Assembly (NCBI GenBank): GCA_964547525.1
Contig: CAZJOD010000001.1
Span: 23,792 to 77,127 of the forward strand
Length of the DNA stretch: 53,336 bases
Direction of reading: 5' to 3'
Origin: an uncultured Clostridiaceae bacterium
Lineage (GTDB): Bacteria; Bacillota; Clostridia; JAAYHZ01
Positions 1 through 53,336 of this stretch are shown one piece after another; within the stretch, counting starts at the first letter, position 1; the number at the start of each line of letters is the position of its first letter. The notes beneath the pieces are model-generated. The model was not told the origin of the DNA. It did not search any database and was given only the letters and a program-made list of their open reading frames with translations. The position numbers and the translations under genes were made by a program.

Positions 1-1143
1 CCCGTATACTCCTTCAACAAAGCCGTAATCTCCTCCGAAACCAAAAATTTTATTCATCGGTACTGTGTCGACAAGTTCTTCTATAAACCTAACGGTGTAT
101 TCTCTTGATATAATGTGAGACCAGCAAAGATCTACGTAAACATTCCTGAAATTTTTGGCAATTGCACACAATTCACCTGCATAAGGATATCCCGCATGGA
201 ATATATCAAACCTGGCGTTAGGATAATCGATAAATATATTTGTAAGATTAACAGGATTTGAATTTGTTATATAATTCCCGTTGCCTTCTTGAAGCCCGGT
301 ATGAATTTGAACAGGCAGTTGCTGTTCCGCGGCAGCCTGTATTACCGTATGCATTAAGTAATCTTCCAAAGGTTTCGTACCAATATCCACAGGACTGAAT
401 AAATACCATTCATGGAAGTCTTTAGCCGTTAATATTTTATTAAAAATACGGTCCGCATCGCTAAATGCGGTTCTTTCATATTTTAATGTCCTTTGATAAG
501 CCAGTCCGGTTTTTAAACACACAACATTGGAATTGGTCTTAAATTCCTGCACTTTCGATCTTATAAGATCAGTCCAATCGGACAGATTATTAATAGATAT
601 GTTGTTTTGCCGTTCAGCTCTTAGTATCGCATCTCTTGAGTTAAACCTTATGTAATTATCCAACCTGAAAGCCGATCTGAAAAATTCACGATCACAATTA
701 ACATCGCTGTCCAAAATACTGACTTCAATGTTACATAATTGTTTTAAAACATGATGATATAAGCCTTTTTTATTTTGTTTCTTAATTTCTTTATCAATTT
801 CTTTATATGTTTCGTCATTTATATCATCAATACCGTAAATACCTTTTGTACCAATGATCAAAGCCTTGCAATAAGTGGTATTCTTAGCTTTTTCCCAATA
901 TGGTTTGAAAACCTCCCACTTTTTTTCAATATCCGTTGAGTTTCCGGTTAAATATTTTAATTCGTCATTATTCATCCCCGCGGATATTAAATCACAAGAA
1001 GCATATTGAACCAAATATGTGTTAAACATATCCACATAACGGTGCAAACGTGAATTTTCACTTTCAAGGTGCTCATGAGTATCTATTACCTTCATATTCC
1101 CTATATAATCTAATAACTCTTGGTAAAAAATTTTCACATTCAT
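1..1143 (-). CDS. Amidohydrolase-superfamily protein (uronate-isomerase-like), 3' end runs off the window
   Basis: Read by hand: ATG at 1143 with GGGAGG RBS; MNVKIFYQELLDYIGNMKVIDTHEHL carries the DxHxH metal motif; PVQIHTG and FGFGGDY motifs follow later. Absent from the ORF track because it is truncated. Confidence 0.8.
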   Translation of the reverse strand, partial: MNVKIFYQELLDYIGNMKVIDTHEHLESENSRLHRYVDMFNTYLVQYASCDLISAGMNNDELKYLTGNSTDIEKKWEVFKPYWEKAKNTTYCKALIIGTKGIYGIDDINDETYKEIDKEIKKQNKKGLYHHVLKQLCNIEVSILDSDVNCDREFFRSAFRLDNYIRFNSRDAILRAERQNNISINNLSDWTDLIRSKVQEFKTNSNVVCLKTGLAYQRTLKYERTAFSDADRIFNKILTAKDFHEWYLFSPVDIGTKPLEDYLMHTVIQAAAEQQLPVQIHTGLQEGNGNYITNSNPVNLTNIFIDYPNARFDIFHAGYPYAGELCAIAKNFRNVYVDLCWSHIISREYTVRFIEELVDTVPMNKIFGFGGDYGFVEGVYG

Positions 1144-1153
1144 AATAACCTCC

Positions 1154-1942
1154 CTATATTTTCAATAGCTTCTTTGCATTCTCGCAAGCTATTAAATTAA
1201 ACTTGTCTTCACCTAATTCTAACGATTTAATATTATTTACTTCAACCGTTTGGTCTGTCCAAGGAGAATCGGTTCCGAAAAGTATTTTATCGGTACCATG
1301 ATCTTTTATCATTTTTGTCATAATATTGTTTCCCATGTAATCATATGAATATGACGTATCAAAATAGACATCTTTTCCTACAAGATATCTGAAAACATCC
1401 TCCGTACACATGTACCCTCCCATGTGAGCGGCAATTATAGTTGAACCCGGAAAACTTTCGATGACATTACTTAACCTTTTCGGAGTGCAATGTACCGGTT
1501 CGGGCATACCTATGTCTATACCGGCATGAAAAATTACAATTAAACCGTTTAAAAACAATTCTTCATAAATGGGAAACAACTTAGGTTCATCAACAAAAAA
1601 ATCCTGGTAATCCGGGTGTAACTTTACACCTTTTACACCATTGTACGCTAATTTTTTAATTTCACTTTTCCACGGAATATAATCAGGATGAATGGTGCCG
1701 AAGCTTATTATTTTTTCATCACATATTTCCGTGGCCCAACGATTTATACTTTCGGTCTGCTCCGGTTTAGTCGCTATAGGTTGAATAACACTTTTATCTA
1801 TCCCTGCTTCTTTCATAGACCTTTTTAAATCTTTTATAGTCCCGTCGGTATGTGCTTTTATTCCCCCTTTGTTTGTTAATATGGAGACGGCTCTGTTTGC
1901 CAAATTATCCGGAAAACAATGTGCATGTATATCGATAATCAT
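1154..1942 (-). CDS. Amidohydrolase family 2 metal-dependent hydrolase
   Basis: IIDIHAH, GVKLHP, AAHMGG, FGTDSPW motifs. ATG 1942 preferred over GTG 1954 because of GAAAGGTG RBS spacing. Confidence 0.85.
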   Translation of the reverse strand: MIIDIHAHCFPDNLANRAVSILTNKGGIKAHTDGTIKDLKRSMKEAGIDKSVIQPIATKPEQTESINRWATEICDEKIISFGTIHPDYIPWKSEIKKLAYNGVKGVKLHPDYQDFFVDEPKLFPIYEELFLNGLIVIFHAGIDIGMPEPVHCTPKRLSNVIESFPGSTIIAAHMGGYMCTEDVFRYLVGKDVYFDTSYSYDYMGNNIMTKMIKDHGTDKILFGTDSPWTDQTVEVNNIKSLELGEDKFNLIACENAKKLLKI

Positions 1943-2090
1943 ATATCCGTTCACCTTTCATATCTATCATTTAAATTCCCCATACTTATTGTCTTAGTAA
2001 TAATATCAAAACTATACTCACATTATATAACTTTAGTAAAAAGAGAGCAATTTATTTGATTTTTTTCTTTTTATTTCATTTGCCATATTG

Positions 2091-2099
2091 TGATATAAT
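2091..2099 (+). promoter_or_regulatory. Extended -10 SigA promoter of the TIR gene
   Basis: TGATATAAT (TGnTATAAT) about 35 nt upstream of ATG 2134. Confidence 0.5.
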
Positions 2100-2133
2100 A
2101 TAGAAAATGCAAGTAAAAAGGCGGAGCAAATAC

Positions 2134-3162
2134 ATGAATGACTACAGAATTTTCATTAGCTATTCTCATAAAGATATACATATAGTTGAAAAAATCGTTA
2201 ATATTTTAAAAAATAACGGATTAACACCTATGTGGGATAAAAACTTTGCTTTCGGATACGGTTTTCACGAACAAATCCAATCGTTTATAGCTCATGCTCA
2301 TGTATTTATGCCTGTTATAACATCGGCGTCAAGCCGCAGAGGTTGGGTTCATCAGGAAATAGGATATGCAATGGCTTTAAACATACCGGTTTTACCCGTA
2401 ACATTAGGACAGCTACCGGGTGAAATGATTCAGCAGCTTCAAGCCGTATTTTTAGGAGCCGACCTTGAAAACGCGGAAAATCTTTTAAATAGAGAGGTTT
2501 TTGAAAGTTTGATCGATAATTACAGCAGTGCATCCAAAGCATTATATCAATGCGCCGGTTTGTCGGAAGATCGTGCCATATTAATGGCACAATACGCCAA
2601 CAGCATTATAAAGCTTCGAACTTACGGTCATGTCAGGCAAAAAGGCGGTTTAAGCTCCTTTCATATACCCGATAAAGTTATAAGCGACCCGGTATGGAAA
2701 ATGCGTTATAACGGTCGTACCGTTAGTGAGTATCACTGCAAATGCCAATTTGAAGAAAGACAGGCCCTTGAAAAACATGCGTCTGTAGCCGGATGCAGCC
2801 TTATAATCAATCCTAAAGTTATAACCGATAATTTTGATAAAGTAGCACAAAAAGCACGGTTCAATACATTCATAGATTTTTTAAACAATATGCCTGATGA
2901 AAAAGTTATGGTGGCGATAAATAACGAAATGCAAATGGAAGAGAGCATAACTATGGTAGGAGACTGGTTTGCGGCGGAAGCAGTCTCCCGGTCTATAACG
3001 CAAGGTTACAGACAGACCATTTTTACTCGTCATGCTCCCGGAATGAATAAAAGAGTAGAGATGTTTGACAGGGAACTCGAAGAGCTTATACGCAAATCCG
3101 GTTGGACCCCCGAAACATCAAAACACAGAGCAATTGAAACATTATCCGATATAATGTCCTAA
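2134..3162 (+). CDS. TIR-domain protein with uncharacterised C-terminal domain
   Basis: RIFISYSHKD and WVHQEIGYAMA (conserved TIR Glu); ATG 2134 follows GGCGGAG. Confidence 0.85.
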   Translation: MNDYRIFISYSHKDIHIVEKIVNILKNNGLTPMWDKNFAFGYGFHEQIQSFIAHAHVFMPVITSASSRRGWVHQEIGYAMALNIPVLPVTLGQLPGEMIQQLQAVFLGADLENAENLLNREVFESLIDNYSSASKALYQCAGLSEDRAILMAQYANSIIKLRTYGHVRQKGGLSSFHIPDKVISDPVWKMRYNGRTVSEYHCKCQFEERQALEKHASVAGCSLIINPKVITDNFDKVAQKARFNTFIDFLNNMPDEKVMVAINNEMQMEESITMVGDWFAAEAVSRSITQGYRQTIFTRHAPGMNKRVEMFDRELEELIRKSGWTPETSKHRAIETLSDIMS

Positions 3163-3164
3163 GC

Positions 3165-4337
3165 TTATAAACTTTTTATCTTTTCATTTAAACGATAGAT
3201 TTGTCCACGCTTTATGACCATTTCAATGTTTTCGGTACATAATAAATCTATATCCTCGGTCGGATCTTTACTTAAAATAACCAAATCGGCATATTTACCG
3301 GCTTCTACCGTTCCTACCGTTTTTAATATTCCTAAAGAATCCGCAGAATTACGTGTGCCTGCGACAATCGCTTCCATAGGTGATAAACCGCATTTTGTCA
3401 ATTCCTTTAACTCAATTAAAATATCCCCCGGTCCTCCATCGGTACCGGCACCAATCTTAATCCCCATCTTATGTGCTTTTTTAACCCCTTCACGATGAAC
3501 CGGGTGTGCCAATTGCATTCTTTGCTTCATAAATAAAGGAAGGTTAGGTCTTTCCAAGGTTTTATCACTGGTTATAAATAGGGTAGGTATAAAATACAAG
3601 TCCTTTTTAAGTATGCCCTCAAGCGCTTCATCATCTATTAACGCACCATGAGTTATAATGTCACATGCCGATTTTATAGAATTATTAAGACCGGGCTGTG
3701 TATGAGCATGTACCGCTACCTTCTTATCCTTTGTATGGGCTTCACAAACAAGAGCAACCAGTTCTTCATATGTATAATCTTCCCAGCTAATTTCCCGATC
3801 TTCCCACATAAACCCTCCGGATGCAGCCGTTTTGATAAAATCCGCTCCGGCCATTATTGCTTCTCTTACAGCTTTTCGCACCTCCCACGGTCCGTCGGCA
3901 GAACGCCCACGAACATGACCTCCTGTAGCGTTAACCATCATTCCTACGACCAAAGACGCACAACCGGTTATGTCTCCTCGATCAATAGCCTTTTTTAAAT
4001 ATACGTTTTCCGCACTACCCCCAACATTGGCAACAGTAGTGGTTCCGGCTTGTAAACATTTACGTAGCTTTGATATGGCTTTCAAGTTCTGATCAAGGTG
4101 CCCGTATGCGTCCAAATAAGCAGGCATCGAGGTTACATGCATGTGAACATCAATCAATCCGGGTATCATAAACTTACCTGTTGCATCAATCACTAAATAA
4201 TCATCTGTAGTGTTACAATAATTATCAAAATCTATGGAACTTATCTTCTGACCGTCCGTTAAAACATTTACATTTTTTATAGGTTCACCACCTAAACCGT
4301 CAATCAAAGTTACATTAAAAAATTTTACCTTATTCAT
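3165..4337 (-). CDS. Amidohydrolase family protein (Xaa-Pro dipeptidase/HutI-like)
   Basis: PGLIDVHMH, VAVHAH, GAGTDG, GTVEAGKYADLVIL motifs. Confidence 0.85.
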   Translation of the reverse strand: MNKVKFFNVTLIDGLGGEPIKNVNVLTDGQKISSIDFDNYCNTTDDYLVIDATGKFMIPGLIDVHMHVTSMPAYLDAYGHLDQNLKAISKLRKCLQAGTTTVANVGGSAENVYLKKAIDRGDITGCASLVVGMMVNATGGHVRGRSADGPWEVRKAVREAIMAGADFIKTAASGGFMWEDREISWEDYTYEELVALVCEAHTKDKKVAVHAHTQPGLNNSIKSACDIITHGALIDDEALEGILKKDLYFIPTLFITSDKTLERPNLPLFMKQRMQLAHPVHREGVKKAHKMGIKIGAGTDGGPGDILIELKELTKCGLSPMEAIVAGTRNSADSLGILKTVGTVEAGKYADLVILSKDPTEDIDLLCTENIEMVIKRGQIYRLNEKIKSL

Positions 4338-4431
4338 TTCTCCCTCCGTCTTTTAACCTTTCAATAACCTTTTTAAAAATTATTCTCTTAAAAAAGTAAC
4401 ATTATTAAAACATTAATAAAAAGAAAAAGGC

Positions 4432-5217
4432 TTATACAAGCCTTACTTCCACACCTTTTTGTCTTATATTATTTAATTCGATTTGACTTGCCTTTTCATT
4501 TGTTACTAAAATATCAATACTGTCAACACCACTTATAAGTGCGAAACCGGACCTACCTATTTTTGAATAATCCGCGGTCACAACGGTTTTGTTAACTCTT
4601 GTCATCATCTGCCTGTTTACCTCTACTTCCTGATGATGGTAAGTGGTTATACCTTCCTCGGTATTGACTCCGTCAACCGATAAAATACATTTATCCGCTT
4701 TATACCGCTTTAATTGGTTGACCGCATCGTCTCCGTAAGTAAATTGGTATCTTGTATTAAAGTTTCCTCCCAGTAATATTACATATATATTATTAGAATT
4801 ACCGGCTTCATTGGCTATGGTAATGGAATTTGTAACTACTGTAAGGTTTTTTATATGCTTTAGTTCCTGCATTATGAAAAAACAAGTCGTACCGGAATTG
4901 ATCATAACAGTATCACCTTCGGTTATCATAGAAGCACATACAGCTGCAATATCTCTTTTCTCTTTTTCATTTGTCTTCATCCTGTCAATCAAAGACATAC
5001 TGCTGTATGATTTATTTGTTCCGATTGCTCCGCCGTGAACTCTCTCTAACAGACCTTTGACCTCCAATTCGGTTAAATCATTCCGAACCGTTACGTCAGA
5101 TATACCGAATAGCTTGCTTAATTCGGTAACTTTTACTTTGCCTTCTGTATCGATAAGTTTAAGAATCATCTTTCTTCTATTGTCAATATCCAATTCTTCA
5201 TTGTTTCGGTCAAGCAT
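4432..5217 (-). CDS. DeoR/GlpR family transcriptional regulator
   Basis: HTH SDVTVRNDLTELE..RVHGGA; SGTT and VVTNS motifs. Start moved to ATG 5217 to remove the overlap with the upstream gene. Confidence 0.9.
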   Translation of the reverse strand: MLDRNNEELDIDNRRKMILKLIDTEGKVKVTELSKLFGISDVTVRNDLTELEVKGLLERVHGGAIGTNKSYSSMSLIDRMKTNEKEKRDIAAVCASMITEGDTVMINSGTTCFFIMQELKHIKNLTVVTNSITIANEAGNSNNIYVILLGGNFNTRYQFTYGDDAVNQLKRYKADKCILSVDGVNTEEGITTYHHQEVEVNRQMMTRVNKTVVTADYSKIGRSGFALISGVDSIDILVTNEKASQIELNNIRQKGVEVRLV

Positions 5218-5236
5218 AATAAATACCTCGCCTACA

Positions 5237-6370
5237 TTAATCCAGGATGACCCAAGCATTGTTAGAGTCGGATTCATATGCTTTTTCCATGACATATTGT
5301 ATATATGCACCTTCTTTAAACGAAGGGCTCGCTTGTTTATTTTCATAAACACACGTTAGGAAATTATACAGACTGTGAACATGAGATCTGATCCATCCTA
5401 CTGAAAATTTCGGGCCGGGAAATCCGTCGGCAGGTTTGTTATATCTTTGTACACATTCTATTTTGGTAAAACCTTTAGTACCTCCTAATGGCACATCCGG
5501 CCGGGTATTATCATAGTATTCCAGCCAATTGGGTTCCATTAAATTAAATCTTAAGGCTCCTTTATCGCCGTGAATCTCAAATCTTAATTCGTCATTTGTA
5601 CCTGTTGCGACTTTTGAAGCCTCAATGGTACCTGTTCCTCCGTTTCTCATTCTCAAAATCATAAACGCCAAATCGTCCGCTTCTATATTCACCATGTTTC
5701 CAACTTTATCAGGTCTTTTCGAATATATAACTTCAGTCTTTGCAAATACACAAGAGTATTCACCCAACAAATAATAAATCAAATCCAGTATATGAGAACC
5801 CAAATCAAATAAAACACCGCCGCCACCAAATTTTTTATCCTGTTTCCATCCGATAGGCTTTTTCGGATCTACCGAACCCGAATGTAAATAACACGCTCTA
5901 AAAGACATTATTTTCCCAATAGAACCTTCTTCTATCAATTCTTTTGCTCTTAAAGTCGCCGGAAAAAACCTGTATTGCAGCGCCATTTGAGTAATAACAT
6001 TGTGTTGTGCCAATACTTTCGTAATTTCTTTTGTTTCCTCATAACTCGTGGCCAAAGGTTTGTCACAATAAACATGCTTTCCGGATTTTATTGCTTTAAG
6101 TACTGACTCTTTATGATAAATATTGGGAGTACAAACATCCACTATATCGATATCTTTTTTATTAAATATGTCATCCGGGTTATTTGTTGAAAATTCAAAA
6201 TCCAAACTTTCCGCAGCTTTTTGTGCAACTTCGGGTACTGCGTCGCATACACCCGACAGTTTGATTTTATAGGGTAAATTCCCGTAATAAAGCGGAATGG
6301 TCTTATACCCGTAAGTATGGGTCTTACCCATAAATCCGAATCCTATAATACCTACTTTTAATTCTTTCAT
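5237..6370 (-). CDS. Gfo/Idh/MocA family oxidoreductase
   Basis: GIIGFGFMG Rossmann motif, HVYCDKP, GGVLFDLGSH. Confidence 0.9.
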   Translation of the reverse strand: MKELKVGIIGFGFMGKTHTYGYKTIPLYYGNLPYKIKLSGVCDAVPEVAQKAAESLDFEFSTNNPDDIFNKKDIDIVDVCTPNIYHKESVLKAIKSGKHVYCDKPLATSYEETKEITKVLAQHNVITQMALQYRFFPATLRAKELIEEGSIGKIMSFRACYLHSGSVDPKKPIGWKQDKKFGGGGVLFDLGSHILDLIYYLLGEYSCVFAKTEVIYSKRPDKVGNMVNIEADDLAFMILRMRNGGTGTIEASKVATGTNDELRFEIHGDKGALRFNLMEPNWLEYYDNTRPDVPLGGTKGFTKIECVQRYNKPADGFPGPKFSVGWIRSHVHSLYNFLTCVYENKQASPSFKEGAYIQYVMEKAYESDSNNAWVILD

Positions 6371-6416
6371 GTTTTCCTCTCTTTCGAATATTAACGATTT
6401 TTCCTGTTACCCGGTA

Positions 6417-7775
6417 TCAATAACCGAATTGTTTTTCCACTTCATATACCGCTTCTTCAATTATATCGAGACCTTTTAATGCAAGATCATCTTCCATAAT
6501 AACAGGAGGTGACAACCTTAATATATGTCCTGCAGGAACCCATGACAATCCTTTGGAAAAAGCCTTTTGATAAACAAGCTTACCGGCTTCATCAAATTGC
6601 TCCTTCGTATCTTTGTCCTTGACAAGCTCCATTGCAAGAAGACATCCTTTTCCTCTTACGTCACCGATTATTTTATGATCTTCCTTCATTTTTTTCATTC
6701 TATTTAGAAATACTTCCCCCAAATGTGCGGATTTTTCACATAAACTCTCTTCTTGTATTACTTCGATGGAAGCTAACGCTGCGGCACATGCCATAGGATT
6801 GCCTCCGTAACTTGACGATGCCGAAATTTTTTCAATGGCATCTTTATACTTGTCACTTACGCACATTGCAGTTACAGGAAATCCGTTTCCGAATCCTTTA
6901 CCGATTGTAGTAATATCAGGTATGGTATTCCAATGCTCCATGGCAAACATTTTCCCCGTTCTGGCCATACAAGTTAAAACCTCATCAGCCAGTAACAGCG
7001 CTCCGTATTTATCGGCAATTTTTCTTAATTTAGGCATAAAATCATCCGGTGGAACCACCGAACCTCCCCAACCTTGGATCGGTTCCAATACAATTGCGGC
7101 CAACTGATTTGTCGTTTCATTTTTTATGATATTGTCTACATGGTCGGCACAAAAACAATTACATTCGGGATGTTTCATTTTAAAGGGACATCTGTAACAG
7201 TTGGGTCTCGGAGCCAAGAAAAAGCCCGGTGCTCTCATACCTTGCGATTTATCAACAATGGCACAGCTTACGGCTCCCATAGTCTTACCGTGAAAATCCC
7301 TCCAAAACGACAAGAACTCAAATTTGCCGGTGGCGGCTCTGGCGCAACGAAGTCCTGCTTCAACCGCCGTTGTTCCGGAATCATATAGTTGTACACCGTT
7401 TAAATCCCCCGGAGTAATCTCAACAAGCTTTTCAAGCAAATTCATTTTTATCTCGGTAGTGAAGTCATGACAATTCATTAACTGATGTGCGTATCCGGCA
7501 ATAGCTTCACTAATTTTCGGATGACAATGACCAAGTCCTGTGACATAAATACCGGATGAGAAATCAATAAAAGTGTTCCCGTCTACATCCGTAAGCGTAC
7601 AACCCTTACCCGATTCGAATACCACAGGAAACAATGAAACCTGACTTGAATACCCCTTCATATATTTGGACGCTCTTTGATGCAGTTCCCGTGATTTCGG
7701 GCCGGGTAATTCGGTACGTATTACCGGTAGAGTACTCGCATCCACTTTAGCCCAGTTTTTATCATACATTCGCAT
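6417..7775 (-). CDS. Class III PLP aminotransferase (GabT-like)
   Basis: DVDGNTFIDF, FHGKT, EPIQGWGG, DEVLT, TIGKGFGNG (PLP Lys), YGGNP. Confidence 0.9.
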   Translation of the reverse strand: MRMYDKNWAKVDASTLPVIRTELPGPKSRELHQRASKYMKGYSSQVSLFPVVFESGKGCTLTDVDGNTFIDFSSGIYVTGLGHCHPKISEAIAGYAHQLMNCHDFTTEIKMNLLEKLVEITPGDLNGVQLYDSGTTAVEAGLRCARAATGKFEFLSFWRDFHGKTMGAVSCAIVDKSQGMRAPGFFLAPRPNCYRCPFKMKHPECNCFCADHVDNIIKNETTNQLAAIVLEPIQGWGGSVVPPDDFMPKLRKIADKYGALLLADEVLTCMARTGKMFAMEHWNTIPDITTIGKGFGNGFPVTAMCVSDKYKDAIEKISASSSYGGNPMACAAALASIEVIQEESLCEKSAHLGEVFLNRMKKMKEDHKIIGDVRGKGCLLAMELVKDKDTKEQFDEAGKLVYQKAFSKGLSWVPAGHILRLSPPVIMEDDLALKGLDIIEEAVYEVEKQFGY

Positions 7776-7829
7776 GCTCCTCCTAGATATATATTTATTT
7801 ATATTCTTTTACGGTTTTATTATGATTAT

Positions 7830-7858
7830 ATTCTATATATCTTTCGTTTTAGTGTCAA
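7830..7858 (-). promoter_or_regulatory. SigA promoter of the aminotransferase operon
   Basis: Minus strand TTGACA (7858-7853), 17-nt spacer, TAGAAT (7835-7830). Confidence 0.7.
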
Positions 7859-7956
7859 TATTCTTTTATTACATATACAATTTATTCTATATACCCATAC
7901 TATTCATAATAATTGACTGATCTTTCATATTAAACCGGCGGGCATACCATAAAGTT

Positions 7957-10900
7957 TTAATAACTTATCGCTTCTTTTAAGTATTTAAGACCTGATACCG
8001 GATCATCCTTCATACACAAGTATCCAAGGCTTAAAAGACACTCTTTTAAGTCATGTTCATAAACTTTAGAATAGGGATACTGTTCTAATAAATTGTAATA
8101 TATTTTAACAGCCTTTTCATAATTCTTTTTAGCTTCCAAATCGTTTATATTTTCTAACAATTTGCCTAATTTAAATGAATTTAATGCCACATCTCTTATA
8201 TATTCGGAAATTTGCGGGTACCGTTCCGAAAGCACCGTCATATTAACTTGTGCCTTTTCAAAACATTCTTTTGCCATATAAAAATTTTCTTGAATATGAT
8301 AGCATTCTCCAAGTAGTGTTAAAACGGTATTCTCATCTCTTATATATTCCGGATTTTCCGTATAAATTTCCGATAATTCCATAACTATTATCAATGCTTC
8401 ATTGTAATTATACATAGCCAATTGTGTATCTTTTCTACGTTTACACATATCACCATACTTCATTAAACATACGGCAACCTCTCTTTTATATCTTGGTATA
8501 TCAGGGGACTTATCGGCTAAATTTTTTCGTATTTTTAATGACTTGTTACGATACACCTTTTCTTCTTCGATTTGGTGTTTGCATTGTTTACAGTCGGCCA
8601 TCCTATCAAAACTAACACTTAAATCTCTTTTATATTCAGCATTATCGGGATGCCTGTCGGCCATGGACTCACGAATATCCATAGCTTTTTTAAAAAACGT
8701 TTCGGCCGTTTCAACATCATTATTTTCAAAATGACACTCACCCAAGTTATCAAAACTTATACCCGTATCTCTTTTATATTCGAAATTATCAGGATATAAA
8801 TCGGCAAGTAACTTTACCGTTTCCAATGAATCTTCATACAAAGCTAAAGCGGAATTTATATCTTGTTGTAAAAAACACCAATCACCCATTCTATGTAAAC
8901 TTACATTTAGAATATTTTTAAAATATATATTTTCCGAATATGCCACGGCTAATTCTCGAGCTATATTCAACGCTTCTTCAAACAACTCGCCCGTTGTGTT
9001 AAAATCATTTTGGCTTTGATACCAAAGACCTATTTTGTCCAAGCAGGTGCTGACATTCATACGATATTCAGGTATATCATAAAAAGTTAACGCTAAATCG
9101 TATATTGTTTCATATGCTTTTTTATAAAAATAACCCGCGGTTTTCTTGTTTTGCACACTATCATACCAATCACCCAACAATAAATTATTTGTGGCCATCT
9201 CTTCTTTTACACATTTATTATTAAAATCCAATGTTCTGAGTTTATCATTTATTGTATGTAAAATGTGACCTATTGATTTTTGACTCACAGAATATTTAAT
9301 CCGTTCCATCAACGGCTTATCTAAAACGTTACATATGATTATATAATGTTCTTCAGATAGTGTCGGTTCGGTTAAAAGCCCGTCCAACCAATTAAGCATA
9401 TGCTCATCGTGCTCCGCTACATCTTTTTCCAACTCGGTTGCTATTACGTCAACGGAATCTGATAATAAAACATTATTCATATGACACTTTACAAGATAAT
9501 CCGCCGCCTCCTTTTTCATATCTGCGTGATACATATGAAACATTACTTGTGATGATGCAAAAGTATCTATGGGTTCTTTGAATGACAAATCGGATACCAA
9601 TTTTTTTAAAAAAACACCGGCCAATTGTTCATGTATACTTTTCTTTCTATCATCTGACATTGTTTTTATTACAGCCAAACGGAAAAAATTATGAGTATAA
9701 TCCCATTGTCCTTCATCTCCTAATTGTACCAGGTGCGCTCTTAGTAATCTTCTTGCATAAGCAAACTCTTCCGTAACCCAAATCGTACCGAAACTTTCAA
9801 AAACTCCTGCAAGGTCAGTTTCACGCAAACCGTATCCGCTTATAGCGATATACTCCATAAGACTACTTAACCAACCGCATTTAAATCTTTCAGAATATTT
9901 ATTTATTAAAAATAAGAATAATTCTTCTATACCGTCAGGCATTAGGGAAAGATCGTTTAATATCATCTGTGTAAGTTTTTCATCTTCACTTACATATTTT
10001 TTATAGTCCTCTTTATAAAGCATTGAGTAATCATCTTTATCTAACAATAACAGTGATTCTATTATCATGGTCAGATATAACGGAACCGCATTATTGTGCA
10101 AACATTTTTGCACAATTTTATCAAGGATCTTATAATCCAATTCTTTATGATACCGCTTTGCAATTCCAACCGCTATGCTTTTTACTTGATCGCTTTGAAG
10201 ACAATCGACTCGATAAAATTTCGCTCCTTTAGATTTGAGAGCTTCTGTCACATTCCCGTCCAAACCTGTTACCAATAAAGCACAATTACTAGGTAATAAC
10301 GGTGGTAACCAGAGTAAGTGCCGCCAAACCTCGTTCATTTCACCTCTTTCAGGTGCATCTAAAAAAATAACAACCTTTTTTATTTTACATATGGCATTCA
10401 ATAAGCCTTTAAAAGCAATAATATTGTCATCTAAAGATAACCGATCATACGTCCTTTTATTATTTAGTAGTATATCATCCGGTTCTTTCTTTAAATGATC
10501 GGTTATACCTAATTCAAAGGCCAAGCTGTTATTCCATCTTTTTAATATATCTATTGTCCGGACACTACCTTGTGCAATTCCACAAGAATGTGCCAGTAAA
10601 AAAAGTTTTTCACCAAAACTAAAAAATTGTTTTGATAATTTATTATACAAATATGCAAATATAGAACTTTTGCCCGAACCGGTCGGTCCTACTACAACAT
10701 TAATGTTATTGTCCGTATCATTATTCAACACTTGCCAGGTTAGTAAATCTAAGAGTTCTTCTCGTCCCTCAAAATTTCTGCTTCGATCATAAATAAAATC
10801 ATCAAGAGTATCCGTGTATAAGTCATCCACGGTCATATCTTTGTATTCAGTCTCTTCTAATTCCGATTTTAGTTCTTTTAGTATATCCTGACGAATCATT

Positions 10901-11610
10901 TCAGCAAGCTCACAAAGACCTGTCATTATATATCCGTATTCTTCGGTATATCTCCATGACACTTTGTACTCACGTATTCTGTCGTCCGGCACAACTTCGC
11001 ATATCTTCTTTTTTAACGTAACCAACCGCTGATAAGACTTTGCAGCTTTTAAACCTTCAATTTTAGCTTTCTCGGGATCACTCGTAATAATCCGGGAATA
11101 CATGCTTTTCTTTTCGTCTGAATACTCGGACTGCAAACTGTAGGGTATGTTTTCGTAGTCCATATCTCTAAAATAGAAGAAGCTTCTTTGTTTTTGTTCG
11201 GTGTTTGCCAGAATACCGTATTCTATCTCTAGAGCGGTCACACTCATCTCATCCGGACAACCGTCTATAATATAACCCTTTTCAGTGGCAACCGATGCAA
11301 TCCTGTCATGTTCGGGGATATATCCGTAACGATCTCCTAACAGTACAATCATAAACGGTTTGCAACGATCAATCTCATCCAGACATACTTTTAAAACCCT
11401 ATGTTCTTTCTTCTCATAGTCCGATAGAGATCCGGTTTCCACACCCCATCTAAGATCGATTATTTCCAATTCCAATTTACTTTTACGCAATTCATCTTCA
11501 AGACGCTTAATTTGAGGGTGATCTCTCAACATATCTCTTTCGGCATGCATATCACGAAATGTACTTGAAATAAAAACCGGTTGAGTATGACGATATTTAT
11601 TCTTTGACAT
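7957..11610 (-). CDS. DUF4062 + STAND/NACHT-like NTPase + TPR protein (NLR-like)
   Basis: VFISSTFRDMHAERD and LLGDRYG..SVTALEIEYG (DUF4062); Walker A GPTGSGKSS; Walker B VVIFLD; about 8 long TPR-like repeats (..YPDNxEYKRD..) in the C-terminal third. Confidence 0.85.
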   Translation of the reverse strand: MSKNKYRHTQPVFISSTFRDMHAERDMLRDHPQIKRLEDELRKSKLELEIIDLRWGVETGSLSDYEKKEHRVLKVCLDEIDRCKPFMIVLLGDRYGYIPEHDRIASVATEKGYIIDGCPDEMSVTALEIEYGILANTEQKQRSFFYFRDMDYENIPYSLQSEYSDEKKSMYSRIITSDPEKAKIEGLKAAKSYQRLVTLKKKICEVVPDDRIREYKVSWRYTEEYGYIMTGLCELAEMIRQDILKELKSELEETEYKDMTVDDLYTDTLDDFIYDRSRNFEGREELLDLLTWQVLNNDTDNNINVVVGPTGSGKSSIFAYLYNKLSKQFFSFGEKLFLLAHSCGIAQGSVRTIDILKRWNNSLAFELGITDHLKKEPDDILLNNKRTYDRLSLDDNIIAFKGLLNAICKIKKVVIFLDAPERGEMNEVWRHLLWLPPLLPSNCALLVTGLDGNVTEALKSKGAKFYRVDCLQSDQVKSIAVGIAKRYHKELDYKILDKIVQKCLHNNAVPLYLTMIIESLLLLDKDDYSMLYKEDYKKYVSEDEKLTQMILNDLSLMPDGIEELFLFLINKYSERFKCGWLSSLMEYIAISGYGLRETDLAGVFESFGTIWVTEEFAYARRLLRAHLVQLGDEGQWDYTHNFFRLAVIKTMSDDRKKSIHEQLAGVFLKKLVSDLSFKEPIDTFASSQVMFHMYHADMKKEAADYLVKCHMNNVLLSDSVDVIATELEKDVAEHDEHMLNWLDGLLTEPTLSEEHYIIICNVLDKPLMERIKYSVSQKSIGHILHTINDKLRTLDFNNKCVKEEMATNNLLLGDWYDSVQNKKTAGYFYKKAYETIYDLALTFYDIPEYRMNVSTCLDKIGLWYQSQNDFNTTGELFEEALNIARELAVAYSENIYFKNILNVSLHRMGDWCFLQQDINSALALYEDSLETVKLLADLYPDNFEYKRDTGISFDNLGECHFENNDVETAETFFKKAMDIRESMADRHPDNAEYKRDLSVSFDRMADCKQCKHQIEEEKVYRNKSLKIRKNLADKSPDIPRYKREVAVCLMKYGDMCKRRKDTQLAMYNYNEALIIVMELSEIYTENPEYIRDENTVLTLLGECYHIQENFYMAKECFEKAQVNMTVLSERYPQISEYIRDVALNSFKLGKLLENINDLEAKKNYEKAVKIYYNLLEQYPYSKVYEHDLKECLLSLGYLCMKDDPVSGLKYLKEAISY

Positions 11611-11661
11611 ACAATTTTCTCCTTGCTATTAACTTAATCTTCAGTAAATTGCAAAACACCG

Positions 11662-12687
11662 TTATCTTTTAAACGGTACTTCATATCCCTTTTGTGAAAT
11701 TACAAAATCATCAGATGTTCCGATTATAAATGCTTTAAAAAATGCGATTTGGCTTTTCAATTCTTTTGTCATATTCTCATCCAATCTTTCTATAAATTCA
11801 AGAACTTCACCGGCTTTTATATTTTGTGTAATAATAAGTTGAATAAAAAACTTACCTTCGGACCGGTTATATATTATTTTATCATTAACATCAGTCAATA
11901 TGAAATCATATTTTTGACCTGAGTCAAACCTTATTGTTATATCTTTATCAGTATTATTTTTTATGCTAATTTTCATTTCTATTAAACCGTCATTTTGTTC
12001 TATAGACGGCTCTACTGAAATTTGTTCATCGTTTTTAGATATCAAATCGATAAACTTATCGAATATAAATAATGCTTCAGCTCTTGTACTAAAAGTTTTA
12101 GGAGAAAATTTTCCGTTTATTCCCTTAATTAATCCCATTTCATAAGCTCTACCGACATCATCTCTGACAAGCGGGTCTATTTCCAATTCATCCGAGAACA
12201 TACTTAAATCATAAATTTTTTTATCAGGCTTATATCCTGTTTTGTAAAAATATGATCTTAAAAAATACATGACCATCTCTTCACGTGTCACATATTCCGA
12301 CGGCCTGAAACTTCCGTTACCGTCCACAATTCCGGTAGTTACAAGATCAATTAATTCACCGGAGAACCAGTAATCGTTTTTGACATCATCAAAATTTTTT
12401 GTTATGTCAGGTGCGGCAAAATAATATATTCTAATATCTAAAACTCTGTGAAGCAGTACTGCAAACTGCGCACGAGTCATTAATGTATCAGGAGAAAACT
12501 TTCCTCCTCCAATACCTTTTAAAAGCCCCATATCAGTCATTTTTTCAATTAAGCTTTCAGCCCGGTGCCCGGCAATATCATTATAGTAAGGTTTTTGCTC
12601 CGACAAACCTACTTGTGCGAATACCGGTGTCACCACCTGTAAAATAGATAGTATAATAACTGTAATCGTTGTTATATACCGTTTCAT
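11662..12687 (-). CDS. Secreted SLH-domain protein with C-terminal BsuPI (intracellular proteinase inhibitor) domain
   Basis: Signal peptide; three SLH repeats (FSPD..TRAQ, FRP..TREE, FSP..TRAE); FDSGQKYDF..SEGKFF BsuPI motif; GGAGG before ATG 12687. Confidence 0.8.
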   Translation of the reverse strand: MKRYITTITVIILSILQVVTPVFAQVGLSEQKPYYNDIAGHRAESLIEKMTDMGLLKGIGGGKFSPDTLMTRAQFAVLLHRVLDIRIYYFAAPDITKNFDDVKNDYWFSGELIDLVTTGIVDGNGSFRPSEYVTREEMVMYFLRSYFYKTGYKPDKKIYDLSMFSDELEIDPLVRDDVGRAYEMGLIKGINGKFSPKTFSTRAEALFIFDKFIDLISKNDEQISVEPSIEQNDGLIEMKISIKNNTDKDITIRFDSGQKYDFILTDVNDKIIYNRSEGKFFIQLIITQNIKAGEVLEFIERLDENMTKELKSQIAFFKAFIIGTSDDFVISQKGYEVPFKR

Positions 12688-12717
12688 AATAACCTCCAAA
12701 TCTTTTACATTATATTA

Positions 12718-12914
12718 TGATTCTACTACAAAAACCCTGTTTTATTGCAATAAACGAGCGAACATTGAACCGAAGTTACAATTGGTGAAGGTGTTTTCAA
12801 TCATAAAGCGGCATCGGTATAATTATACCTTATGCAGCGACATTGAAAATGCAAACCAAACCATAATGATTTCAACGCCGGTTCACAAGTAAGTGAGTTA
12901 TTGCAATGAAATCA
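12718..12914 (+). mobile_element. MITE-like repeat, copy 1 (longest, 197 bp)
   Basis: Ends TGATTCTACTACAAAAA...TTATTGCAATGAAATCA; flanked by TATTA/TATTA; core CGAGCGAACATTGAACCGAAGTTA is identical to the copy at 20204. Confidence 0.85.
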
Positions 12915-12927
12915 TATTATATAGTTA

Positions 12928-12955
12928 TTGACGTTTACAGTCTTGTACAGGTTCC
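12928..12955 (-). promoter_or_regulatory. ECF-sigma-type promoter for the SLH-BsuPI gene
   Basis: Minus strand GGAACC-16 nt-CGTCAA resembles SigM/W/X-type (TGAAAC-N16-CGTC) promoters. Confidence 0.55.
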
Positions 12956-13156
12956 GTTTAAATCCAAAAAAAAATAGATTATTATGGAAATTGTGTACCA
13001 AAATTTTGATTACAAAAAATATTACTATATTATGATAATACCATTAATCGTTAATATAACAAATATAATCTATTATCCTAATGAAGAACTTTATTTTATT
13101 CCAATAGACCGGCGAACATTAAAACTTAGTCCCTGTAAAATCAAATATTTTAAAGG

Positions 13157-13188
13157 ATAAAAAAATAGGGCTTGTGCCCTATTTTTAT
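13157..13188 (-). terminator. Intrinsic terminator
   Basis: AAAAATAGGGC-ttgt-GCCCTATTTTT hairpin just downstream of the stop at 13198. Confidence 0.75.
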
Positions 13189-13197
13189 AACAGGTTA

Positions 13198-13647
13198 TTA
13201 ATCGATGGTAATATGTACTTCACAACAATCACCGGTCATTAAAGTGCTCTTGACTGTTATTTTGTCACTACCGACTGTATTATCGGTAACAGCTGTTATC
13301 ATTGCTTTCATAGGATCAAGACACCAGCCGTTACAAGGATTGGCTCCGCCCATCCTTTTAGATAAAGCGCAAAGCTTACAACTGCCGGCTTTTGCTATGT
13401 AACCGTCGGTCACTTTTTCAACTTTCCAATCGGCACACCCGAAAATTTCCGCCAGCTTTGTAAAAACCTCATCAATCGATTCTACACCTAATTGCCGGTT
13501 CATAAGCGGTGCTGTTTGTGCCTGTCTCTCTTTCTTTTTCTCAACCACATAATCCAGTACCTTCATTTTTTCATAGGTATTAACCGTCTCGGCGATAGAT
13601 GCCGCATATGTGTTTTGCAATAAAGCCAATTTCTTTTCAATTTCCAT
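13198..13647 (-). CDS. Small Cys-rich protein, probable V4R/ATC-hydrolase-like fold
   Basis: SCKLC, PCNGWC, STLMTGDCCEV pattern typical of V4R-like domains. Confidence 0.55.
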   Translation of the reverse strand: MEIEKKLALLQNTYAASIAETVNTYEKMKVLDYVVEKKKERQAQTAPLMNRQLGVESIDEVFTKLAEIFGCADWKVEKVTDGYIAKAGSCKLCALSKRMGGANPCNGWCLDPMKAMITAVTDNTVGSDKITVKSTLMTGDCCEVHITID

Positions 13648-13664
13648 TTAAAACACTTCCTTTC

Positions 13665-13678
13665 TTAACGTTCGTTAA
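13665..13678. promoter_or_regulatory. Putative TetR operator, copy 2
   Basis: TTAACGTTCGTTAA, identical to 14275-14288, immediately upstream of the RBS of 13198..13647. Confidence 0.75.
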
Positions 13679-13694
13679 TCATATTTTAAAAAAA

Positions 13695-14255
13695 TTATAG
13701 TGCATCCCTAAGGACACACGAGATTTCGCACCGTATTTCATCTTTAGGCAAATAACGATTTTTTACTACAATACTTTCTATTAAATTTTCCAATAGATGT
13801 ACTAATGTTCTTACTACTACAACTCCGTCTTTACTATTCTTTAAATGCGGCATAACCAATCTGTAGTGTCTTGGTAAGATGGATTTTTCCCACTTATCCA
13901 TTAACTCCATCAATTCATCGTCACCGTCAAACGATAAATATACTTTCACTCCTAATCGATATATTTTTTTATCGTAATCGTTTAAATGGTTTATGATATA
14001 AACGAATTCCGTATAGTAATCAATAATATTATCAATTTTTACTTGTGCTGACAATCTGTTTAACAATTCGAAATAGTCATTTTTAATTATTTCATGGAAT
14101 AGCTCTTTCTTGCTTTTAAAGTAATAATATACCATAGGCAAAGAACAATTTGCATCACCGGCAATATTACGTATGGTAGTTCCGTGATATCCGTCTTTAT
14201 TAAAATGATCTACAGCGATTTCCTTTATCTTTTTTCTTAAATCGGAATCTGTCAT
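13695..14255 (-). CDS. TetR/AcrR family regulator
   Basis: GYHGTTIRNIA..SLPMVYYYFKSKKELF HTH; ATG 14255 with AAAGGA RBS. Confidence 0.9.
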   Translation of the reverse strand: MTDSDLRKKIKEIAVDHFNKDGYHGTTIRNIAGDANCSLPMVYYYFKSKKELFHEIIKNDYFELLNRLSAQVKIDNIIDYYTEFVYIINHLNDYDKKIYRLGVKVYLSFDGDDELMELMDKWEKSILPRHYRLVMPHLKNSKDGVVVVRTLVHLLENLIESIVVKNRYLPKDEIRCEISCVLRDAL

Positions 14256-14274
14256 TTTTATATCCTTTCCATAT

Positions 14275-14318
14275 TTAACGTTCGTTAAGATTATATAACA
14301 CAATAAAAAAAAATGCAA
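14275..14318 (-). promoter_or_regulatory. SigA promoter of tetR with adjacent operator
   Basis: TTGCAT (14318-14313), 17 nt, TATAAT (14295-14290); operator TTAACG-TT-CGTTAA at 14275-14288 lies over the expected start site. Confidence 0.75.
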
Positions 14319-14457
14319 CAGTTTCATATATAAAATTTATCGATTTGTTGATTTTACACATTTCCTATTTAAACGTAACGAATTTGTACTAATATTAAGT
14401 ACCTTTCATTAATTTTATCATATAATAAAGCAGGCAAGTGTATTAAAAGGAGAGGTT

Positions 14458-15744
14458 ATGCAAATTCATGTAGTTCAAGAAGGACAATCAATATTTAGTA
14501 TAGCGGGATTATATAACACCACCGTTGCAGCTATTACAAGTGCTAATGAAGTTCCTAATCCGAATCGGTTGGTTGTAGGACAAACATTGGTTATACCCAT
14601 AATAGGAAGTTTCTATTGGGTTCAGCCGGGAGACAGTTTATACAGTATAGCACAAATGTACGGAATAAGTTATCAAGAGCTTGCACGTATTAACAGTATC
14701 TCTGTGACCGGACCTTTGCAAGTGGGGTTAAGGTTATATATTCCTCCCCAACCGAAAACAGAGGTGGAAATCAATGCATATGTGGAACCAATAGGTACAA
14801 CGGTAACGCAGGAATTGCAGCAGTCGGCTCAAAAAGCCGCACCGTATCTGACTTACCTTGCACCTTTCAGCTATAGAATACAAAGGGACGGCAGTCTGCA
14901 GGCACCATTACTTGATAATTTCCCTGCCATAGCCGAAGCTAACGATGCAACATTGATGATGGTAGTTACAAACCTTGAAGAAGGGCAATTCAGTGCGGAA
15001 TTAGGACGAATAGTATTAACAAACGAAGAGGTTCAAAACAATCTGTTGAACAATATAATAGAAACTGCAAGACAATTAAACTTCAGAGATATACATTTTG
15101 ATATGGAATTTTTGCCACCGGAGTTAACAGAAAATTATAATGATTTTTTAAGAAAAGCAAAGGTTCGTTTATCCTCTGAAGGCTATTTAATGTCAACGGC
15201 TTTAGCACCAAAGACAAGAGCCGACCAGCCGGGTGCATGGTATGAAGCTCACGATTACAGAACACATGGAGAAATAGCGGATTTTGTAGTTATTATGACA
15301 TACGAGTGGGGTTATAGCGGCGGACCTCCAATGGCCGTATCACCTATAGGACCGGTACGAGATGTACTTGAATATGCTCTTACCGAAATGCCTTCATATA
15401 AAATAATGATGGGCCAAAATCTATACGGCTACGATTGGACATTACCATATGTGCCCGGAGGACCTTATGCAAGGGCTGTGAGTCCTCAGCGCGCTATTGA
15501 GCTTGCAGCGGAAAATAACGTGCCTATTGAATATGATTATACGGCACAAGCTCCATATTTTAGTTATACCAACGCAACCGGGAGTGAACATATAGTATGG
15601 TTTGAAGACGCAAGGTCGATTCAGGCAAAATTTGATCTGGTAAAAGAGTTGGATTTAAGAGGGGTAAGTTATTGGAAGCTAGGACTTTCTTTCCCACAAA
15701 ATTGGCTTTTAATAGAAGAAAACTTTGATGTGATTAAAAGATAA
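14458..15744 (+). CDS. yaaH: Spore cortical fragment-lytic N-acetylglucosaminidase (2x LysM + GH18)
   Basis: MQIHVVQ..LVVGQTLVIPI LysM pair, HFDMEFL catalytic motif, IMTYEWGYSGGPPMAVSPI; closely resembles Bacillus YaaH/SleL. Confidence 0.9.
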   Translation: MQIHVVQEGQSIFSIAGLYNTTVAAITSANEVPNPNRLVVGQTLVIPIIGSFYWVQPGDSLYSIAQMYGISYQELARINSISVTGPLQVGLRLYIPPQPKTEVEINAYVEPIGTTVTQELQQSAQKAAPYLTYLAPFSYRIQRDGSLQAPLLDNFPAIAEANDATLMMVVTNLEEGQFSAELGRIVLTNEEVQNNLLNNIIETARQLNFRDIHFDMEFLPPELTENYNDFLRKAKVRLSSEGYLMSTALAPKTRADQPGAWYEAHDYRTHGEIADFVVIMTYEWGYSGGPPMAVSPIGPVRDVLEYALTEMPSYKIMMGQNLYGYDWTLPYVPGGPYARAVSPQRAIELAAENNVPIEYDYTAQAPYFSYTNATGSEHIVWFEDARSIQAKFDLVKELDLRGVSYWKLGLSFPQNWLLIEENFDVIKR

Positions 15745-15774
15745 AATACATAAACCCATTAGACATTTCATTGC

Positions 15775-15815
15775 AGGGGTACTTCGATTATTATTTAAAT
15801 ATCGTTGTACCCTTT
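15775..15815 (+). terminator. Probable terminator hairpin after yaaH
   Basis: AGGGGTAC..CGAT / ATCG..GTACCCTT stem. Confidence 0.5.
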
Positions 15816-16076
15816 AAAAATTTACCGGATTTCTATTTTTGCTTCACTTCATCGGACCACAATCTATAAATATTTTTTTTGCAAAAAAATGCACATAAAT
15901 AAACTTTATAATAACTACAGATATTTTTTACCGATTTTTATTTACATTTAAATACTCTTGATTTATATGCATCTAAACGTTAAGATATTATTTAATAATA
16001 AACAGATCCGGTTGATTTGCATAAATTATTATACCATACAGAGGTCGGTTTATAATAATATATAGGGAGAAAATTA

Positions 16077-17186
16077 ATGCTTGATTATGATAACATGAGA
16101 GCCCAAAGAAGTTTTAATTGGAACGCAACTATTTTATGGCATCCTCTCCTTGAAATATCAGGGATAAGTGTTAGCGAGTACACAAAAAACCCAAAAGCGG
16201 GAGTTGAAGTGTTCAGCAAGAAAAATCGAAAAAGGGTTTATGATATGTTTGAAGGCCGTTTACGTGAGCCTGCCGTTTCCTGTCCTCCTATATCATACGG
16301 ACATTTAAATTCTATTGGTATCGATCTGGTATTCCCGGAAGGAAACGGTGAAGTTAATTATGTTCACAACGATCTTTCTATGGATGAATGTATCGCATTG
16401 TTTGATCGTGATATAGATTATGCCAAAACAGGTTATGTACTCAAACAAATGGAATATCAAAAAATATTACAGGAAGCTTATCCGGGTGAATCGGTAGGAT
16501 TGGCGTTTGCAGCCGAAGGTCCTATAACCGAAGCATATTTTTTAAGAGATATTAACGTTTATATGGATCCTTACGACCAACCCGAAAAACTTAAGATCCT
16601 GTTGGATAAAATATGCGACAGTGTCTTTAAATTTAAAAACGCATTTGCAGAATATAAAGGCCCCGGTAAAAGCTTTACTATTTATGACGACTGTGCCGCT
16701 CAATTTTCACCATGGATGTGGCCGGAGTTTGTTCTTCCCTACTGGGAAAAATATTTTAAAGCTTATACCAACGATCGAAGAGGCGTTCATTGTGAAGACA
16801 TGAAAGTCGAACATCTGAAGTTTTTAGAACAAATTAACATGACCGATTACGACCCAAGAATTTCACCTGCTCTAAATCCTGAAAATATTACGGCAAATAC
16901 CCGTGTTCCGTTTTCATGGTTTTTCGCTCCCATATATATACACAATATAGGGCTTGACGAGGTGGAGGATTTTGTTTTTAAAGCTGTTGCCGATGGTGCA
17001 TCCACACTTTTTACCCATGTAAGCGCCGATATGATTGACGATCTGTCTGTAAAAAAAGTTCTTAAATTTATAGACACGTGTGAAACCGTAAAGGATATTT
17101 TCAAAAAAGGCGGTACACGGTGCGACTTATTAACTCAAGTATCTGAAAAAGGGAAAATAAAATTTTGGAGCAAGTGGCCCAAATAA
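16077..17186 (+). CDS. Uroporphyrinogen decarboxylase / MtaA-CmuA methyltransferase-like protein
   Basis: EGPITEAY..YMDPYDQPEKL, DDCAAQFSP..EFVLPY, VHCED pattern. Confidence 0.6.
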   Translation: MLDYDNMRAQRSFNWNATILWHPLLEISGISVSEYTKNPKAGVEVFSKKNRKRVYDMFEGRLREPAVSCPPISYGHLNSIGIDLVFPEGNGEVNYVHNDLSMDECIALFDRDIDYAKTGYVLKQMEYQKILQEAYPGESVGLAFAAEGPITEAYFLRDINVYMDPYDQPEKLKILLDKICDSVFKFKNAFAEYKGPGKSFTIYDDCAAQFSPWMWPEFVLPYWEKYFKAYTNDRRGVHCEDMKVEHLKFLEQINMTDYDPRISPALNPENITANTRVPFSWFFAPIYIHNIGLDEVEDFVFKAVADGASTLFTHVSADMIDDLSVKKVLKFIDTCETVKDIFKKGGTRCDLLTQVSEKGKIKFWSKWPK

Positions 17187-17193
17187 ATACATT

Positions 17194-17238
17194 AAACTAA
17201 CCGGGTTTTAATAACAATTAAAATCCGGTTAGTTTTTT
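17194..17238 (+). terminator. Intrinsic terminator
   Basis: AAACTAACCGG...CCGGTTAGTTT stem followed by a T run. Confidence 0.7.
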
Positions 17239-17279
17239 AAAATCATAATATCGTATTAAACGATGAAAGGGGAAAAGCA

Positions 17280-18500
17280 ATGCATAACAAGATAGTAAAA
17301 TTAGGTTTAATCGGACTAGGCTCCAGGGGAAGAGGTTTGACTCGAAATCTGGTACATATTGACGGCATAGAAATTGTAGCTTTATGTGATATCAATCCGG
17401 CTTTTTTTGATGAACTATCAGAGTTTTTTGATAAGTCTCAAATACAAAAACCGGACTTTTATACCGATTATAATGAATTCCTTGCAAGATCGGATATTGA
17501 AGGTGTGGTAATCGCAACGAATTGGATAACTCACATACCTCTTGCCATAGCCGCCATGAAAGCCGGTAAATACGTGGGGGTTGAAGTCGGTGGTGCCGCA
17601 TCGATTGATGAATGTTGGCAGCTTGTAAGAGTGTCGGAGGAGACCAAAATCCCATGTATGCTCCTGGAGAATTGTTGTTACGGTAAATACGAGTTGATGG
17701 TTTTTAACATGATAAAAAAAGGCTTGTTTGGAGAAGTAGTACACTGCGAATGTGGATACGGTCACGATCTTCGAGGACTTGCAGGACGTAAGAATAATCG
17801 TTTGTATAATAATATGCACAGAAATGGTGATCTGTATCCCACACACGGAGTGGGACCTATTGCAAAAATGTTGAATATTAATCGTGGAAATCGTTTCGTT
17901 TCAATTACGTCTATGGCCTCAAAGGCGGTAGGATTAAAGGACTGGATCAAAAAACATAAAGATACGGATTATGAATTGGTAAACTTTGATTTTGTTAAAG
18001 GCGATGTAGTACAATCTCTGATAAAATGTGCTCACGGCGAAACTGTTTTGGTAACCCATAACGTTACTCTCCCCAGACCTTACTCACGGTTTAATGTTGT
18101 TCACGGAACCAATGGAATATATATGGAAGACAAAAAGGGTATCTTTATTGACGGCAAAACTGAAGATGAAAAATGGGATTGTATTGACGATTATTTTGAT
18201 GAATACGGACATCCTTTATGGAAAGAGTTTGAAGCAAGCGGTGTCAAAGGCGGTCACGGGGGGATGGATCCGTTAACATTAAAAGCTTTCGCAGACAGTG
18301 TCCGTAACAAAACTCAAACTCCTATTGATGTTTATGATACGGCTACTTGGATGGCTATAACCGTCCTATCGGAACAATCAATTTATACCGGCAGCGCTCC
18401 TATAGCATTCCCTGATTTTACCAATGGGAAATGGATAGATCGTGAAGAATCGGTAAAAAGCATATACTCCCTGGATGATGTTTATCCGAAAGATTCATAA
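17280..18500 (+). CDS. NAD-dependent glycosidase-like Gfo/Idh/MocA protein (GH109-like)
   Basis: GLIGLGSRG, LENCCY, LYPTHGVGP, LPRPYSR, GGHGGMD, FPDFTNGKW motifs. Confidence 0.85.
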   Translation: MHNKIVKLGLIGLGSRGRGLTRNLVHIDGIEIVALCDINPAFFDELSEFFDKSQIQKPDFYTDYNEFLARSDIEGVVIATNWITHIPLAIAAMKAGKYVGVEVGGAASIDECWQLVRVSEETKIPCMLLENCCYGKYELMVFNMIKKGLFGEVVHCECGYGHDLRGLAGRKNNRLYNNMHRNGDLYPTHGVGPIAKMLNINRGNRFVSITSMASKAVGLKDWIKKHKDTDYELVNFDFVKGDVVQSLIKCAHGETVLVTHNVTLPRPYSRFNVVHGTNGIYMEDKKGIFIDGKTEDEKWDCIDDYFDEYGHPLWKEFEASGVKGGHGGMDPLTLKAFADSVRNKTQTPIDVYDTATWMAITVLSEQSIYTGSAPIAFPDFTNGKWIDREESVKSIYSLDDVYPKDS

Positions 18501-18624
18501 TAATTTTATTATAAATATACATATATCCGGTTTAATATATTAAACAACGAGAAAAAGACGATTTTTACAGGTGTTTTACATGTGCCAAATATTTTTTAAA
18601 CCGGATCTATACACATTAAAAAAT

Positions 18625-18703
18625 TAATTTTACTGCAGTAACATTATTTTACCAAATGCAAAAACATTGAACTGTAAATTCAAAGGTTTATTGTATTAAC
18701 TCA
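18625..18703 (+). mobile_element. Highly degenerate MITE-like repeat copy
   Basis: TAATTTTACTGCAGTAAC..AACATTGAAC..AAGGT resembles the left half of the family; TTATTGTATTAACTCA resembles the right TIR and overlaps the ltaE stop. Confidence 0.35.
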
Positions 18704-19713
18704 ATAACCGCTTTTATTACATAATCTATATCATCTTTACTTATGTAATAATGAGTTACAAATCTATACTCTCCATCTTCACTTCCATTTATTTTAATGC
18801 CTTTTTTCAATAAACCGGTTATCAGGTCTTCACCTTTTAAAATGTCTTCAGGTATTGTAAAGAAAACCATATTGATATCCAACCGATTCTTATAAACATT
18901 TATACCGGTTATGTCGTTCAGTTTACCCGCCATATATTTGGCATTTTCATGATCAATCGCCAAACGTTCCGTTAGGTTTTCCAACGCATATATTCCCGGT
19001 GCGGCTAAAATACCGGTTTGTCTTAACCCTCCACCCATTAACTTTCTGTATTTTCTTGCTTTTTCAATAAATATTTTAGTACCTATAAGTAATGAACCTA
19101 TTGGCGCACACAATCCTTTTGACAGACAAATATTAATGGAATCCACGTACCTTGCCATATCCTTATTACCGATATCCAAAGCTTTTACAGCATTAAAATA
19201 TCTTGCTCCGTCAAGATGTACCGGTATATTGAATTCATCCGCCACCTTTTTGATCTCCATCATATTTTGCAGGCTTAAAACAGTACCGTCCGATCTTGCA
19301 TTTTCAAGACATATCAATCCGGTATCCGGATAGTGGATATCTTTTGACCTTATCATTTTTTTAAGTTTTAAAGGATCCATATATTTGTCAATAATGTCTA
19401 TACTCCTTGTTTGTACGCCTGAAATAACCGCTGCAGCGCCTACCTCATGCATAAGAACATGAGAATCGGATCCGACAATAATCTCGTCACCCCTTTTTGT
19501 ATGCGTAACAATAGCTAATTGGTTCCCAAAAGTTCCGCTGGGAACAAATAATGCGGCTTCCTTCCCCACCATATCCGCCGCCATATTCTCCAGCTTGATT
19601 ACGGTAGGATCGTCCCCATACACATCATCACCCACTGCGGCTGTTATCATAAGCTCTCTCATTTCCATAAGAGGAACGGTTACCGTATCGCTTCTTAAAT
19701 CAATATATTTCAT
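18688..19713 (-). CDS. ltaE: Low-specificity L-threonine aldolase
   Basis: IDLRSDTVT, GDDVYGDDPTV, HLDGAR, CLSKGLCAPIGS. Confidence 0.95.
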   Translation of the reverse strand: MKYIDLRSDTVTVPLMEMRELMITAAVGDDVYGDDPTVIKLENMAADMVGKEAALFVPSGTFGNQLAIVTHTKRGDEIIVGSDSHVLMHEVGAAAVISGVQTRSIDIIDKYMDPLKLKKMIRSKDIHYPDTGLICLENARSDGTVLSLQNMMEIKKVADEFNIPVHLDGARYFNAVKALDIGNKDMARYVDSINICLSKGLCAPIGSLLIGTKIFIEKARKYRKLMGGGLRQTGILAAPGIYALENLTERLAIDHENAKYMAGKLNDITGINVYKNRLDINMVFFTIPEDILKGEDLITGLLKKGIKINGSEDGEYRFVTHYYISKDDIDYVIKAVIELIQ

Positions 19714-20203
19714 AATTATAATTACTTAAACAGAAACAATTACAGTTTTTGTTTTCTTCCTTTCTGATATATATGTCATTTATTATATACTTTTTTATTT
19801 TAACATCAAGTTAATATAAAATCATGGGTAAGGGCGTCGACATAATCTCTTCTTTACTTACTCACAAATTAACATAATTATGAATATAGTATATAGACAT
19901 GAAAAGCCAGACAAAGGTTGTCAATATTTTATCGAAATTTTTTGGCAAAAATGAAGTATCTATACCGGTGAAACAACAAGACTTCGCGTTGACCGCGACA
20001 GGTAAAAAATGCATGTTGAGTCGTTACAGATTTCAAATTAAGTTTGGTTTATAAGTTTTACAATGAAATCGTCTGTTCATTAACAATCATCTCTCGGATC
20101 CTCTCTCGTATTTTCTTTTACATTAATATATACTTGTAAAATTATTCGTATTAAGCTAAACTGAATTGAAATAAATATGTTTAGTCTTGTTACAGATTAC
20201 ACA

Positions 20204-20344
20204 TGATTATACTGCAAAAATTTTATTTTATTTCAATAACCGAGCGAACATTGAACCGAAGTTATAAAATCAATTGGTGAAGGTATTTTCATTAACCGAT
20301 ATACACCGGATCACAGTAAGTTTGAGTTTATTGCAGTGAAATCA
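20204..20344 (+). mobile_element. MITE-like repeat, copy 2 (141 bp)
   Basis: TGATTATACTGCAAAAA...TTATTGCAGTGAAATCA flanked by CACA/CACA; ends 32 nt before the acyltransferase ATG. Confidence 0.85.
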
Positions 20345-20376
20345 CACATTTTAAAATTTTCACAGGGAGAGATAGA

Positions 20377-21654
20377 ATGAAATCAATAATACTTGAGGAC
20401 ATTAAACGATTTGATTTCCAAAAAGAGCCTATTAGGCAAAAATTCTATTTGAAGCCGTTAACATGGGCGTTAAGTTTTCCTAGTGTTTGGATGCACCAAA
20501 CCAAAATTCATCGTATTAATATGGAAAATTTAAAACCTCCATATTTATTATTATGTAATCATAATGCATTTTTTGATTTCAAAGTAACGACGGCGGCTAT
20601 CTTTCCTGAAAAATCAAACTATGTAGTTGCAATCGACGGATTTGTCAAAAGAGAATGGTTACTTAGAAATGTCGGTTGTATTGGAAAACGAAAATTTACA
20701 AACGATACAAATTTAATTCGACATCTAAAGCAAGTAATACAAAACGGAGACATTGCCGTCTTGTATCCGGAGGCACGCTATTCATTATGTGGTACAAATG
20801 CGGTACTACCTCAATCCATAGGAAAACTGGCTAAATTTTTAAAGGTTCCTGTAGTTACACTCATAATGAACGGCCACCACATAAATTCTCCTTTTTGGAA
20901 TTTAAAAGAGAGAGGAAACAAAACTGAAGCTACCTTAAAACAACTAATTACTATTGACAAGATAAAAACGCTTTCTTATGAAGAGATTTACAGACTCATA
21001 AAAAAGGAATTTGTTTACGATGATTATGCATGGCAAAAAGCCAACCAAATAAAAGTTACATATATAGATCGAGCCAAAGGTCTTCATAAGGTTTTATACC
21101 AATGCCCTCAATGTATGACAGAGTATCATATGGTATCTGAAGGAAGCCGAATACGTTGCAATCATTGCCAAAAAGAATGGGCTATGTCAGAATACGGCGA
21201 ATTGTCTGCAATACAAGGAGAAACGGAATTTTCCCATATACCGAATTGGTATGAGTGGCAAAGAACTCAAGTACGTAAGGAAGTCGAGGAAGGAAGGTAT
21301 AACTTTTCCGCACAAGTTGAAGTTCGTTCTTTACCGAATTCAAAAGGTTTTATCCATTTGGGTGACGGATTTTTAACTCATGATAACAATGGATTCATAT
21401 TGACAGGCACTTATAACGGGCAACCTTATCAAATTGAAAAAAGTGTAAATTCCCTTTATTCGTGTCACATCGAATATAACTATCTTGGTAAATACGGTGA
21501 TTGCATAGATTTAAATACACTTACCGATACATATTACATCTATCCTAAAAATTGCGATTTTTCAGTGACAAAAATCGCATTGGCTACTGAAGAACTTTAT
21601 GAATTGAATCGTCGTACCACTTTGTTAATGAAACCTTTAGTAAATAAAAAATGA
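20377..21654 (+). CDS. Lysophospholipid acyltransferase (PlsC-like) with C-terminal CxxC/CxxC extension
   Basis: NHNAFFD (HX4D), LYPEARY; CPQC and CNHC. Confidence 0.8.
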   Translation: MKSIILEDIKRFDFQKEPIRQKFYLKPLTWALSFPSVWMHQTKIHRINMENLKPPYLLLCNHNAFFDFKVTTAAIFPEKSNYVVAIDGFVKREWLLRNVGCIGKRKFTNDTNLIRHLKQVIQNGDIAVLYPEARYSLCGTNAVLPQSIGKLAKFLKVPVVTLIMNGHHINSPFWNLKERGNKTEATLKQLITIDKIKTLSYEEIYRLIKKEFVYDDYAWQKANQIKVTYIDRAKGLHKVLYQCPQCMTEYHMVSEGSRIRCNHCQKEWAMSEYGELSAIQGETEFSHIPNWYEWQRTQVRKEVEEGRYNFSAQVEVRSLPNSKGFIHLGDGFLTHDNNGFILTGTYNGQPYQIEKSVNSLYSCHIEYNYLGKYGDCIDLNTLTDTYYIYPKNCDFSVTKIALATEELYELNRRTTLLMKPLVNKK

Positions 21655-21759
21655 TATGTATATTTATTCAGCAGTATGACGACTGTAACCGTGAATCCTC
21701 TTCTAAGGTCATTTATCGGTTTACCAAAACTTTAAAAATTAAATGTTTCACAAATCGAG

Positions 21760-21788
21760 AAAAGGCTGAAGTTATGTTTCAGCCTTTT
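21760..21788. terminator. Bidirectional terminator
   Basis: AAAAGGCTGAA...TTCAGCCTTTT between convergent genes. Confidence 0.75.
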
Positions 21789-21827
21789 GTTTCAAACTGT
21801 TATACTCTATAAAAACTGTCCTTATAT

Positions 21828-22925
21828 TTACCAGATCACAGAAGGATGCCCATGCAGGTTCGGGAGTCTGTTCGGACGAACAAGTGCTCCACCTTCTTCA
21901 TAAGAGTTTATTGCAGCGAAAGTATATTCCAATGTGGCTAAAGCGTCTCTGCCGGATGCTCTTATAAATTCTTTGGGCACACCGTTAGTAATATCCTCAA
22001 GGAAAGCATGAAGCCTTGTGGGGAATGTGGAATTAAAGTCTGTTACATTATAATCCATAACTTTAGGTTCGGGAGATGTCTTCTCTCCGGCTTTGGGTGC
22101 TTCCCAAAGAGTAAGTTTTTCTACACAGTTTTCAATACAGAAGGTACCTTTGGTTCCCGCCATCTCGAAGCTCCACCAACCTCCTAAACCAAACATCGCA
22201 TCTCCTCTTTGAGACAATAGATACCCAACACTACCATTTTCAAATTTTACATGAATACTGTTAATTGACAGCATTAAATCCTCGGCACTTTTTCTTACAC
22301 CGGGTTTATTCATAAATGCTTGAACATGGGTTATATCTCCGCCAAAATAACGCAAAACACTAAAAGGATGAGCAAGGAACGCTTTGACATGAGAATACGG
22401 CCGTTGCCATCTAGGGCTTCCGGGTCCGCCATAAGTTGCTTCTCCACCGTTAAATCCCATCTTATGCAAACAATATACCGGTTCACCTATTTTGCCTTCT
22501 TTTATAAACTGCTTTGCTTTGTCAGCAGGTTGTGTAAAATAATGATTCAGATTGCATCCAAGGTAAACATCCTTCTTCGATGCCAATTCAACCATTTCTC
22601 TTGCTTCTAAAACATCGTTTGATATAGGTTTTTCAACTAATACGTTTTTTCCGGCTTCCAGAGCTTCCATTGCAGGCAAATAGTGCCAGCTTCCGTTTTC
22701 ATATCCGCTTGTTGTTACATCAACAATATCCAACTCCGGGTGTGCATTTAACATATCCTTCAGACTGTAATACGCTTTTACTCCAAGTTTCTCAGCAGCC
22801 GTATCAGCCTTCGCTTTAACAATATCACATATAGCGACTAGCTCCGCAAGCGTATCATTTTTATAACACTGTGCATGAAGATTACCAATGCCCCCCATAC
22901 CGACTATACCTATTTTTAAACCCAT
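21828..22925 (-). CDS. Gfo/Idh/MocA family oxidoreductase
   Basis: GIVGMGGIG, NVLVEKPI; ATG 22925 with GAAAGGAAGG RBS. Confidence 0.85.
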   Translation of the reverse strand: MGLKIGIVGMGGIGNLHAQCYKNDTLAELVAICDIVKAKADTAAEKLGVKAYYSLKDMLNAHPELDIVDVTTSGYENGSWHYLPAMEALEAGKNVLVEKPISNDVLEAREMVELASKKDVYLGCNLNHYFTQPADKAKQFIKEGKIGEPVYCLHKMGFNGGEATYGGPGSPRWQRPYSHVKAFLAHPFSVLRYFGGDITHVQAFMNKPGVRKSAEDLMLSINSIHVKFENGSVGYLLSQRGDAMFGLGGWWSFEMAGTKGTFCIENCVEKLTLWEAPKAGEKTSPEPKVMDYNVTDFNSTFPTRLHAFLEDITNGVPKEFIRASGRDALATLEYTFAAINSYEEGGALVRPNRLPNLHGHPSVIW

Positions 22926-23155
22926 AATGCGATACCTTCCTTTCACTGTGTCTAATACCATTTATTTAATTGACCTTAGAAAAATCAAAAATGATATCCA
23001 AGGCATTTCCGATTATCTACATGTTACCGGAAATAATAATAAATGAACAGTAAATACACAATTTAATAACCACCATAATTTTACTAAAATTTTTCCTCAA
23101 ATACAACAAAGCTTGTTAATAAACCTATCTATTAGGATATAATCACTACATTTTA

Positions 23156-23776
23156 TTATAAGTGTTTGTAATAAAAAATAGCAAGCTGTGTTCTGTCTCT
23201 TAATTTTAATTTTTCAAGTATGACACTTATGTAATTGCGAACGGTTCCCTCACTTAGAAAAAGCGTCTCGGATATTTCCCTGTTAGATAAACCATTCGCA
23301 ACCTGTGTAATTATTTCAACTTCTTTCTCACTCAAATCAAACTTATTTATATATGATTTACTTATATTTGTTTTAAACACAGGTATCTTAGCGATTATTT
23401 CATCACCAAATACTCTTTGACCCATAAAAACCGCCTTAACGGAGGGCAATATACTTTCAAAATTCTGTTTCAATATATACCCTTTAGCTCCTATTTGGAA
23501 AGCTTTTATTATATACTCATTATCAGAAAATGTGGTTAAGAATAAAATTTTCGCTTTACTGTCCTTTTTCAATATTATTTCAGCGGCATCTAAACCTGTC
23601 ATTCCATCCATTCTTATGTCCATTAAAAGTACATCCGGTATTAATTTTGTATATAGATCAACAGCCTGTTTGCCACTGTTTCCTATCCCCGCCACTTCAA
23701 CTTCATTGTCAGCTTCCAATATTATTTTTAAAGATGCCAAAACGAGTTTATCGTCATCTATTACCAATACTCTCAA
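23156..23776 (-). CDS. NarL/LuxR family response regulator
   Basis: VIDDD, LMDIRM receiver; LSEGTVRNYIS..RDRTQLA HTH; TTG start with GAAGGAGG. Confidence 0.92.
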   Translation of the reverse strand: MRVLVIDDDKLVLASLKIILEADNEVEVAGIGNSGKQAVDLYTKLIPDVLLMDIRMDGMTGLDAAEIILKKDSKAKILFLTTFSDNEYIIKAFQIGAKGYILKQNFESILPSVKAVFMGQRVFGDEIIAKIPVFKTNISKSYINKFDLSEKEVEIITQVANGLSNREISETLFLSEGTVRNYISVILEKLKLRDRTQLAIFYYKHL

Positions 23777-23781
23777 GCTAT

Positions 23782-24855
23782 CTAAACCTCCTTCGGGACG
23801 GAAATAAATATCTCAAAGCCTTTTTCCGTCTTAATATTTATATTTCCATTCAATGAATGTATCCTGTCGGTCATGTTTTTAAGTCCTAGACCCTCCTCGG
23901 AAAGAGAACTTTTCACATTACCGTTATCTCTTATAATTAATTGGTAAAATGCAGGATGTTCTCCCACTGTAATGAAGACGTGTGTTGCATTTGAATGTTT
24001 AATAATATTTGACAAAGCTTCTTTAACAATTGATATGAATGCATATTTTAATTTTTTTTCGGGATTTTGATTTATCCTGTAATCAAAATACAATTCACAG
24101 AATGTAAAATGGTTAATAATATCTTCCAGCTGCATTTTAAGATCGACCGATTCGTCATATAACTCATGAACACTGTTTCTAATATTGTTCATTGCTTGTA
24201 ACAGTGTATCATTTAAAGTTTTTAGATTATCCCTTATTTTTTCATCACGATTTATAGTAAGAAGTGCAGCCGACTGTAAGATGGAACTTGAAAGCAGGTG
24301 CCCTACATTGTCATGAATTTCCCTTGCTATACGATTTCGTTCGTTTAAGGTTGCCATATTTAGCTCTGTATCTTGTTTTTCTATTAAATCCTTATTTTGT
24401 TTTTTTAATTTAACTGCCATTTCTCTTGTAGTATCATTCAATTTATTATATTTATCATGTAATTTAATAAGCATTTCCGTACGGTACCTGATTAATATAC
24501 ATGTAATCAACATCCCTATAACTATTAAAACGGTTTGGACCGATGCATGTCCTATAAAGTATATTACAGGAATTATACCGAGTAAATTTATATACTGATA
24601 TTTATAAAACACCATATCATATACAATCAACGGTAAAAACAAAGTTAATACCGGAATATAACATGCCATAACTGAAAATCCCAACGTTAAAACTGTTCTA
24701 AGACGTTCATCTTCGAAGTAGCTTAAAAAACCGCTTATAGTCATACTTATAAGCAGTATTATGACATTAGCTTCAAAATCCGCGCAGCTGACCCATAATA
24801 TAAGACAAACAAAAAAAATAATTAATTTGTCGATTAAATTTTTTGAATTTAACAT
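23782..24855 (-). CDS. Membrane sensor histidine kinase (HisKA_3)
   Basis: ERNRIAREIHDNVGH, EALSNIIKHS, DNG, GLGL; N-terminal transmembrane segments. Confidence 0.92.
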   Translation of the reverse strand: MLNSKNLIDKLIIFFVCLILWVSCADFEANVIILLISMTISGFLSYFEDERLRTVLTLGFSVMACYIPVLTLFLPLIVYDMVFYKYQYINLLGIIPVIYFIGHASVQTVLIVIGMLITCILIRYRTEMLIKLHDKYNKLNDTTREMAVKLKKQNKDLIEKQDTELNMATLNERNRIAREIHDNVGHLLSSSILQSAALLTINRDEKIRDNLKTLNDTLLQAMNNIRNSVHELYDESVDLKMQLEDIINHFTFCELYFDYRINQNPEKKLKYAFISIVKEALSNIIKHSNATHVFITVGEHPAFYQLIIRDNGNVKSSLSEEGLGLKNMTDRIHSLNGNINIKTEKGFEIFISVPKEV

Positions 24856-24998
24856 AAGTATACCATTTTTATCCTAAGCTCTAAAATCTTGCTCTTATAG
24901 CTTTAAAAAGTACGGCAAATTGGAGAACACTTTATAATTTATATTACCGGTTTAATTTCATATGCACAATCAAAAATTCACATTAATACGTTAAAACA

Positions 24999-25012
24999 AT
25001 GACAATTGTCAT
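24999..25012. promoter_or_regulatory. Putative response-regulator binding palindrome
   Basis: Perfect palindrome ATGACAATTGTCAT about 80 nt upstream of the ABC operon, between divergent genes. Confidence 0.6.
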
Positions 25013-25092
25013 ATTCAAATATGATTTGAAACACTTACAACTTAATCATATACGGTTTATTATTATAGTATAAAACACAGGAGGTACTATAA

Positions 25093-26025
25093 ATGATTAT
25101 AAAGGTTAAAAATTTGGTAAAACGCTACGGTGACTTGATAGCTCTTGACCACTTTTGCTTATCCATAAAAGAAGGAGAGATATTCGGATTACTCGGTCCA
25201 AACGGATCAGGTAAAACAACCGCAATTAATTGTATACTATCTTTACTTCAATATGACACCGGTGAAATCGAAATTTTCGATAAACCTATGACACCTGAGG
25301 CATATGATATAAAACGTAATATCGGAGTTGTAATGCAAAATGTAGCGGTATATAACGAGTTGACGGTTTATGAAAATATCGACTTTTTTTGTGGACTCTA
25401 TATAACAGATAAAATTCAAAAAAAGAAACTTGTAGAAGAAGCTATTGAATTTGTAGGGTTAGGTGAATTCAGGAAATTCTATCCAAAAAAATTAAGTGGA
25501 GGTTTGCTTAGAAGATTAAACATTGCATGTGGAATAGTACACAAACCAAAATTAATATTTTTTGATGAACCGACTGTTGCGGTAGATCCCCAAAGTCGCA
25601 ATAGAATACTACAAGGAATCATGGAACTTAATAAACAAGGAGCAACTGTGATTTATACATCACATTATATGGAAGAAGTTGAACAAATATGTAGTAGAAT
25701 TATGATAATTGACAGGGGTAAAACAATAGCGACCGGAACAAAAGATGAACTTAAAGCTATGATAACCCTAGGCGAAAAGATCACTGTAGAATCTTACGAG
25801 GTAACATATGAACAGATCGAATCCATTAAAAAGCTGCCGAATATCGTATCTGTAGAATACAAAGATCAACTGTTGATAATCAAATCCGGCAAAGGCAAAA
25901 ATAATCTTGAAATAGTTTTGGATTATATAAAAAAAGCAGGTATTCAATTCGGTAAAATATACTCAGAACTACCGACACTAAACGATGTTTTCCTTGAAAT
26001 CACAGGAAAAGAGTTAAGAGATTAA
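25093..26025 (+). CDS. ABC exporter ATP-binding protein
   Basis: GPNGSGKT, LSGG, DEPTVAVDPQSR. Confidence 0.95.
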   Translation: MIIKVKNLVKRYGDLIALDHFCLSIKEGEIFGLLGPNGSGKTTAINCILSLLQYDTGEIEIFDKPMTPEAYDIKRNIGVVMQNVAVYNELTVYENIDFFCGLYITDKIQKKKLVEEAIEFVGLGEFRKFYPKKLSGGLLRRLNIACGIVHKPKLIFFDEPTVAVDPQSRNRILQGIMELNKQGATVIYTSHYMEEVEQICSRIMIIDRGKTIATGTKDELKAMITLGEKITVESYEVTYEQIESIKKLPNIVSVEYKDQLLIIKSGKGKNNLEIVLDYIKKAGIQFGKIYSELPTLNDVFLEITGKELRD

Positions 26026-26037
26026 GGAGGATTAAAA

Positions 26038-27174
26038 ATGTTTTCACATATATTCAAATATAGAATAAAATGCCTTCTAAGAGATCGAGTAACAGTATTT
26101 TGGACATTAATGTTTCCATTGGTGTTGGCTACATTTTTTAATCTTGCTTTTTCTAATCTGGATGATCATGAAAAATTTCAACCAATAAACATAGCAGTTG
26201 CAGATAATGAAGCATATCGTTCAAATCAAGGTTTAAAATCGGTATTAGGTGAAGTGTCAACCGGAGACGACAGATTATTTAATCTTGCAATAGTATCCCA
26301 AGAAGAAGCCGACAGATTGTTATTTGAAAACTCCATAGCAGGATATTTGGCGGTGGATACATCCATAAAACTCGTGGTTAACAAGTCAGGATTGAATCAA
26401 AGTATAATAAAAAGTTTTATAGACAGCTATTTACAAACAAACTCCACAGTCACATCGATCATAACTGATAACCCTTCTAAATACCCGGAAATTGTAAATG
26501 ATATAGGAAACCGCAAAGAATACGTGCGAGAGGTGTCCGGTACAAGCGCAGAGCCAAATGCAATGCTAAATTATTTTTACACATTGATAGCCATGGCATG
26601 TTTTTACGGTGGACTGCAAGGAAGCCGTGAGGTCTCGGATATTCAAGCCAATATTTCATATATAGCCACAAGGGTCAATACAGTACCTGTTCATAAACTG
26701 AAAATATTTTTATACAATATGTGTGCTTCCCTGTTTATCCATTATGCACAAATACTTGTGCTCTTAACTTATCTATATTTCGGTCTTAAAATTGACTTTG
26801 GAACAAAATGGGTGCTTGTACTTTTAACCGCATTTATCGGTTCAATTGTAGGGTTATCCTTCGGAGCGTTTATAAGTGCCGCGGCAAAAAAATCCGAAGG
26901 CGTTAAAATCGCCGTTATAATAGGTGTGTCAATGATCTGTTCTTTTTTGGCAGGAATGATGTATCAGGGCATGAAATATATTGTCGCTCAAAAAATACCT
27001 GTATTATCATGGTTAAACCCATTGAATTTATTAACCGACGCTTTTTATAGCCTTTATTACTATGACACTCTCAATAGATATACACTCAATATGATCGTTT
27101 TAACTGCCTTTATACCGATATTTTGTTTGGGAACCTATTTTATGATAAGGAGGAGAAAATATGCAAGTCTTTAA
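26038..27174 (+). CDS. ABC-2 type permease
   Basis: N-terminal TM, extracellular loop, C-terminal TM bundle; in operon with the ATPase. Confidence 0.9.
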   Translation: MFSHIFKYRIKCLLRDRVTVFWTLMFPLVLATFFNLAFSNLDDHEKFQPINIAVADNEAYRSNQGLKSVLGEVSTGDDRLFNLAIVSQEEADRLLFENSIAGYLAVDTSIKLVVNKSGLNQSIIKSFIDSYLQTNSTVTSIITDNPSKYPEIVNDIGNRKEYVREVSGTSAEPNAMLNYFYTLIAMACFYGGLQGSREVSDIQANISYIATRVNTVPVHKLKIFLYNMCASLFIHYAQILVLLTYLYFGLKIDFGTKWVLVLLTAFIGSIVGLSFGAFISAAAKKSEGVKIAVIIGVSMICSFLAGMMYQGMKYIVAQKIPVLSWLNPLNLLTDAFYSLYYYDTLNRYTLNMIVLTAFIPIFCLGTYFMIRRRKYASL

Positions 27175-28327
27175 ATTATGCTTAAAAATATTAAAGAAAA
27201 ATATACCTTCAATGATGATATACATTATAGTTTTTTTGGTAGTCTCCCTTATAATGTCAGCTTCAATGGTAAGTGATCAAAAAAAGGAGACATCATTTAC
27301 CGGAGTTAAACATAACATTGCTTTAATTTGTGAAGAAAACAGCCCTTTAATAGACGGATTCAAAGCGGAACTCGGAAAAATTGTTAACTTTGTTGAACTC
27401 CCCGATGAGATTGAAGCGTTGCAAGACGCTCTTTATTTCAGATCGGTTACCTATATTCTTCGAATACCTAAGGGTTTTACCGATGAGTTTATGAAAGGTG
27501 AGACTGTGCAGCTTGAAAAAACAATAATACCTTCTTCCTTTAGTAACATATATATTGATCTTAGTATCGATAAATATTTCAACACAGCACGACTTTATGT
27601 TAACAATTCAAACGGTATAACACAACAAGAATTGGTTGAACGGTTAAATAAAGATTTATCTTTAGATACTACTGTCGAATTAAAAACAAACGGTGAAGAA
27701 CCCACAGACCTTTTATATGCGAATTATTATTTCAACTATTTGGTATACTCGCTTTTTTTCATACTGATATTGGGTATCAACGCTTTAGTACTTGCATTCA
27801 ACAATCAAGACTTGAAAAGAAGAACAGCATGCTCACCGATTACAACCGGAAGTGTCAATCTGCAATTTGTACTTGTCAACCTTTTGTTTACTTTTATAGC
27901 ATGGTTTATTATGGTAATATTTTGTATCTTATTTAACCTCAAAAACAGTTTCAATACAAATATGATATTCTTCCTAATAAACTCTCTAGTATTCGCGTTT
28001 TGCTGCTCTAGCATCAGTTACTTAATCGGCAATCTGGTAAAAGGTCAAGAAGCTGTTTCAGCGGTTAGTAATGTAGTCGCATTAGGATTATGTTTTATAA
28101 GTGGTGTCTTTGTACCGCAGGAATTTTTAGGAAGTTCTGTTCTAAAGATCGCAAGCTTTACACCTTCTTACTGGTTTGTTAAAGCTAATAATCAAATAGC
28201 AAATTTGACACGCTTCGATTTTCCTTATCTGCAACCTATTCTATCGGATATGGTTGTACAAATTGGTTTTGCACTTGCCTTCTTTTCGATAGCTTTGGTA
28301 ATAGCAAAGAAAAAAAGATACAGCTAG
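27161..28327 (+). CDS. ABC-2 type permease
   Basis: Same architecture, FISGVFVP motif; overlaps the previous stop. Confidence 0.9.
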   Translation: MQVFKLCLKILKKNIPSMMIYIIVFLVVSLIMSASMVSDQKKETSFTGVKHNIALICEENSPLIDGFKAELGKIVNFVELPDEIEALQDALYFRSVTYILRIPKGFTDEFMKGETVQLEKTIIPSSFSNIYIDLSIDKYFNTARLYVNNSNGITQQELVERLNKDLSLDTTVELKTNGEEPTDLLYANYYFNYLVYSLFFILILGINALVLAFNNQDLKRRTACSPITTGSVNLQFVLVNLLFTFIAWFIMVIFCILFNLKNSFNTNMIFFLINSLVFAFCCSSISYLIGNLVKGQEAVSAVSNVVALGLCFISGVFVPQEFLGSSVLKIASFTPSYWFVKANNQIANLTRFDFPYLQPILSDMVVQIGFALAFFSIALVIAKKKRYS

Positions 28328-28335
28328 AATTTTAC

Positions 28336-28374
28336 AAACCTGCAGCTTTGTTATTGATGCTGCAGGTTTTTTTT
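28336..28374 (+). terminator. Intrinsic terminator
   Basis: AAACCTGCAGC...GCTGCAGGTTT plus T run. Confidence 0.85.
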
Positions 28375-28402
28375 AATTCTTAAATATATAAAAATCAATA
28401 TA

Positions 28403-28444
28403 TGATTTCACTGCAATAAAACCGGGTTTTTTGCAGTAGAATCA
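28403..28444 (-). mobile_element. MITE-like repeat, collapsed 42-bp form
   Basis: Minus strand TGATTCTACTGCAAAAAACCCGGTTTTATTGCAGTGAAATCA, flanked by TATA/TATA; overlaps the 3' end of the 839-aa gene. Confidence 0.85.
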
Positions 28445-30927
28445 TATACAATATTTATTTTAATCGGTCCGATCAATCCCGATGGAGTCTCGGCATGCTC
28501 CATACAATTTGCAATACTATTGGTAACGGCCAGCTTGACAATATTTTCACCTTTTACAACAACATCGGTAATATCCATTTTATAGGGCGCCCACATTACT
28601 ACACCTTTATCAACTCCATTTACGATAACATTAACAAAATCACAGACCTTTCCTAAATCCAGACAAACGTAAGAATTATCGTATAGACTATTAACATTAA
28701 ATTTACCTATATAGGTACATGTACCGGAAAAATTAATCATTTCGGGATATTCGGTCCATGATACAAGATTTGTAACAGCTCCGACACAAGTGGGGATACC
28801 TGATATCTCCCATTTATTAATTGGTATAATTTCATTATTTAATTTTATATTGTTGTCACGCTCACATACCACCGGTTGTCCTTCGCAATCCACACATATA
28901 ATAATACTTTGTCTTCGTTCAACTGTTATATTCATCGTCATTTTATTTTGGTTTATCTTATTTATATATACATCAGATATCTTTCCTTCCCAAAGATCCA
29001 AGCGTTTGAGCTGTCCTATGATTGCAATTTCCAGCAGACCCGTAAAACAATCTTCGCCTTCGTTTGTTAATAAATACATGTGGATACCGTCTTTTATAAC
29101 ATGGCTCACCCTAATGTCTTTACATTTCGGAGTTATTAAAATATCTCTCTCATCAATACTATCTAGCACCACCGGAATATCGTTCATATCCCTTACATAA
29201 TCAAAACAAGTTAATTTTTCATATGGGTACTCACCGGCAGGTAATAAAACACGGCCTCCTTGAGCGATGAATTTTTGTAACAAAAGCGATATTTGGGAGT
29301 CAATGATCTCATAATCTTCAATAATTAACACCTTATATCTTTGTTCATAAATTGATATACTTCCGTTTTCTATAATCGCTTTATGCTCCTGTGTCTCACC
29401 TTTTAAGATTTCTACAGATAAATAGTTAAATTCGATTTGGTTCTCAAAAAGTATTTTTGGTATTTTCCACGGCAGTTTGTATTCACAGCATAAAACGGCG
29501 ATAGGTGTTAAGTTTATACCGGTCATAACCCGGCTCATACGTTTGATATAATCGGATATTATTCTATAATAAGGCCACCATAAGTTATTCGGTCCCACAT
29601 CCGGAGGGCGTTCATTTTTTCTCTCTTCTCTGATAGAGTAAAAAAAGGCGTGAGGATACAGAAGATTTACACCTCGAACAAACAACCAATCCATATACCA
29701 TTTCATATCATCCATTTTAAATTCCCACATTAATCCTTTCGGACCACAGCAGCCGAAGCATTCGTTTGAATTTCTTGTTTTATTCATATGCCTTGCGGCA
29801 TCAGAAGAGCATTTTGCTTGTGTACTTTCAGGACCTTCCAAAGCTTTGTTATCTTCAGGTGCCACCCATCTCCAAACAACATCCTGTCCGGGAATATGAA
29901 AATATTTTAACATACCCATATCATCCGCATCACCGGGATGACCTGTAAGATTCACATTTCGTTTGGTACACCAATCCGATATTTGACTGTAATATGAGTT
30001 TTGCAAACGATTACGTACACACTTTTTATATCTCTTTCTTATTTCATTGGAAGCAGGTCCTACATCCAGCCATAAAGCCACAAGATCCTTTGATGTATTC
30101 CCATATGCTATAAATTCATTTAAAAAATCGTTTGTCCAAGGTATCAGACCTTTTTTAGGTCCACGGCCCATAATAGAAGGCTCATCAGTAAAAACACCCG
30201 TAATTGTGGTCCCGAAATACTCCTTTAATTCTTGATAATATCTTTCATGAGTAAGTGAGATAAACTTTTCAATTGCTTTAGGATTTAACAAGTCTGCAGA
30301 AGGAGGCGCATCATGGTCACCGTCATCTTCTCCGTAATGTATTCCGCGTATATGCCCTCCGGTATATGTTTCTGTAAAAACGTATACATATCGTTTATTA
30401 TCTATATCAACAGGAATGTCAATAATTTTTTCAAACACGTTCAACTCTTTTATTGATTCTCTAATGATGCCACCCGATTCATTTTTTAATGCTGTAAGTA
30501 CCGATATGATTTTTTCGCCGGGTTTAGCCACAACCGTTGTATTGCCAATTTCCGTACAAGAGAATTCAGACATCATTAAGCCACGGCTGGCATATTGCGG
30601 ATTACTTGCTACAACTTCACCGTGTGCCGAACCTGAGGGATACATTCCCTCGTCATACAAAATGACTTTCATTGACAGTCGTGCAGCCTCTTTTACCGCT
30701 GTGATTACCGCGTCTAAAAATTGTCGTGACATATATCCGATATCTTTCGGAATACCAATACGGGGATGTATGACAAACCCGGATATACCTTTATTTTTAA
30801 AATCTTGTATTTGTTTTAAAATTTCATTAGCTTTTAAATCATCGTTCCAAAACCAAAAAGGAACGGGTGTAAATTCTTCTTTAGGTATAATAAAATCTTT
30901 TGTTAACTTATCTAATCTGTTTGTCAT
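28408..30927 (-). CDS. Glycoside hydrolase, GH106 (alpha-L-rhamnosidase)-like
   Basis: PFWFWND, LYDEGMYPSGSAHG, FTDEP, HAFFYS; C-terminal beta-sandwich LDLGKV..WAPY..PSGLIGP. Confidence 0.75.
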   Translation of the reverse strand: MTNRLDKLTKDFIIPKEEFTPVPFWFWNDDLKANEILKQIQDFKNKGISGFVIHPRIGIPKDIGYMSRQFLDAVITAVKEAARLSMKVILYDEGMYPSGSAHGEVVASNPQYASRGLMMSEFSCTEIGNTTVVAKPGEKIISVLTALKNESGGIIRESIKELNVFEKIIDIPVDIDNKRYVYVFTETYTGGHIRGIHYGEDDGDHDAPPSADLLNPKAIEKFISLTHERYYQELKEYFGTTITGVFTDEPSIMGRGPKKGLIPWTNDFLNEFIAYGNTSKDLVALWLDVGPASNEIRKRYKKCVRNRLQNSYYSQISDWCTKRNVNLTGHPGDADDMGMLKYFHIPGQDVVWRWVAPEDNKALEGPESTQAKCSSDAARHMNKTRNSNECFGCCGPKGLMWEFKMDDMKWYMDWLFVRGVNLLYPHAFFYSIREERKNERPPDVGPNNLWWPYYRIISDYIKRMSRVMTGINLTPIAVLCCEYKLPWKIPKILFENQIEFNYLSVEILKGETQEHKAIIENGSISIYEQRYKVLIIEDYEIIDSQISLLLQKFIAQGGRVLLPAGEYPYEKLTCFDYVRDMNDIPVVLDSIDERDILITPKCKDIRVSHVIKDGIHMYLLTNEGEDCFTGLLEIAIIGQLKRLDLWEGKISDVYINKINQNKMTMNITVERRQSIIICVDCEGQPVVCERDNNIKLNNEIIPINKWEISGIPTCVGAVTNLVSWTEYPEMINFSGTCTYIGKFNVNSLYDNSYVCLDLGKVCDFVNVIVNGVDKGVVMWAPYKMDITDVVVKGENIVKLAVTNSIANCMEHAETPSGLIGPIKINIVYDSTAKNPVLLQ

Positions 30928-31178
30928 TATCTTACAGTTTTCTCCTCAATATAAATTTACAACTTTTTTGTTCGGCAGATTCTTTTGGAAAAATGCTTTA
31001 CTCTTGATTTGAATGACCTGTTGTAAACAGGAATATTCTACATAAAAACAACCTCTTTCAATTATATTGTACATTATTATAAAAGAAAACTATATACCGA
31101 TTAAAAAAAAAACGGGCTTACATAATTTGTACTTATAATAAGTCCGTTATTTAGTATTCAGTTATTAGCTAAAACAGG

Positions 31179-32066
31179 TTACCATTTATCTGAGAATACT
31201 TCCGGATAAATCTGCTTTTGTATGTTGTAACCGTCGTTGTATGTTGTGTTTATAATAATTTTATCTATATTTTTATTATATTTCGAAAAATCGATAGTAG
31301 AAGATAATATATCCCGGCCGGATTTTACTATTTCAGTGGCATACTCATAGTGCTTTACAGCTATTTCATTAATAGCTCTATTACTCTCATCCTCGATGGA
31401 TCCCATTTCCAGGGTATCTAATTGTTCATCACCGGAAAAAAGTAAAATTTCAGCGTTTTTTATTTGTAATTCATCCAAGGTACCTGTTGAGTAATGCAAT
31501 TGAATAGTAAGTCTTCTTTTGCTATTATCCTGCCGATGATCATAATGACCTAAAATTTCAGTATATGTCTCCGAATATCCGTACACATTTTTTGGTATAT
31601 ATTGTGTATTTGTGCCTTGTTGGATTTCACCACTTACAAAAATCTGATACTCGTAATCTAATATCGGGTCAAGTAATAAATCCGCAGTGTAATTTAGTCC
31701 TTCATTATGTATTAATTCTTTTTTTGTCCATTGAATACTACCCCTGTGCCTATAAACAACATAAGGTGCCGCATCTTTTTCCAGCTTATTGAAGTTTACT
31801 TCACACCCTGTGTTGACTTTACCGTTTTGCATATTGTAACCATACCATTGTACTGTCTTAGTCAAAGCGTTTTCTGTTTCAATAACGTTTCTAATGCTAT
31901 AAATACCGGACGACACACCGGATTGTATAGAATAAACCGTTGATTTAACTTCGTTTATCCTTGCGTTTAAATCATTGTTCAGACGGTTTATTTTATTAAA
32001 TTGTATAATTTGCATTACCAAAAGTACCGAAATCAATATAACCAATATTTTTTCTTGAATTTTCAT
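31179..32066 (-). CDS. Hypothetical membrane-anchored protein
   Basis: 295-aa ORF with AAGGGAG RBS, N-terminal TM followed by a coiled coil. Confidence 0.7.
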   Translation of the reverse strand: MKIQEKILVILISVLLVMQIIQFNKINRLNNDLNARINEVKSTVYSIQSGVSSGIYSIRNVIETENALTKTVQWYGYNMQNGKVNTGCEVNFNKLEKDAAPYVVYRHRGSIQWTKKELIHNEGLNYTADLLLDPILDYEYQIFVSGEIQQGTNTQYIPKNVYGYSETYTEILGHYDHRQDNSKRRLTIQLHYSTGTLDELQIKNAEILLFSGDEQLDTLEMGSIEDESNRAINEIAVKHYEYATEIVKSGRDILSSTIDFSKYNKNIDKIIINTTYNDGYNIQKQIYPEVFSDKW

Positions 32067-32100
32067 ATGTAACTCCCTTAATATATAATTCCTTTATTAG

Positions 32101-32127
32101 GACGAACAACAATAGGTAAAAGTTTCA
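32101..32127 (-). promoter_or_regulatory. ECF-sigma (SigM/W/X-type) promoter
   Basis: Minus strand TGAAAC-17 nt-CGTC about 35 nt upstream of ATG 32066. Confidence 0.7.
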
Positions 32128-32185
32128 TTGTTATTATTCCGTAATTTTTCCGATTATAACAATAATACTGTTGTTATAATTTAAA

Positions 32186-32213
32186 GGGTCTGTAATCTTG
32201 TTACTACAGACCC
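32186..32213 (-). terminator. Intrinsic terminator of the acyl-CoA synthetase operon
   Basis: GGGTCTGTA...TACAGACCC stem. Confidence 0.7.
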
Positions 32214-32226
32214 GAGATTTTACCAA

Positions 32227-33891
32227 TCATTTTTCATCATTTCGTCTTATTTGTGCTCTCTTAATTTTACCGCTAATAGTTTTTGGCAGTTCATCCACAA
32301 AGTCGATAATCCGCGGATATTTATAAGGGGCGGTTACCTTTTTAACGTAGTCTTGAATTTCCTTTTTTAACTCTTCGGAAGGTGCATAATTTTTTGCTAG
32401 AATTATTGTAGCCTTAACAACAGTACCTCTTGTTTTATCAGGAGCCCCTGTTACCGCACATTCAACAACGGCAGGATGCTCTATAACGGCGCTTTCCACT
32501 TCAAAAGGACTGATTCTATAACCTGAAGCTTTTATTACATCGTCATTTCTACCTACGAACCAAAAATATCCGTGTTCATCTTTATATACTACATCACCTG
32601 TATGGTAGGTGTCGTCATACCAAACCCTTTCGGTTGCTTCCCTGTCTTTATGGTAACCGAGAAATAGACCTGCAGGTTTATTTGAGTTTGCATTCCGAAT
32701 TACAAGTTCACCTTCAACACCCTCGGCGCAAGGATTACCGTCTTCATCGACAATATCAATATTATATGCCGGATTCGGTTTGCCCATTGATCCCGGTAAA
32801 ACATCAAACCACTCAAAATTAGCAACCAAAACCGAAGTCTCCGTTTGACCGAAACCGTTGAGTATAGGTACTCCGGTTTTTTCTAAAAATTTATTAAAAA
32901 CATCGGGGTTAAGTGGTTCACCGGCTGTTGAACAATGCACCAAAGACGAAAGATCATAATGATCCAAGTTTTGCTGCAACATAAATCTGTATATAGTCGG
33001 TGGAGCGCAAAACGTTTCAAGCTTGTAGCGTTGTATTTTATCCAAGAGGTTACACGGGTCGAATCTATCCATATCATACATAAACATGACCACTCCGCAT
33101 ATCCATTGTCCGTATATTTTACCCCAAGCGAATTTTGCCCAGCCGGAGTCTGCTACTGTAAGATGCCTACCTCCGTCAACAACCCTCTGCCAATACTTTG
33201 CATTTATTATATGTCCTAAAGGATACGTGAAGTCATGCATTGTCATCTTAGGCATACCGGTAGTTCCCGAAGTAAAATATATAAGCATTAAATCATTATT
33301 GATCATATCTTCTTTACCGGTAGGTCTTGTCCAATTTTCCAATGCAGTTTCTAAACAGTCTTCGTAACTTATCCATCCTTGTCTACACCCACCTACCAGC
33401 ATCAGTTTTTCTATTGTCGGAGATCCTTTTAGTGCATTTTCTACGTGATTTATTATATCTGCATGATTATACGCAATAATCATTTTTATCTCGGCGGCAT
33501 TGTTTCTATATATAATGTCTTTTTCGGTAAGTTGATCTGTAGAAGGTATATATATGGCACCAATTTTTGATAAACCCAAGACCAGATAATAAAATTCATA
33601 CCTGCGTCTTAGAATCAACATTACCTTATCACCTTTTTTTATACCTAAACTCTTAAGCATATTGGCCGCTTTATCCGATTGTTTTTTAATTTCACCAAAT
33701 GTTATAAACTTTTCGTCTCCACTATCATTACACCAAATTAAAGCCGGTCTATCAGGTTCAATTTTTGCATACTCATCCATAACATCATATGCAAAATTGA
33801 AATGTTCAGGAACTTTTATTTTTAAATTATTACAAAAATCCTCGTAGGATTCAAAATTTGTTTTTTCAAGAAATTTATATGCCAGATTCAA
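32227..33891 (-). CDS. Acyl-CoA synthetase (AMP-forming, medium/short-chain type)
   Basis: YFTSGTTGMPK, GFGQTE, YHTGD, PYKYPR, LPKTISGKI. Confidence 0.92.
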   Translation of the reverse strand: MNLAYKFLEKTNFESYEDFCNNLKIKVPEHFNFAYDVMDEYAKIEPDRPALIWCNDSGDEKFITFGEIKKQSDKAANMLKSLGIKKGDKVMLILRRRYEFYYLVLGLSKIGAIYIPSTDQLTEKDIIYRNNAAEIKMIIAYNHADIINHVENALKGSPTIEKLMLVGGCRQGWISYEDCLETALENWTRPTGKEDMINNDLMLIYFTSGTTGMPKMTMHDFTYPLGHIINAKYWQRVVDGGRHLTVADSGWAKFAWGKIYGQWICGVVMFMYDMDRFDPCNLLDKIQRYKLETFCAPPTIYRFMLQQNLDHYDLSSLVHCSTAGEPLNPDVFNKFLEKTGVPILNGFGQTETSVLVANFEWFDVLPGSMGKPNPAYNIDIVDEDGNPCAEGVEGELVIRNANSNKPAGLFLGYHKDREATERVWYDDTYHTGDVVYKDEHGYFWFVGRNDDVIKASGYRISPFEVESAVIEHPAVVECAVTGAPDKTRGTVVKATIILAKNYAPSEELKKEIQDYVKKVTAPYKYPRIIDFVDELPKTISGKIKRAQIRRNDEK

Positions 33892-33903
33892 TTTAAATTC
33901 TCC

Positions 33904-34452
33904 TTATAATAAAATTACTGTTATGAATTTTGCCACTTTTCCTTCATCAACCAACATTTTATGAGGAATCATGGAATTAAAATATAATGAATCACCGGGT
34001 TTGAGAAGGTATTCGTTTTTACCGACTACAACCTTCATTTTCCCTTCTAAACAATAATTAAATTCCTGCCCTTTATGGGAAACTAAATCCGGTGAGTTAT
34101 CAGCATCAAGCGTCACAAGCAAAGGTTCGATTTTCCTGTTTGCATACTTATAGGCAAGACTTTGAAAGTCGTATTGGTCATATCTTTCAACTTTGAGCCC
34201 TTCTCCTTGTTTTACATGGCATACATCATGCAGCTTAGGAGATACTCCTGTGAGAATCTCAGTCATGTCAACATGATAAAAATCGGACAATTCGTATAAA
34301 ATACTTACAGGTATATCATCTTCACCGTTTTCATACTTTATATATTCATCCACATCCAAATAAACAGACTTTGCAACTTCCTGTTCCGAAATACCCAAAA
34401 TCATTCTTAAACCTTTTATTCTAGCTGCAATGTCCTTCACCTTTTCATTCAT
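33904..34452 (-). CDS. XRE-family HTH + cupin regulator
   Basis: IAARIKGLR HTH; HKGQEF..GDSLYFNS..PH cupin; commonly precedes this synthetase type. Confidence 0.9.
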   Translation of the reverse strand: MNEKVKDIAARIKGLRMILGISEQEVAKSVYLDVDEYIKYENGEDDIPVSILYELSDFYHVDMTEILTGVSPKLHDVCHVKQGEGLKVERYDQYDFQSLAYKYANRKIEPLLVTLDADNSPDLVSHKGQEFNYCLEGKMKVVVGKNEYLLKPGDSLYFNSMIPHKMLVDEGKVAKFITVILL

Positions 34453-34552
34453 AAAATTCAACCCTTTCATGTGGCATTTATAAATTATCAATATTTATAT
34501 AAGTAATTTAAGTCATTATAAACTTTTATGTTTAATTTTTTTAATATATGCC

Positions 34553-34683
34553 TGATAATTTATTGCAATAACAAGCAATATTGAACGGAATTTTAAAATC
34601 AATTTGGGTAAAGGTATTTTAAAATTACAAAGCGGTATCGGTACACTCCGGTTCAAAATAAATCGATTATTGCAGTGAAATCA
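34553..34683 (+). mobile_element. MITE-like repeat copy, left end eroded
   Basis: TTATTGCAATAAC..ATTGAACGGAA..AAGGTATTTT..AAAGCGGTATCGGTACACTCCGGTTCA..TTATTGCAGTGAAATCA; left boundary approximate. Confidence 0.8.
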
Positions 34684-35007
34684 TTATTTATTATATCAAA
34701 TTTACGTTAAGTATAACAACTAAAAGTGCCTTAAAAGAAAAACAGGTAATCATATTTAGATTCTTAAAATCAAGATTGCCTGTCTTTATTAATATTTTCT
34801 TTTCTTTTTTACCGTACAATATCATATTATGAACCATTACTGTAAATCTTGGGCTAACAACTTGGGAGGTAAAGCAACAGGGGAAAACCTATTTTAATTT
34901 TTTATATCGGTTCTCCCCTACCATAAGTTTATAATCGAAAAATACATTCAAGTTAATTTTCACACCCGATAATATTATTGTCGAAATAAACATTGCTTAG
35001 GTAAAAT

Positions 35008-35844
35008 TTACTTGAACAGCTCAATAACCTTTTTCATATAAGCGACGCTTTCGGGAACTCCTATACTTTCATCTTCTACCCCTTCATACTCCAGTGCAAC
35101 ATAACCGTTATACCCTACAGCCTTAAGTTCAGCCAAGCATGCTGCATGGTCCACATCACCTTTGCCTACTGTGCACGCTTTAGTGCCCCATCCCCACGGG
35201 TTATTCGAATCCGGTACTTTCTTAAAATCCTTAAAATGAACATATGCACAAAAGTCGCGAGCTATCTTTGTTCCTTGTACACCTTCTTGACCTCCGGCCA
35301 TGTAGTTGCCCACATCGATTGTAGCACGGACATAATCAGAACCTACCGCTTTTAACATTTCCACTTGCTCTTGTCCTGTACATGGAAGCCCGCCATGATT
35401 TTCCAGGGCAAGTATAAGACCAAGTTTCTCCGCTTCGGTTGATAGTCTGCATAGAGCATCGATTACTCTTTTAAATGCATCGGTTTTTGTTTGTTCATCA
35501 GCTTCAAGTCTTTTTAAGCCACCACCGAAAATCCTTGATACAGGTGCTCCTACATCGGAAGCCACCTCCATCCATCCGACAGTTTTTTTGATCTCGTCTT
35601 CGAATTTGGCCGGATCGCTAATATTAAAGTTTGTCGATAGCGAAAGGCCTGACAGTTTTAAACCGCTACGATACAAAGCGTCTTTGACTCTTTTAGCGGC
35701 ATCGTTTACGTCACCTAAAAATCTTACATGAAAGTCAAGCGCATCTACATCAAGTGCCCGAACTTCATCACATAATCGGTCTAAATTCCAACCTTCGGCA
35801 GCCCAGCGTCTATGAAAGCTATAATGACAAATCGATATTTTCAC
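35008..35844 (-). CDS. Sugar phosphate isomerase/epimerase (xylose-isomerase-like TIM barrel)
   Basis: LALENHGG, DVGN, VHFKD, ALEYEG; GTG start. Confidence 0.85.
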   Translation of the reverse strand: MKISICHYSFHRRWAAEGWNLDRLCDEVRALDVDALDFHVRFLGDVNDAAKRVKDALYRSGLKLSGLSLSTNFNISDPAKFEDEIKKTVGWMEVASDVGAPVSRIFGGGLKRLEADEQTKTDAFKRVIDALCRLSTEAEKLGLILALENHGGLPCTGQEQVEMLKAVGSDYVRATIDVGNYMAGGQEGVQGTKIARDFCAYVHFKDFKKVPDSNNPWGWGTKACTVGKGDVDHAACLAELKAVGYNGYVALEYEGVEDESIGVPESVAYMKKVIELFK

Positions 35845-36015
35845 CTTCTTACCCTCCTCGATTATGATATATATACTTTCATTATACATGATTTTGTGAA
35901 AAAAATATTTTTATATCGGATATAAAGGGTTATCTAAAAAAATCTTTCATGATACACATTAACTAAAAAGAAGTGACTACTTAACTCTTAACGTTGAATA
36001 TAATAAATTAAATAC

Positions 36016-36118
36016 TGATTTCACTGTAATAACTCACTTACTGTAAACCTGAGTGTACCGATACTACTTTACCATTAAAATAACTTTCACCTAAAAAGAG
36101 GTTTTTGCAGTAGAATTA
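36016..36118 (-). mobile_element. MITE-like repeat copy (103 bp) overlapping the ddl 3' end
   Basis: Minus strand TAATTCTACTGCAAAAAC..GGTGAAAGTTATTTT..GTATCGGTACACTCAGGTTTACAGTAAGTGAGTTATTACAGTGAAATCA; flanks ATAC/ATGC. Confidence 0.85.
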
Positions 36119-37143
36119 ATGCTGGAATTAACGATTTTACAACATAATTGATCATAGGAAATATCAACAGCCGCCGCTTCTTGCGGTAGTAAACTTGTAG
36201 GCGTCATTCCGGGTAATGTATTTGCTTCCAAACAGTAAAACTCCTCATCCTTATCCATTATAAAGTCAATCCGTGAGTAGCTACCCAATCGTAAAGCCGT
36301 ATGTACTTCCAAAGCAATTTTTTGTACCTTCAGAGTTAAGCTTTCAGGTAAGTTTGCCGGACAAATCTCTTCTGTCAATCCCGATTGGTACTTATTTTTG
36401 TAATCATAGAATCCTTCTTTCGGTATTATTTCAATAACAGGTAACGGTTTCTCGTTTAATATACCAATAGAAAATTCTCTACCGGAAATCATTTTTTCTA
36501 TCATGATACACGAATCAACATCCTTTGCCATATCTACAGCCTTATTCAGGTCTTTCCGATCTTTTACCACTGATACACCTATGCTTGAACCTGCACTGCA
36601 AGGCTTTATGACACAGGGTAGACCGATAAGATCAATTATTTTTTCTTCTGAAACCGAATTATCAAATATCATCCAATCGGGTGTGGGTAGTGCCGATTGA
36701 CGTAATATTTTTTTTGTCAGATCCTTATCCATTGCCAAAAGACTCCCTACATAGCCCGTTCCTGTATATTTTACTCCCATTACATCGAAAATCGCCTGGA
36801 TTTGTCCGTTTTCTCCCATCCCACCATGCAAAGCTATAAAAACTACATCAGCCGCTTTGCATATCTCCAATATATTTCTACCTATAAGAGAATTCCTATG
36901 AATGTATCGTTTTTTTATTTCATTTAAATCAGGCTTGTTTTCGGGTATTTTATAGGTATTTTCAGTTACTTGATTTAAAAATAAACGATCAAAATCATTA
37001 CCTTCAATCAAAATGTCTTCATATACATCTATCAGTAATACACGATGCCCGGCTTTTCTTAATGCATTGGAAATAAGACATCCCGATGATAAAGAGACAT
37101 CTCTTTCCGGACTTAAACCCCCTGCTAACACAACAATCTTCAT
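36091..37143 (-). CDS. ddl: D-alanine--D-alanine ligase
   Basis: GGLSPERDVSLSSG, LHGGMGENG, GSSIG, FYDYKNKY, EANTLPGMTPTSLLP. Confidence 0.92.
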   Translation of the reverse strand: MKIVVLAGGLSPERDVSLSSGCLISNALRKAGHRVLLIDVYEDILIEGNDFDRLFLNQVTENTYKIPENKPDLNEIKKRYIHRNSLIGRNILEICKAADVVFIALHGGMGENGQIQAIFDVMGVKYTGTGYVGSLLAMDKDLTKKILRQSALPTPDWMIFDNSVSEEKIIDLIGLPCVIKPCSAGSSIGVSVVKDRKDLNKAVDMAKDVDSCIMIEKMISGREFSIGILNEKPLPVIEIIPKEGFYDYKNKYQSGLTEEICPANLPESLTLKVQKIALEVHTALRLGSYSRIDFIMDKDEEFYCLEANTLPGMTPTSLLPQEAAAVDISYDQLCCKIVNSSINSTAKTSF

Positions 37144-37285
37144 AAAGACCTCCATTGTTAAAACATATTACTTTTGAATACTATGCATATTCAGTAGGAT
37201 TAGTTGACAAGTGAAAAAATAAAACATCCATACCAAATAAAAATTTTTCTTTTCTATATTATATTTAAATAAATAGCAATACAAC

Positions 37286-37319
37286 TTGCCAAAAGTGCTT
37301 GATATATTGCTAAAAGTGC
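37286..37319. promoter_or_regulatory. AraC-type tandem binding sites
   Basis: TTGCCAAAAGTGC (37286) and TTGCTAAAAGTGC (37307): direct repeat with a 21-bp period between divergent ddl and araC. Confidence 0.65.
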
Positions 37320-37358
37320 AATATAATTTAGATAAACATCAAGAAAAGGTTTTATACC

Positions 37359-38225
37359 ATGTCATATAAAGATCAATATGGTAAAAGGGGATATTTAAAC
37401 GAAGACTTTCTTTTCTTTTATTTGAAAGACAGTAAAGGAGAACAATTTGAATATCACTACCACGAATTTTATAAAATCATAATATTTATATCAGGCAAGG
37501 TGACATATCTAATTGAAGGAAAAGCATATATACTCAAACCTTGGGATATCCTTTTAATTACGGATAAAGACATACACAAAGCGCTAATAGAAACAAATGA
37601 ACCTTATGAAAGATATATAATTTGGTTAAATCCGAAATTCCTTGAAAAAAACAGTTGCTCTAATAATAATTTATTGACCTGCTTTGAACATCATTTTAAT
37701 TACAAAGAAAATCTGCTTAGCCTTTCCCCTGATGATAAGGTTACAATTAAAAATAATTTGCTACAACTGGAGAATTGCTGCAAGAATCAATTGTTCGGTA
37801 CCTCAATTGAAAAAAACCTTTTATTTTTACTGTTTATAATTAATTTAAACAGAATATTTATATATACCGATCGTTCATTTTGTGCATTAAAAATACAATT
37901 TGACGAAACCGTCAACAAGATCATCAATTATATCAACACAAATATTAATTGTAATCTTACAATAGAAGAACTGTCTAAAAAATTTTATATTAGTAAGTAT
38001 ACATTAATGCATAAATTTAAAAAACAAACCGGTTTTACAGTACATCAATTTATACTTCAAAAAAGGCTTATAGCTGCAAGTAATCTTATCAAGACCGGTG
38101 GATCTTTGTCAGAAATAAGTTATGAATGTGGATTTACCGATTATTCCGGTTTTGTAAGAGCATTTAAAAGGTTTTACGGCCTTTCGCCAAAGCAATTACA
38201 AAATAAACAGTCCGCTTCAAAATAG
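37359..38225 (+). CDS. AraC family regulator
   Basis: HYHEFY cupin; C-terminal CGFTDYSGFVRAFKRFYGLSP. Confidence 0.92.
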   Translation: MSYKDQYGKRGYLNEDFLFFYLKDSKGEQFEYHYHEFYKIIIFISGKVTYLIEGKAYILKPWDILLITDKDIHKALIETNEPYERYIIWLNPKFLEKNSCSNNNLLTCFEHHFNYKENLLSLSPDDKVTIKNNLLQLENCCKNQLFGTSIEKNLLFLLFIINLNRIFIYTDRSFCALKIQFDETVNKIINYINTNINCNLTIEELSKKFYISKYTLMHKFKKQTGFTVHQFILQKRLIAASNLIKTGGSLSEISYECGFTDYSGFVRAFKRFYGLSPKQLQNKQSASK

Positions 38226-38434
38226 AACTTTATTATTTTATTACATATGACCCATTTAAAATAAAATTTTTGTAAGTAAAATCATAAATCCCTTTTAGAT
38301 AAATGATTGTAAAGAAATATTTTAATCTTTTTACGATATATACACTTTTTTAGAAAGCAATTCAATCTTTATTATTTTTCTAAATGGCACATAATAAATT
38401 TAAATTGATCGTTTTGTAATATGAGAGGTATTTT

Positions 38435-39127
38435 ATGGAATGTAGGAAATATAAACTAATAACTTTATCAATATTTATGATAATAACAACAACATCTTGT
38501 AGAAATAATGAAGAAAATACAAATGAAAACCAAATAAAATTTAATATGGATACTATAAATGAAGATATTCAAACTGAAGTAACGGATAACATTTTCCCTG
38601 TAGACCCCATTATATTGGAAAATCGTATTGAACCGGTAATTCAAAAAATTGAAATCGGCAGCTTTACAACACCACTTATAAATAGAACTAAAAATAGAGT
38701 AACCAATATAAAAATAGCATCTGATAAAATAGATAAACATATCATTCTACCCGGACAAGAATTTTCTTTTAATGGGGTAGTTGGTAAGGCTACTAAGGAT
38801 AAAGGCTATAAAGCGGCGCCAATATTTATATCAACTCGGGAAGGTACAAAGAGTGTATATGACACGGGAGGTGGAATATGCCAATTATCCAGTACTCTTT
38901 ATAACGCTGCAAAAAAAGCCGGTTTGAAAATAACCGAAAGAAATAGTCATACAAAAAAAGTGCCTTATATTGAAAAGGGTGCCGATGCTACAATAGCCTA
39001 CGGTAGTGCCGATCTTAAGTTTATAAATTCAATTATACACCCCGTCGAATTAAGAGTTTATTTAAAAGATAAGGAACTTACTGTAAAAGTATATTCAATT
39101 GAAGGCTATGAGGAATATATAGGATAA
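38435..39127 (+). CDS. VanW-family lipoprotein
   Basis: PGQEFSFN, GGGICQLSSTLYNA, DATIAYG..DLKF; N-terminal hydrophobic stretch ending in TSC. Confidence 0.85.
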   Translation: MECRKYKLITLSIFMIITTTSCRNNEENTNENQIKFNMDTINEDIQTEVTDNIFPVDPIILENRIEPVIQKIEIGSFTTPLINRTKNRVTNIKIASDKIDKHIILPGQEFSFNGVVGKATKDKGYKAAPIFISTREGTKSVYDTGGGICQLSSTLYNAAKKAGLKITERNSHTKKVPYIEKGADATIAYGSADLKFINSIIHPVELRVYLKDKELTVKVYSIEGYEEYIG

Positions 39128-39165
39128 AAAATTGTAGCAAAAATAACCATAAATAAAAGATATAC

Positions 39166-39207
39166 AAATAAATATAGGCAAGGAATTGATACCTTGCCTT
39201 ATTTATT
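39166..39207. terminator. Bidirectional terminator
   Basis: AGGCAAGG...CCTTGCCT stem with A/T-rich flanks between convergent genes. Confidence 0.7.
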
Positions 39208-39329
39208 AAATAGGCTACATTTTTAATACTCGATTTTTAAAATGTACGCCGACCCGGGGACTCGATACGGCCGCGGGTCTCATTTATTTGAAAAAATCCT
39301 TTTTAAATCTTCTTATTTTACTTAAGTGT

Positions 39330-41525
39330 CTACAAATCATGCATTGTTCTAGCTATCACATCATCTTGCAAATCCGATGGCAACTGAGTGAAATATGCAC
39401 TATATCCTCCAACCCTTACTATTAGATTTTTATATGCATCAGGATTTTTCTTCGCTTCCAGTAATTCCTGAGCGTTTACTATATTTATCTGTACCTGCTG
39501 TCCACCCGTTTTAAAAAAAGTTTTTATGAGAGTTTTCATCTTATGGGTTGTTTCACTATCCTTCATCAAATCTTTACTAAATTTTAAATTCAACACATAA
39601 CCTGAAGAAGTGTATTTATGATGAATTTTCGATACCGATTTCAATAAAGCTGTCGGTCCGGATACATCCATACCCTGACAAGAACCAACCGAGTCACTTA
39701 CCGGAGTTTTTGACGACCGTCCATCCGGTGTAGCGCCGACAAATCGACCATATATGGGTGCTCGTGTAAAAGTACTACATCCGCCACCATATAAACCTCC
39801 CCTGTATGTTTTGTGCTTTGCCAAAATGCCATAAAAATGGTCTATGATTTCACAAGCTATTTTATCAACTTCATCTTGATCATTTCCATAATGCTGACAA
39901 CGATTTTTTATCATAGCCTGTATATTTTCGTATCCCTTAAAATCGAGTTTTAAGATTTCCAAAAGCTTTTTTATCGTCAGTAACTCAGTGTCAAAAACCA
40001 AGTACTTTACAGCGTAAAGAGAATCCGCAGTGTTTGCAATTCCTTCTGTCAATATCTGTCCATGATTATATCTTGCTCCCCCGTTTCTGAATTCACGAGC
40101 ATTTTCAATACAATCCGAAATTAATAAAGTTCTAAACGGATCCGGAGCAAATTTTGCATATGCCAATTGAGACTTATTTGCAGAATCTATCATTAAATTT
40201 GTAAAATATTCTACTTGCTCTTTATATGCATCCATAACCTGCTTAAAATCGGTAAAGCTTTCGGGATCTTTGGTATCGGGACCCAAACGTTCACCTGTCA
40301 GAGGACAGATTCCTGCATTTAAAGCAAGTTCGAAACATTTTAAAAGATTTAACTCACCATCTTCGAGACCCATATTGGACTTTCCTTGTATATCTATCTG
40401 GTTACAACCATTCATGGCATAGTCACGTGCATCCTCTACAGGCATATCATAATTCAACATAACATCAATAACTGCTTTGTCATTATATAATGCAGGCATA
40501 CCGATTCCTGTTTTGACGGTTTCCATAGCTTTATCCCACAATTTTTCAGGTGTTTTATCATGACATCTCATAGTCAGATTAGGTGCTCTGAATTTATATT
40601 TTTTTGCAGTATCTAAAATCATGTATGATAGATCGTTTGTAGCATCGGATCCATCAGGTTTTTGACCTCCTATACAAAGATTCCACGCCCTTTCCTTTTC
40701 AAAAAATACCCATATGTTTTCTAATAAAACCTGTGCCGATGTTTCGTCGATTTCACCGGATTCCAATGAAGCTGCCAAATACGGGTACATATATTGATCA
40801 AATCGTCCGGGCGAATCGATTCCGTCGAAGCAAAACACAAGACGGAAGCATTGAAGCGCTTCTCGCCAGGTTTTTGCAGGATTTAAAGGTACTTTACGTA
40901 GTATTGATTCCATAATACTAAGTTCTTTTATTAAATTTCCATTTTCAGAGGTTTCTATTAATTGCTTCACTGCGTCGGCAAAACGTGTGGCAAAAGTTTC
41001 AAATGCCTTACAAATAACTAATAATGACGATAGAAGCTCATGCTCTTCGTTTGATGTTATATGCTCCATACGAGCTATAATATTTCTTTTCAAGCCGGAT
41101 GTCCCTAATTTTAAGATACAGTCATAATCCAAAAGGGTATGTCCACCCCAACCGCCACCCCAGTAGACTTTCATATGTCCCGTTCGATTTTGCTCTTGTG
41201 TTAAAAGTTCACTTATTTTTTTATGGGTTGTTTCATTTTCAAAATAATCTAATATTTCTTGTATTTTTTGAGTGATTTTTGGGTCGGTGTTTTTTTCTAT
41301 TATTCTCTTTGCAAGATCATGATTTACGGTGATACCCGACCCATAATGGTAACGTATTATTGTTTGTGGAAACGGATGCCCTGCAAATTTATCGACAACA
41401 TCAATGTATATAGGCATAGTTTCGACAGTCCTTAAAATACCACATGCAATCCGATAAACGGGTAAATGATTATTATTGCTACAATACGCTTCTGCAAAAG
41501 GTTCACCCCAATAATTAGACTCCAT
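39330..41525 (-). CDS. Glycyl radical enzyme (PFL-like family), substrate unknown
   Basis: GRFDQYMYP, GATPDGR, C-terminal LIVRVGGYSAYF glycyl loop; Cys loop MNGCNQ; ATG 41525 with AAAGGAG. Confidence 0.9.
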   Translation of the reverse strand: MESNYWGEPFAEAYCSNNNHLPVYRIACGILRTVETMPIYIDVVDKFAGHPFPQTIIRYHYGSGITVNHDLAKRIIEKNTDPKITQKIQEILDYFENETTHKKISELLTQEQNRTGHMKVYWGGGWGGHTLLDYDCILKLGTSGLKRNIIARMEHITSNEEHELLSSLLVICKAFETFATRFADAVKQLIETSENGNLIKELSIMESILRKVPLNPAKTWREALQCFRLVFCFDGIDSPGRFDQYMYPYLAASLESGEIDETSAQVLLENIWVFFEKERAWNLCIGGQKPDGSDATNDLSYMILDTAKKYKFRAPNLTMRCHDKTPEKLWDKAMETVKTGIGMPALYNDKAVIDVMLNYDMPVEDARDYAMNGCNQIDIQGKSNMGLEDGELNLLKCFELALNAGICPLTGERLGPDTKDPESFTDFKQVMDAYKEQVEYFTNLMIDSANKSQLAYAKFAPDPFRTLLISDCIENAREFRNGGARYNHGQILTEGIANTADSLYAVKYLVFDTELLTIKKLLEILKLDFKGYENIQAMIKNRCQHYGNDQDEVDKIACEIIDHFYGILAKHKTYRGGLYGGGCSTFTRAPIYGRFVGATPDGRSSKTPVSDSVGSCQGMDVSGPTALLKSVSKIHHKYTSSGYVLNLKFSKDLMKDSETTHKMKTLIKTFFKTGGQQVQINIVNAQELLEAKKNPDAYKNLIVRVGGYSAYFTQLPSDLQDDVIARTMHDL

Positions 41526-41536
41526 ATAAACTCCTT

Positions 41537-41692
41537 TCACTGCCGTTCAAAGACAGCCGGTAACGCTTTTACCCATAGTAGAGGATATTTAATCGCAGTA
41601 TTCCGCTGTATCTCAGTATCATCGGATACATGCGGCAAATCGAACCATAAATCTATATAATCTTTATTCAAATAAGCTAATCCAAAGAACAT
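41537..41692 (-). CDS. Small unannotated ORF (51 aa; 57 aa from ATG 41710)
   Basis: AAGAAGGTGA RBS, MFFGLAYLNKDYIDLWFDLPHVSDDTEIQRNTAIKYPLLWVKALPAVFERQ*; its stop abuts the GRE RBS. Confidence 0.45.
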   Translation of the reverse strand: MFFGLAYLNKDYIDLWFDLPHVSDDTEIQRNTAIKYPLLWVKALPAVFERQ

Positions 41693-41968
41693 CCAAATCA
41701 CCTTCTTCATTAATTAAAGCTTTATAAATCAAGTTTAACATACAAGTATAACCGGTACAATCATTTCGTATTGATGTAAAATATAAACTTTACCTACATT
41801 ATCGTTTGTAGCGTTTGATTTTGATATTACATAGCTTGACATTTCCTATACGAAAACAGTCATATACTACTAATGTTAAGTCATAAACTCAGTAAATTTT
41901 TTAGGTAACAGTAGTATAATTGCGCTTATAATTACAAAACAAAAAAGTTTAATTATTAAAATCTATAT

Positions 41969-43279
41969 ATGCAATTTGAAAAGAATGTGAGTACTTCTAT
42001 TTATATGGTTAATAAAAAGTTTTTAAATAGATTTAAAAGAAACAATACTAAAAGTCAAATTCTATTTATTATTGACAGCCTTGTTATAAACGGAGCATAT
42101 CTGATAACGGGAGGTATATTCCTTTCAGGTTACGCTATTTACTTGGGTGCCGGAGATTTTCTCACCGCATTGCTTAACAGCGGTACTCATTATGCAACAA
42201 TTTTATCTTTGTTGTCTTTTTTCCTTTTAGAAAAAAGGGCCAAAAGAAAAAATTTACTATTAACATTGAATATAATATCCAGAACCTTGATGGTTATAAT
42301 TGCGATATTACCTATGATTTTCCGTAATAATACCATAAATCTTATACTAATTACTATTTTTGTAATTGCATCTGAGATAGTTTGGGGAATTTACAGGATC
42401 GGTTGGACTGTATGGATGATGACTACTGTTCCAAAAGAATCTAAAACCGAATACATATATAGCAGAACTTTTTACACAAGACTGTTTATGTCGGTTATAT
42501 CCGTATTGGTAGGATTTGTTCTTGACATATTTAATAAAAGTTATACCGGTTTTCTAGTTATTTTTGCATTTAGCTATATATTATCATTACTTGACGTTTA
42601 CATACTTAAACAGATTGATGAACCCGAATATAAAATTTCCGGCGAAGTATCCCTAAATTTAAAGAAGTTTTTTGAACCGGTACATATAAAAGAATATCGC
42701 AGCTTTCTAATCTTTATTTTCTTATTTTACCTCGGTTATACTATGGCTACATCATTCACACCCACATATATGATAAGGTATTTGGTAATTGACTATAAAT
42801 ACATATCTATATTCAGTTTTATTTCACAAGGTGTTATGATAGTTACCAATCCCTATTGGTCAAAAATCGAAAGAGCCAAAGGTTTTGGTTTTACAATTTG
42901 TGCAGGAGCGTTTTTTACCATAAGCCCCTTATTAATTTTATCATTTGTGACCAAAGACACTTGGATTCTTTTGTTTTTATCAAATATTACGGCCGGTATC
43001 GGTATGGGAGGATTTACTTCATTATTTACTTACCGATATGAAATTATGCCTGATGACGACAGAACAATTTACGAAGGATGGTATTATTTTTCTTTCGGTT
43101 TAAGCGTACTTATCGCACCGTTCATGGGTAAATTGGTAATAGACATGATCCCTGAATTCACAACTTCTATTTTTCAACACAGTCAGATTCAATTGTTAAA
43201 CCTAATATCCTTTGTTCTACTTAGTATATTATTGTATTTATTTTTTATAAACCCGTCGAAAGGTAGAAACAAAATATAG
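41969..43279 (+). CDS. MFS transporter
   Basis: About 12 hydrophobic segments in two bundles; start may instead be ATG 42005. Confidence 0.85.
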   Translation: MQFEKNVSTSIYMVNKKFLNRFKRNNTKSQILFIIDSLVINGAYLITGGIFLSGYAIYLGAGDFLTALLNSGTHYATILSLLSFFLLEKRAKRKNLLLTLNIISRTLMVIIAILPMIFRNNTINLILITIFVIASEIVWGIYRIGWTVWMMTTVPKESKTEYIYSRTFYTRLFMSVISVLVGFVLDIFNKSYTGFLVIFAFSYILSLLDVYILKQIDEPEYKISGEVSLNLKKFFEPVHIKEYRSFLIFIFLFYLGYTMATSFTPTYMIRYLVIDYKYISIFSFISQGVMIVTNPYWSKIERAKGFGFTICAGAFFTISPLLILSFVTKDTWILLFLSNITAGIGMGGFTSLFTYRYEIMPDDDRTIYEGWYYFSFGLSVLIAPFMGKLVIDMIPEFTTSIFQHSQIQLLNLISFVLLSILLYLFFINPSKGRNKI

Positions 43280-43325
43280 TTCTTGGGGAATATAACAAAG
43301 AAACTATAGTGTTATAAATAACAAA

Positions 43326-43355
43326 GTATAAATTGTATTTTTGTTGTACATAATA
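43326..43355 (+). promoter_or_regulatory. SigG-type (forespore) promoter
   Basis: GTATA-18 nt-CATAATA matches the B. subtilis SigG consensus GHATR-N18-CATAnTA. Confidence 0.55.
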
Positions 43356-43376
43356 ATACAAAAAAGGATATGACAA

Positions 43377-43475
43377 ATGAATGACGATTTAAAATTTTTT
43401 AAAGGACTAATAAATGCTTTTTTATTAAGCATTCCTATTTGGGCACTAATTTTTTATTTGATTTATAGATTATAA
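43377..43475 (+). CDS. 32-aa single-pass membrane peptide
   Basis: AAAGGA RBS; MNDDLKFFKGLINAFLLSIPIWALIFYLIYRL*. Confidence 0.65.
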   Translation: MNDDLKFFKGLINAFLLSIPIWALIFYLIYRL

Positions 43476-43543
43476 CTTATCCCTATTTTTAATCGATTCT
43501 GAGTTTATAATATAATCTTCAAATTATCGTTTTGTAAATATTT

Positions 43544-45559
43544 TTAATCATCCCAATGTAAGGCCGCTTTACATACTTCAGAGCCGGAGCAATAATAAAC
43601 TGCGTTTTTTGTTACAGCAACTCCTGTAGTAGCAGGTTTAGGTAAACTTCCTATACATTTGACCGTGTATTCATCAGGATCAATTTTTAATATAGATTTT
43701 GACATAAGTAAATAAATAGTACCGTCACTACAAGCTATCATACTTTGGCGTACAACGTTACCATAAATAGATAAATTGCTTTGGTAAATTATCTTTAAGG
43801 TCCTATAATCATATACAAAATAAATCCCGTTTGTTGTAATACCATGAACGGCATTTCCCGCCCATACAAGCTGAGCGATTTCCTTTACATTATTCATCGG
43901 ATAATTTATATTGGTTATCTCATATGTCACCGGATTAAACTCAAACAAAGCCGCGGTATTACAAACCGGTAAAGCTCCCCCTTGCGGTAAAACCGTCGAG
44001 CCACAAATTACATTTCCATTCGGTAATTCCGCCATAGCCAATATTCCATGATACGGTAGCATGTTTTCGTTTTCTATAACCGATGTTTTTCTTGTTTCTA
44101 CATTATATATAGCCATACCGGCACCAACTACGCCATACCCACCATATCCGGAAAACAAACATGTTTTACCGTCGGATAAAGCTAAAGCCGAACGAGGTCT
44201 GGATATGGCACTTACTATTTTCTCTTGATGGGGATTTATATTAGATTTATCGCTAATAATACCTTGTTTGGTATCAATTCTATAAATATATCCACCGGAA
44301 TAAGCTGCACCCACAAGTATGTCACCCTGATAAGCATATGCACATATATTACCGACACTTGAACCGATACATTTGATCCCATGGTCTGTTACCGTATCGG
44401 TTAACGGATCAACTGTAAAAACATTCATCGGGTGATTTGTCGTACCGTATATCATTCCGTCGGGTCCGAGAGTTATTGGGGAACAAGCCGCTCCTTCACA
44501 TAAATAATCGAATACCACTGTAGTCTTTTCATCAGTTTCAGGATGCCAATATGTAAAAGTATGAGCGGGATAGTCGGCGTTTAAAAAATTAGGTGCGTCA
44601 TCGTATGGTATGTGTAAACCCCAAGGATAATCATTGTTGTAGTAATTCCTTGTTATCAAAGCTTTATCTACTATCTCCCCGTTTTTTAATACCCACCATG
44701 AATCTAGATATTCCATGTCACTGTTCGTTTTACCGGTTACACTCATCTTAGCTACCACTTCTCCGAGCCTCGTTTTATATACCAAAGCACTGCCCGTTCC
44801 CGGTAGCCGCGGGAATATATATTTTATCTCGCCGGTGTCGGTATTGTAACCTATTATATTTACTTCGGCTGTTCCTATCGCACTGTAGACCCATCCGCAA
44901 GAATCCGCCGCTTGAGTTGTCGAATACATCTGGACATCATCTAACAATCCAAGGTTGGTAACTTTTTTTGTTTGTGGATCAAAGGCATAAAGATACAGCT
45001 TAGGATAATTTGAAAAATAAATAAACCCTTCATCATCTTCACAAAATCCCCAACCTACCAGGTTCGCACCCATAGAAGACAGGTTTGTTATTGTGGTGAA
45101 CTCTTTTATAACCGGATCGAACTCATAAAAGTAAGCGTTTGCACCGGTATAAAACTTACCTCCTTGTGATGCAAAAGACTTATATGGAAAAGCTGAGGTA
45201 TTACCGTCAAAGATATGTTGTGAGGATTTGCCGGTATGTAAATCAATACAAACTAGAAATCCCCTTGATGGTAATACGGCATAAAATCTATTGTCGCTAC
45301 CTTTAACTATCGCACCTGAACGTGCTTCTGCCGAGTTTGAAGCTATACCTAGTGATGTTACTGTCAAAGATACAACATTTTTATAAGTATATTTATCTTC
45401 TTGGCAAACTTTTACCGGCATCGTCTCATCTGAACCGGTATAAGTTTCAACCGATGATAAATCTGTCCTTTCACCGTTTCCATCTTGTACGGTATTGTGT
45501 TGGCACCCGACAAATAAAGTAAAAATCAGAATCAGGAGTATCAAAATACTAAATTCCAT
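43544..45559 (-). CDS. Lipoprotein with beta-propeller repeats
   Basis: GGAGG RBS, lipobox LFVGC; repeated GPDGMIYG/FTVDP, FEFNP blade-like motifs. Confidence 0.75.
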   Translation of the reverse strand: MEFSILILLILIFTLFVGCQHNTVQDGNGERTDLSSVETYTGSDETMPVKVCQEDKYTYKNVVSLTVTSLGIASNSAEARSGAIVKGSDNRFYAVLPSRGFLVCIDLHTGKSSQHIFDGNTSAFPYKSFASQGGKFYTGANAYFYEFDPVIKEFTTITNLSSMGANLVGWGFCEDDEGFIYFSNYPKLYLYAFDPQTKKVTNLGLLDDVQMYSTTQAADSCGWVYSAIGTAEVNIIGYNTDTGEIKYIFPRLPGTGSALVYKTRLGEVVAKMSVTGKTNSDMEYLDSWWVLKNGEIVDKALITRNYYNNDYPWGLHIPYDDAPNFLNADYPAHTFTYWHPETDEKTTVVFDYLCEGAACSPITLGPDGMIYGTTNHPMNVFTVDPLTDTVTDHGIKCIGSSVGNICAYAYQGDILVGAAYSGGYIYRIDTKQGIISDKSNINPHQEKIVSAISRPRSALALSDGKTCLFSGYGGYGVVGAGMAIYNVETRKTSVIENENMLPYHGILAMAELPNGNVICGSTVLPQGGALPVCNTAALFEFNPVTYEITNINYPMNNVKEIAQLVWAGNAVHGITTNGIYFVYDYRTLKIIYQSNLSIYGNVVRQSMIACSDGTIYLLMSKSILKIDPDEYTVKCIGSLPKPATTGVAVTKNAVYYCSGSEVCKAALHWDD

Positions 45560-45640
45560 AAAAAAACCTCCAGTCAGAAACTTCGTTTTCAAAATTAAAA
45601 CGTAATATTTTATATATTGTACTTATTTATAATTACTATA

Positions 45641-45732
45641 TGATTCAACTTCAAAAACTTAATTTATAGTTAAAAGGATTTTCAACAACCGGTACACTCC
45701 GATAACTGCAGCGAATTATTGCAGTGAAATAT
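45641..45732 (+). mobile_element. MITE-like repeat copy (92 bp)
   Basis: TGATTCAACTTCAAAAAC..CGGTACACTCCG..TTATTGCAGTGAAATAT flanked by TATA/TATA. Confidence 0.75.
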
Positions 45733-45786
45733 TATATCAATTATATAATTTTAAATTCTTAATAATGCTGTTGTTTTATATAAATT

Positions 45787-45812
45787 TTCAGGGACGATCT
45801 CTCACCCCTGAA
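45787..45812 (-). terminator. Probable terminator
   Basis: TTCAGGG...CCCTGAA stem with an adjacent A run after the stop at 45824. Confidence 0.55.
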
Positions 45813-45823
45813 TTTCATAATTA

Positions 45824-47113
45824 TTATTTGATTTCTTCTAAATAGTCACATATAATATCTCCGGACTCTCTGCAAACCGGGCCTATATAGCCATAATAAC
45901 GGTGTGCAATTTTTTCATAAATGGACTTGTCATATAATTCTCCGTACGGTAAATATCCGAAAACACCGCTTGAGTATCCCATAACGACTGTTTTACCGGT
46001 ACCAAAAATTTCTTTAATTCGAAATCCCAGGTCGTGAAAAGTTTCAAACGGTAATGCCACTATATTTAAATCTCCTAATTTCCAGACTTTGATAACAGGA
46101 TGTATTTCAGTCATCGGATTTCCCGATTCGTACGCTTTAATAAAATTATCCGCCCATACTACTTTAACAGCTTCAACTTGAAGTGATGCAAAATGCGGTT
46201 TATAATTAGCATCTATTATTTTTTTACATTCGGCAAGTGAATCCTTTTTAATCTGCATGAATCCTTCAAGTGTATAGTCGGGTACTAAAGGTATTGTCAG
46301 CTCTTTGGAATAGCATTTAATATTTATATCATCATTTTTTAATTCATATTTAGACGCTAATACCGAATCGGCAAGCAGATTGCCGGCTTTTTCAGTCGCT
46401 TCGAATGAAAAGCGGTATCTCGGATCTATATCTCCACAGCAACCTTGAGTAAAAATAACAGCGACATCATCGCCATATACTTCATTTAGCTTGCTTTTTG
46501 TATAATAAGGATAATCGGCGGAGTAGCTATAATTTCTGCTGTCTAGTGTAACCGGATGACATGCATAATTTATAATAACAGATTTTAATTTGTCTGTTCC
46601 TGTCTCAAATATTTTTATTACTCCGACTTCCTTGTCGATCACATCCATATAATTGGGATCTTTGTATGCCATTAATATCCTGTTCATGCCTATTTCGCAT
46701 TCTCCCGTAGAATATTCAAAAAATCCTTCAAAAGTATTGCATACCGCCTTTTTCGCCAAATCAATCAAATCATTCTGTGTTTCCAAAAGCCATGATTGTT
46801 CGGCGGAACCACAGCCATACAATGTGCCTGATGCCGGACCGGCATGAGTATGTATCGAAGTCAGTATAATATTGCTCTTTGGTATATTAATCGCACGGCT
46901 TATCTTATATTCCGTTATTTTAGAATAATCAGGATCAAAACCTAGTATCTCACATACTATTAACATAGATTTTATACCCTTGGATTCTATATAGACGGCA
47001 CTTATTTTCAATTGGTCATGTATATCGATAGCTCCGGTGGCTCTACCCGCATATCCTGTCATTTGCATTCCTAATGGTGTTCTTACATTTATCTCTGCAA
47101 GTCCGATTTTCAT
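45824..47113 (-). CDS. Neutral/alkaline ceramidase-like hydrolase
   Basis: HTHAGP, NYACHPV, SADYP, QGCCGDIDP motifs. Confidence 0.8.
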   Translation of the reverse strand: MKIGLAEINVRTPLGMQMTGYAGRATGAIDIHDQLKISAVYIESKGIKSMLIVCEILGFDPDYSKITEYKISRAINIPKSNIILTSIHTHAGPASGTLYGCGSAEQSWLLETQNDLIDLAKKAVCNTFEGFFEYSTGECEIGMNRILMAYKDPNYMDVIDKEVGVIKIFETGTDKLKSVIINYACHPVTLDSRNYSYSADYPYYTKSKLNEVYGDDVAVIFTQGCCGDIDPRYRFSFEATEKAGNLLADSVLASKYELKNDDINIKCYSKELTIPLVPDYTLEGFMQIKKDSLAECKKIIDANYKPHFASLQVEAVKVVWADNFIKAYESGNPMTEIHPVIKVWKLGDLNIVALPFETFHDLGFRIKEIFGTGKTVVMGYSSGVFGYLPYGELYDKSIYEKIAHRYYGYIGPVCRESGDIICDYLEEIK

Positions 47114-47247
47114 CACTTTAATCCTCCTAATACTTTATTAATTCGTTATATTATGATTGGTACTACATTACTACATAAAAGATTATACCATACATAAGCA
47201 ACCATAAAATCATGTCTTATATTTATGTATTTTAATATTTATATAAT

Positions 47248-47284
47248 TGATTTCACTACAATAAGAATTATTACTGTAGAATCT
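47248..47284 (-). mobile_element. MITE-like repeat, collapsed 37-bp form
   Basis: TGATTTCACTACAATAAGAATTATTACTGTAGAATCT; flanks TAAT/TAAA. Confidence 0.65.
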
Positions 47285-47322
47285 TAAATTTGCATCTATA
47301 TAAAAATATTATTAGTCCGGTT

Positions 47323-47354
47323 TTATAATGATTATACCTTTATAATGATTATTT
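47323..47354. promoter_or_regulatory. Two tandem Per-box-like sites
   Basis: TTATAATGATTATAC and TTATAATGATTATTT versus the Per box TTATAATnATTATAA (14/15 and 13/15). Confidence 0.6.
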
Positions 47355-47356
47355 AA

Positions 47357-47450
47357 TAAATATACTGTAAAAAATTAATTTAAGATGAAGTTATTTTCAA
47401 TAATAAGGCGATAATCGGTTTACAGTAAGTGAGTTATTGCATTTTAACCT
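47357..47450 (+). mobile_element. Degenerate MITE-like repeat copy
   Basis: TATACTGTAAAAAA..TGAAGTTATTTTCAA..CGGTTTACAGTAAGTGAGTTATTGCA; both termini eroded. Confidence 0.6.
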
Positions 47451-47492
47451 TTAATTATTTTTTTAACGGTTGTAAAATATAAAATTTAACTA

Positions 47493-47555
47493 TTTACATT
47501 TATTATTAACTATGTTAAACTATTTAATAATGATTACAAATGTATAATCATTATT
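47493..47555 (+). promoter_or_regulatory. SigA promoter plus Fur/Per-type inverted repeat
   Basis: TTTACA-17-TAAACT with TG extension, followed by AATAATGATTA-8 nt-TAATCATTATT. Confidence 0.6.
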
Positions 47556-47586
47556 CTTTAATATTATTTATGATAGAAGGTATTAT

Positions 47587-48006
47587 ATGGTATATAAAAA
47601 AGCTAATTTTGCAAATGCACTCTTAAAACGTAATATTAATCCGTCGCATCAAAGAATAAAAGTTCTCGAATATCTTTCAGTGCACAAAAATCACCCTACA
47701 GTTGACGATATTTTTATTGATCTAAAAAAAGAAATGCCTACTTTATCTAAATCTACAGTTTATAACACAATAAAAGTTTTTGTAAATGAAGGATTGGTAC
47801 AAGAATTAAATATTGAAGATAATGAAATCAGGTATGATCTCAATATATTGTTACACGGGCATTTTAAGTGTAAAAATTGTGGTATGATTTATGATTTTGA
47901 TATAGATGTTAAAGCAATTAATAATTTTAACGGGCTGGACGAATTCAAGATAGACTCGCAAAGTGTTTATTTCAAGGGCATTTGTCGTGAGTGCATTCAG
48001 AAGTAA
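47587..48006 (+). CDS. perR: Fur-family regulator, PerR-like
   Basis: HPTVDDIF, TLSKSTVYNT, HGHFKCKNCG, CREC; heads a rubredoxin/rubrerythrin operon. Confidence 0.8.
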   Translation: MVYKKANFANALLKRNINPSHQRIKVLEYLSVHKNHPTVDDIFIDLKKEMPTLSKSTVYNTIKVFVNEGLVQELNIEDNEIRYDLNILLHGHFKCKNCGMIYDFDIDVKAINNFNGLDEFKIDSQSVYFKGICRECIQK

Positions 48007-48048
48007 ACCTTATATAATATAAATAAAATATGAGTATGAGGAGGTTTT

Positions 48049-48714
48049 ATGAGAAAATTTATATGTTCCGTATGTGGCTATACATATGATGAAACAGCCG
48101 GCATTCCCAAAGACGGTATAGCTCCCGGCACCGCATGGGAAGACCTACCGGCAGATTGGGTTTGCCCGTTATGCGGTGCTACAAAAGATGAATTTAAGGA
48201 TTTACAAAAAGTTAGTTTAACAGGTACCCAAAATCCAAGTTATCAAAAAAATGATGATGTGTATGAAGTTAAGGATTTCTCCCCTGCAATATTAAGTGTG
48301 TTATTTTCAAACCTCTCGAAAGGGTCTGAAAAGCAATATCGAACTGAGGAGGCTACTTTATTTAACAAATTGGCTTTATATTATCAAGGCGTAGAAAATG
48401 CCGAAGATAAAAATCAATTTAGTGATTTGAATTATCTCATACAACAGGATTTAAATGCAGGTTTTACACAAGCAAAAGCGTTAGCAGTCGCAAATTCCGA
48501 TAGAGGAGCGTTAAGAGCACTTACATGGGGAGAAAAAGTAACTACAATGCTCAATTCGTTTATGCGCAGATTAGATAAGGATCAATTCTTAGAAAATACA
48601 AATATCTATGTATGTGAAATTTGCGGATTTACTTATTCGGGAGATGAACCGCCGGAAATATGCCCTGTTTGTAAAGTACCCAAATTAAAAATCACAAAAA
48701 TTGATAGGAGGTAA
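48049..48714 (+). CDS. Rubredoxin-helical domain-rubredoxin-like protein
   Basis: CSVCGY..WVCPLCG at the N-terminus; CEICGF..CPVC at the C-terminus. Confidence 0.85.
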
Positions 48715-48718
48715 CAGT

Positions 48719-49894
48719 ATGTACGCAGTTAGAAATATTAGATTATGTACTAAAGATTGTCTTTGCCTGTATGTTTGTCCTACCGGAGCTACGGATACGG
48801 AAACCGGACAGATTGACGCTTCAAAATGCCTAAGCGGATGTAGGGCATGTGTAGATGCTTGTCCCTCTCATGCAATTTCACTTGTTCCGACAGAATATCC
48901 GGCCCAACAGGAAAAGTCCGAGCAGATAAAACAAATAATGTTGTCTTTAGCAGAAAGCAAAACAAAACAAGAAAAGATATCGGAAGCGATAATGAATAAC
49001 ACTGACAATCCTATAATGCGTCAATTCGCACAAGTTCTTATAAAGTCAAATAGAATTATGGCGGAGGATCTCTTACGTGAAGCGGGTTTTATGCTGCCAC
49101 AAAGTAAAAATGTCGTTGATCTGTTACAAACAATAAAAAATAACCGGCAACCGAATGATTTCCCCTTTGATGTTGTCGAACAATTATTAAATATTTTAAA
49201 TAAGGATAAAAAGAATATGGAGGAAAATAAAATGGAAAAATATCGTTGCTCAGTATGTGGATATATTCACGAAGGACCCTTACCCGCTGATTTCAAATGC
49301 CCCAAATGCAAACAACCGGCATCGGCATTTGTAAAAATCGAAGAAAAAGAATCTTCTGTAAATATGTATGCGGGAACAAAAACTGAAAAAAATTTAGCTG
49401 AAGCTTTCGCCGGAGAAAGTCAAGCACGAAACAAATATACATACTTCGCAAATGTCGCTCAAAGAGAAGGTTACGACCAGTTGTCGGAAATCTTTTTAAA
49501 AACCGCTCGAAACGAACAAGAGCATGCCCGAATCTGGTACGAGGAACTAGGTAATATTGGTGATACTGCGGAAAATCTTTTACATGCCGCAGAAGGCGAG
49601 CATTATGAATGGACTGATATGTATGACCGATTTGCAAAAGAAGCCGAAGAAGAAGGATTTATAGATTTGGCAAATAAATTCCGTAGAGTGGCAGCCATTG
49701 AAAAGGCTCATGAAGAGCGCTATCTTGCCCTTCTAAAAAATGTTCAAACACAGCATGTATTTGAAAAAAGTGAAGAAACAATGTGGGAATGCCGTATGTG
49801 CGGGCATTTGGTAACAGGCAAAAAAGCCCCTGTAGTATGTCCGGTATGCAAATATTCACAAAGTTATTTTGAAGTAAGAAAAGAAAATTATTAA
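48719..49894 (+). CDS. 4Fe-4S ferredoxin domain-rubredoxin-rubrerythrin fusion
   Basis: [25 protein letters not shown]; CSVC..CPKC; [32 protein letters not shown]; AGGAGG before ATG 48719. Confidence 0.88.
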
Positions 49895-49954
49895 AAAGGA
49901 AATTGAGTCTGCCGGAAAAAGATGTTTTATCGTACGTACAGGAGGTTAAATATT

Positions 49955-52321
49955 ATGAATTACCTAAAAGACACTTATAAAAAGTCATTACATGAGAAAG
50001 CTGTTATTTTAGAGAAAAACATATTAAAAAGACATAACCTTATGGGATTATATCCCTCTATGGTTGAAGTCCCCTTAGACGGGAGCGATGTCAGTCATTC
50101 GACAGAAAGTGAATCAGATGTCAATCACTCGGTTTGTTGGACAAGTTATCATTTATCCGGCGCTTCTTTCCGTTATGCTTACTTAAAAAAGATAAATGCG
50201 GAGCAAAAAATTTTATTAAAAGCAAAACGTAGAGCGGACGAGTTGTTTGAAGGCGCATACAGATGTTTATTAATAACCGGTGGTAAAGGTTTACAAGCGA
50301 GGGGATATCGTACCGGACACGGTCCTACACCGGAAGAATATGTAGAAGGAAATCGCACCAGAAATCATTGGTTCCAGGGAACAGGTCCGTATAAAGATCT
50401 AAGATGGCGAGAAGACCCCAGCCATCATAATTACAGTCATACATCATTTGGATACGGAGCATATTACAGATTAGCTGCAGAAGGTGAACAAAAGGCAAAG
50501 TGTGCTCATGCCCTGGACATTTCTGTCGGTTATTGGCTGGACAAAGGCATGACACTTTATAGGGGCGATGATCCGAATTCCGGTTACCCTATGTTTAACC
50601 TTACCGACGGTAAAATCCTTACGACTTCGGTATTAATGGTATTAGGAGCTTTAAAAGCCGCATATCACGCTACAGGTAAAGATAAATTTAAAAAGGCTTA
50701 TGATCAAACCGTTACCGGCTTTCGTGTACGTGAACTTGATACATTAGTTATATACAAAGATTTCGACGATAGTTCTCAGGTAATAATTCATTTGGAAAAC
50801 TTAATAGCTCTTGAACAAGACCGGGATTTGGTTAGCAGTTACTTGAACGTTTTAAAAAAATTATGGTCTATACATAAAGATGACGGGCAAAGTCTTTATA
50901 ACTTTATATACCTTGCCCATTTCCCGGAAGATAAGGACAAAGAAAAAATAATGAATGAAGCAATGAAAGCTTTGTATACATGGCCCACCGATATGACCAT
51001 ACGGCCTCAAATGAATAGTATTGATAAAACCCTAAAACCCCCTTATCCGGTCTACAAAGCAGTTTTTGACAACGAATATATGTGGAAGGGCAACCTTTTG
51101 CGTCCTGACGGATGGTTAAGTAGAACTGTAAAACAAGTGGAAGTATCAAATGAAGATCCTTATGTGTTATTTGCATTGGAAGAAAACGGATCCTTGTATT
51201 ACAGTTATGACAAGGCCAAGACTGTTGGCGGATGGAAGCACTTAGCTAATTCTTTAGATGGAAAAATAAAGAAGATACTGCAAGGCAAAAAAACGCGAAT
51301 TATGATTGCCATGACAGATGAGAAATTCTATATCAGTACTACTGTTTGCAGAAATTGGAGAGAAATCCCCATACCCAATGACGGCGGTAAGCCTTACGAT
51401 ATACTTTTCGACCCCAAAAATAAAAATGTTTTGTATGCCATCACTACAAGAAATGTTTACAGAAGCAGAGATATAGATGAAGAATTTTTAGCAATGAGTT
51501 GGGAATGCTTAACAGAAACATTACCCCGTGGGTATGATATGCAGTTTTCGATAGGATTCCATGAACCGGTTCATATATATGCCATATGTAAAGGTGTGAA
51601 AAAATACCATCCCACACCGACACTTTTTTGGGAAACACCTGTTATATTGGTGCGGAACATGGAATCTGACAAATGGGAAGTACATTCATCAGTTGATTTT
51701 GCATATAGTATAACTAAACAATATAATTGGTTATGCGTCGATCCGTTTGATTCTAAACATATATACATGGGCTTATACGGCATACAAACCGAAAATACTT
51801 ATGATTTTGCCGCAGTAGCGGATGATATTGATTCAAATGCACTGAGTATGATATCTGAAAGTTTTGATTGTGGCAAAACATGGTCGCTGACCATGCATAA
51901 GTTTTATGATCAATTTAAGGCCAAAGGTTTTGCAGGTATTAAAGATTGGGTTATTCCTACTTTAATAAACAATAACCCTATATTTGATATAAACCGACCA
52001 AACCATATTTATGCAGCATCTGATAACGGTTTATTAAAATCAACCGACGGAGGAAGAACCTTTTCCATTATATCGGAAGGGTTGGATATCAAGCGTATTT
52101 ACACTTTGTCATACGATGCGCAAAACCATACTTTTTATGCAGGGACTCCCGGAGGTTTATATATATCTTACGACGGAAATTCTTTTATAGACGGAAACCT
52201 GACTTTGCAATTTAAACACAACACAAGACGTGAAATTGGTGGTGCGGCTTATCTGGACGCTTATTGGCGGGCGCTGTATTACGGATTAATTAATGAAGAG
52301 GTGAATACAGGACACTCATAA
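49955..52321 (+). CDS. Hypothetical protein: helical N-terminal domain + BNR/Asp-box beta-propeller
   Basis: CAGGAGG RBS; Asp boxes SFDCGKTW, STDGGRTF, SYDGNSF; no signal peptide. Confidence 0.65.
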   Translation: MNYLKDTYKKSLHEKAVILEKNILKRHNLMGLYPSMVEVPLDGSDVSHSTESESDVNHSVCWTSYHLSGASFRYAYLKKINAEQKILLKAKRRADELFEGAYRCLLITGGKGLQARGYRTGHGPTPEEYVEGNRTRNHWFQGTGPYKDLRWREDPSHHNYSHTSFGYGAYYRLAAEGEQKAKCAHALDISVGYWLDKGMTLYRGDDPNSGYPMFNLTDGKILTTSVLMVLGALKAAYHATGKDKFKKAYDQTVTGFRVRELDTLVIYKDFDDSSQVIIHLENLIALEQDRDLVSSYLNVLKKLWSIHKDDGQSLYNFIYLAHFPEDKDKEKIMNEAMKALYTWPTDMTIRPQMNSIDKTLKPPYPVYKAVFDNEYMWKGNLLRPDGWLSRTVKQVEVSNEDPYVLFALEENGSLYYSYDKAKTVGGWKHLANSLDGKIKKILQGKKTRIMIAMTDEKFYISTTVCRNWREIPIPNDGGKPYDILFDPKNKNVLYAITTRNVYRSRDIDEEFLAMSWECLTETLPRGYDMQFSIGFHEPVHIYAICKGVKKYHPTPTLFWETPVILVRNMESDKWEVHSSVDFAYSITKQYNWLCVDPFDSKHIYMGLYGIQTENTYDFAAVADDIDSNALSMISESFDCGKTWSLTMHKFYDQFKAKGFAGIKDWVIPTLINNNPIFDINRPNHIYAASDNGLLKSTDGGRTFSIISEGLDIKRIYTLSYDAQNHTFYAGTPGGLYISYDGNSFIDGNLTLQFKHNTRREIGGAAYLDAYWRALYYGLINEEVNTGHS

Positions 52322-52369
52322 TATCATATGACATTAAATTATTAAAAAAATTAAAGTTCTTTATAATCG

Positions 52370-52399
52370 TACGCCCGGAGTTTATCCGGGCGTATTTTT
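52370..52399 (+). terminator. Intrinsic terminator
   Basis: TACGCCCGGA-gttta-TCCGGGCGTA plus T run. Confidence 0.85.
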
Positions 52400-52546
52400 A
52401 TTATTTTATTTTTCAAGAGCACGTATAAATTCCTTAACCGTTATCTCATTCATTATATAACCCATATGACACACCCTTTTTATGATATTAATTATTAATA
52501 TATATTCTAATATACATAGTTTTAATTATTAATACTTAGATATCTT

Positions 52547-53336
52547 TTAACTGTATTCACCTCTATCTTTGATCATTTCATCTCCTTTAAGGGCCCCATA
52601 CAATAAAGGTGCGTCAGGGTTATGCTGCAAACAGTTTTTTTCTACAAGGCTCTTGCTAAAGTTGGCGTAGCAGTATAAACAATTATGCTTACAAGTATTA
52701 TAGGCACCTATATCGATGCTCTTTACACAACCACAGCTTAATCTTTGATTCGTATCTTTTTCTATGAAAAGCGGTTTACCAATAATACCCGATATTAATT
52801 TATCATCTATACATTTTCCATGATTTATCCCGAAAGCCGATAAATCAACTGCTTCTGAGCAAGTTTCAAGCGATAATCCATATTTTTTTGCTATTATGGA
52901 TAATTTTTCAGCAATTTCAAATATAACCGAATCGGTCATCGGCATGATATCAATTGTTGCAGTGTTACGCTCGGTTTTTTTATACATATCAACAAAGCTT
53001 ATTATACATTTTTTTGTATATCGATGTAGTTTTTCGGCTAAATATTCAAACCGGTTGAAGTGATATTCTTTAGTAAATTTTTGTGTTAACATTATAGGGT
53101 CATATCTCCAGATAACTCGTTCCTTCCCTATTCTTTGCGACAATTCTATAAAAGTCTTTATTAGAACGGTTTTTTCAGGTACATTTACTTCGATTGTTTT
53201 ATCATACGGAGTTAATGTAAACTGAAAGTAATAGTGATAATTTTTTATTTTATCAAGATTTACAATCAAGTTCTTCGGATTTTTAGACCAAAACACTATG
53301 CAATCTATAACCTCAGGATTCAACAATATCCTGCTT
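52547..53336 (-). CDS. DUF1848 domain protein, 5' end outside the window
   Basis: IVFWSKNP, WRYDPI, CGCVKSIDIGAYNTCKHNCLYCYAN. Confidence 0.85.
   Translation of the reverse strand, partial: SRILLNPEVIDCIVFWSKNPKNLIVNLDKIKNYHYYFQFTLTPYDKTIEVNVPEKTVLIKTFIELSQRIGKERVIWRYDPIMLTQKFTKEYHFNRFEYLAEKLHRYTKKCIISFVDMYKKTERNTATIDIMPMTDSVIFEIAEKLSIIAKKYGLSLETCSEAVDLSAFGINHGKCIDDKLISGIIGKPLFIEKDTNQRLSCGCVKSIDIGAYNTCKHNCLYCYANFSKSLVEKNCLQHNPDAPLLYGALKGDEMIKDRGEYS

Follow-up and report, generated by a model that had tools for sequence, protein, structure and literature searches.

A short sequence recurs in both orientations across the window, the 53,336-nt stretch of an uncultured Clostridiaceae genome analysed here, which raises the question of what kind of element it is and how it was spread. 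A first-pass annotation described it as a MITE-like family with TG...CA ends. The end motifs, internal blocks and flank pairs that it quoted are all present in the sequence, and the family itself is confirmed by strong nhmmer matches at five of its listed copies (starting at 12718, 20204, 34553, 36016 and 45641; E 1e-31 to 2.7e-8 genome-wide, 1.4e-33 to 3.6e-10 window-only). The copies in the window are as follows.

12718..12914, + strand: full 197-nt copy carrying an additional internal module, flanks TATTA/TATTA (nhmmer E 2e-29, model positions 1-148)
13083..13143, + strand: partial copy of repeat family D2, left-internal module only (nhmmer E 0.0013 genome-wide, 1.8e-5 window-only)
18627..18676, + strand: possible degenerate remnant, weakly supported (nhmmer E 0.015 window-only, no match genome-wide)
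20204..20344, + strand: full copy of 141 nt, flanks CACA/CACA (nhmmer E 1e-31)
28403..28444, - strand: 42-nt mini-element consisting of the two ends only, flanks TATA/TATA (window-only nhmmer E 0.0028)
34553..34683, + strand: copy whose left end is degenerate (E 2.3e-17 for the nhmmer match at 34559-34683, which covers model positions 24-148)
36016..36118, - strand: 103-nt copy with imperfect flanks ATAC/ATGC, seen in the sequence and by nhmmer
45641..45732, + strand: 92-nt copy, flanks TATA/TATA (nhmmer E 2.7e-8)
47248..47284, - strand: putative 37-nt mini-element whose ends have decayed, with TAAT/TAAA as flanks, recognized by eye only
47380..47441, + strand: partial copy, right-internal modules (nhmmer E 1.5e-5, model positions 72-139)

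Two stretches had been proposed as degenerate copies. The one at 47357-47450 holds as the partial copy lying inside it, and the one at 18625-18703 shrinks to the weak candidate at 18627-18676. The element at 47248-47284 can be read by eye in the sequence, but it was recovered neither by nhmmer (E 2.8, window-only) nor by an end search at up to three mismatches. The partial copy at 13083-13143 had been overlooked. No transposase lies inside the window.

The estimate of hundreds of copies genome-wide, to be checked by scanning the genome with an nhmmer model, was borne out. In the host assembly (an uncultured sludge Clostridia genome of 4.03 Mb in 347 contigs, 96% complete), the model gave 173 matches, 137 of them with E<1e-5; adding end pairs brings the total to about 209 loci, dispersed over many contigs. 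The family makes up ~0.5% of the assembly, and 201 of the 209 loci are intergenic by crude ORF calls. About 95 elements are bounded by 18-nt ends (left, TGATTCTACTGCAAAAAC; right, reading inward, TGATTTCACTGCAATAAC), which are common to at least two interior subfamilies. The consensus sequences of the two ends agree at 15 of 18 positions, conserved over 80 oriented pairs, and thus form terminal inverted repeats. One left-type and one right-type end were found in 80 of the 95 pairs, a typing that is partly circular, as it relies on the same positions that differ between left and right. The repeats are far beyond chance: a degenerate form of the 18-nt end pattern, with at most one mismatch, occurs 156 times in the host genome, compared to 0 for the reversed control. 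The end-paired elements are modular and only 36-294 nt long. This small size without coding capacity and the large number of dispersed copies are both features of MITEs.

Duplication of the flanking DNA, on which the reading as transposable elements had been staked, is systematic across the genome. An exact 4- or 5-bp duplication surrounds 41 of the 95 end-paired elements, against ~5 expected: the duplication is 4 bp long in 24 elements and 5 bp in 17, compared to 3.8 and 1.3 with shuffled flanks, and to 4 and 0 when the flanks are displaced by 7 nt. In the remaining elements of this set, the duplication is imperfect or absent. The 63 full copies defined by the model give a similar picture, with 19 exact 5-bp and 13 exact 4-bp duplications (32/63 in all; 1.3 and 2.1 expected, respectively) and none of 6-8 bp. 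The duplicated target DNA is A/T-rich. The duplications vary between copies, as in MITEs, and even the mini-elements have their own, differing from one another. REP/BIME-type repeats, by comparison, are distinguished by a lack of target duplication and by their spread through a Y1 (RAYT) transposase.

The host assembly does not contain a transposase that could be paired with these ends. A tblastn search for the partner-clade transposase described below gave a best E of 0.2, and a further search gave 0 matches. At spacings of 300-20,000 nt, no transposase lies between any pair of ends; between those 1.2-2 kb apart, the genes are housekeeping genes. Apart from paralogous amidohydrolase genes, no multi-copy sequence is common to the interiors beside orphan ends. 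Matches to PF01609 are present in the host genome on contigs C76/C165, C51 and C139 and belong to other elements. The IS on C76/C165 has different ends (AGCTTCT...), and no inverted-repeat ends of the MITE type surround the genes on C51 and C139 (DDE_5).

An autonomous element with the same ends was found in a relative. In the same-family genome G001, the end pattern occurs 23 times (reversed control, 0), and eight end pairs are spaced 1,959-1,962 bp apart, corresponding to at least eight IS copies. Seven of these were fetched and share 98.6-99.9% identity. The duplication is exact in six of them, at 4 or 5 bp, and the seventh is located in a TA run with 6 bp duplicated; a 545-aa ORF is intact in six of the seven copies of this 1,959-bp IS. 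All 18 positions of the left MITE end agree with the end of the G001 IS; for the right MITE end, 17 of 18 agree with the end of an IS in genome G210. Past ~18-24 nt, the MITEs and the IS are unrelated. Ends shared with an autonomous IS, a further feature of MITEs, are thus seen through the same-family genome; the transposase flanked by matching ends that had been anticipated exists in G001 and is missing from the host's own assembly.

The proteins of both IS match DDE_Tnp_1_6 (PF13751; 45.2 bits for G001 and 55.3 for G210, cut-off 25.1). Among NCBIfam models, the G001 transposase scores best with IS1182 (NF033551; E 1.7e-42, model positions 36-487 of 488), although its 145.9 bits do not reach the curated cut-off of 270; the partner IS is described here as IS1182-like. 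Like members of the IS1182 family, the G001 and G210 elements have one long ORF, a DDE_Tnp_1_6 domain, terminal inverted repeats and short target duplications. Unlike them, the G001 transposase falls below the curated cut-off and is only 23-24% identical to the annotated IS1182-family transposases on plasmids. The nearest plasmid matches are haloarchaeal genes annotated as 'transposase' (24-28% identity). In metagenomes, homologous transposases are mostly found on stand-alone contigs of ~2 kb. MITEs with the same ends and unrelated interiors are also present in other Clostridia (G121, G046, G148, G298, G191 and G137).

Taken together, the repeats are very probably MITEs, with ends recognized in trans by a DDE transposase, and an IS1182-like clade very probably mobilized them in this lineage. 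The non-autonomous, MITE-like character proposed at first pass agrees with the terminal inverted repeats, the 4- or 5-bp target duplications, the ~200 loci and a window devoid of a transposase. The role of the IS1182-like clade is inferred from the relative G001 and not from the host organism, since the host assembly is without such a transposase. In the proposed mechanism, non-coding elements of 36-294 nt would keep only the terminal inverted repeats, on which the transposase of this clade would have acted in trans in the host lineage, and staggered cuts at insertion would produce the 4- or 5-bp duplications of A/T-rich target. An 8-nt word occurs as two direct copies, one inside the left part and one in the right end; a deletion between them probably created the 41-nt mini form, which then probably spread independently.

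The IS3/IS21-type origin suggested by the first-pass annotation, which implies an rve-type DDE transposase, draws on ends that start with TG and finish with CA and on duplications of 4-5 bp, which fit the range of the IS3 family. The rve domain (PF00665), however, has 0 matches in the 96%-complete host assembly, in a search in which control genomes do score, and the protein of the sole autonomous element found to share these ends is DDE_Tnp_1_6/IS1182-like and has no rve match. This origin is largely refuted. It is also very improbable that the repeats are structured regulatory RNAs or protein-binding, REP-like repeats that are kept by selection and owe nothing to DDE transposition. In favour of this alternative, nearly all copies are intergenic, and two of them fold better than shuffled sequences, the mini-element at 28403-28444 (a hairpin of -14.5 kcal/mol, z -5.7) and the 141-nt copy (z -2.8). 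Against it stands the strong enrichment of variable 4-5-bp flanking duplications. So does the pattern of change in the terminal stem: compensatory changes number 10 where 9.3 would be expected, changes on one side only number 193, and the mismatch at positions 6-7 is conserved. The folding of one 103-nt copy is no improvement on shuffled sequence (z +0.5), the copies show only a weak bias in orientation (36 in the same direction as the neighbouring gene, 54 in the opposite one), and an Rfam search of the whole window at gathering thresholds gave 0 matches.

A different question is whether the MITE family is still active, its autonomous copy having been missed by short-read metagenome assembly or binning. 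The 347 contigs of the assembly, the stand-alone ~2-kb contigs that carry homologous transposases in metagenomes and the several copies cut off at contig ends, including ends of the second subfamily on two contigs, would suit such a loss, and the closest pairs of copies are 95% identical. The median pairwise identity, however, is only 64-81%. In four strain-variant metagenome loci (97-99.3% identity), the repeat copies are all retained, although these loci were chosen for containing the repeat and are hence biased; their indels measure 4-26 nt, and two of these, each of 4 nt, fall inside a copy or on its border. Over 28000-47900, the contigs from four sludge runs, at a depth of only ~4-5x, run straight through the copies at 28403, 36016, 45641 and 47248. 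None of the joints listed excises an element; they are long-range and have short sides. No empty sites or presence/absence differences were thus seen in the strain-level data, consisting of the four repeat-selected loci and the ~4-5x contigs. Continued activity is on balance unlikely. Because no partner transposase is assembled in the host genome and the copies have diverged, the MITE family looks like an old, decaying population.

The whole 141-nt copy had no BLAST match in any of 30 relatives (0/30), and the relation emerged later via the ends alone. An exact 20-nt repeat pattern had 0 loci in the contigs of other genomes, the own genome left out, and eight loci in metagenome contigs, all 97-100% identical to contigs of the own genome, so that no other species was added. 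The nearest genomes are same-family relatives, with no local synteny at ddl, the single locus tried: in genome G002, Ddl is 62% identical, its C-terminal tail and the downstream neighbourhood are different, and no precise empty site can be read.

Two window copies supply the 3' ends of genes. The mini-element at 28403-28444 (-) is the source of the last 11 codons and the stop codon of ORF 28408-30927(-). The product of this ORF has 839 aa. Similarly, the copy at 36016-36118 (-) provides the last 8 codons and the stop codon of the ddl ORF 36091-37155(-); homology of the 354-residue Ddl to its relatives ends near residue 346-347.

Comparable families are known. Correia elements of Neisseria and RUP of Streptococcus pneumoniae are high-copy intergenic MITEs with terminal inverted repeats and with full-length and internally deleted size classes; they duplicate TA and are related to other IS families. 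The repeats described here resemble them in copy number, intergenic location, terminal inverted repeats and the presence of several size classes, and differ in their 4-5-bp duplications and in ends that match an IS1182-like element. In Methanosarcina acetivorans, Kamoun et al. 2013 (PMC3852290) list MITEs attributed to ISMac2, a member of the IS1182 family: these are 160-169 bp long, occur in 7-14 copies and have inverted repeats of 25-26 bp and a 4-bp direct repeat. By the features given there, they are alike in being small, non-coding and multicopy, with terminal inverted repeats, a 4-bp repeat and an attributed IS1182-family partner. They differ in that the ISMac2 host is an archaeon, whereas the present family has ~18-nt ends, ~200 loci and lengths of 36-294 nt, and its own assembly contains no partner. 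No description of this repeat family, or of MITEs in this lineage, was found in the literature searched.

The host repeats are an ordinary kind of mobile DNA, and the general concept of transposition is unchanged by the finding. As a tentative extension, the ends might mark an IS1182-like clade without a name so far, ~1.96 kb long and with duplications of 4-5 bp, which would travel among families of anaerobic Clostridia and, in several genomes, have given rise to separate MITE families whose interiors are unrelated. In the host lineage, the MITEs would then have expanded to ~200 loci while the transposase was lost, and a few copies would have come to serve as the 3' ends of host genes, ddl among them, together with their stop codons. 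The analysis provides a clean, checkable example of MITEs at high copy number in the genome of an uncultured sludge member of the Clostridia, and their likely autonomous partner was found only through relatives. Because such repeats fragment assemblies and change the 3' ends of genes, the family is useful for genome annotation, as well as for cataloguing the IS1182-like clade and the MITEs derived from it.

The repeats named in the first-pass annotation are all present in the window sequence as it described them. A profile built from them with one iteration (148-nt consensus) was used to delimit the copies of this MITE family, and a 42-nt element consisting of the two ends only was located in the sequence itself.

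Copies of the MITE family in the window
12718-12914, strong copy, nhmmer profile
13083-13143, partial copy, nhmmer profile, absent from the first-pass list
18627-18676, weak candidate, E 0.015 in a window-only search
20204-20344, strong copy, nhmmer profile
28403-28444, two-ends-only element, 42 nt, from the sequence
34559-34683, strong copy, nhmmer profile
36016-36118, strong copy (36016-36116 by nhmmer profile)
45641-45730, strong copy, nhmmer profile
47248-47284, putative copy, by inspection alone
47380-47441, partial copy, nhmmer profile

The window belongs to contig C1 of a 4.03-Mb assembly (347 contigs, 35% G+C). The genome scan proposed in the first-pass annotation gave 173 matches to the nhmmer profile at E<0.01, including 137 at E<1e-5. 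End-paired elements and nhmmer-only matches together make up ~209 loci, which occupy 21.5 kb (0.53%) of the assembly. Crude ORF calling (greedy, minimum 90 aa) places 201 of the 209 between genes, and they are distributed over tandem, divergent and convergent spacers approximately as the lengths of these spacers would predict. Eight of the loci lie in the 53-kb window, against ~2.8 expected from the genome-wide density, a modest local excess. The closest proteins to its Ddl are from Thermoclostridium sp. and Clostridiales MAGs (65% identity), and sludge metagenome runs contain DNA nearly identical to the window.

Pairing of inward-facing ends at most 320 nt apart (both 18-nt motifs, up to three mismatches) yielded 95 elements in the genome, falling into size classes of 36-43 nt (n=35), 53-68 nt (n=7), 92-121 nt (n=18), 129-163 nt (n=20), 182-253 nt (n=12) and 285-294 nt (n=3). 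Longer elements combine a few internal modules in mosaic fashion, each module being present or absent, and a second subfamily (182-294 nt) joins the same ends to an unrelated interior. One left and one right end are found in 80 of the 95 elements, a count that is partly circular, as the typing uses the positions at which the ends differ.

The family is mobile DNA. With model-defined boundaries and shuffled flank pairing as reference, exact flank duplications of 5 bp were found in 19 of 63 full copies (1.3 expected) and of 4 bp in 13 (2.1 expected); none of the 63 had duplications of 6-8 bp. End-defined boundaries gave 4 bp in 24, 5 bp in 17 and 6 bp in one of the 95 elements, for expectations of 3.8, 1.3 and 0.7, and flanks displaced 7 nt outward gave 4, 0 and 0. 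The duplicated words are A/T-rich and vary between copies. Fifteen of the 35 mini-elements (two ends only) have 4-6-bp duplications of their own and therefore moved as minis. Inverted ends, variable 4-5-bp duplications and many dispersed copies bear out the MITE reading of the first-pass annotation.

The evidence is against a selected RNA structure. The ends do pair as a hairpin, as expected for any inverted repeat. Across 80 oriented elements, the terminal stem shows 193 one-sided changes versus 10 compensatory ones, with 9.3 compensatory changes expected by shuffling, and stem positions 6-7 hold a conserved mismatch (left CT, right TC) in 56 of the 80. Orientation relative to co-directional neighbouring genes is weakly biased (36 same, 54 opposite). 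An Rfam search of the window returned no match.

A BLAST search of 30 relatives with a whole copy gave no hit. The ends alone were sought as a degenerate 18-nt pattern (up to one mismatch) in 401 genomes of the class, which gave 156 matches in the host, 23 in G001, a relative of the same family, and 13, 8, 5, 5 and 4 in the Clostridia genomes G121, G046, G210, G148 and G021; 58 further genomes had mostly one or two each, and controls with the reversed pattern matched at most once per genome. Besides solitary ends, the G001 matches form eight pairs spaced 1,959-1,962 bp. Seven of these IS copies were compared and are 98.6-99.9% identical; six encode an intact 545-aa ORF and one is frameshifted. 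Exact duplications of 4 or 5 bp (TATTA, AGTT, ATGT, TCCT, ACATA, TTAA) border six of the copies, and the seventh lies inside a TA run, with 6 bp duplicated. All 18 positions of the left end of this IS agree with the MITE left-end consensus. A relative carries an autonomous IS whose ends and duplication lengths are those of the MITEs. In G210, a related element of 1,962-3 bp is present twice; its transposase is 59% identical to that of G001, and one of its ends agrees with the right end of the MITE at 17 of 18 positions. Small elements with these ends and unrelated interiors, mostly with 4-bp duplications, were found in G121, G046, G148, G298, G191 and G137.

The candidate partner transposase matches Pfam DDE_Tnp_1_6 at 45-55 bits, against a cut-off of 25.1. 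Among NCBIfam models it fits IS1182 best, along nearly the whole length (E 1.7e-42) but below the curated cut-off, and it is 23-24% identical to annotated IS1182-family transposases on plasmids. The first-pass attribution to IS3/IS21-type elements was wrong: the host genome contains nothing that matches PF00665 (rve), and the end-sharing IS is IS1182-like. A protein collection yielded 716 relatives (E<=1e-10), of which the 120 best-scoring are mostly ~540 aa, lie on ~2-kb metagenome contigs and are named only "transposase" or "hypothetical protein". Of the 399 genomes of the class that were scored, 15 have a match at E<=1e-20; some of these matches, in G121, G270 and G337, are broken copies. 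A published account calls the IS1182 family heterogeneous (PMC5678879), and Methanosarcina MITEs with a 4-bp direct repeat have already been attributed to an IS1182-family element (PMC3852290). Our literature search found no description of the present family.

The transposase flanked by the same terminal repeats that the first-pass annotation envisaged exists in G001, and in a related form in G210; none was found in the host. There, the G001-type protein had no match at E<=1e-20, with tblastn also blank, no transposase lay between end pairs 300-20,000 nt apart, and sequences inside orphan ends had nothing multi-copy in common. Because the host genome is represented by a fragmented MAG, 96% complete, these results do not equal absence of the gene. 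Four PF01609 matches were rejected as partner, belonging to other elements.

Other elements were also noted in this genome. C76:3-800 and C165:6347-7830 (loci L019, L021) carry another IS, which encodes a DDE_Tnp_1 transposase and has ends that start with AGCTTCT; its right-end fragments (68-109 nt) are also present on five or more other contigs and may constitute a second small-element family. At C139:684-2814 (L022), a DDE_5 (IS701-like) transposase ORF lies downstream of same-strand ORFs that match the DruA family; the ORFs appear to be split by frameshifts.

Two window copies contribute to coding sequences. The 36016-36118 copy provides the last eight codons and stop of ddl (36091-37155, minus strand; tail NSTAKTSF, 36091-36118); similarity of Ddl to its relatives stops around residue 346-347 in a protein of 354, and the tail of the G002 orthologue is not the same. 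The 28403-28444 copy provides the last 11 codons and stop (tail DSTAKNPVLLQ, 28408-28444) of an 839-aa ORF (28408-30927) with a rhamnosidase-like jelly-roll domain. Both genes enter the left end in the same frame. Two more copies elsewhere in the genome overlap called ORFs at their 3' ends.

Two repeats of other kinds lie in the window. A 40-nt segment occurs four times at 8190-8805, at multiples of 144 nt, in a 1,217-aa ORF (7957-11610, minus strand) with weak TPR-type family matches, and is probably a protein repeat array. A 34-nt inverted repeat outside the MITE family (47325-47358 and 47521-47554; 88% complementary, arms 162 nt apart) is directly upstream of a PerR-like gene (47587-48006).

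The MITE family appears to be old in this genome, because the median pairwise identity of its copies is 64-81% and the most similar pairs reach 95%. No insertion polymorphism was seen in strain-variant contigs and low-depth run contigs, which were few and shallow. An IS1182-like DDE transposase would bind the ~18-nt ends in trans and insert the element into A/T-rich DNA at cuts staggered by 4 or 5 bp. The 41-nt mini probably arose by deletion between two direct copies of an 8-nt word, one in the left-internal part and one in the right end. The family is real, abundant and well-behaved.
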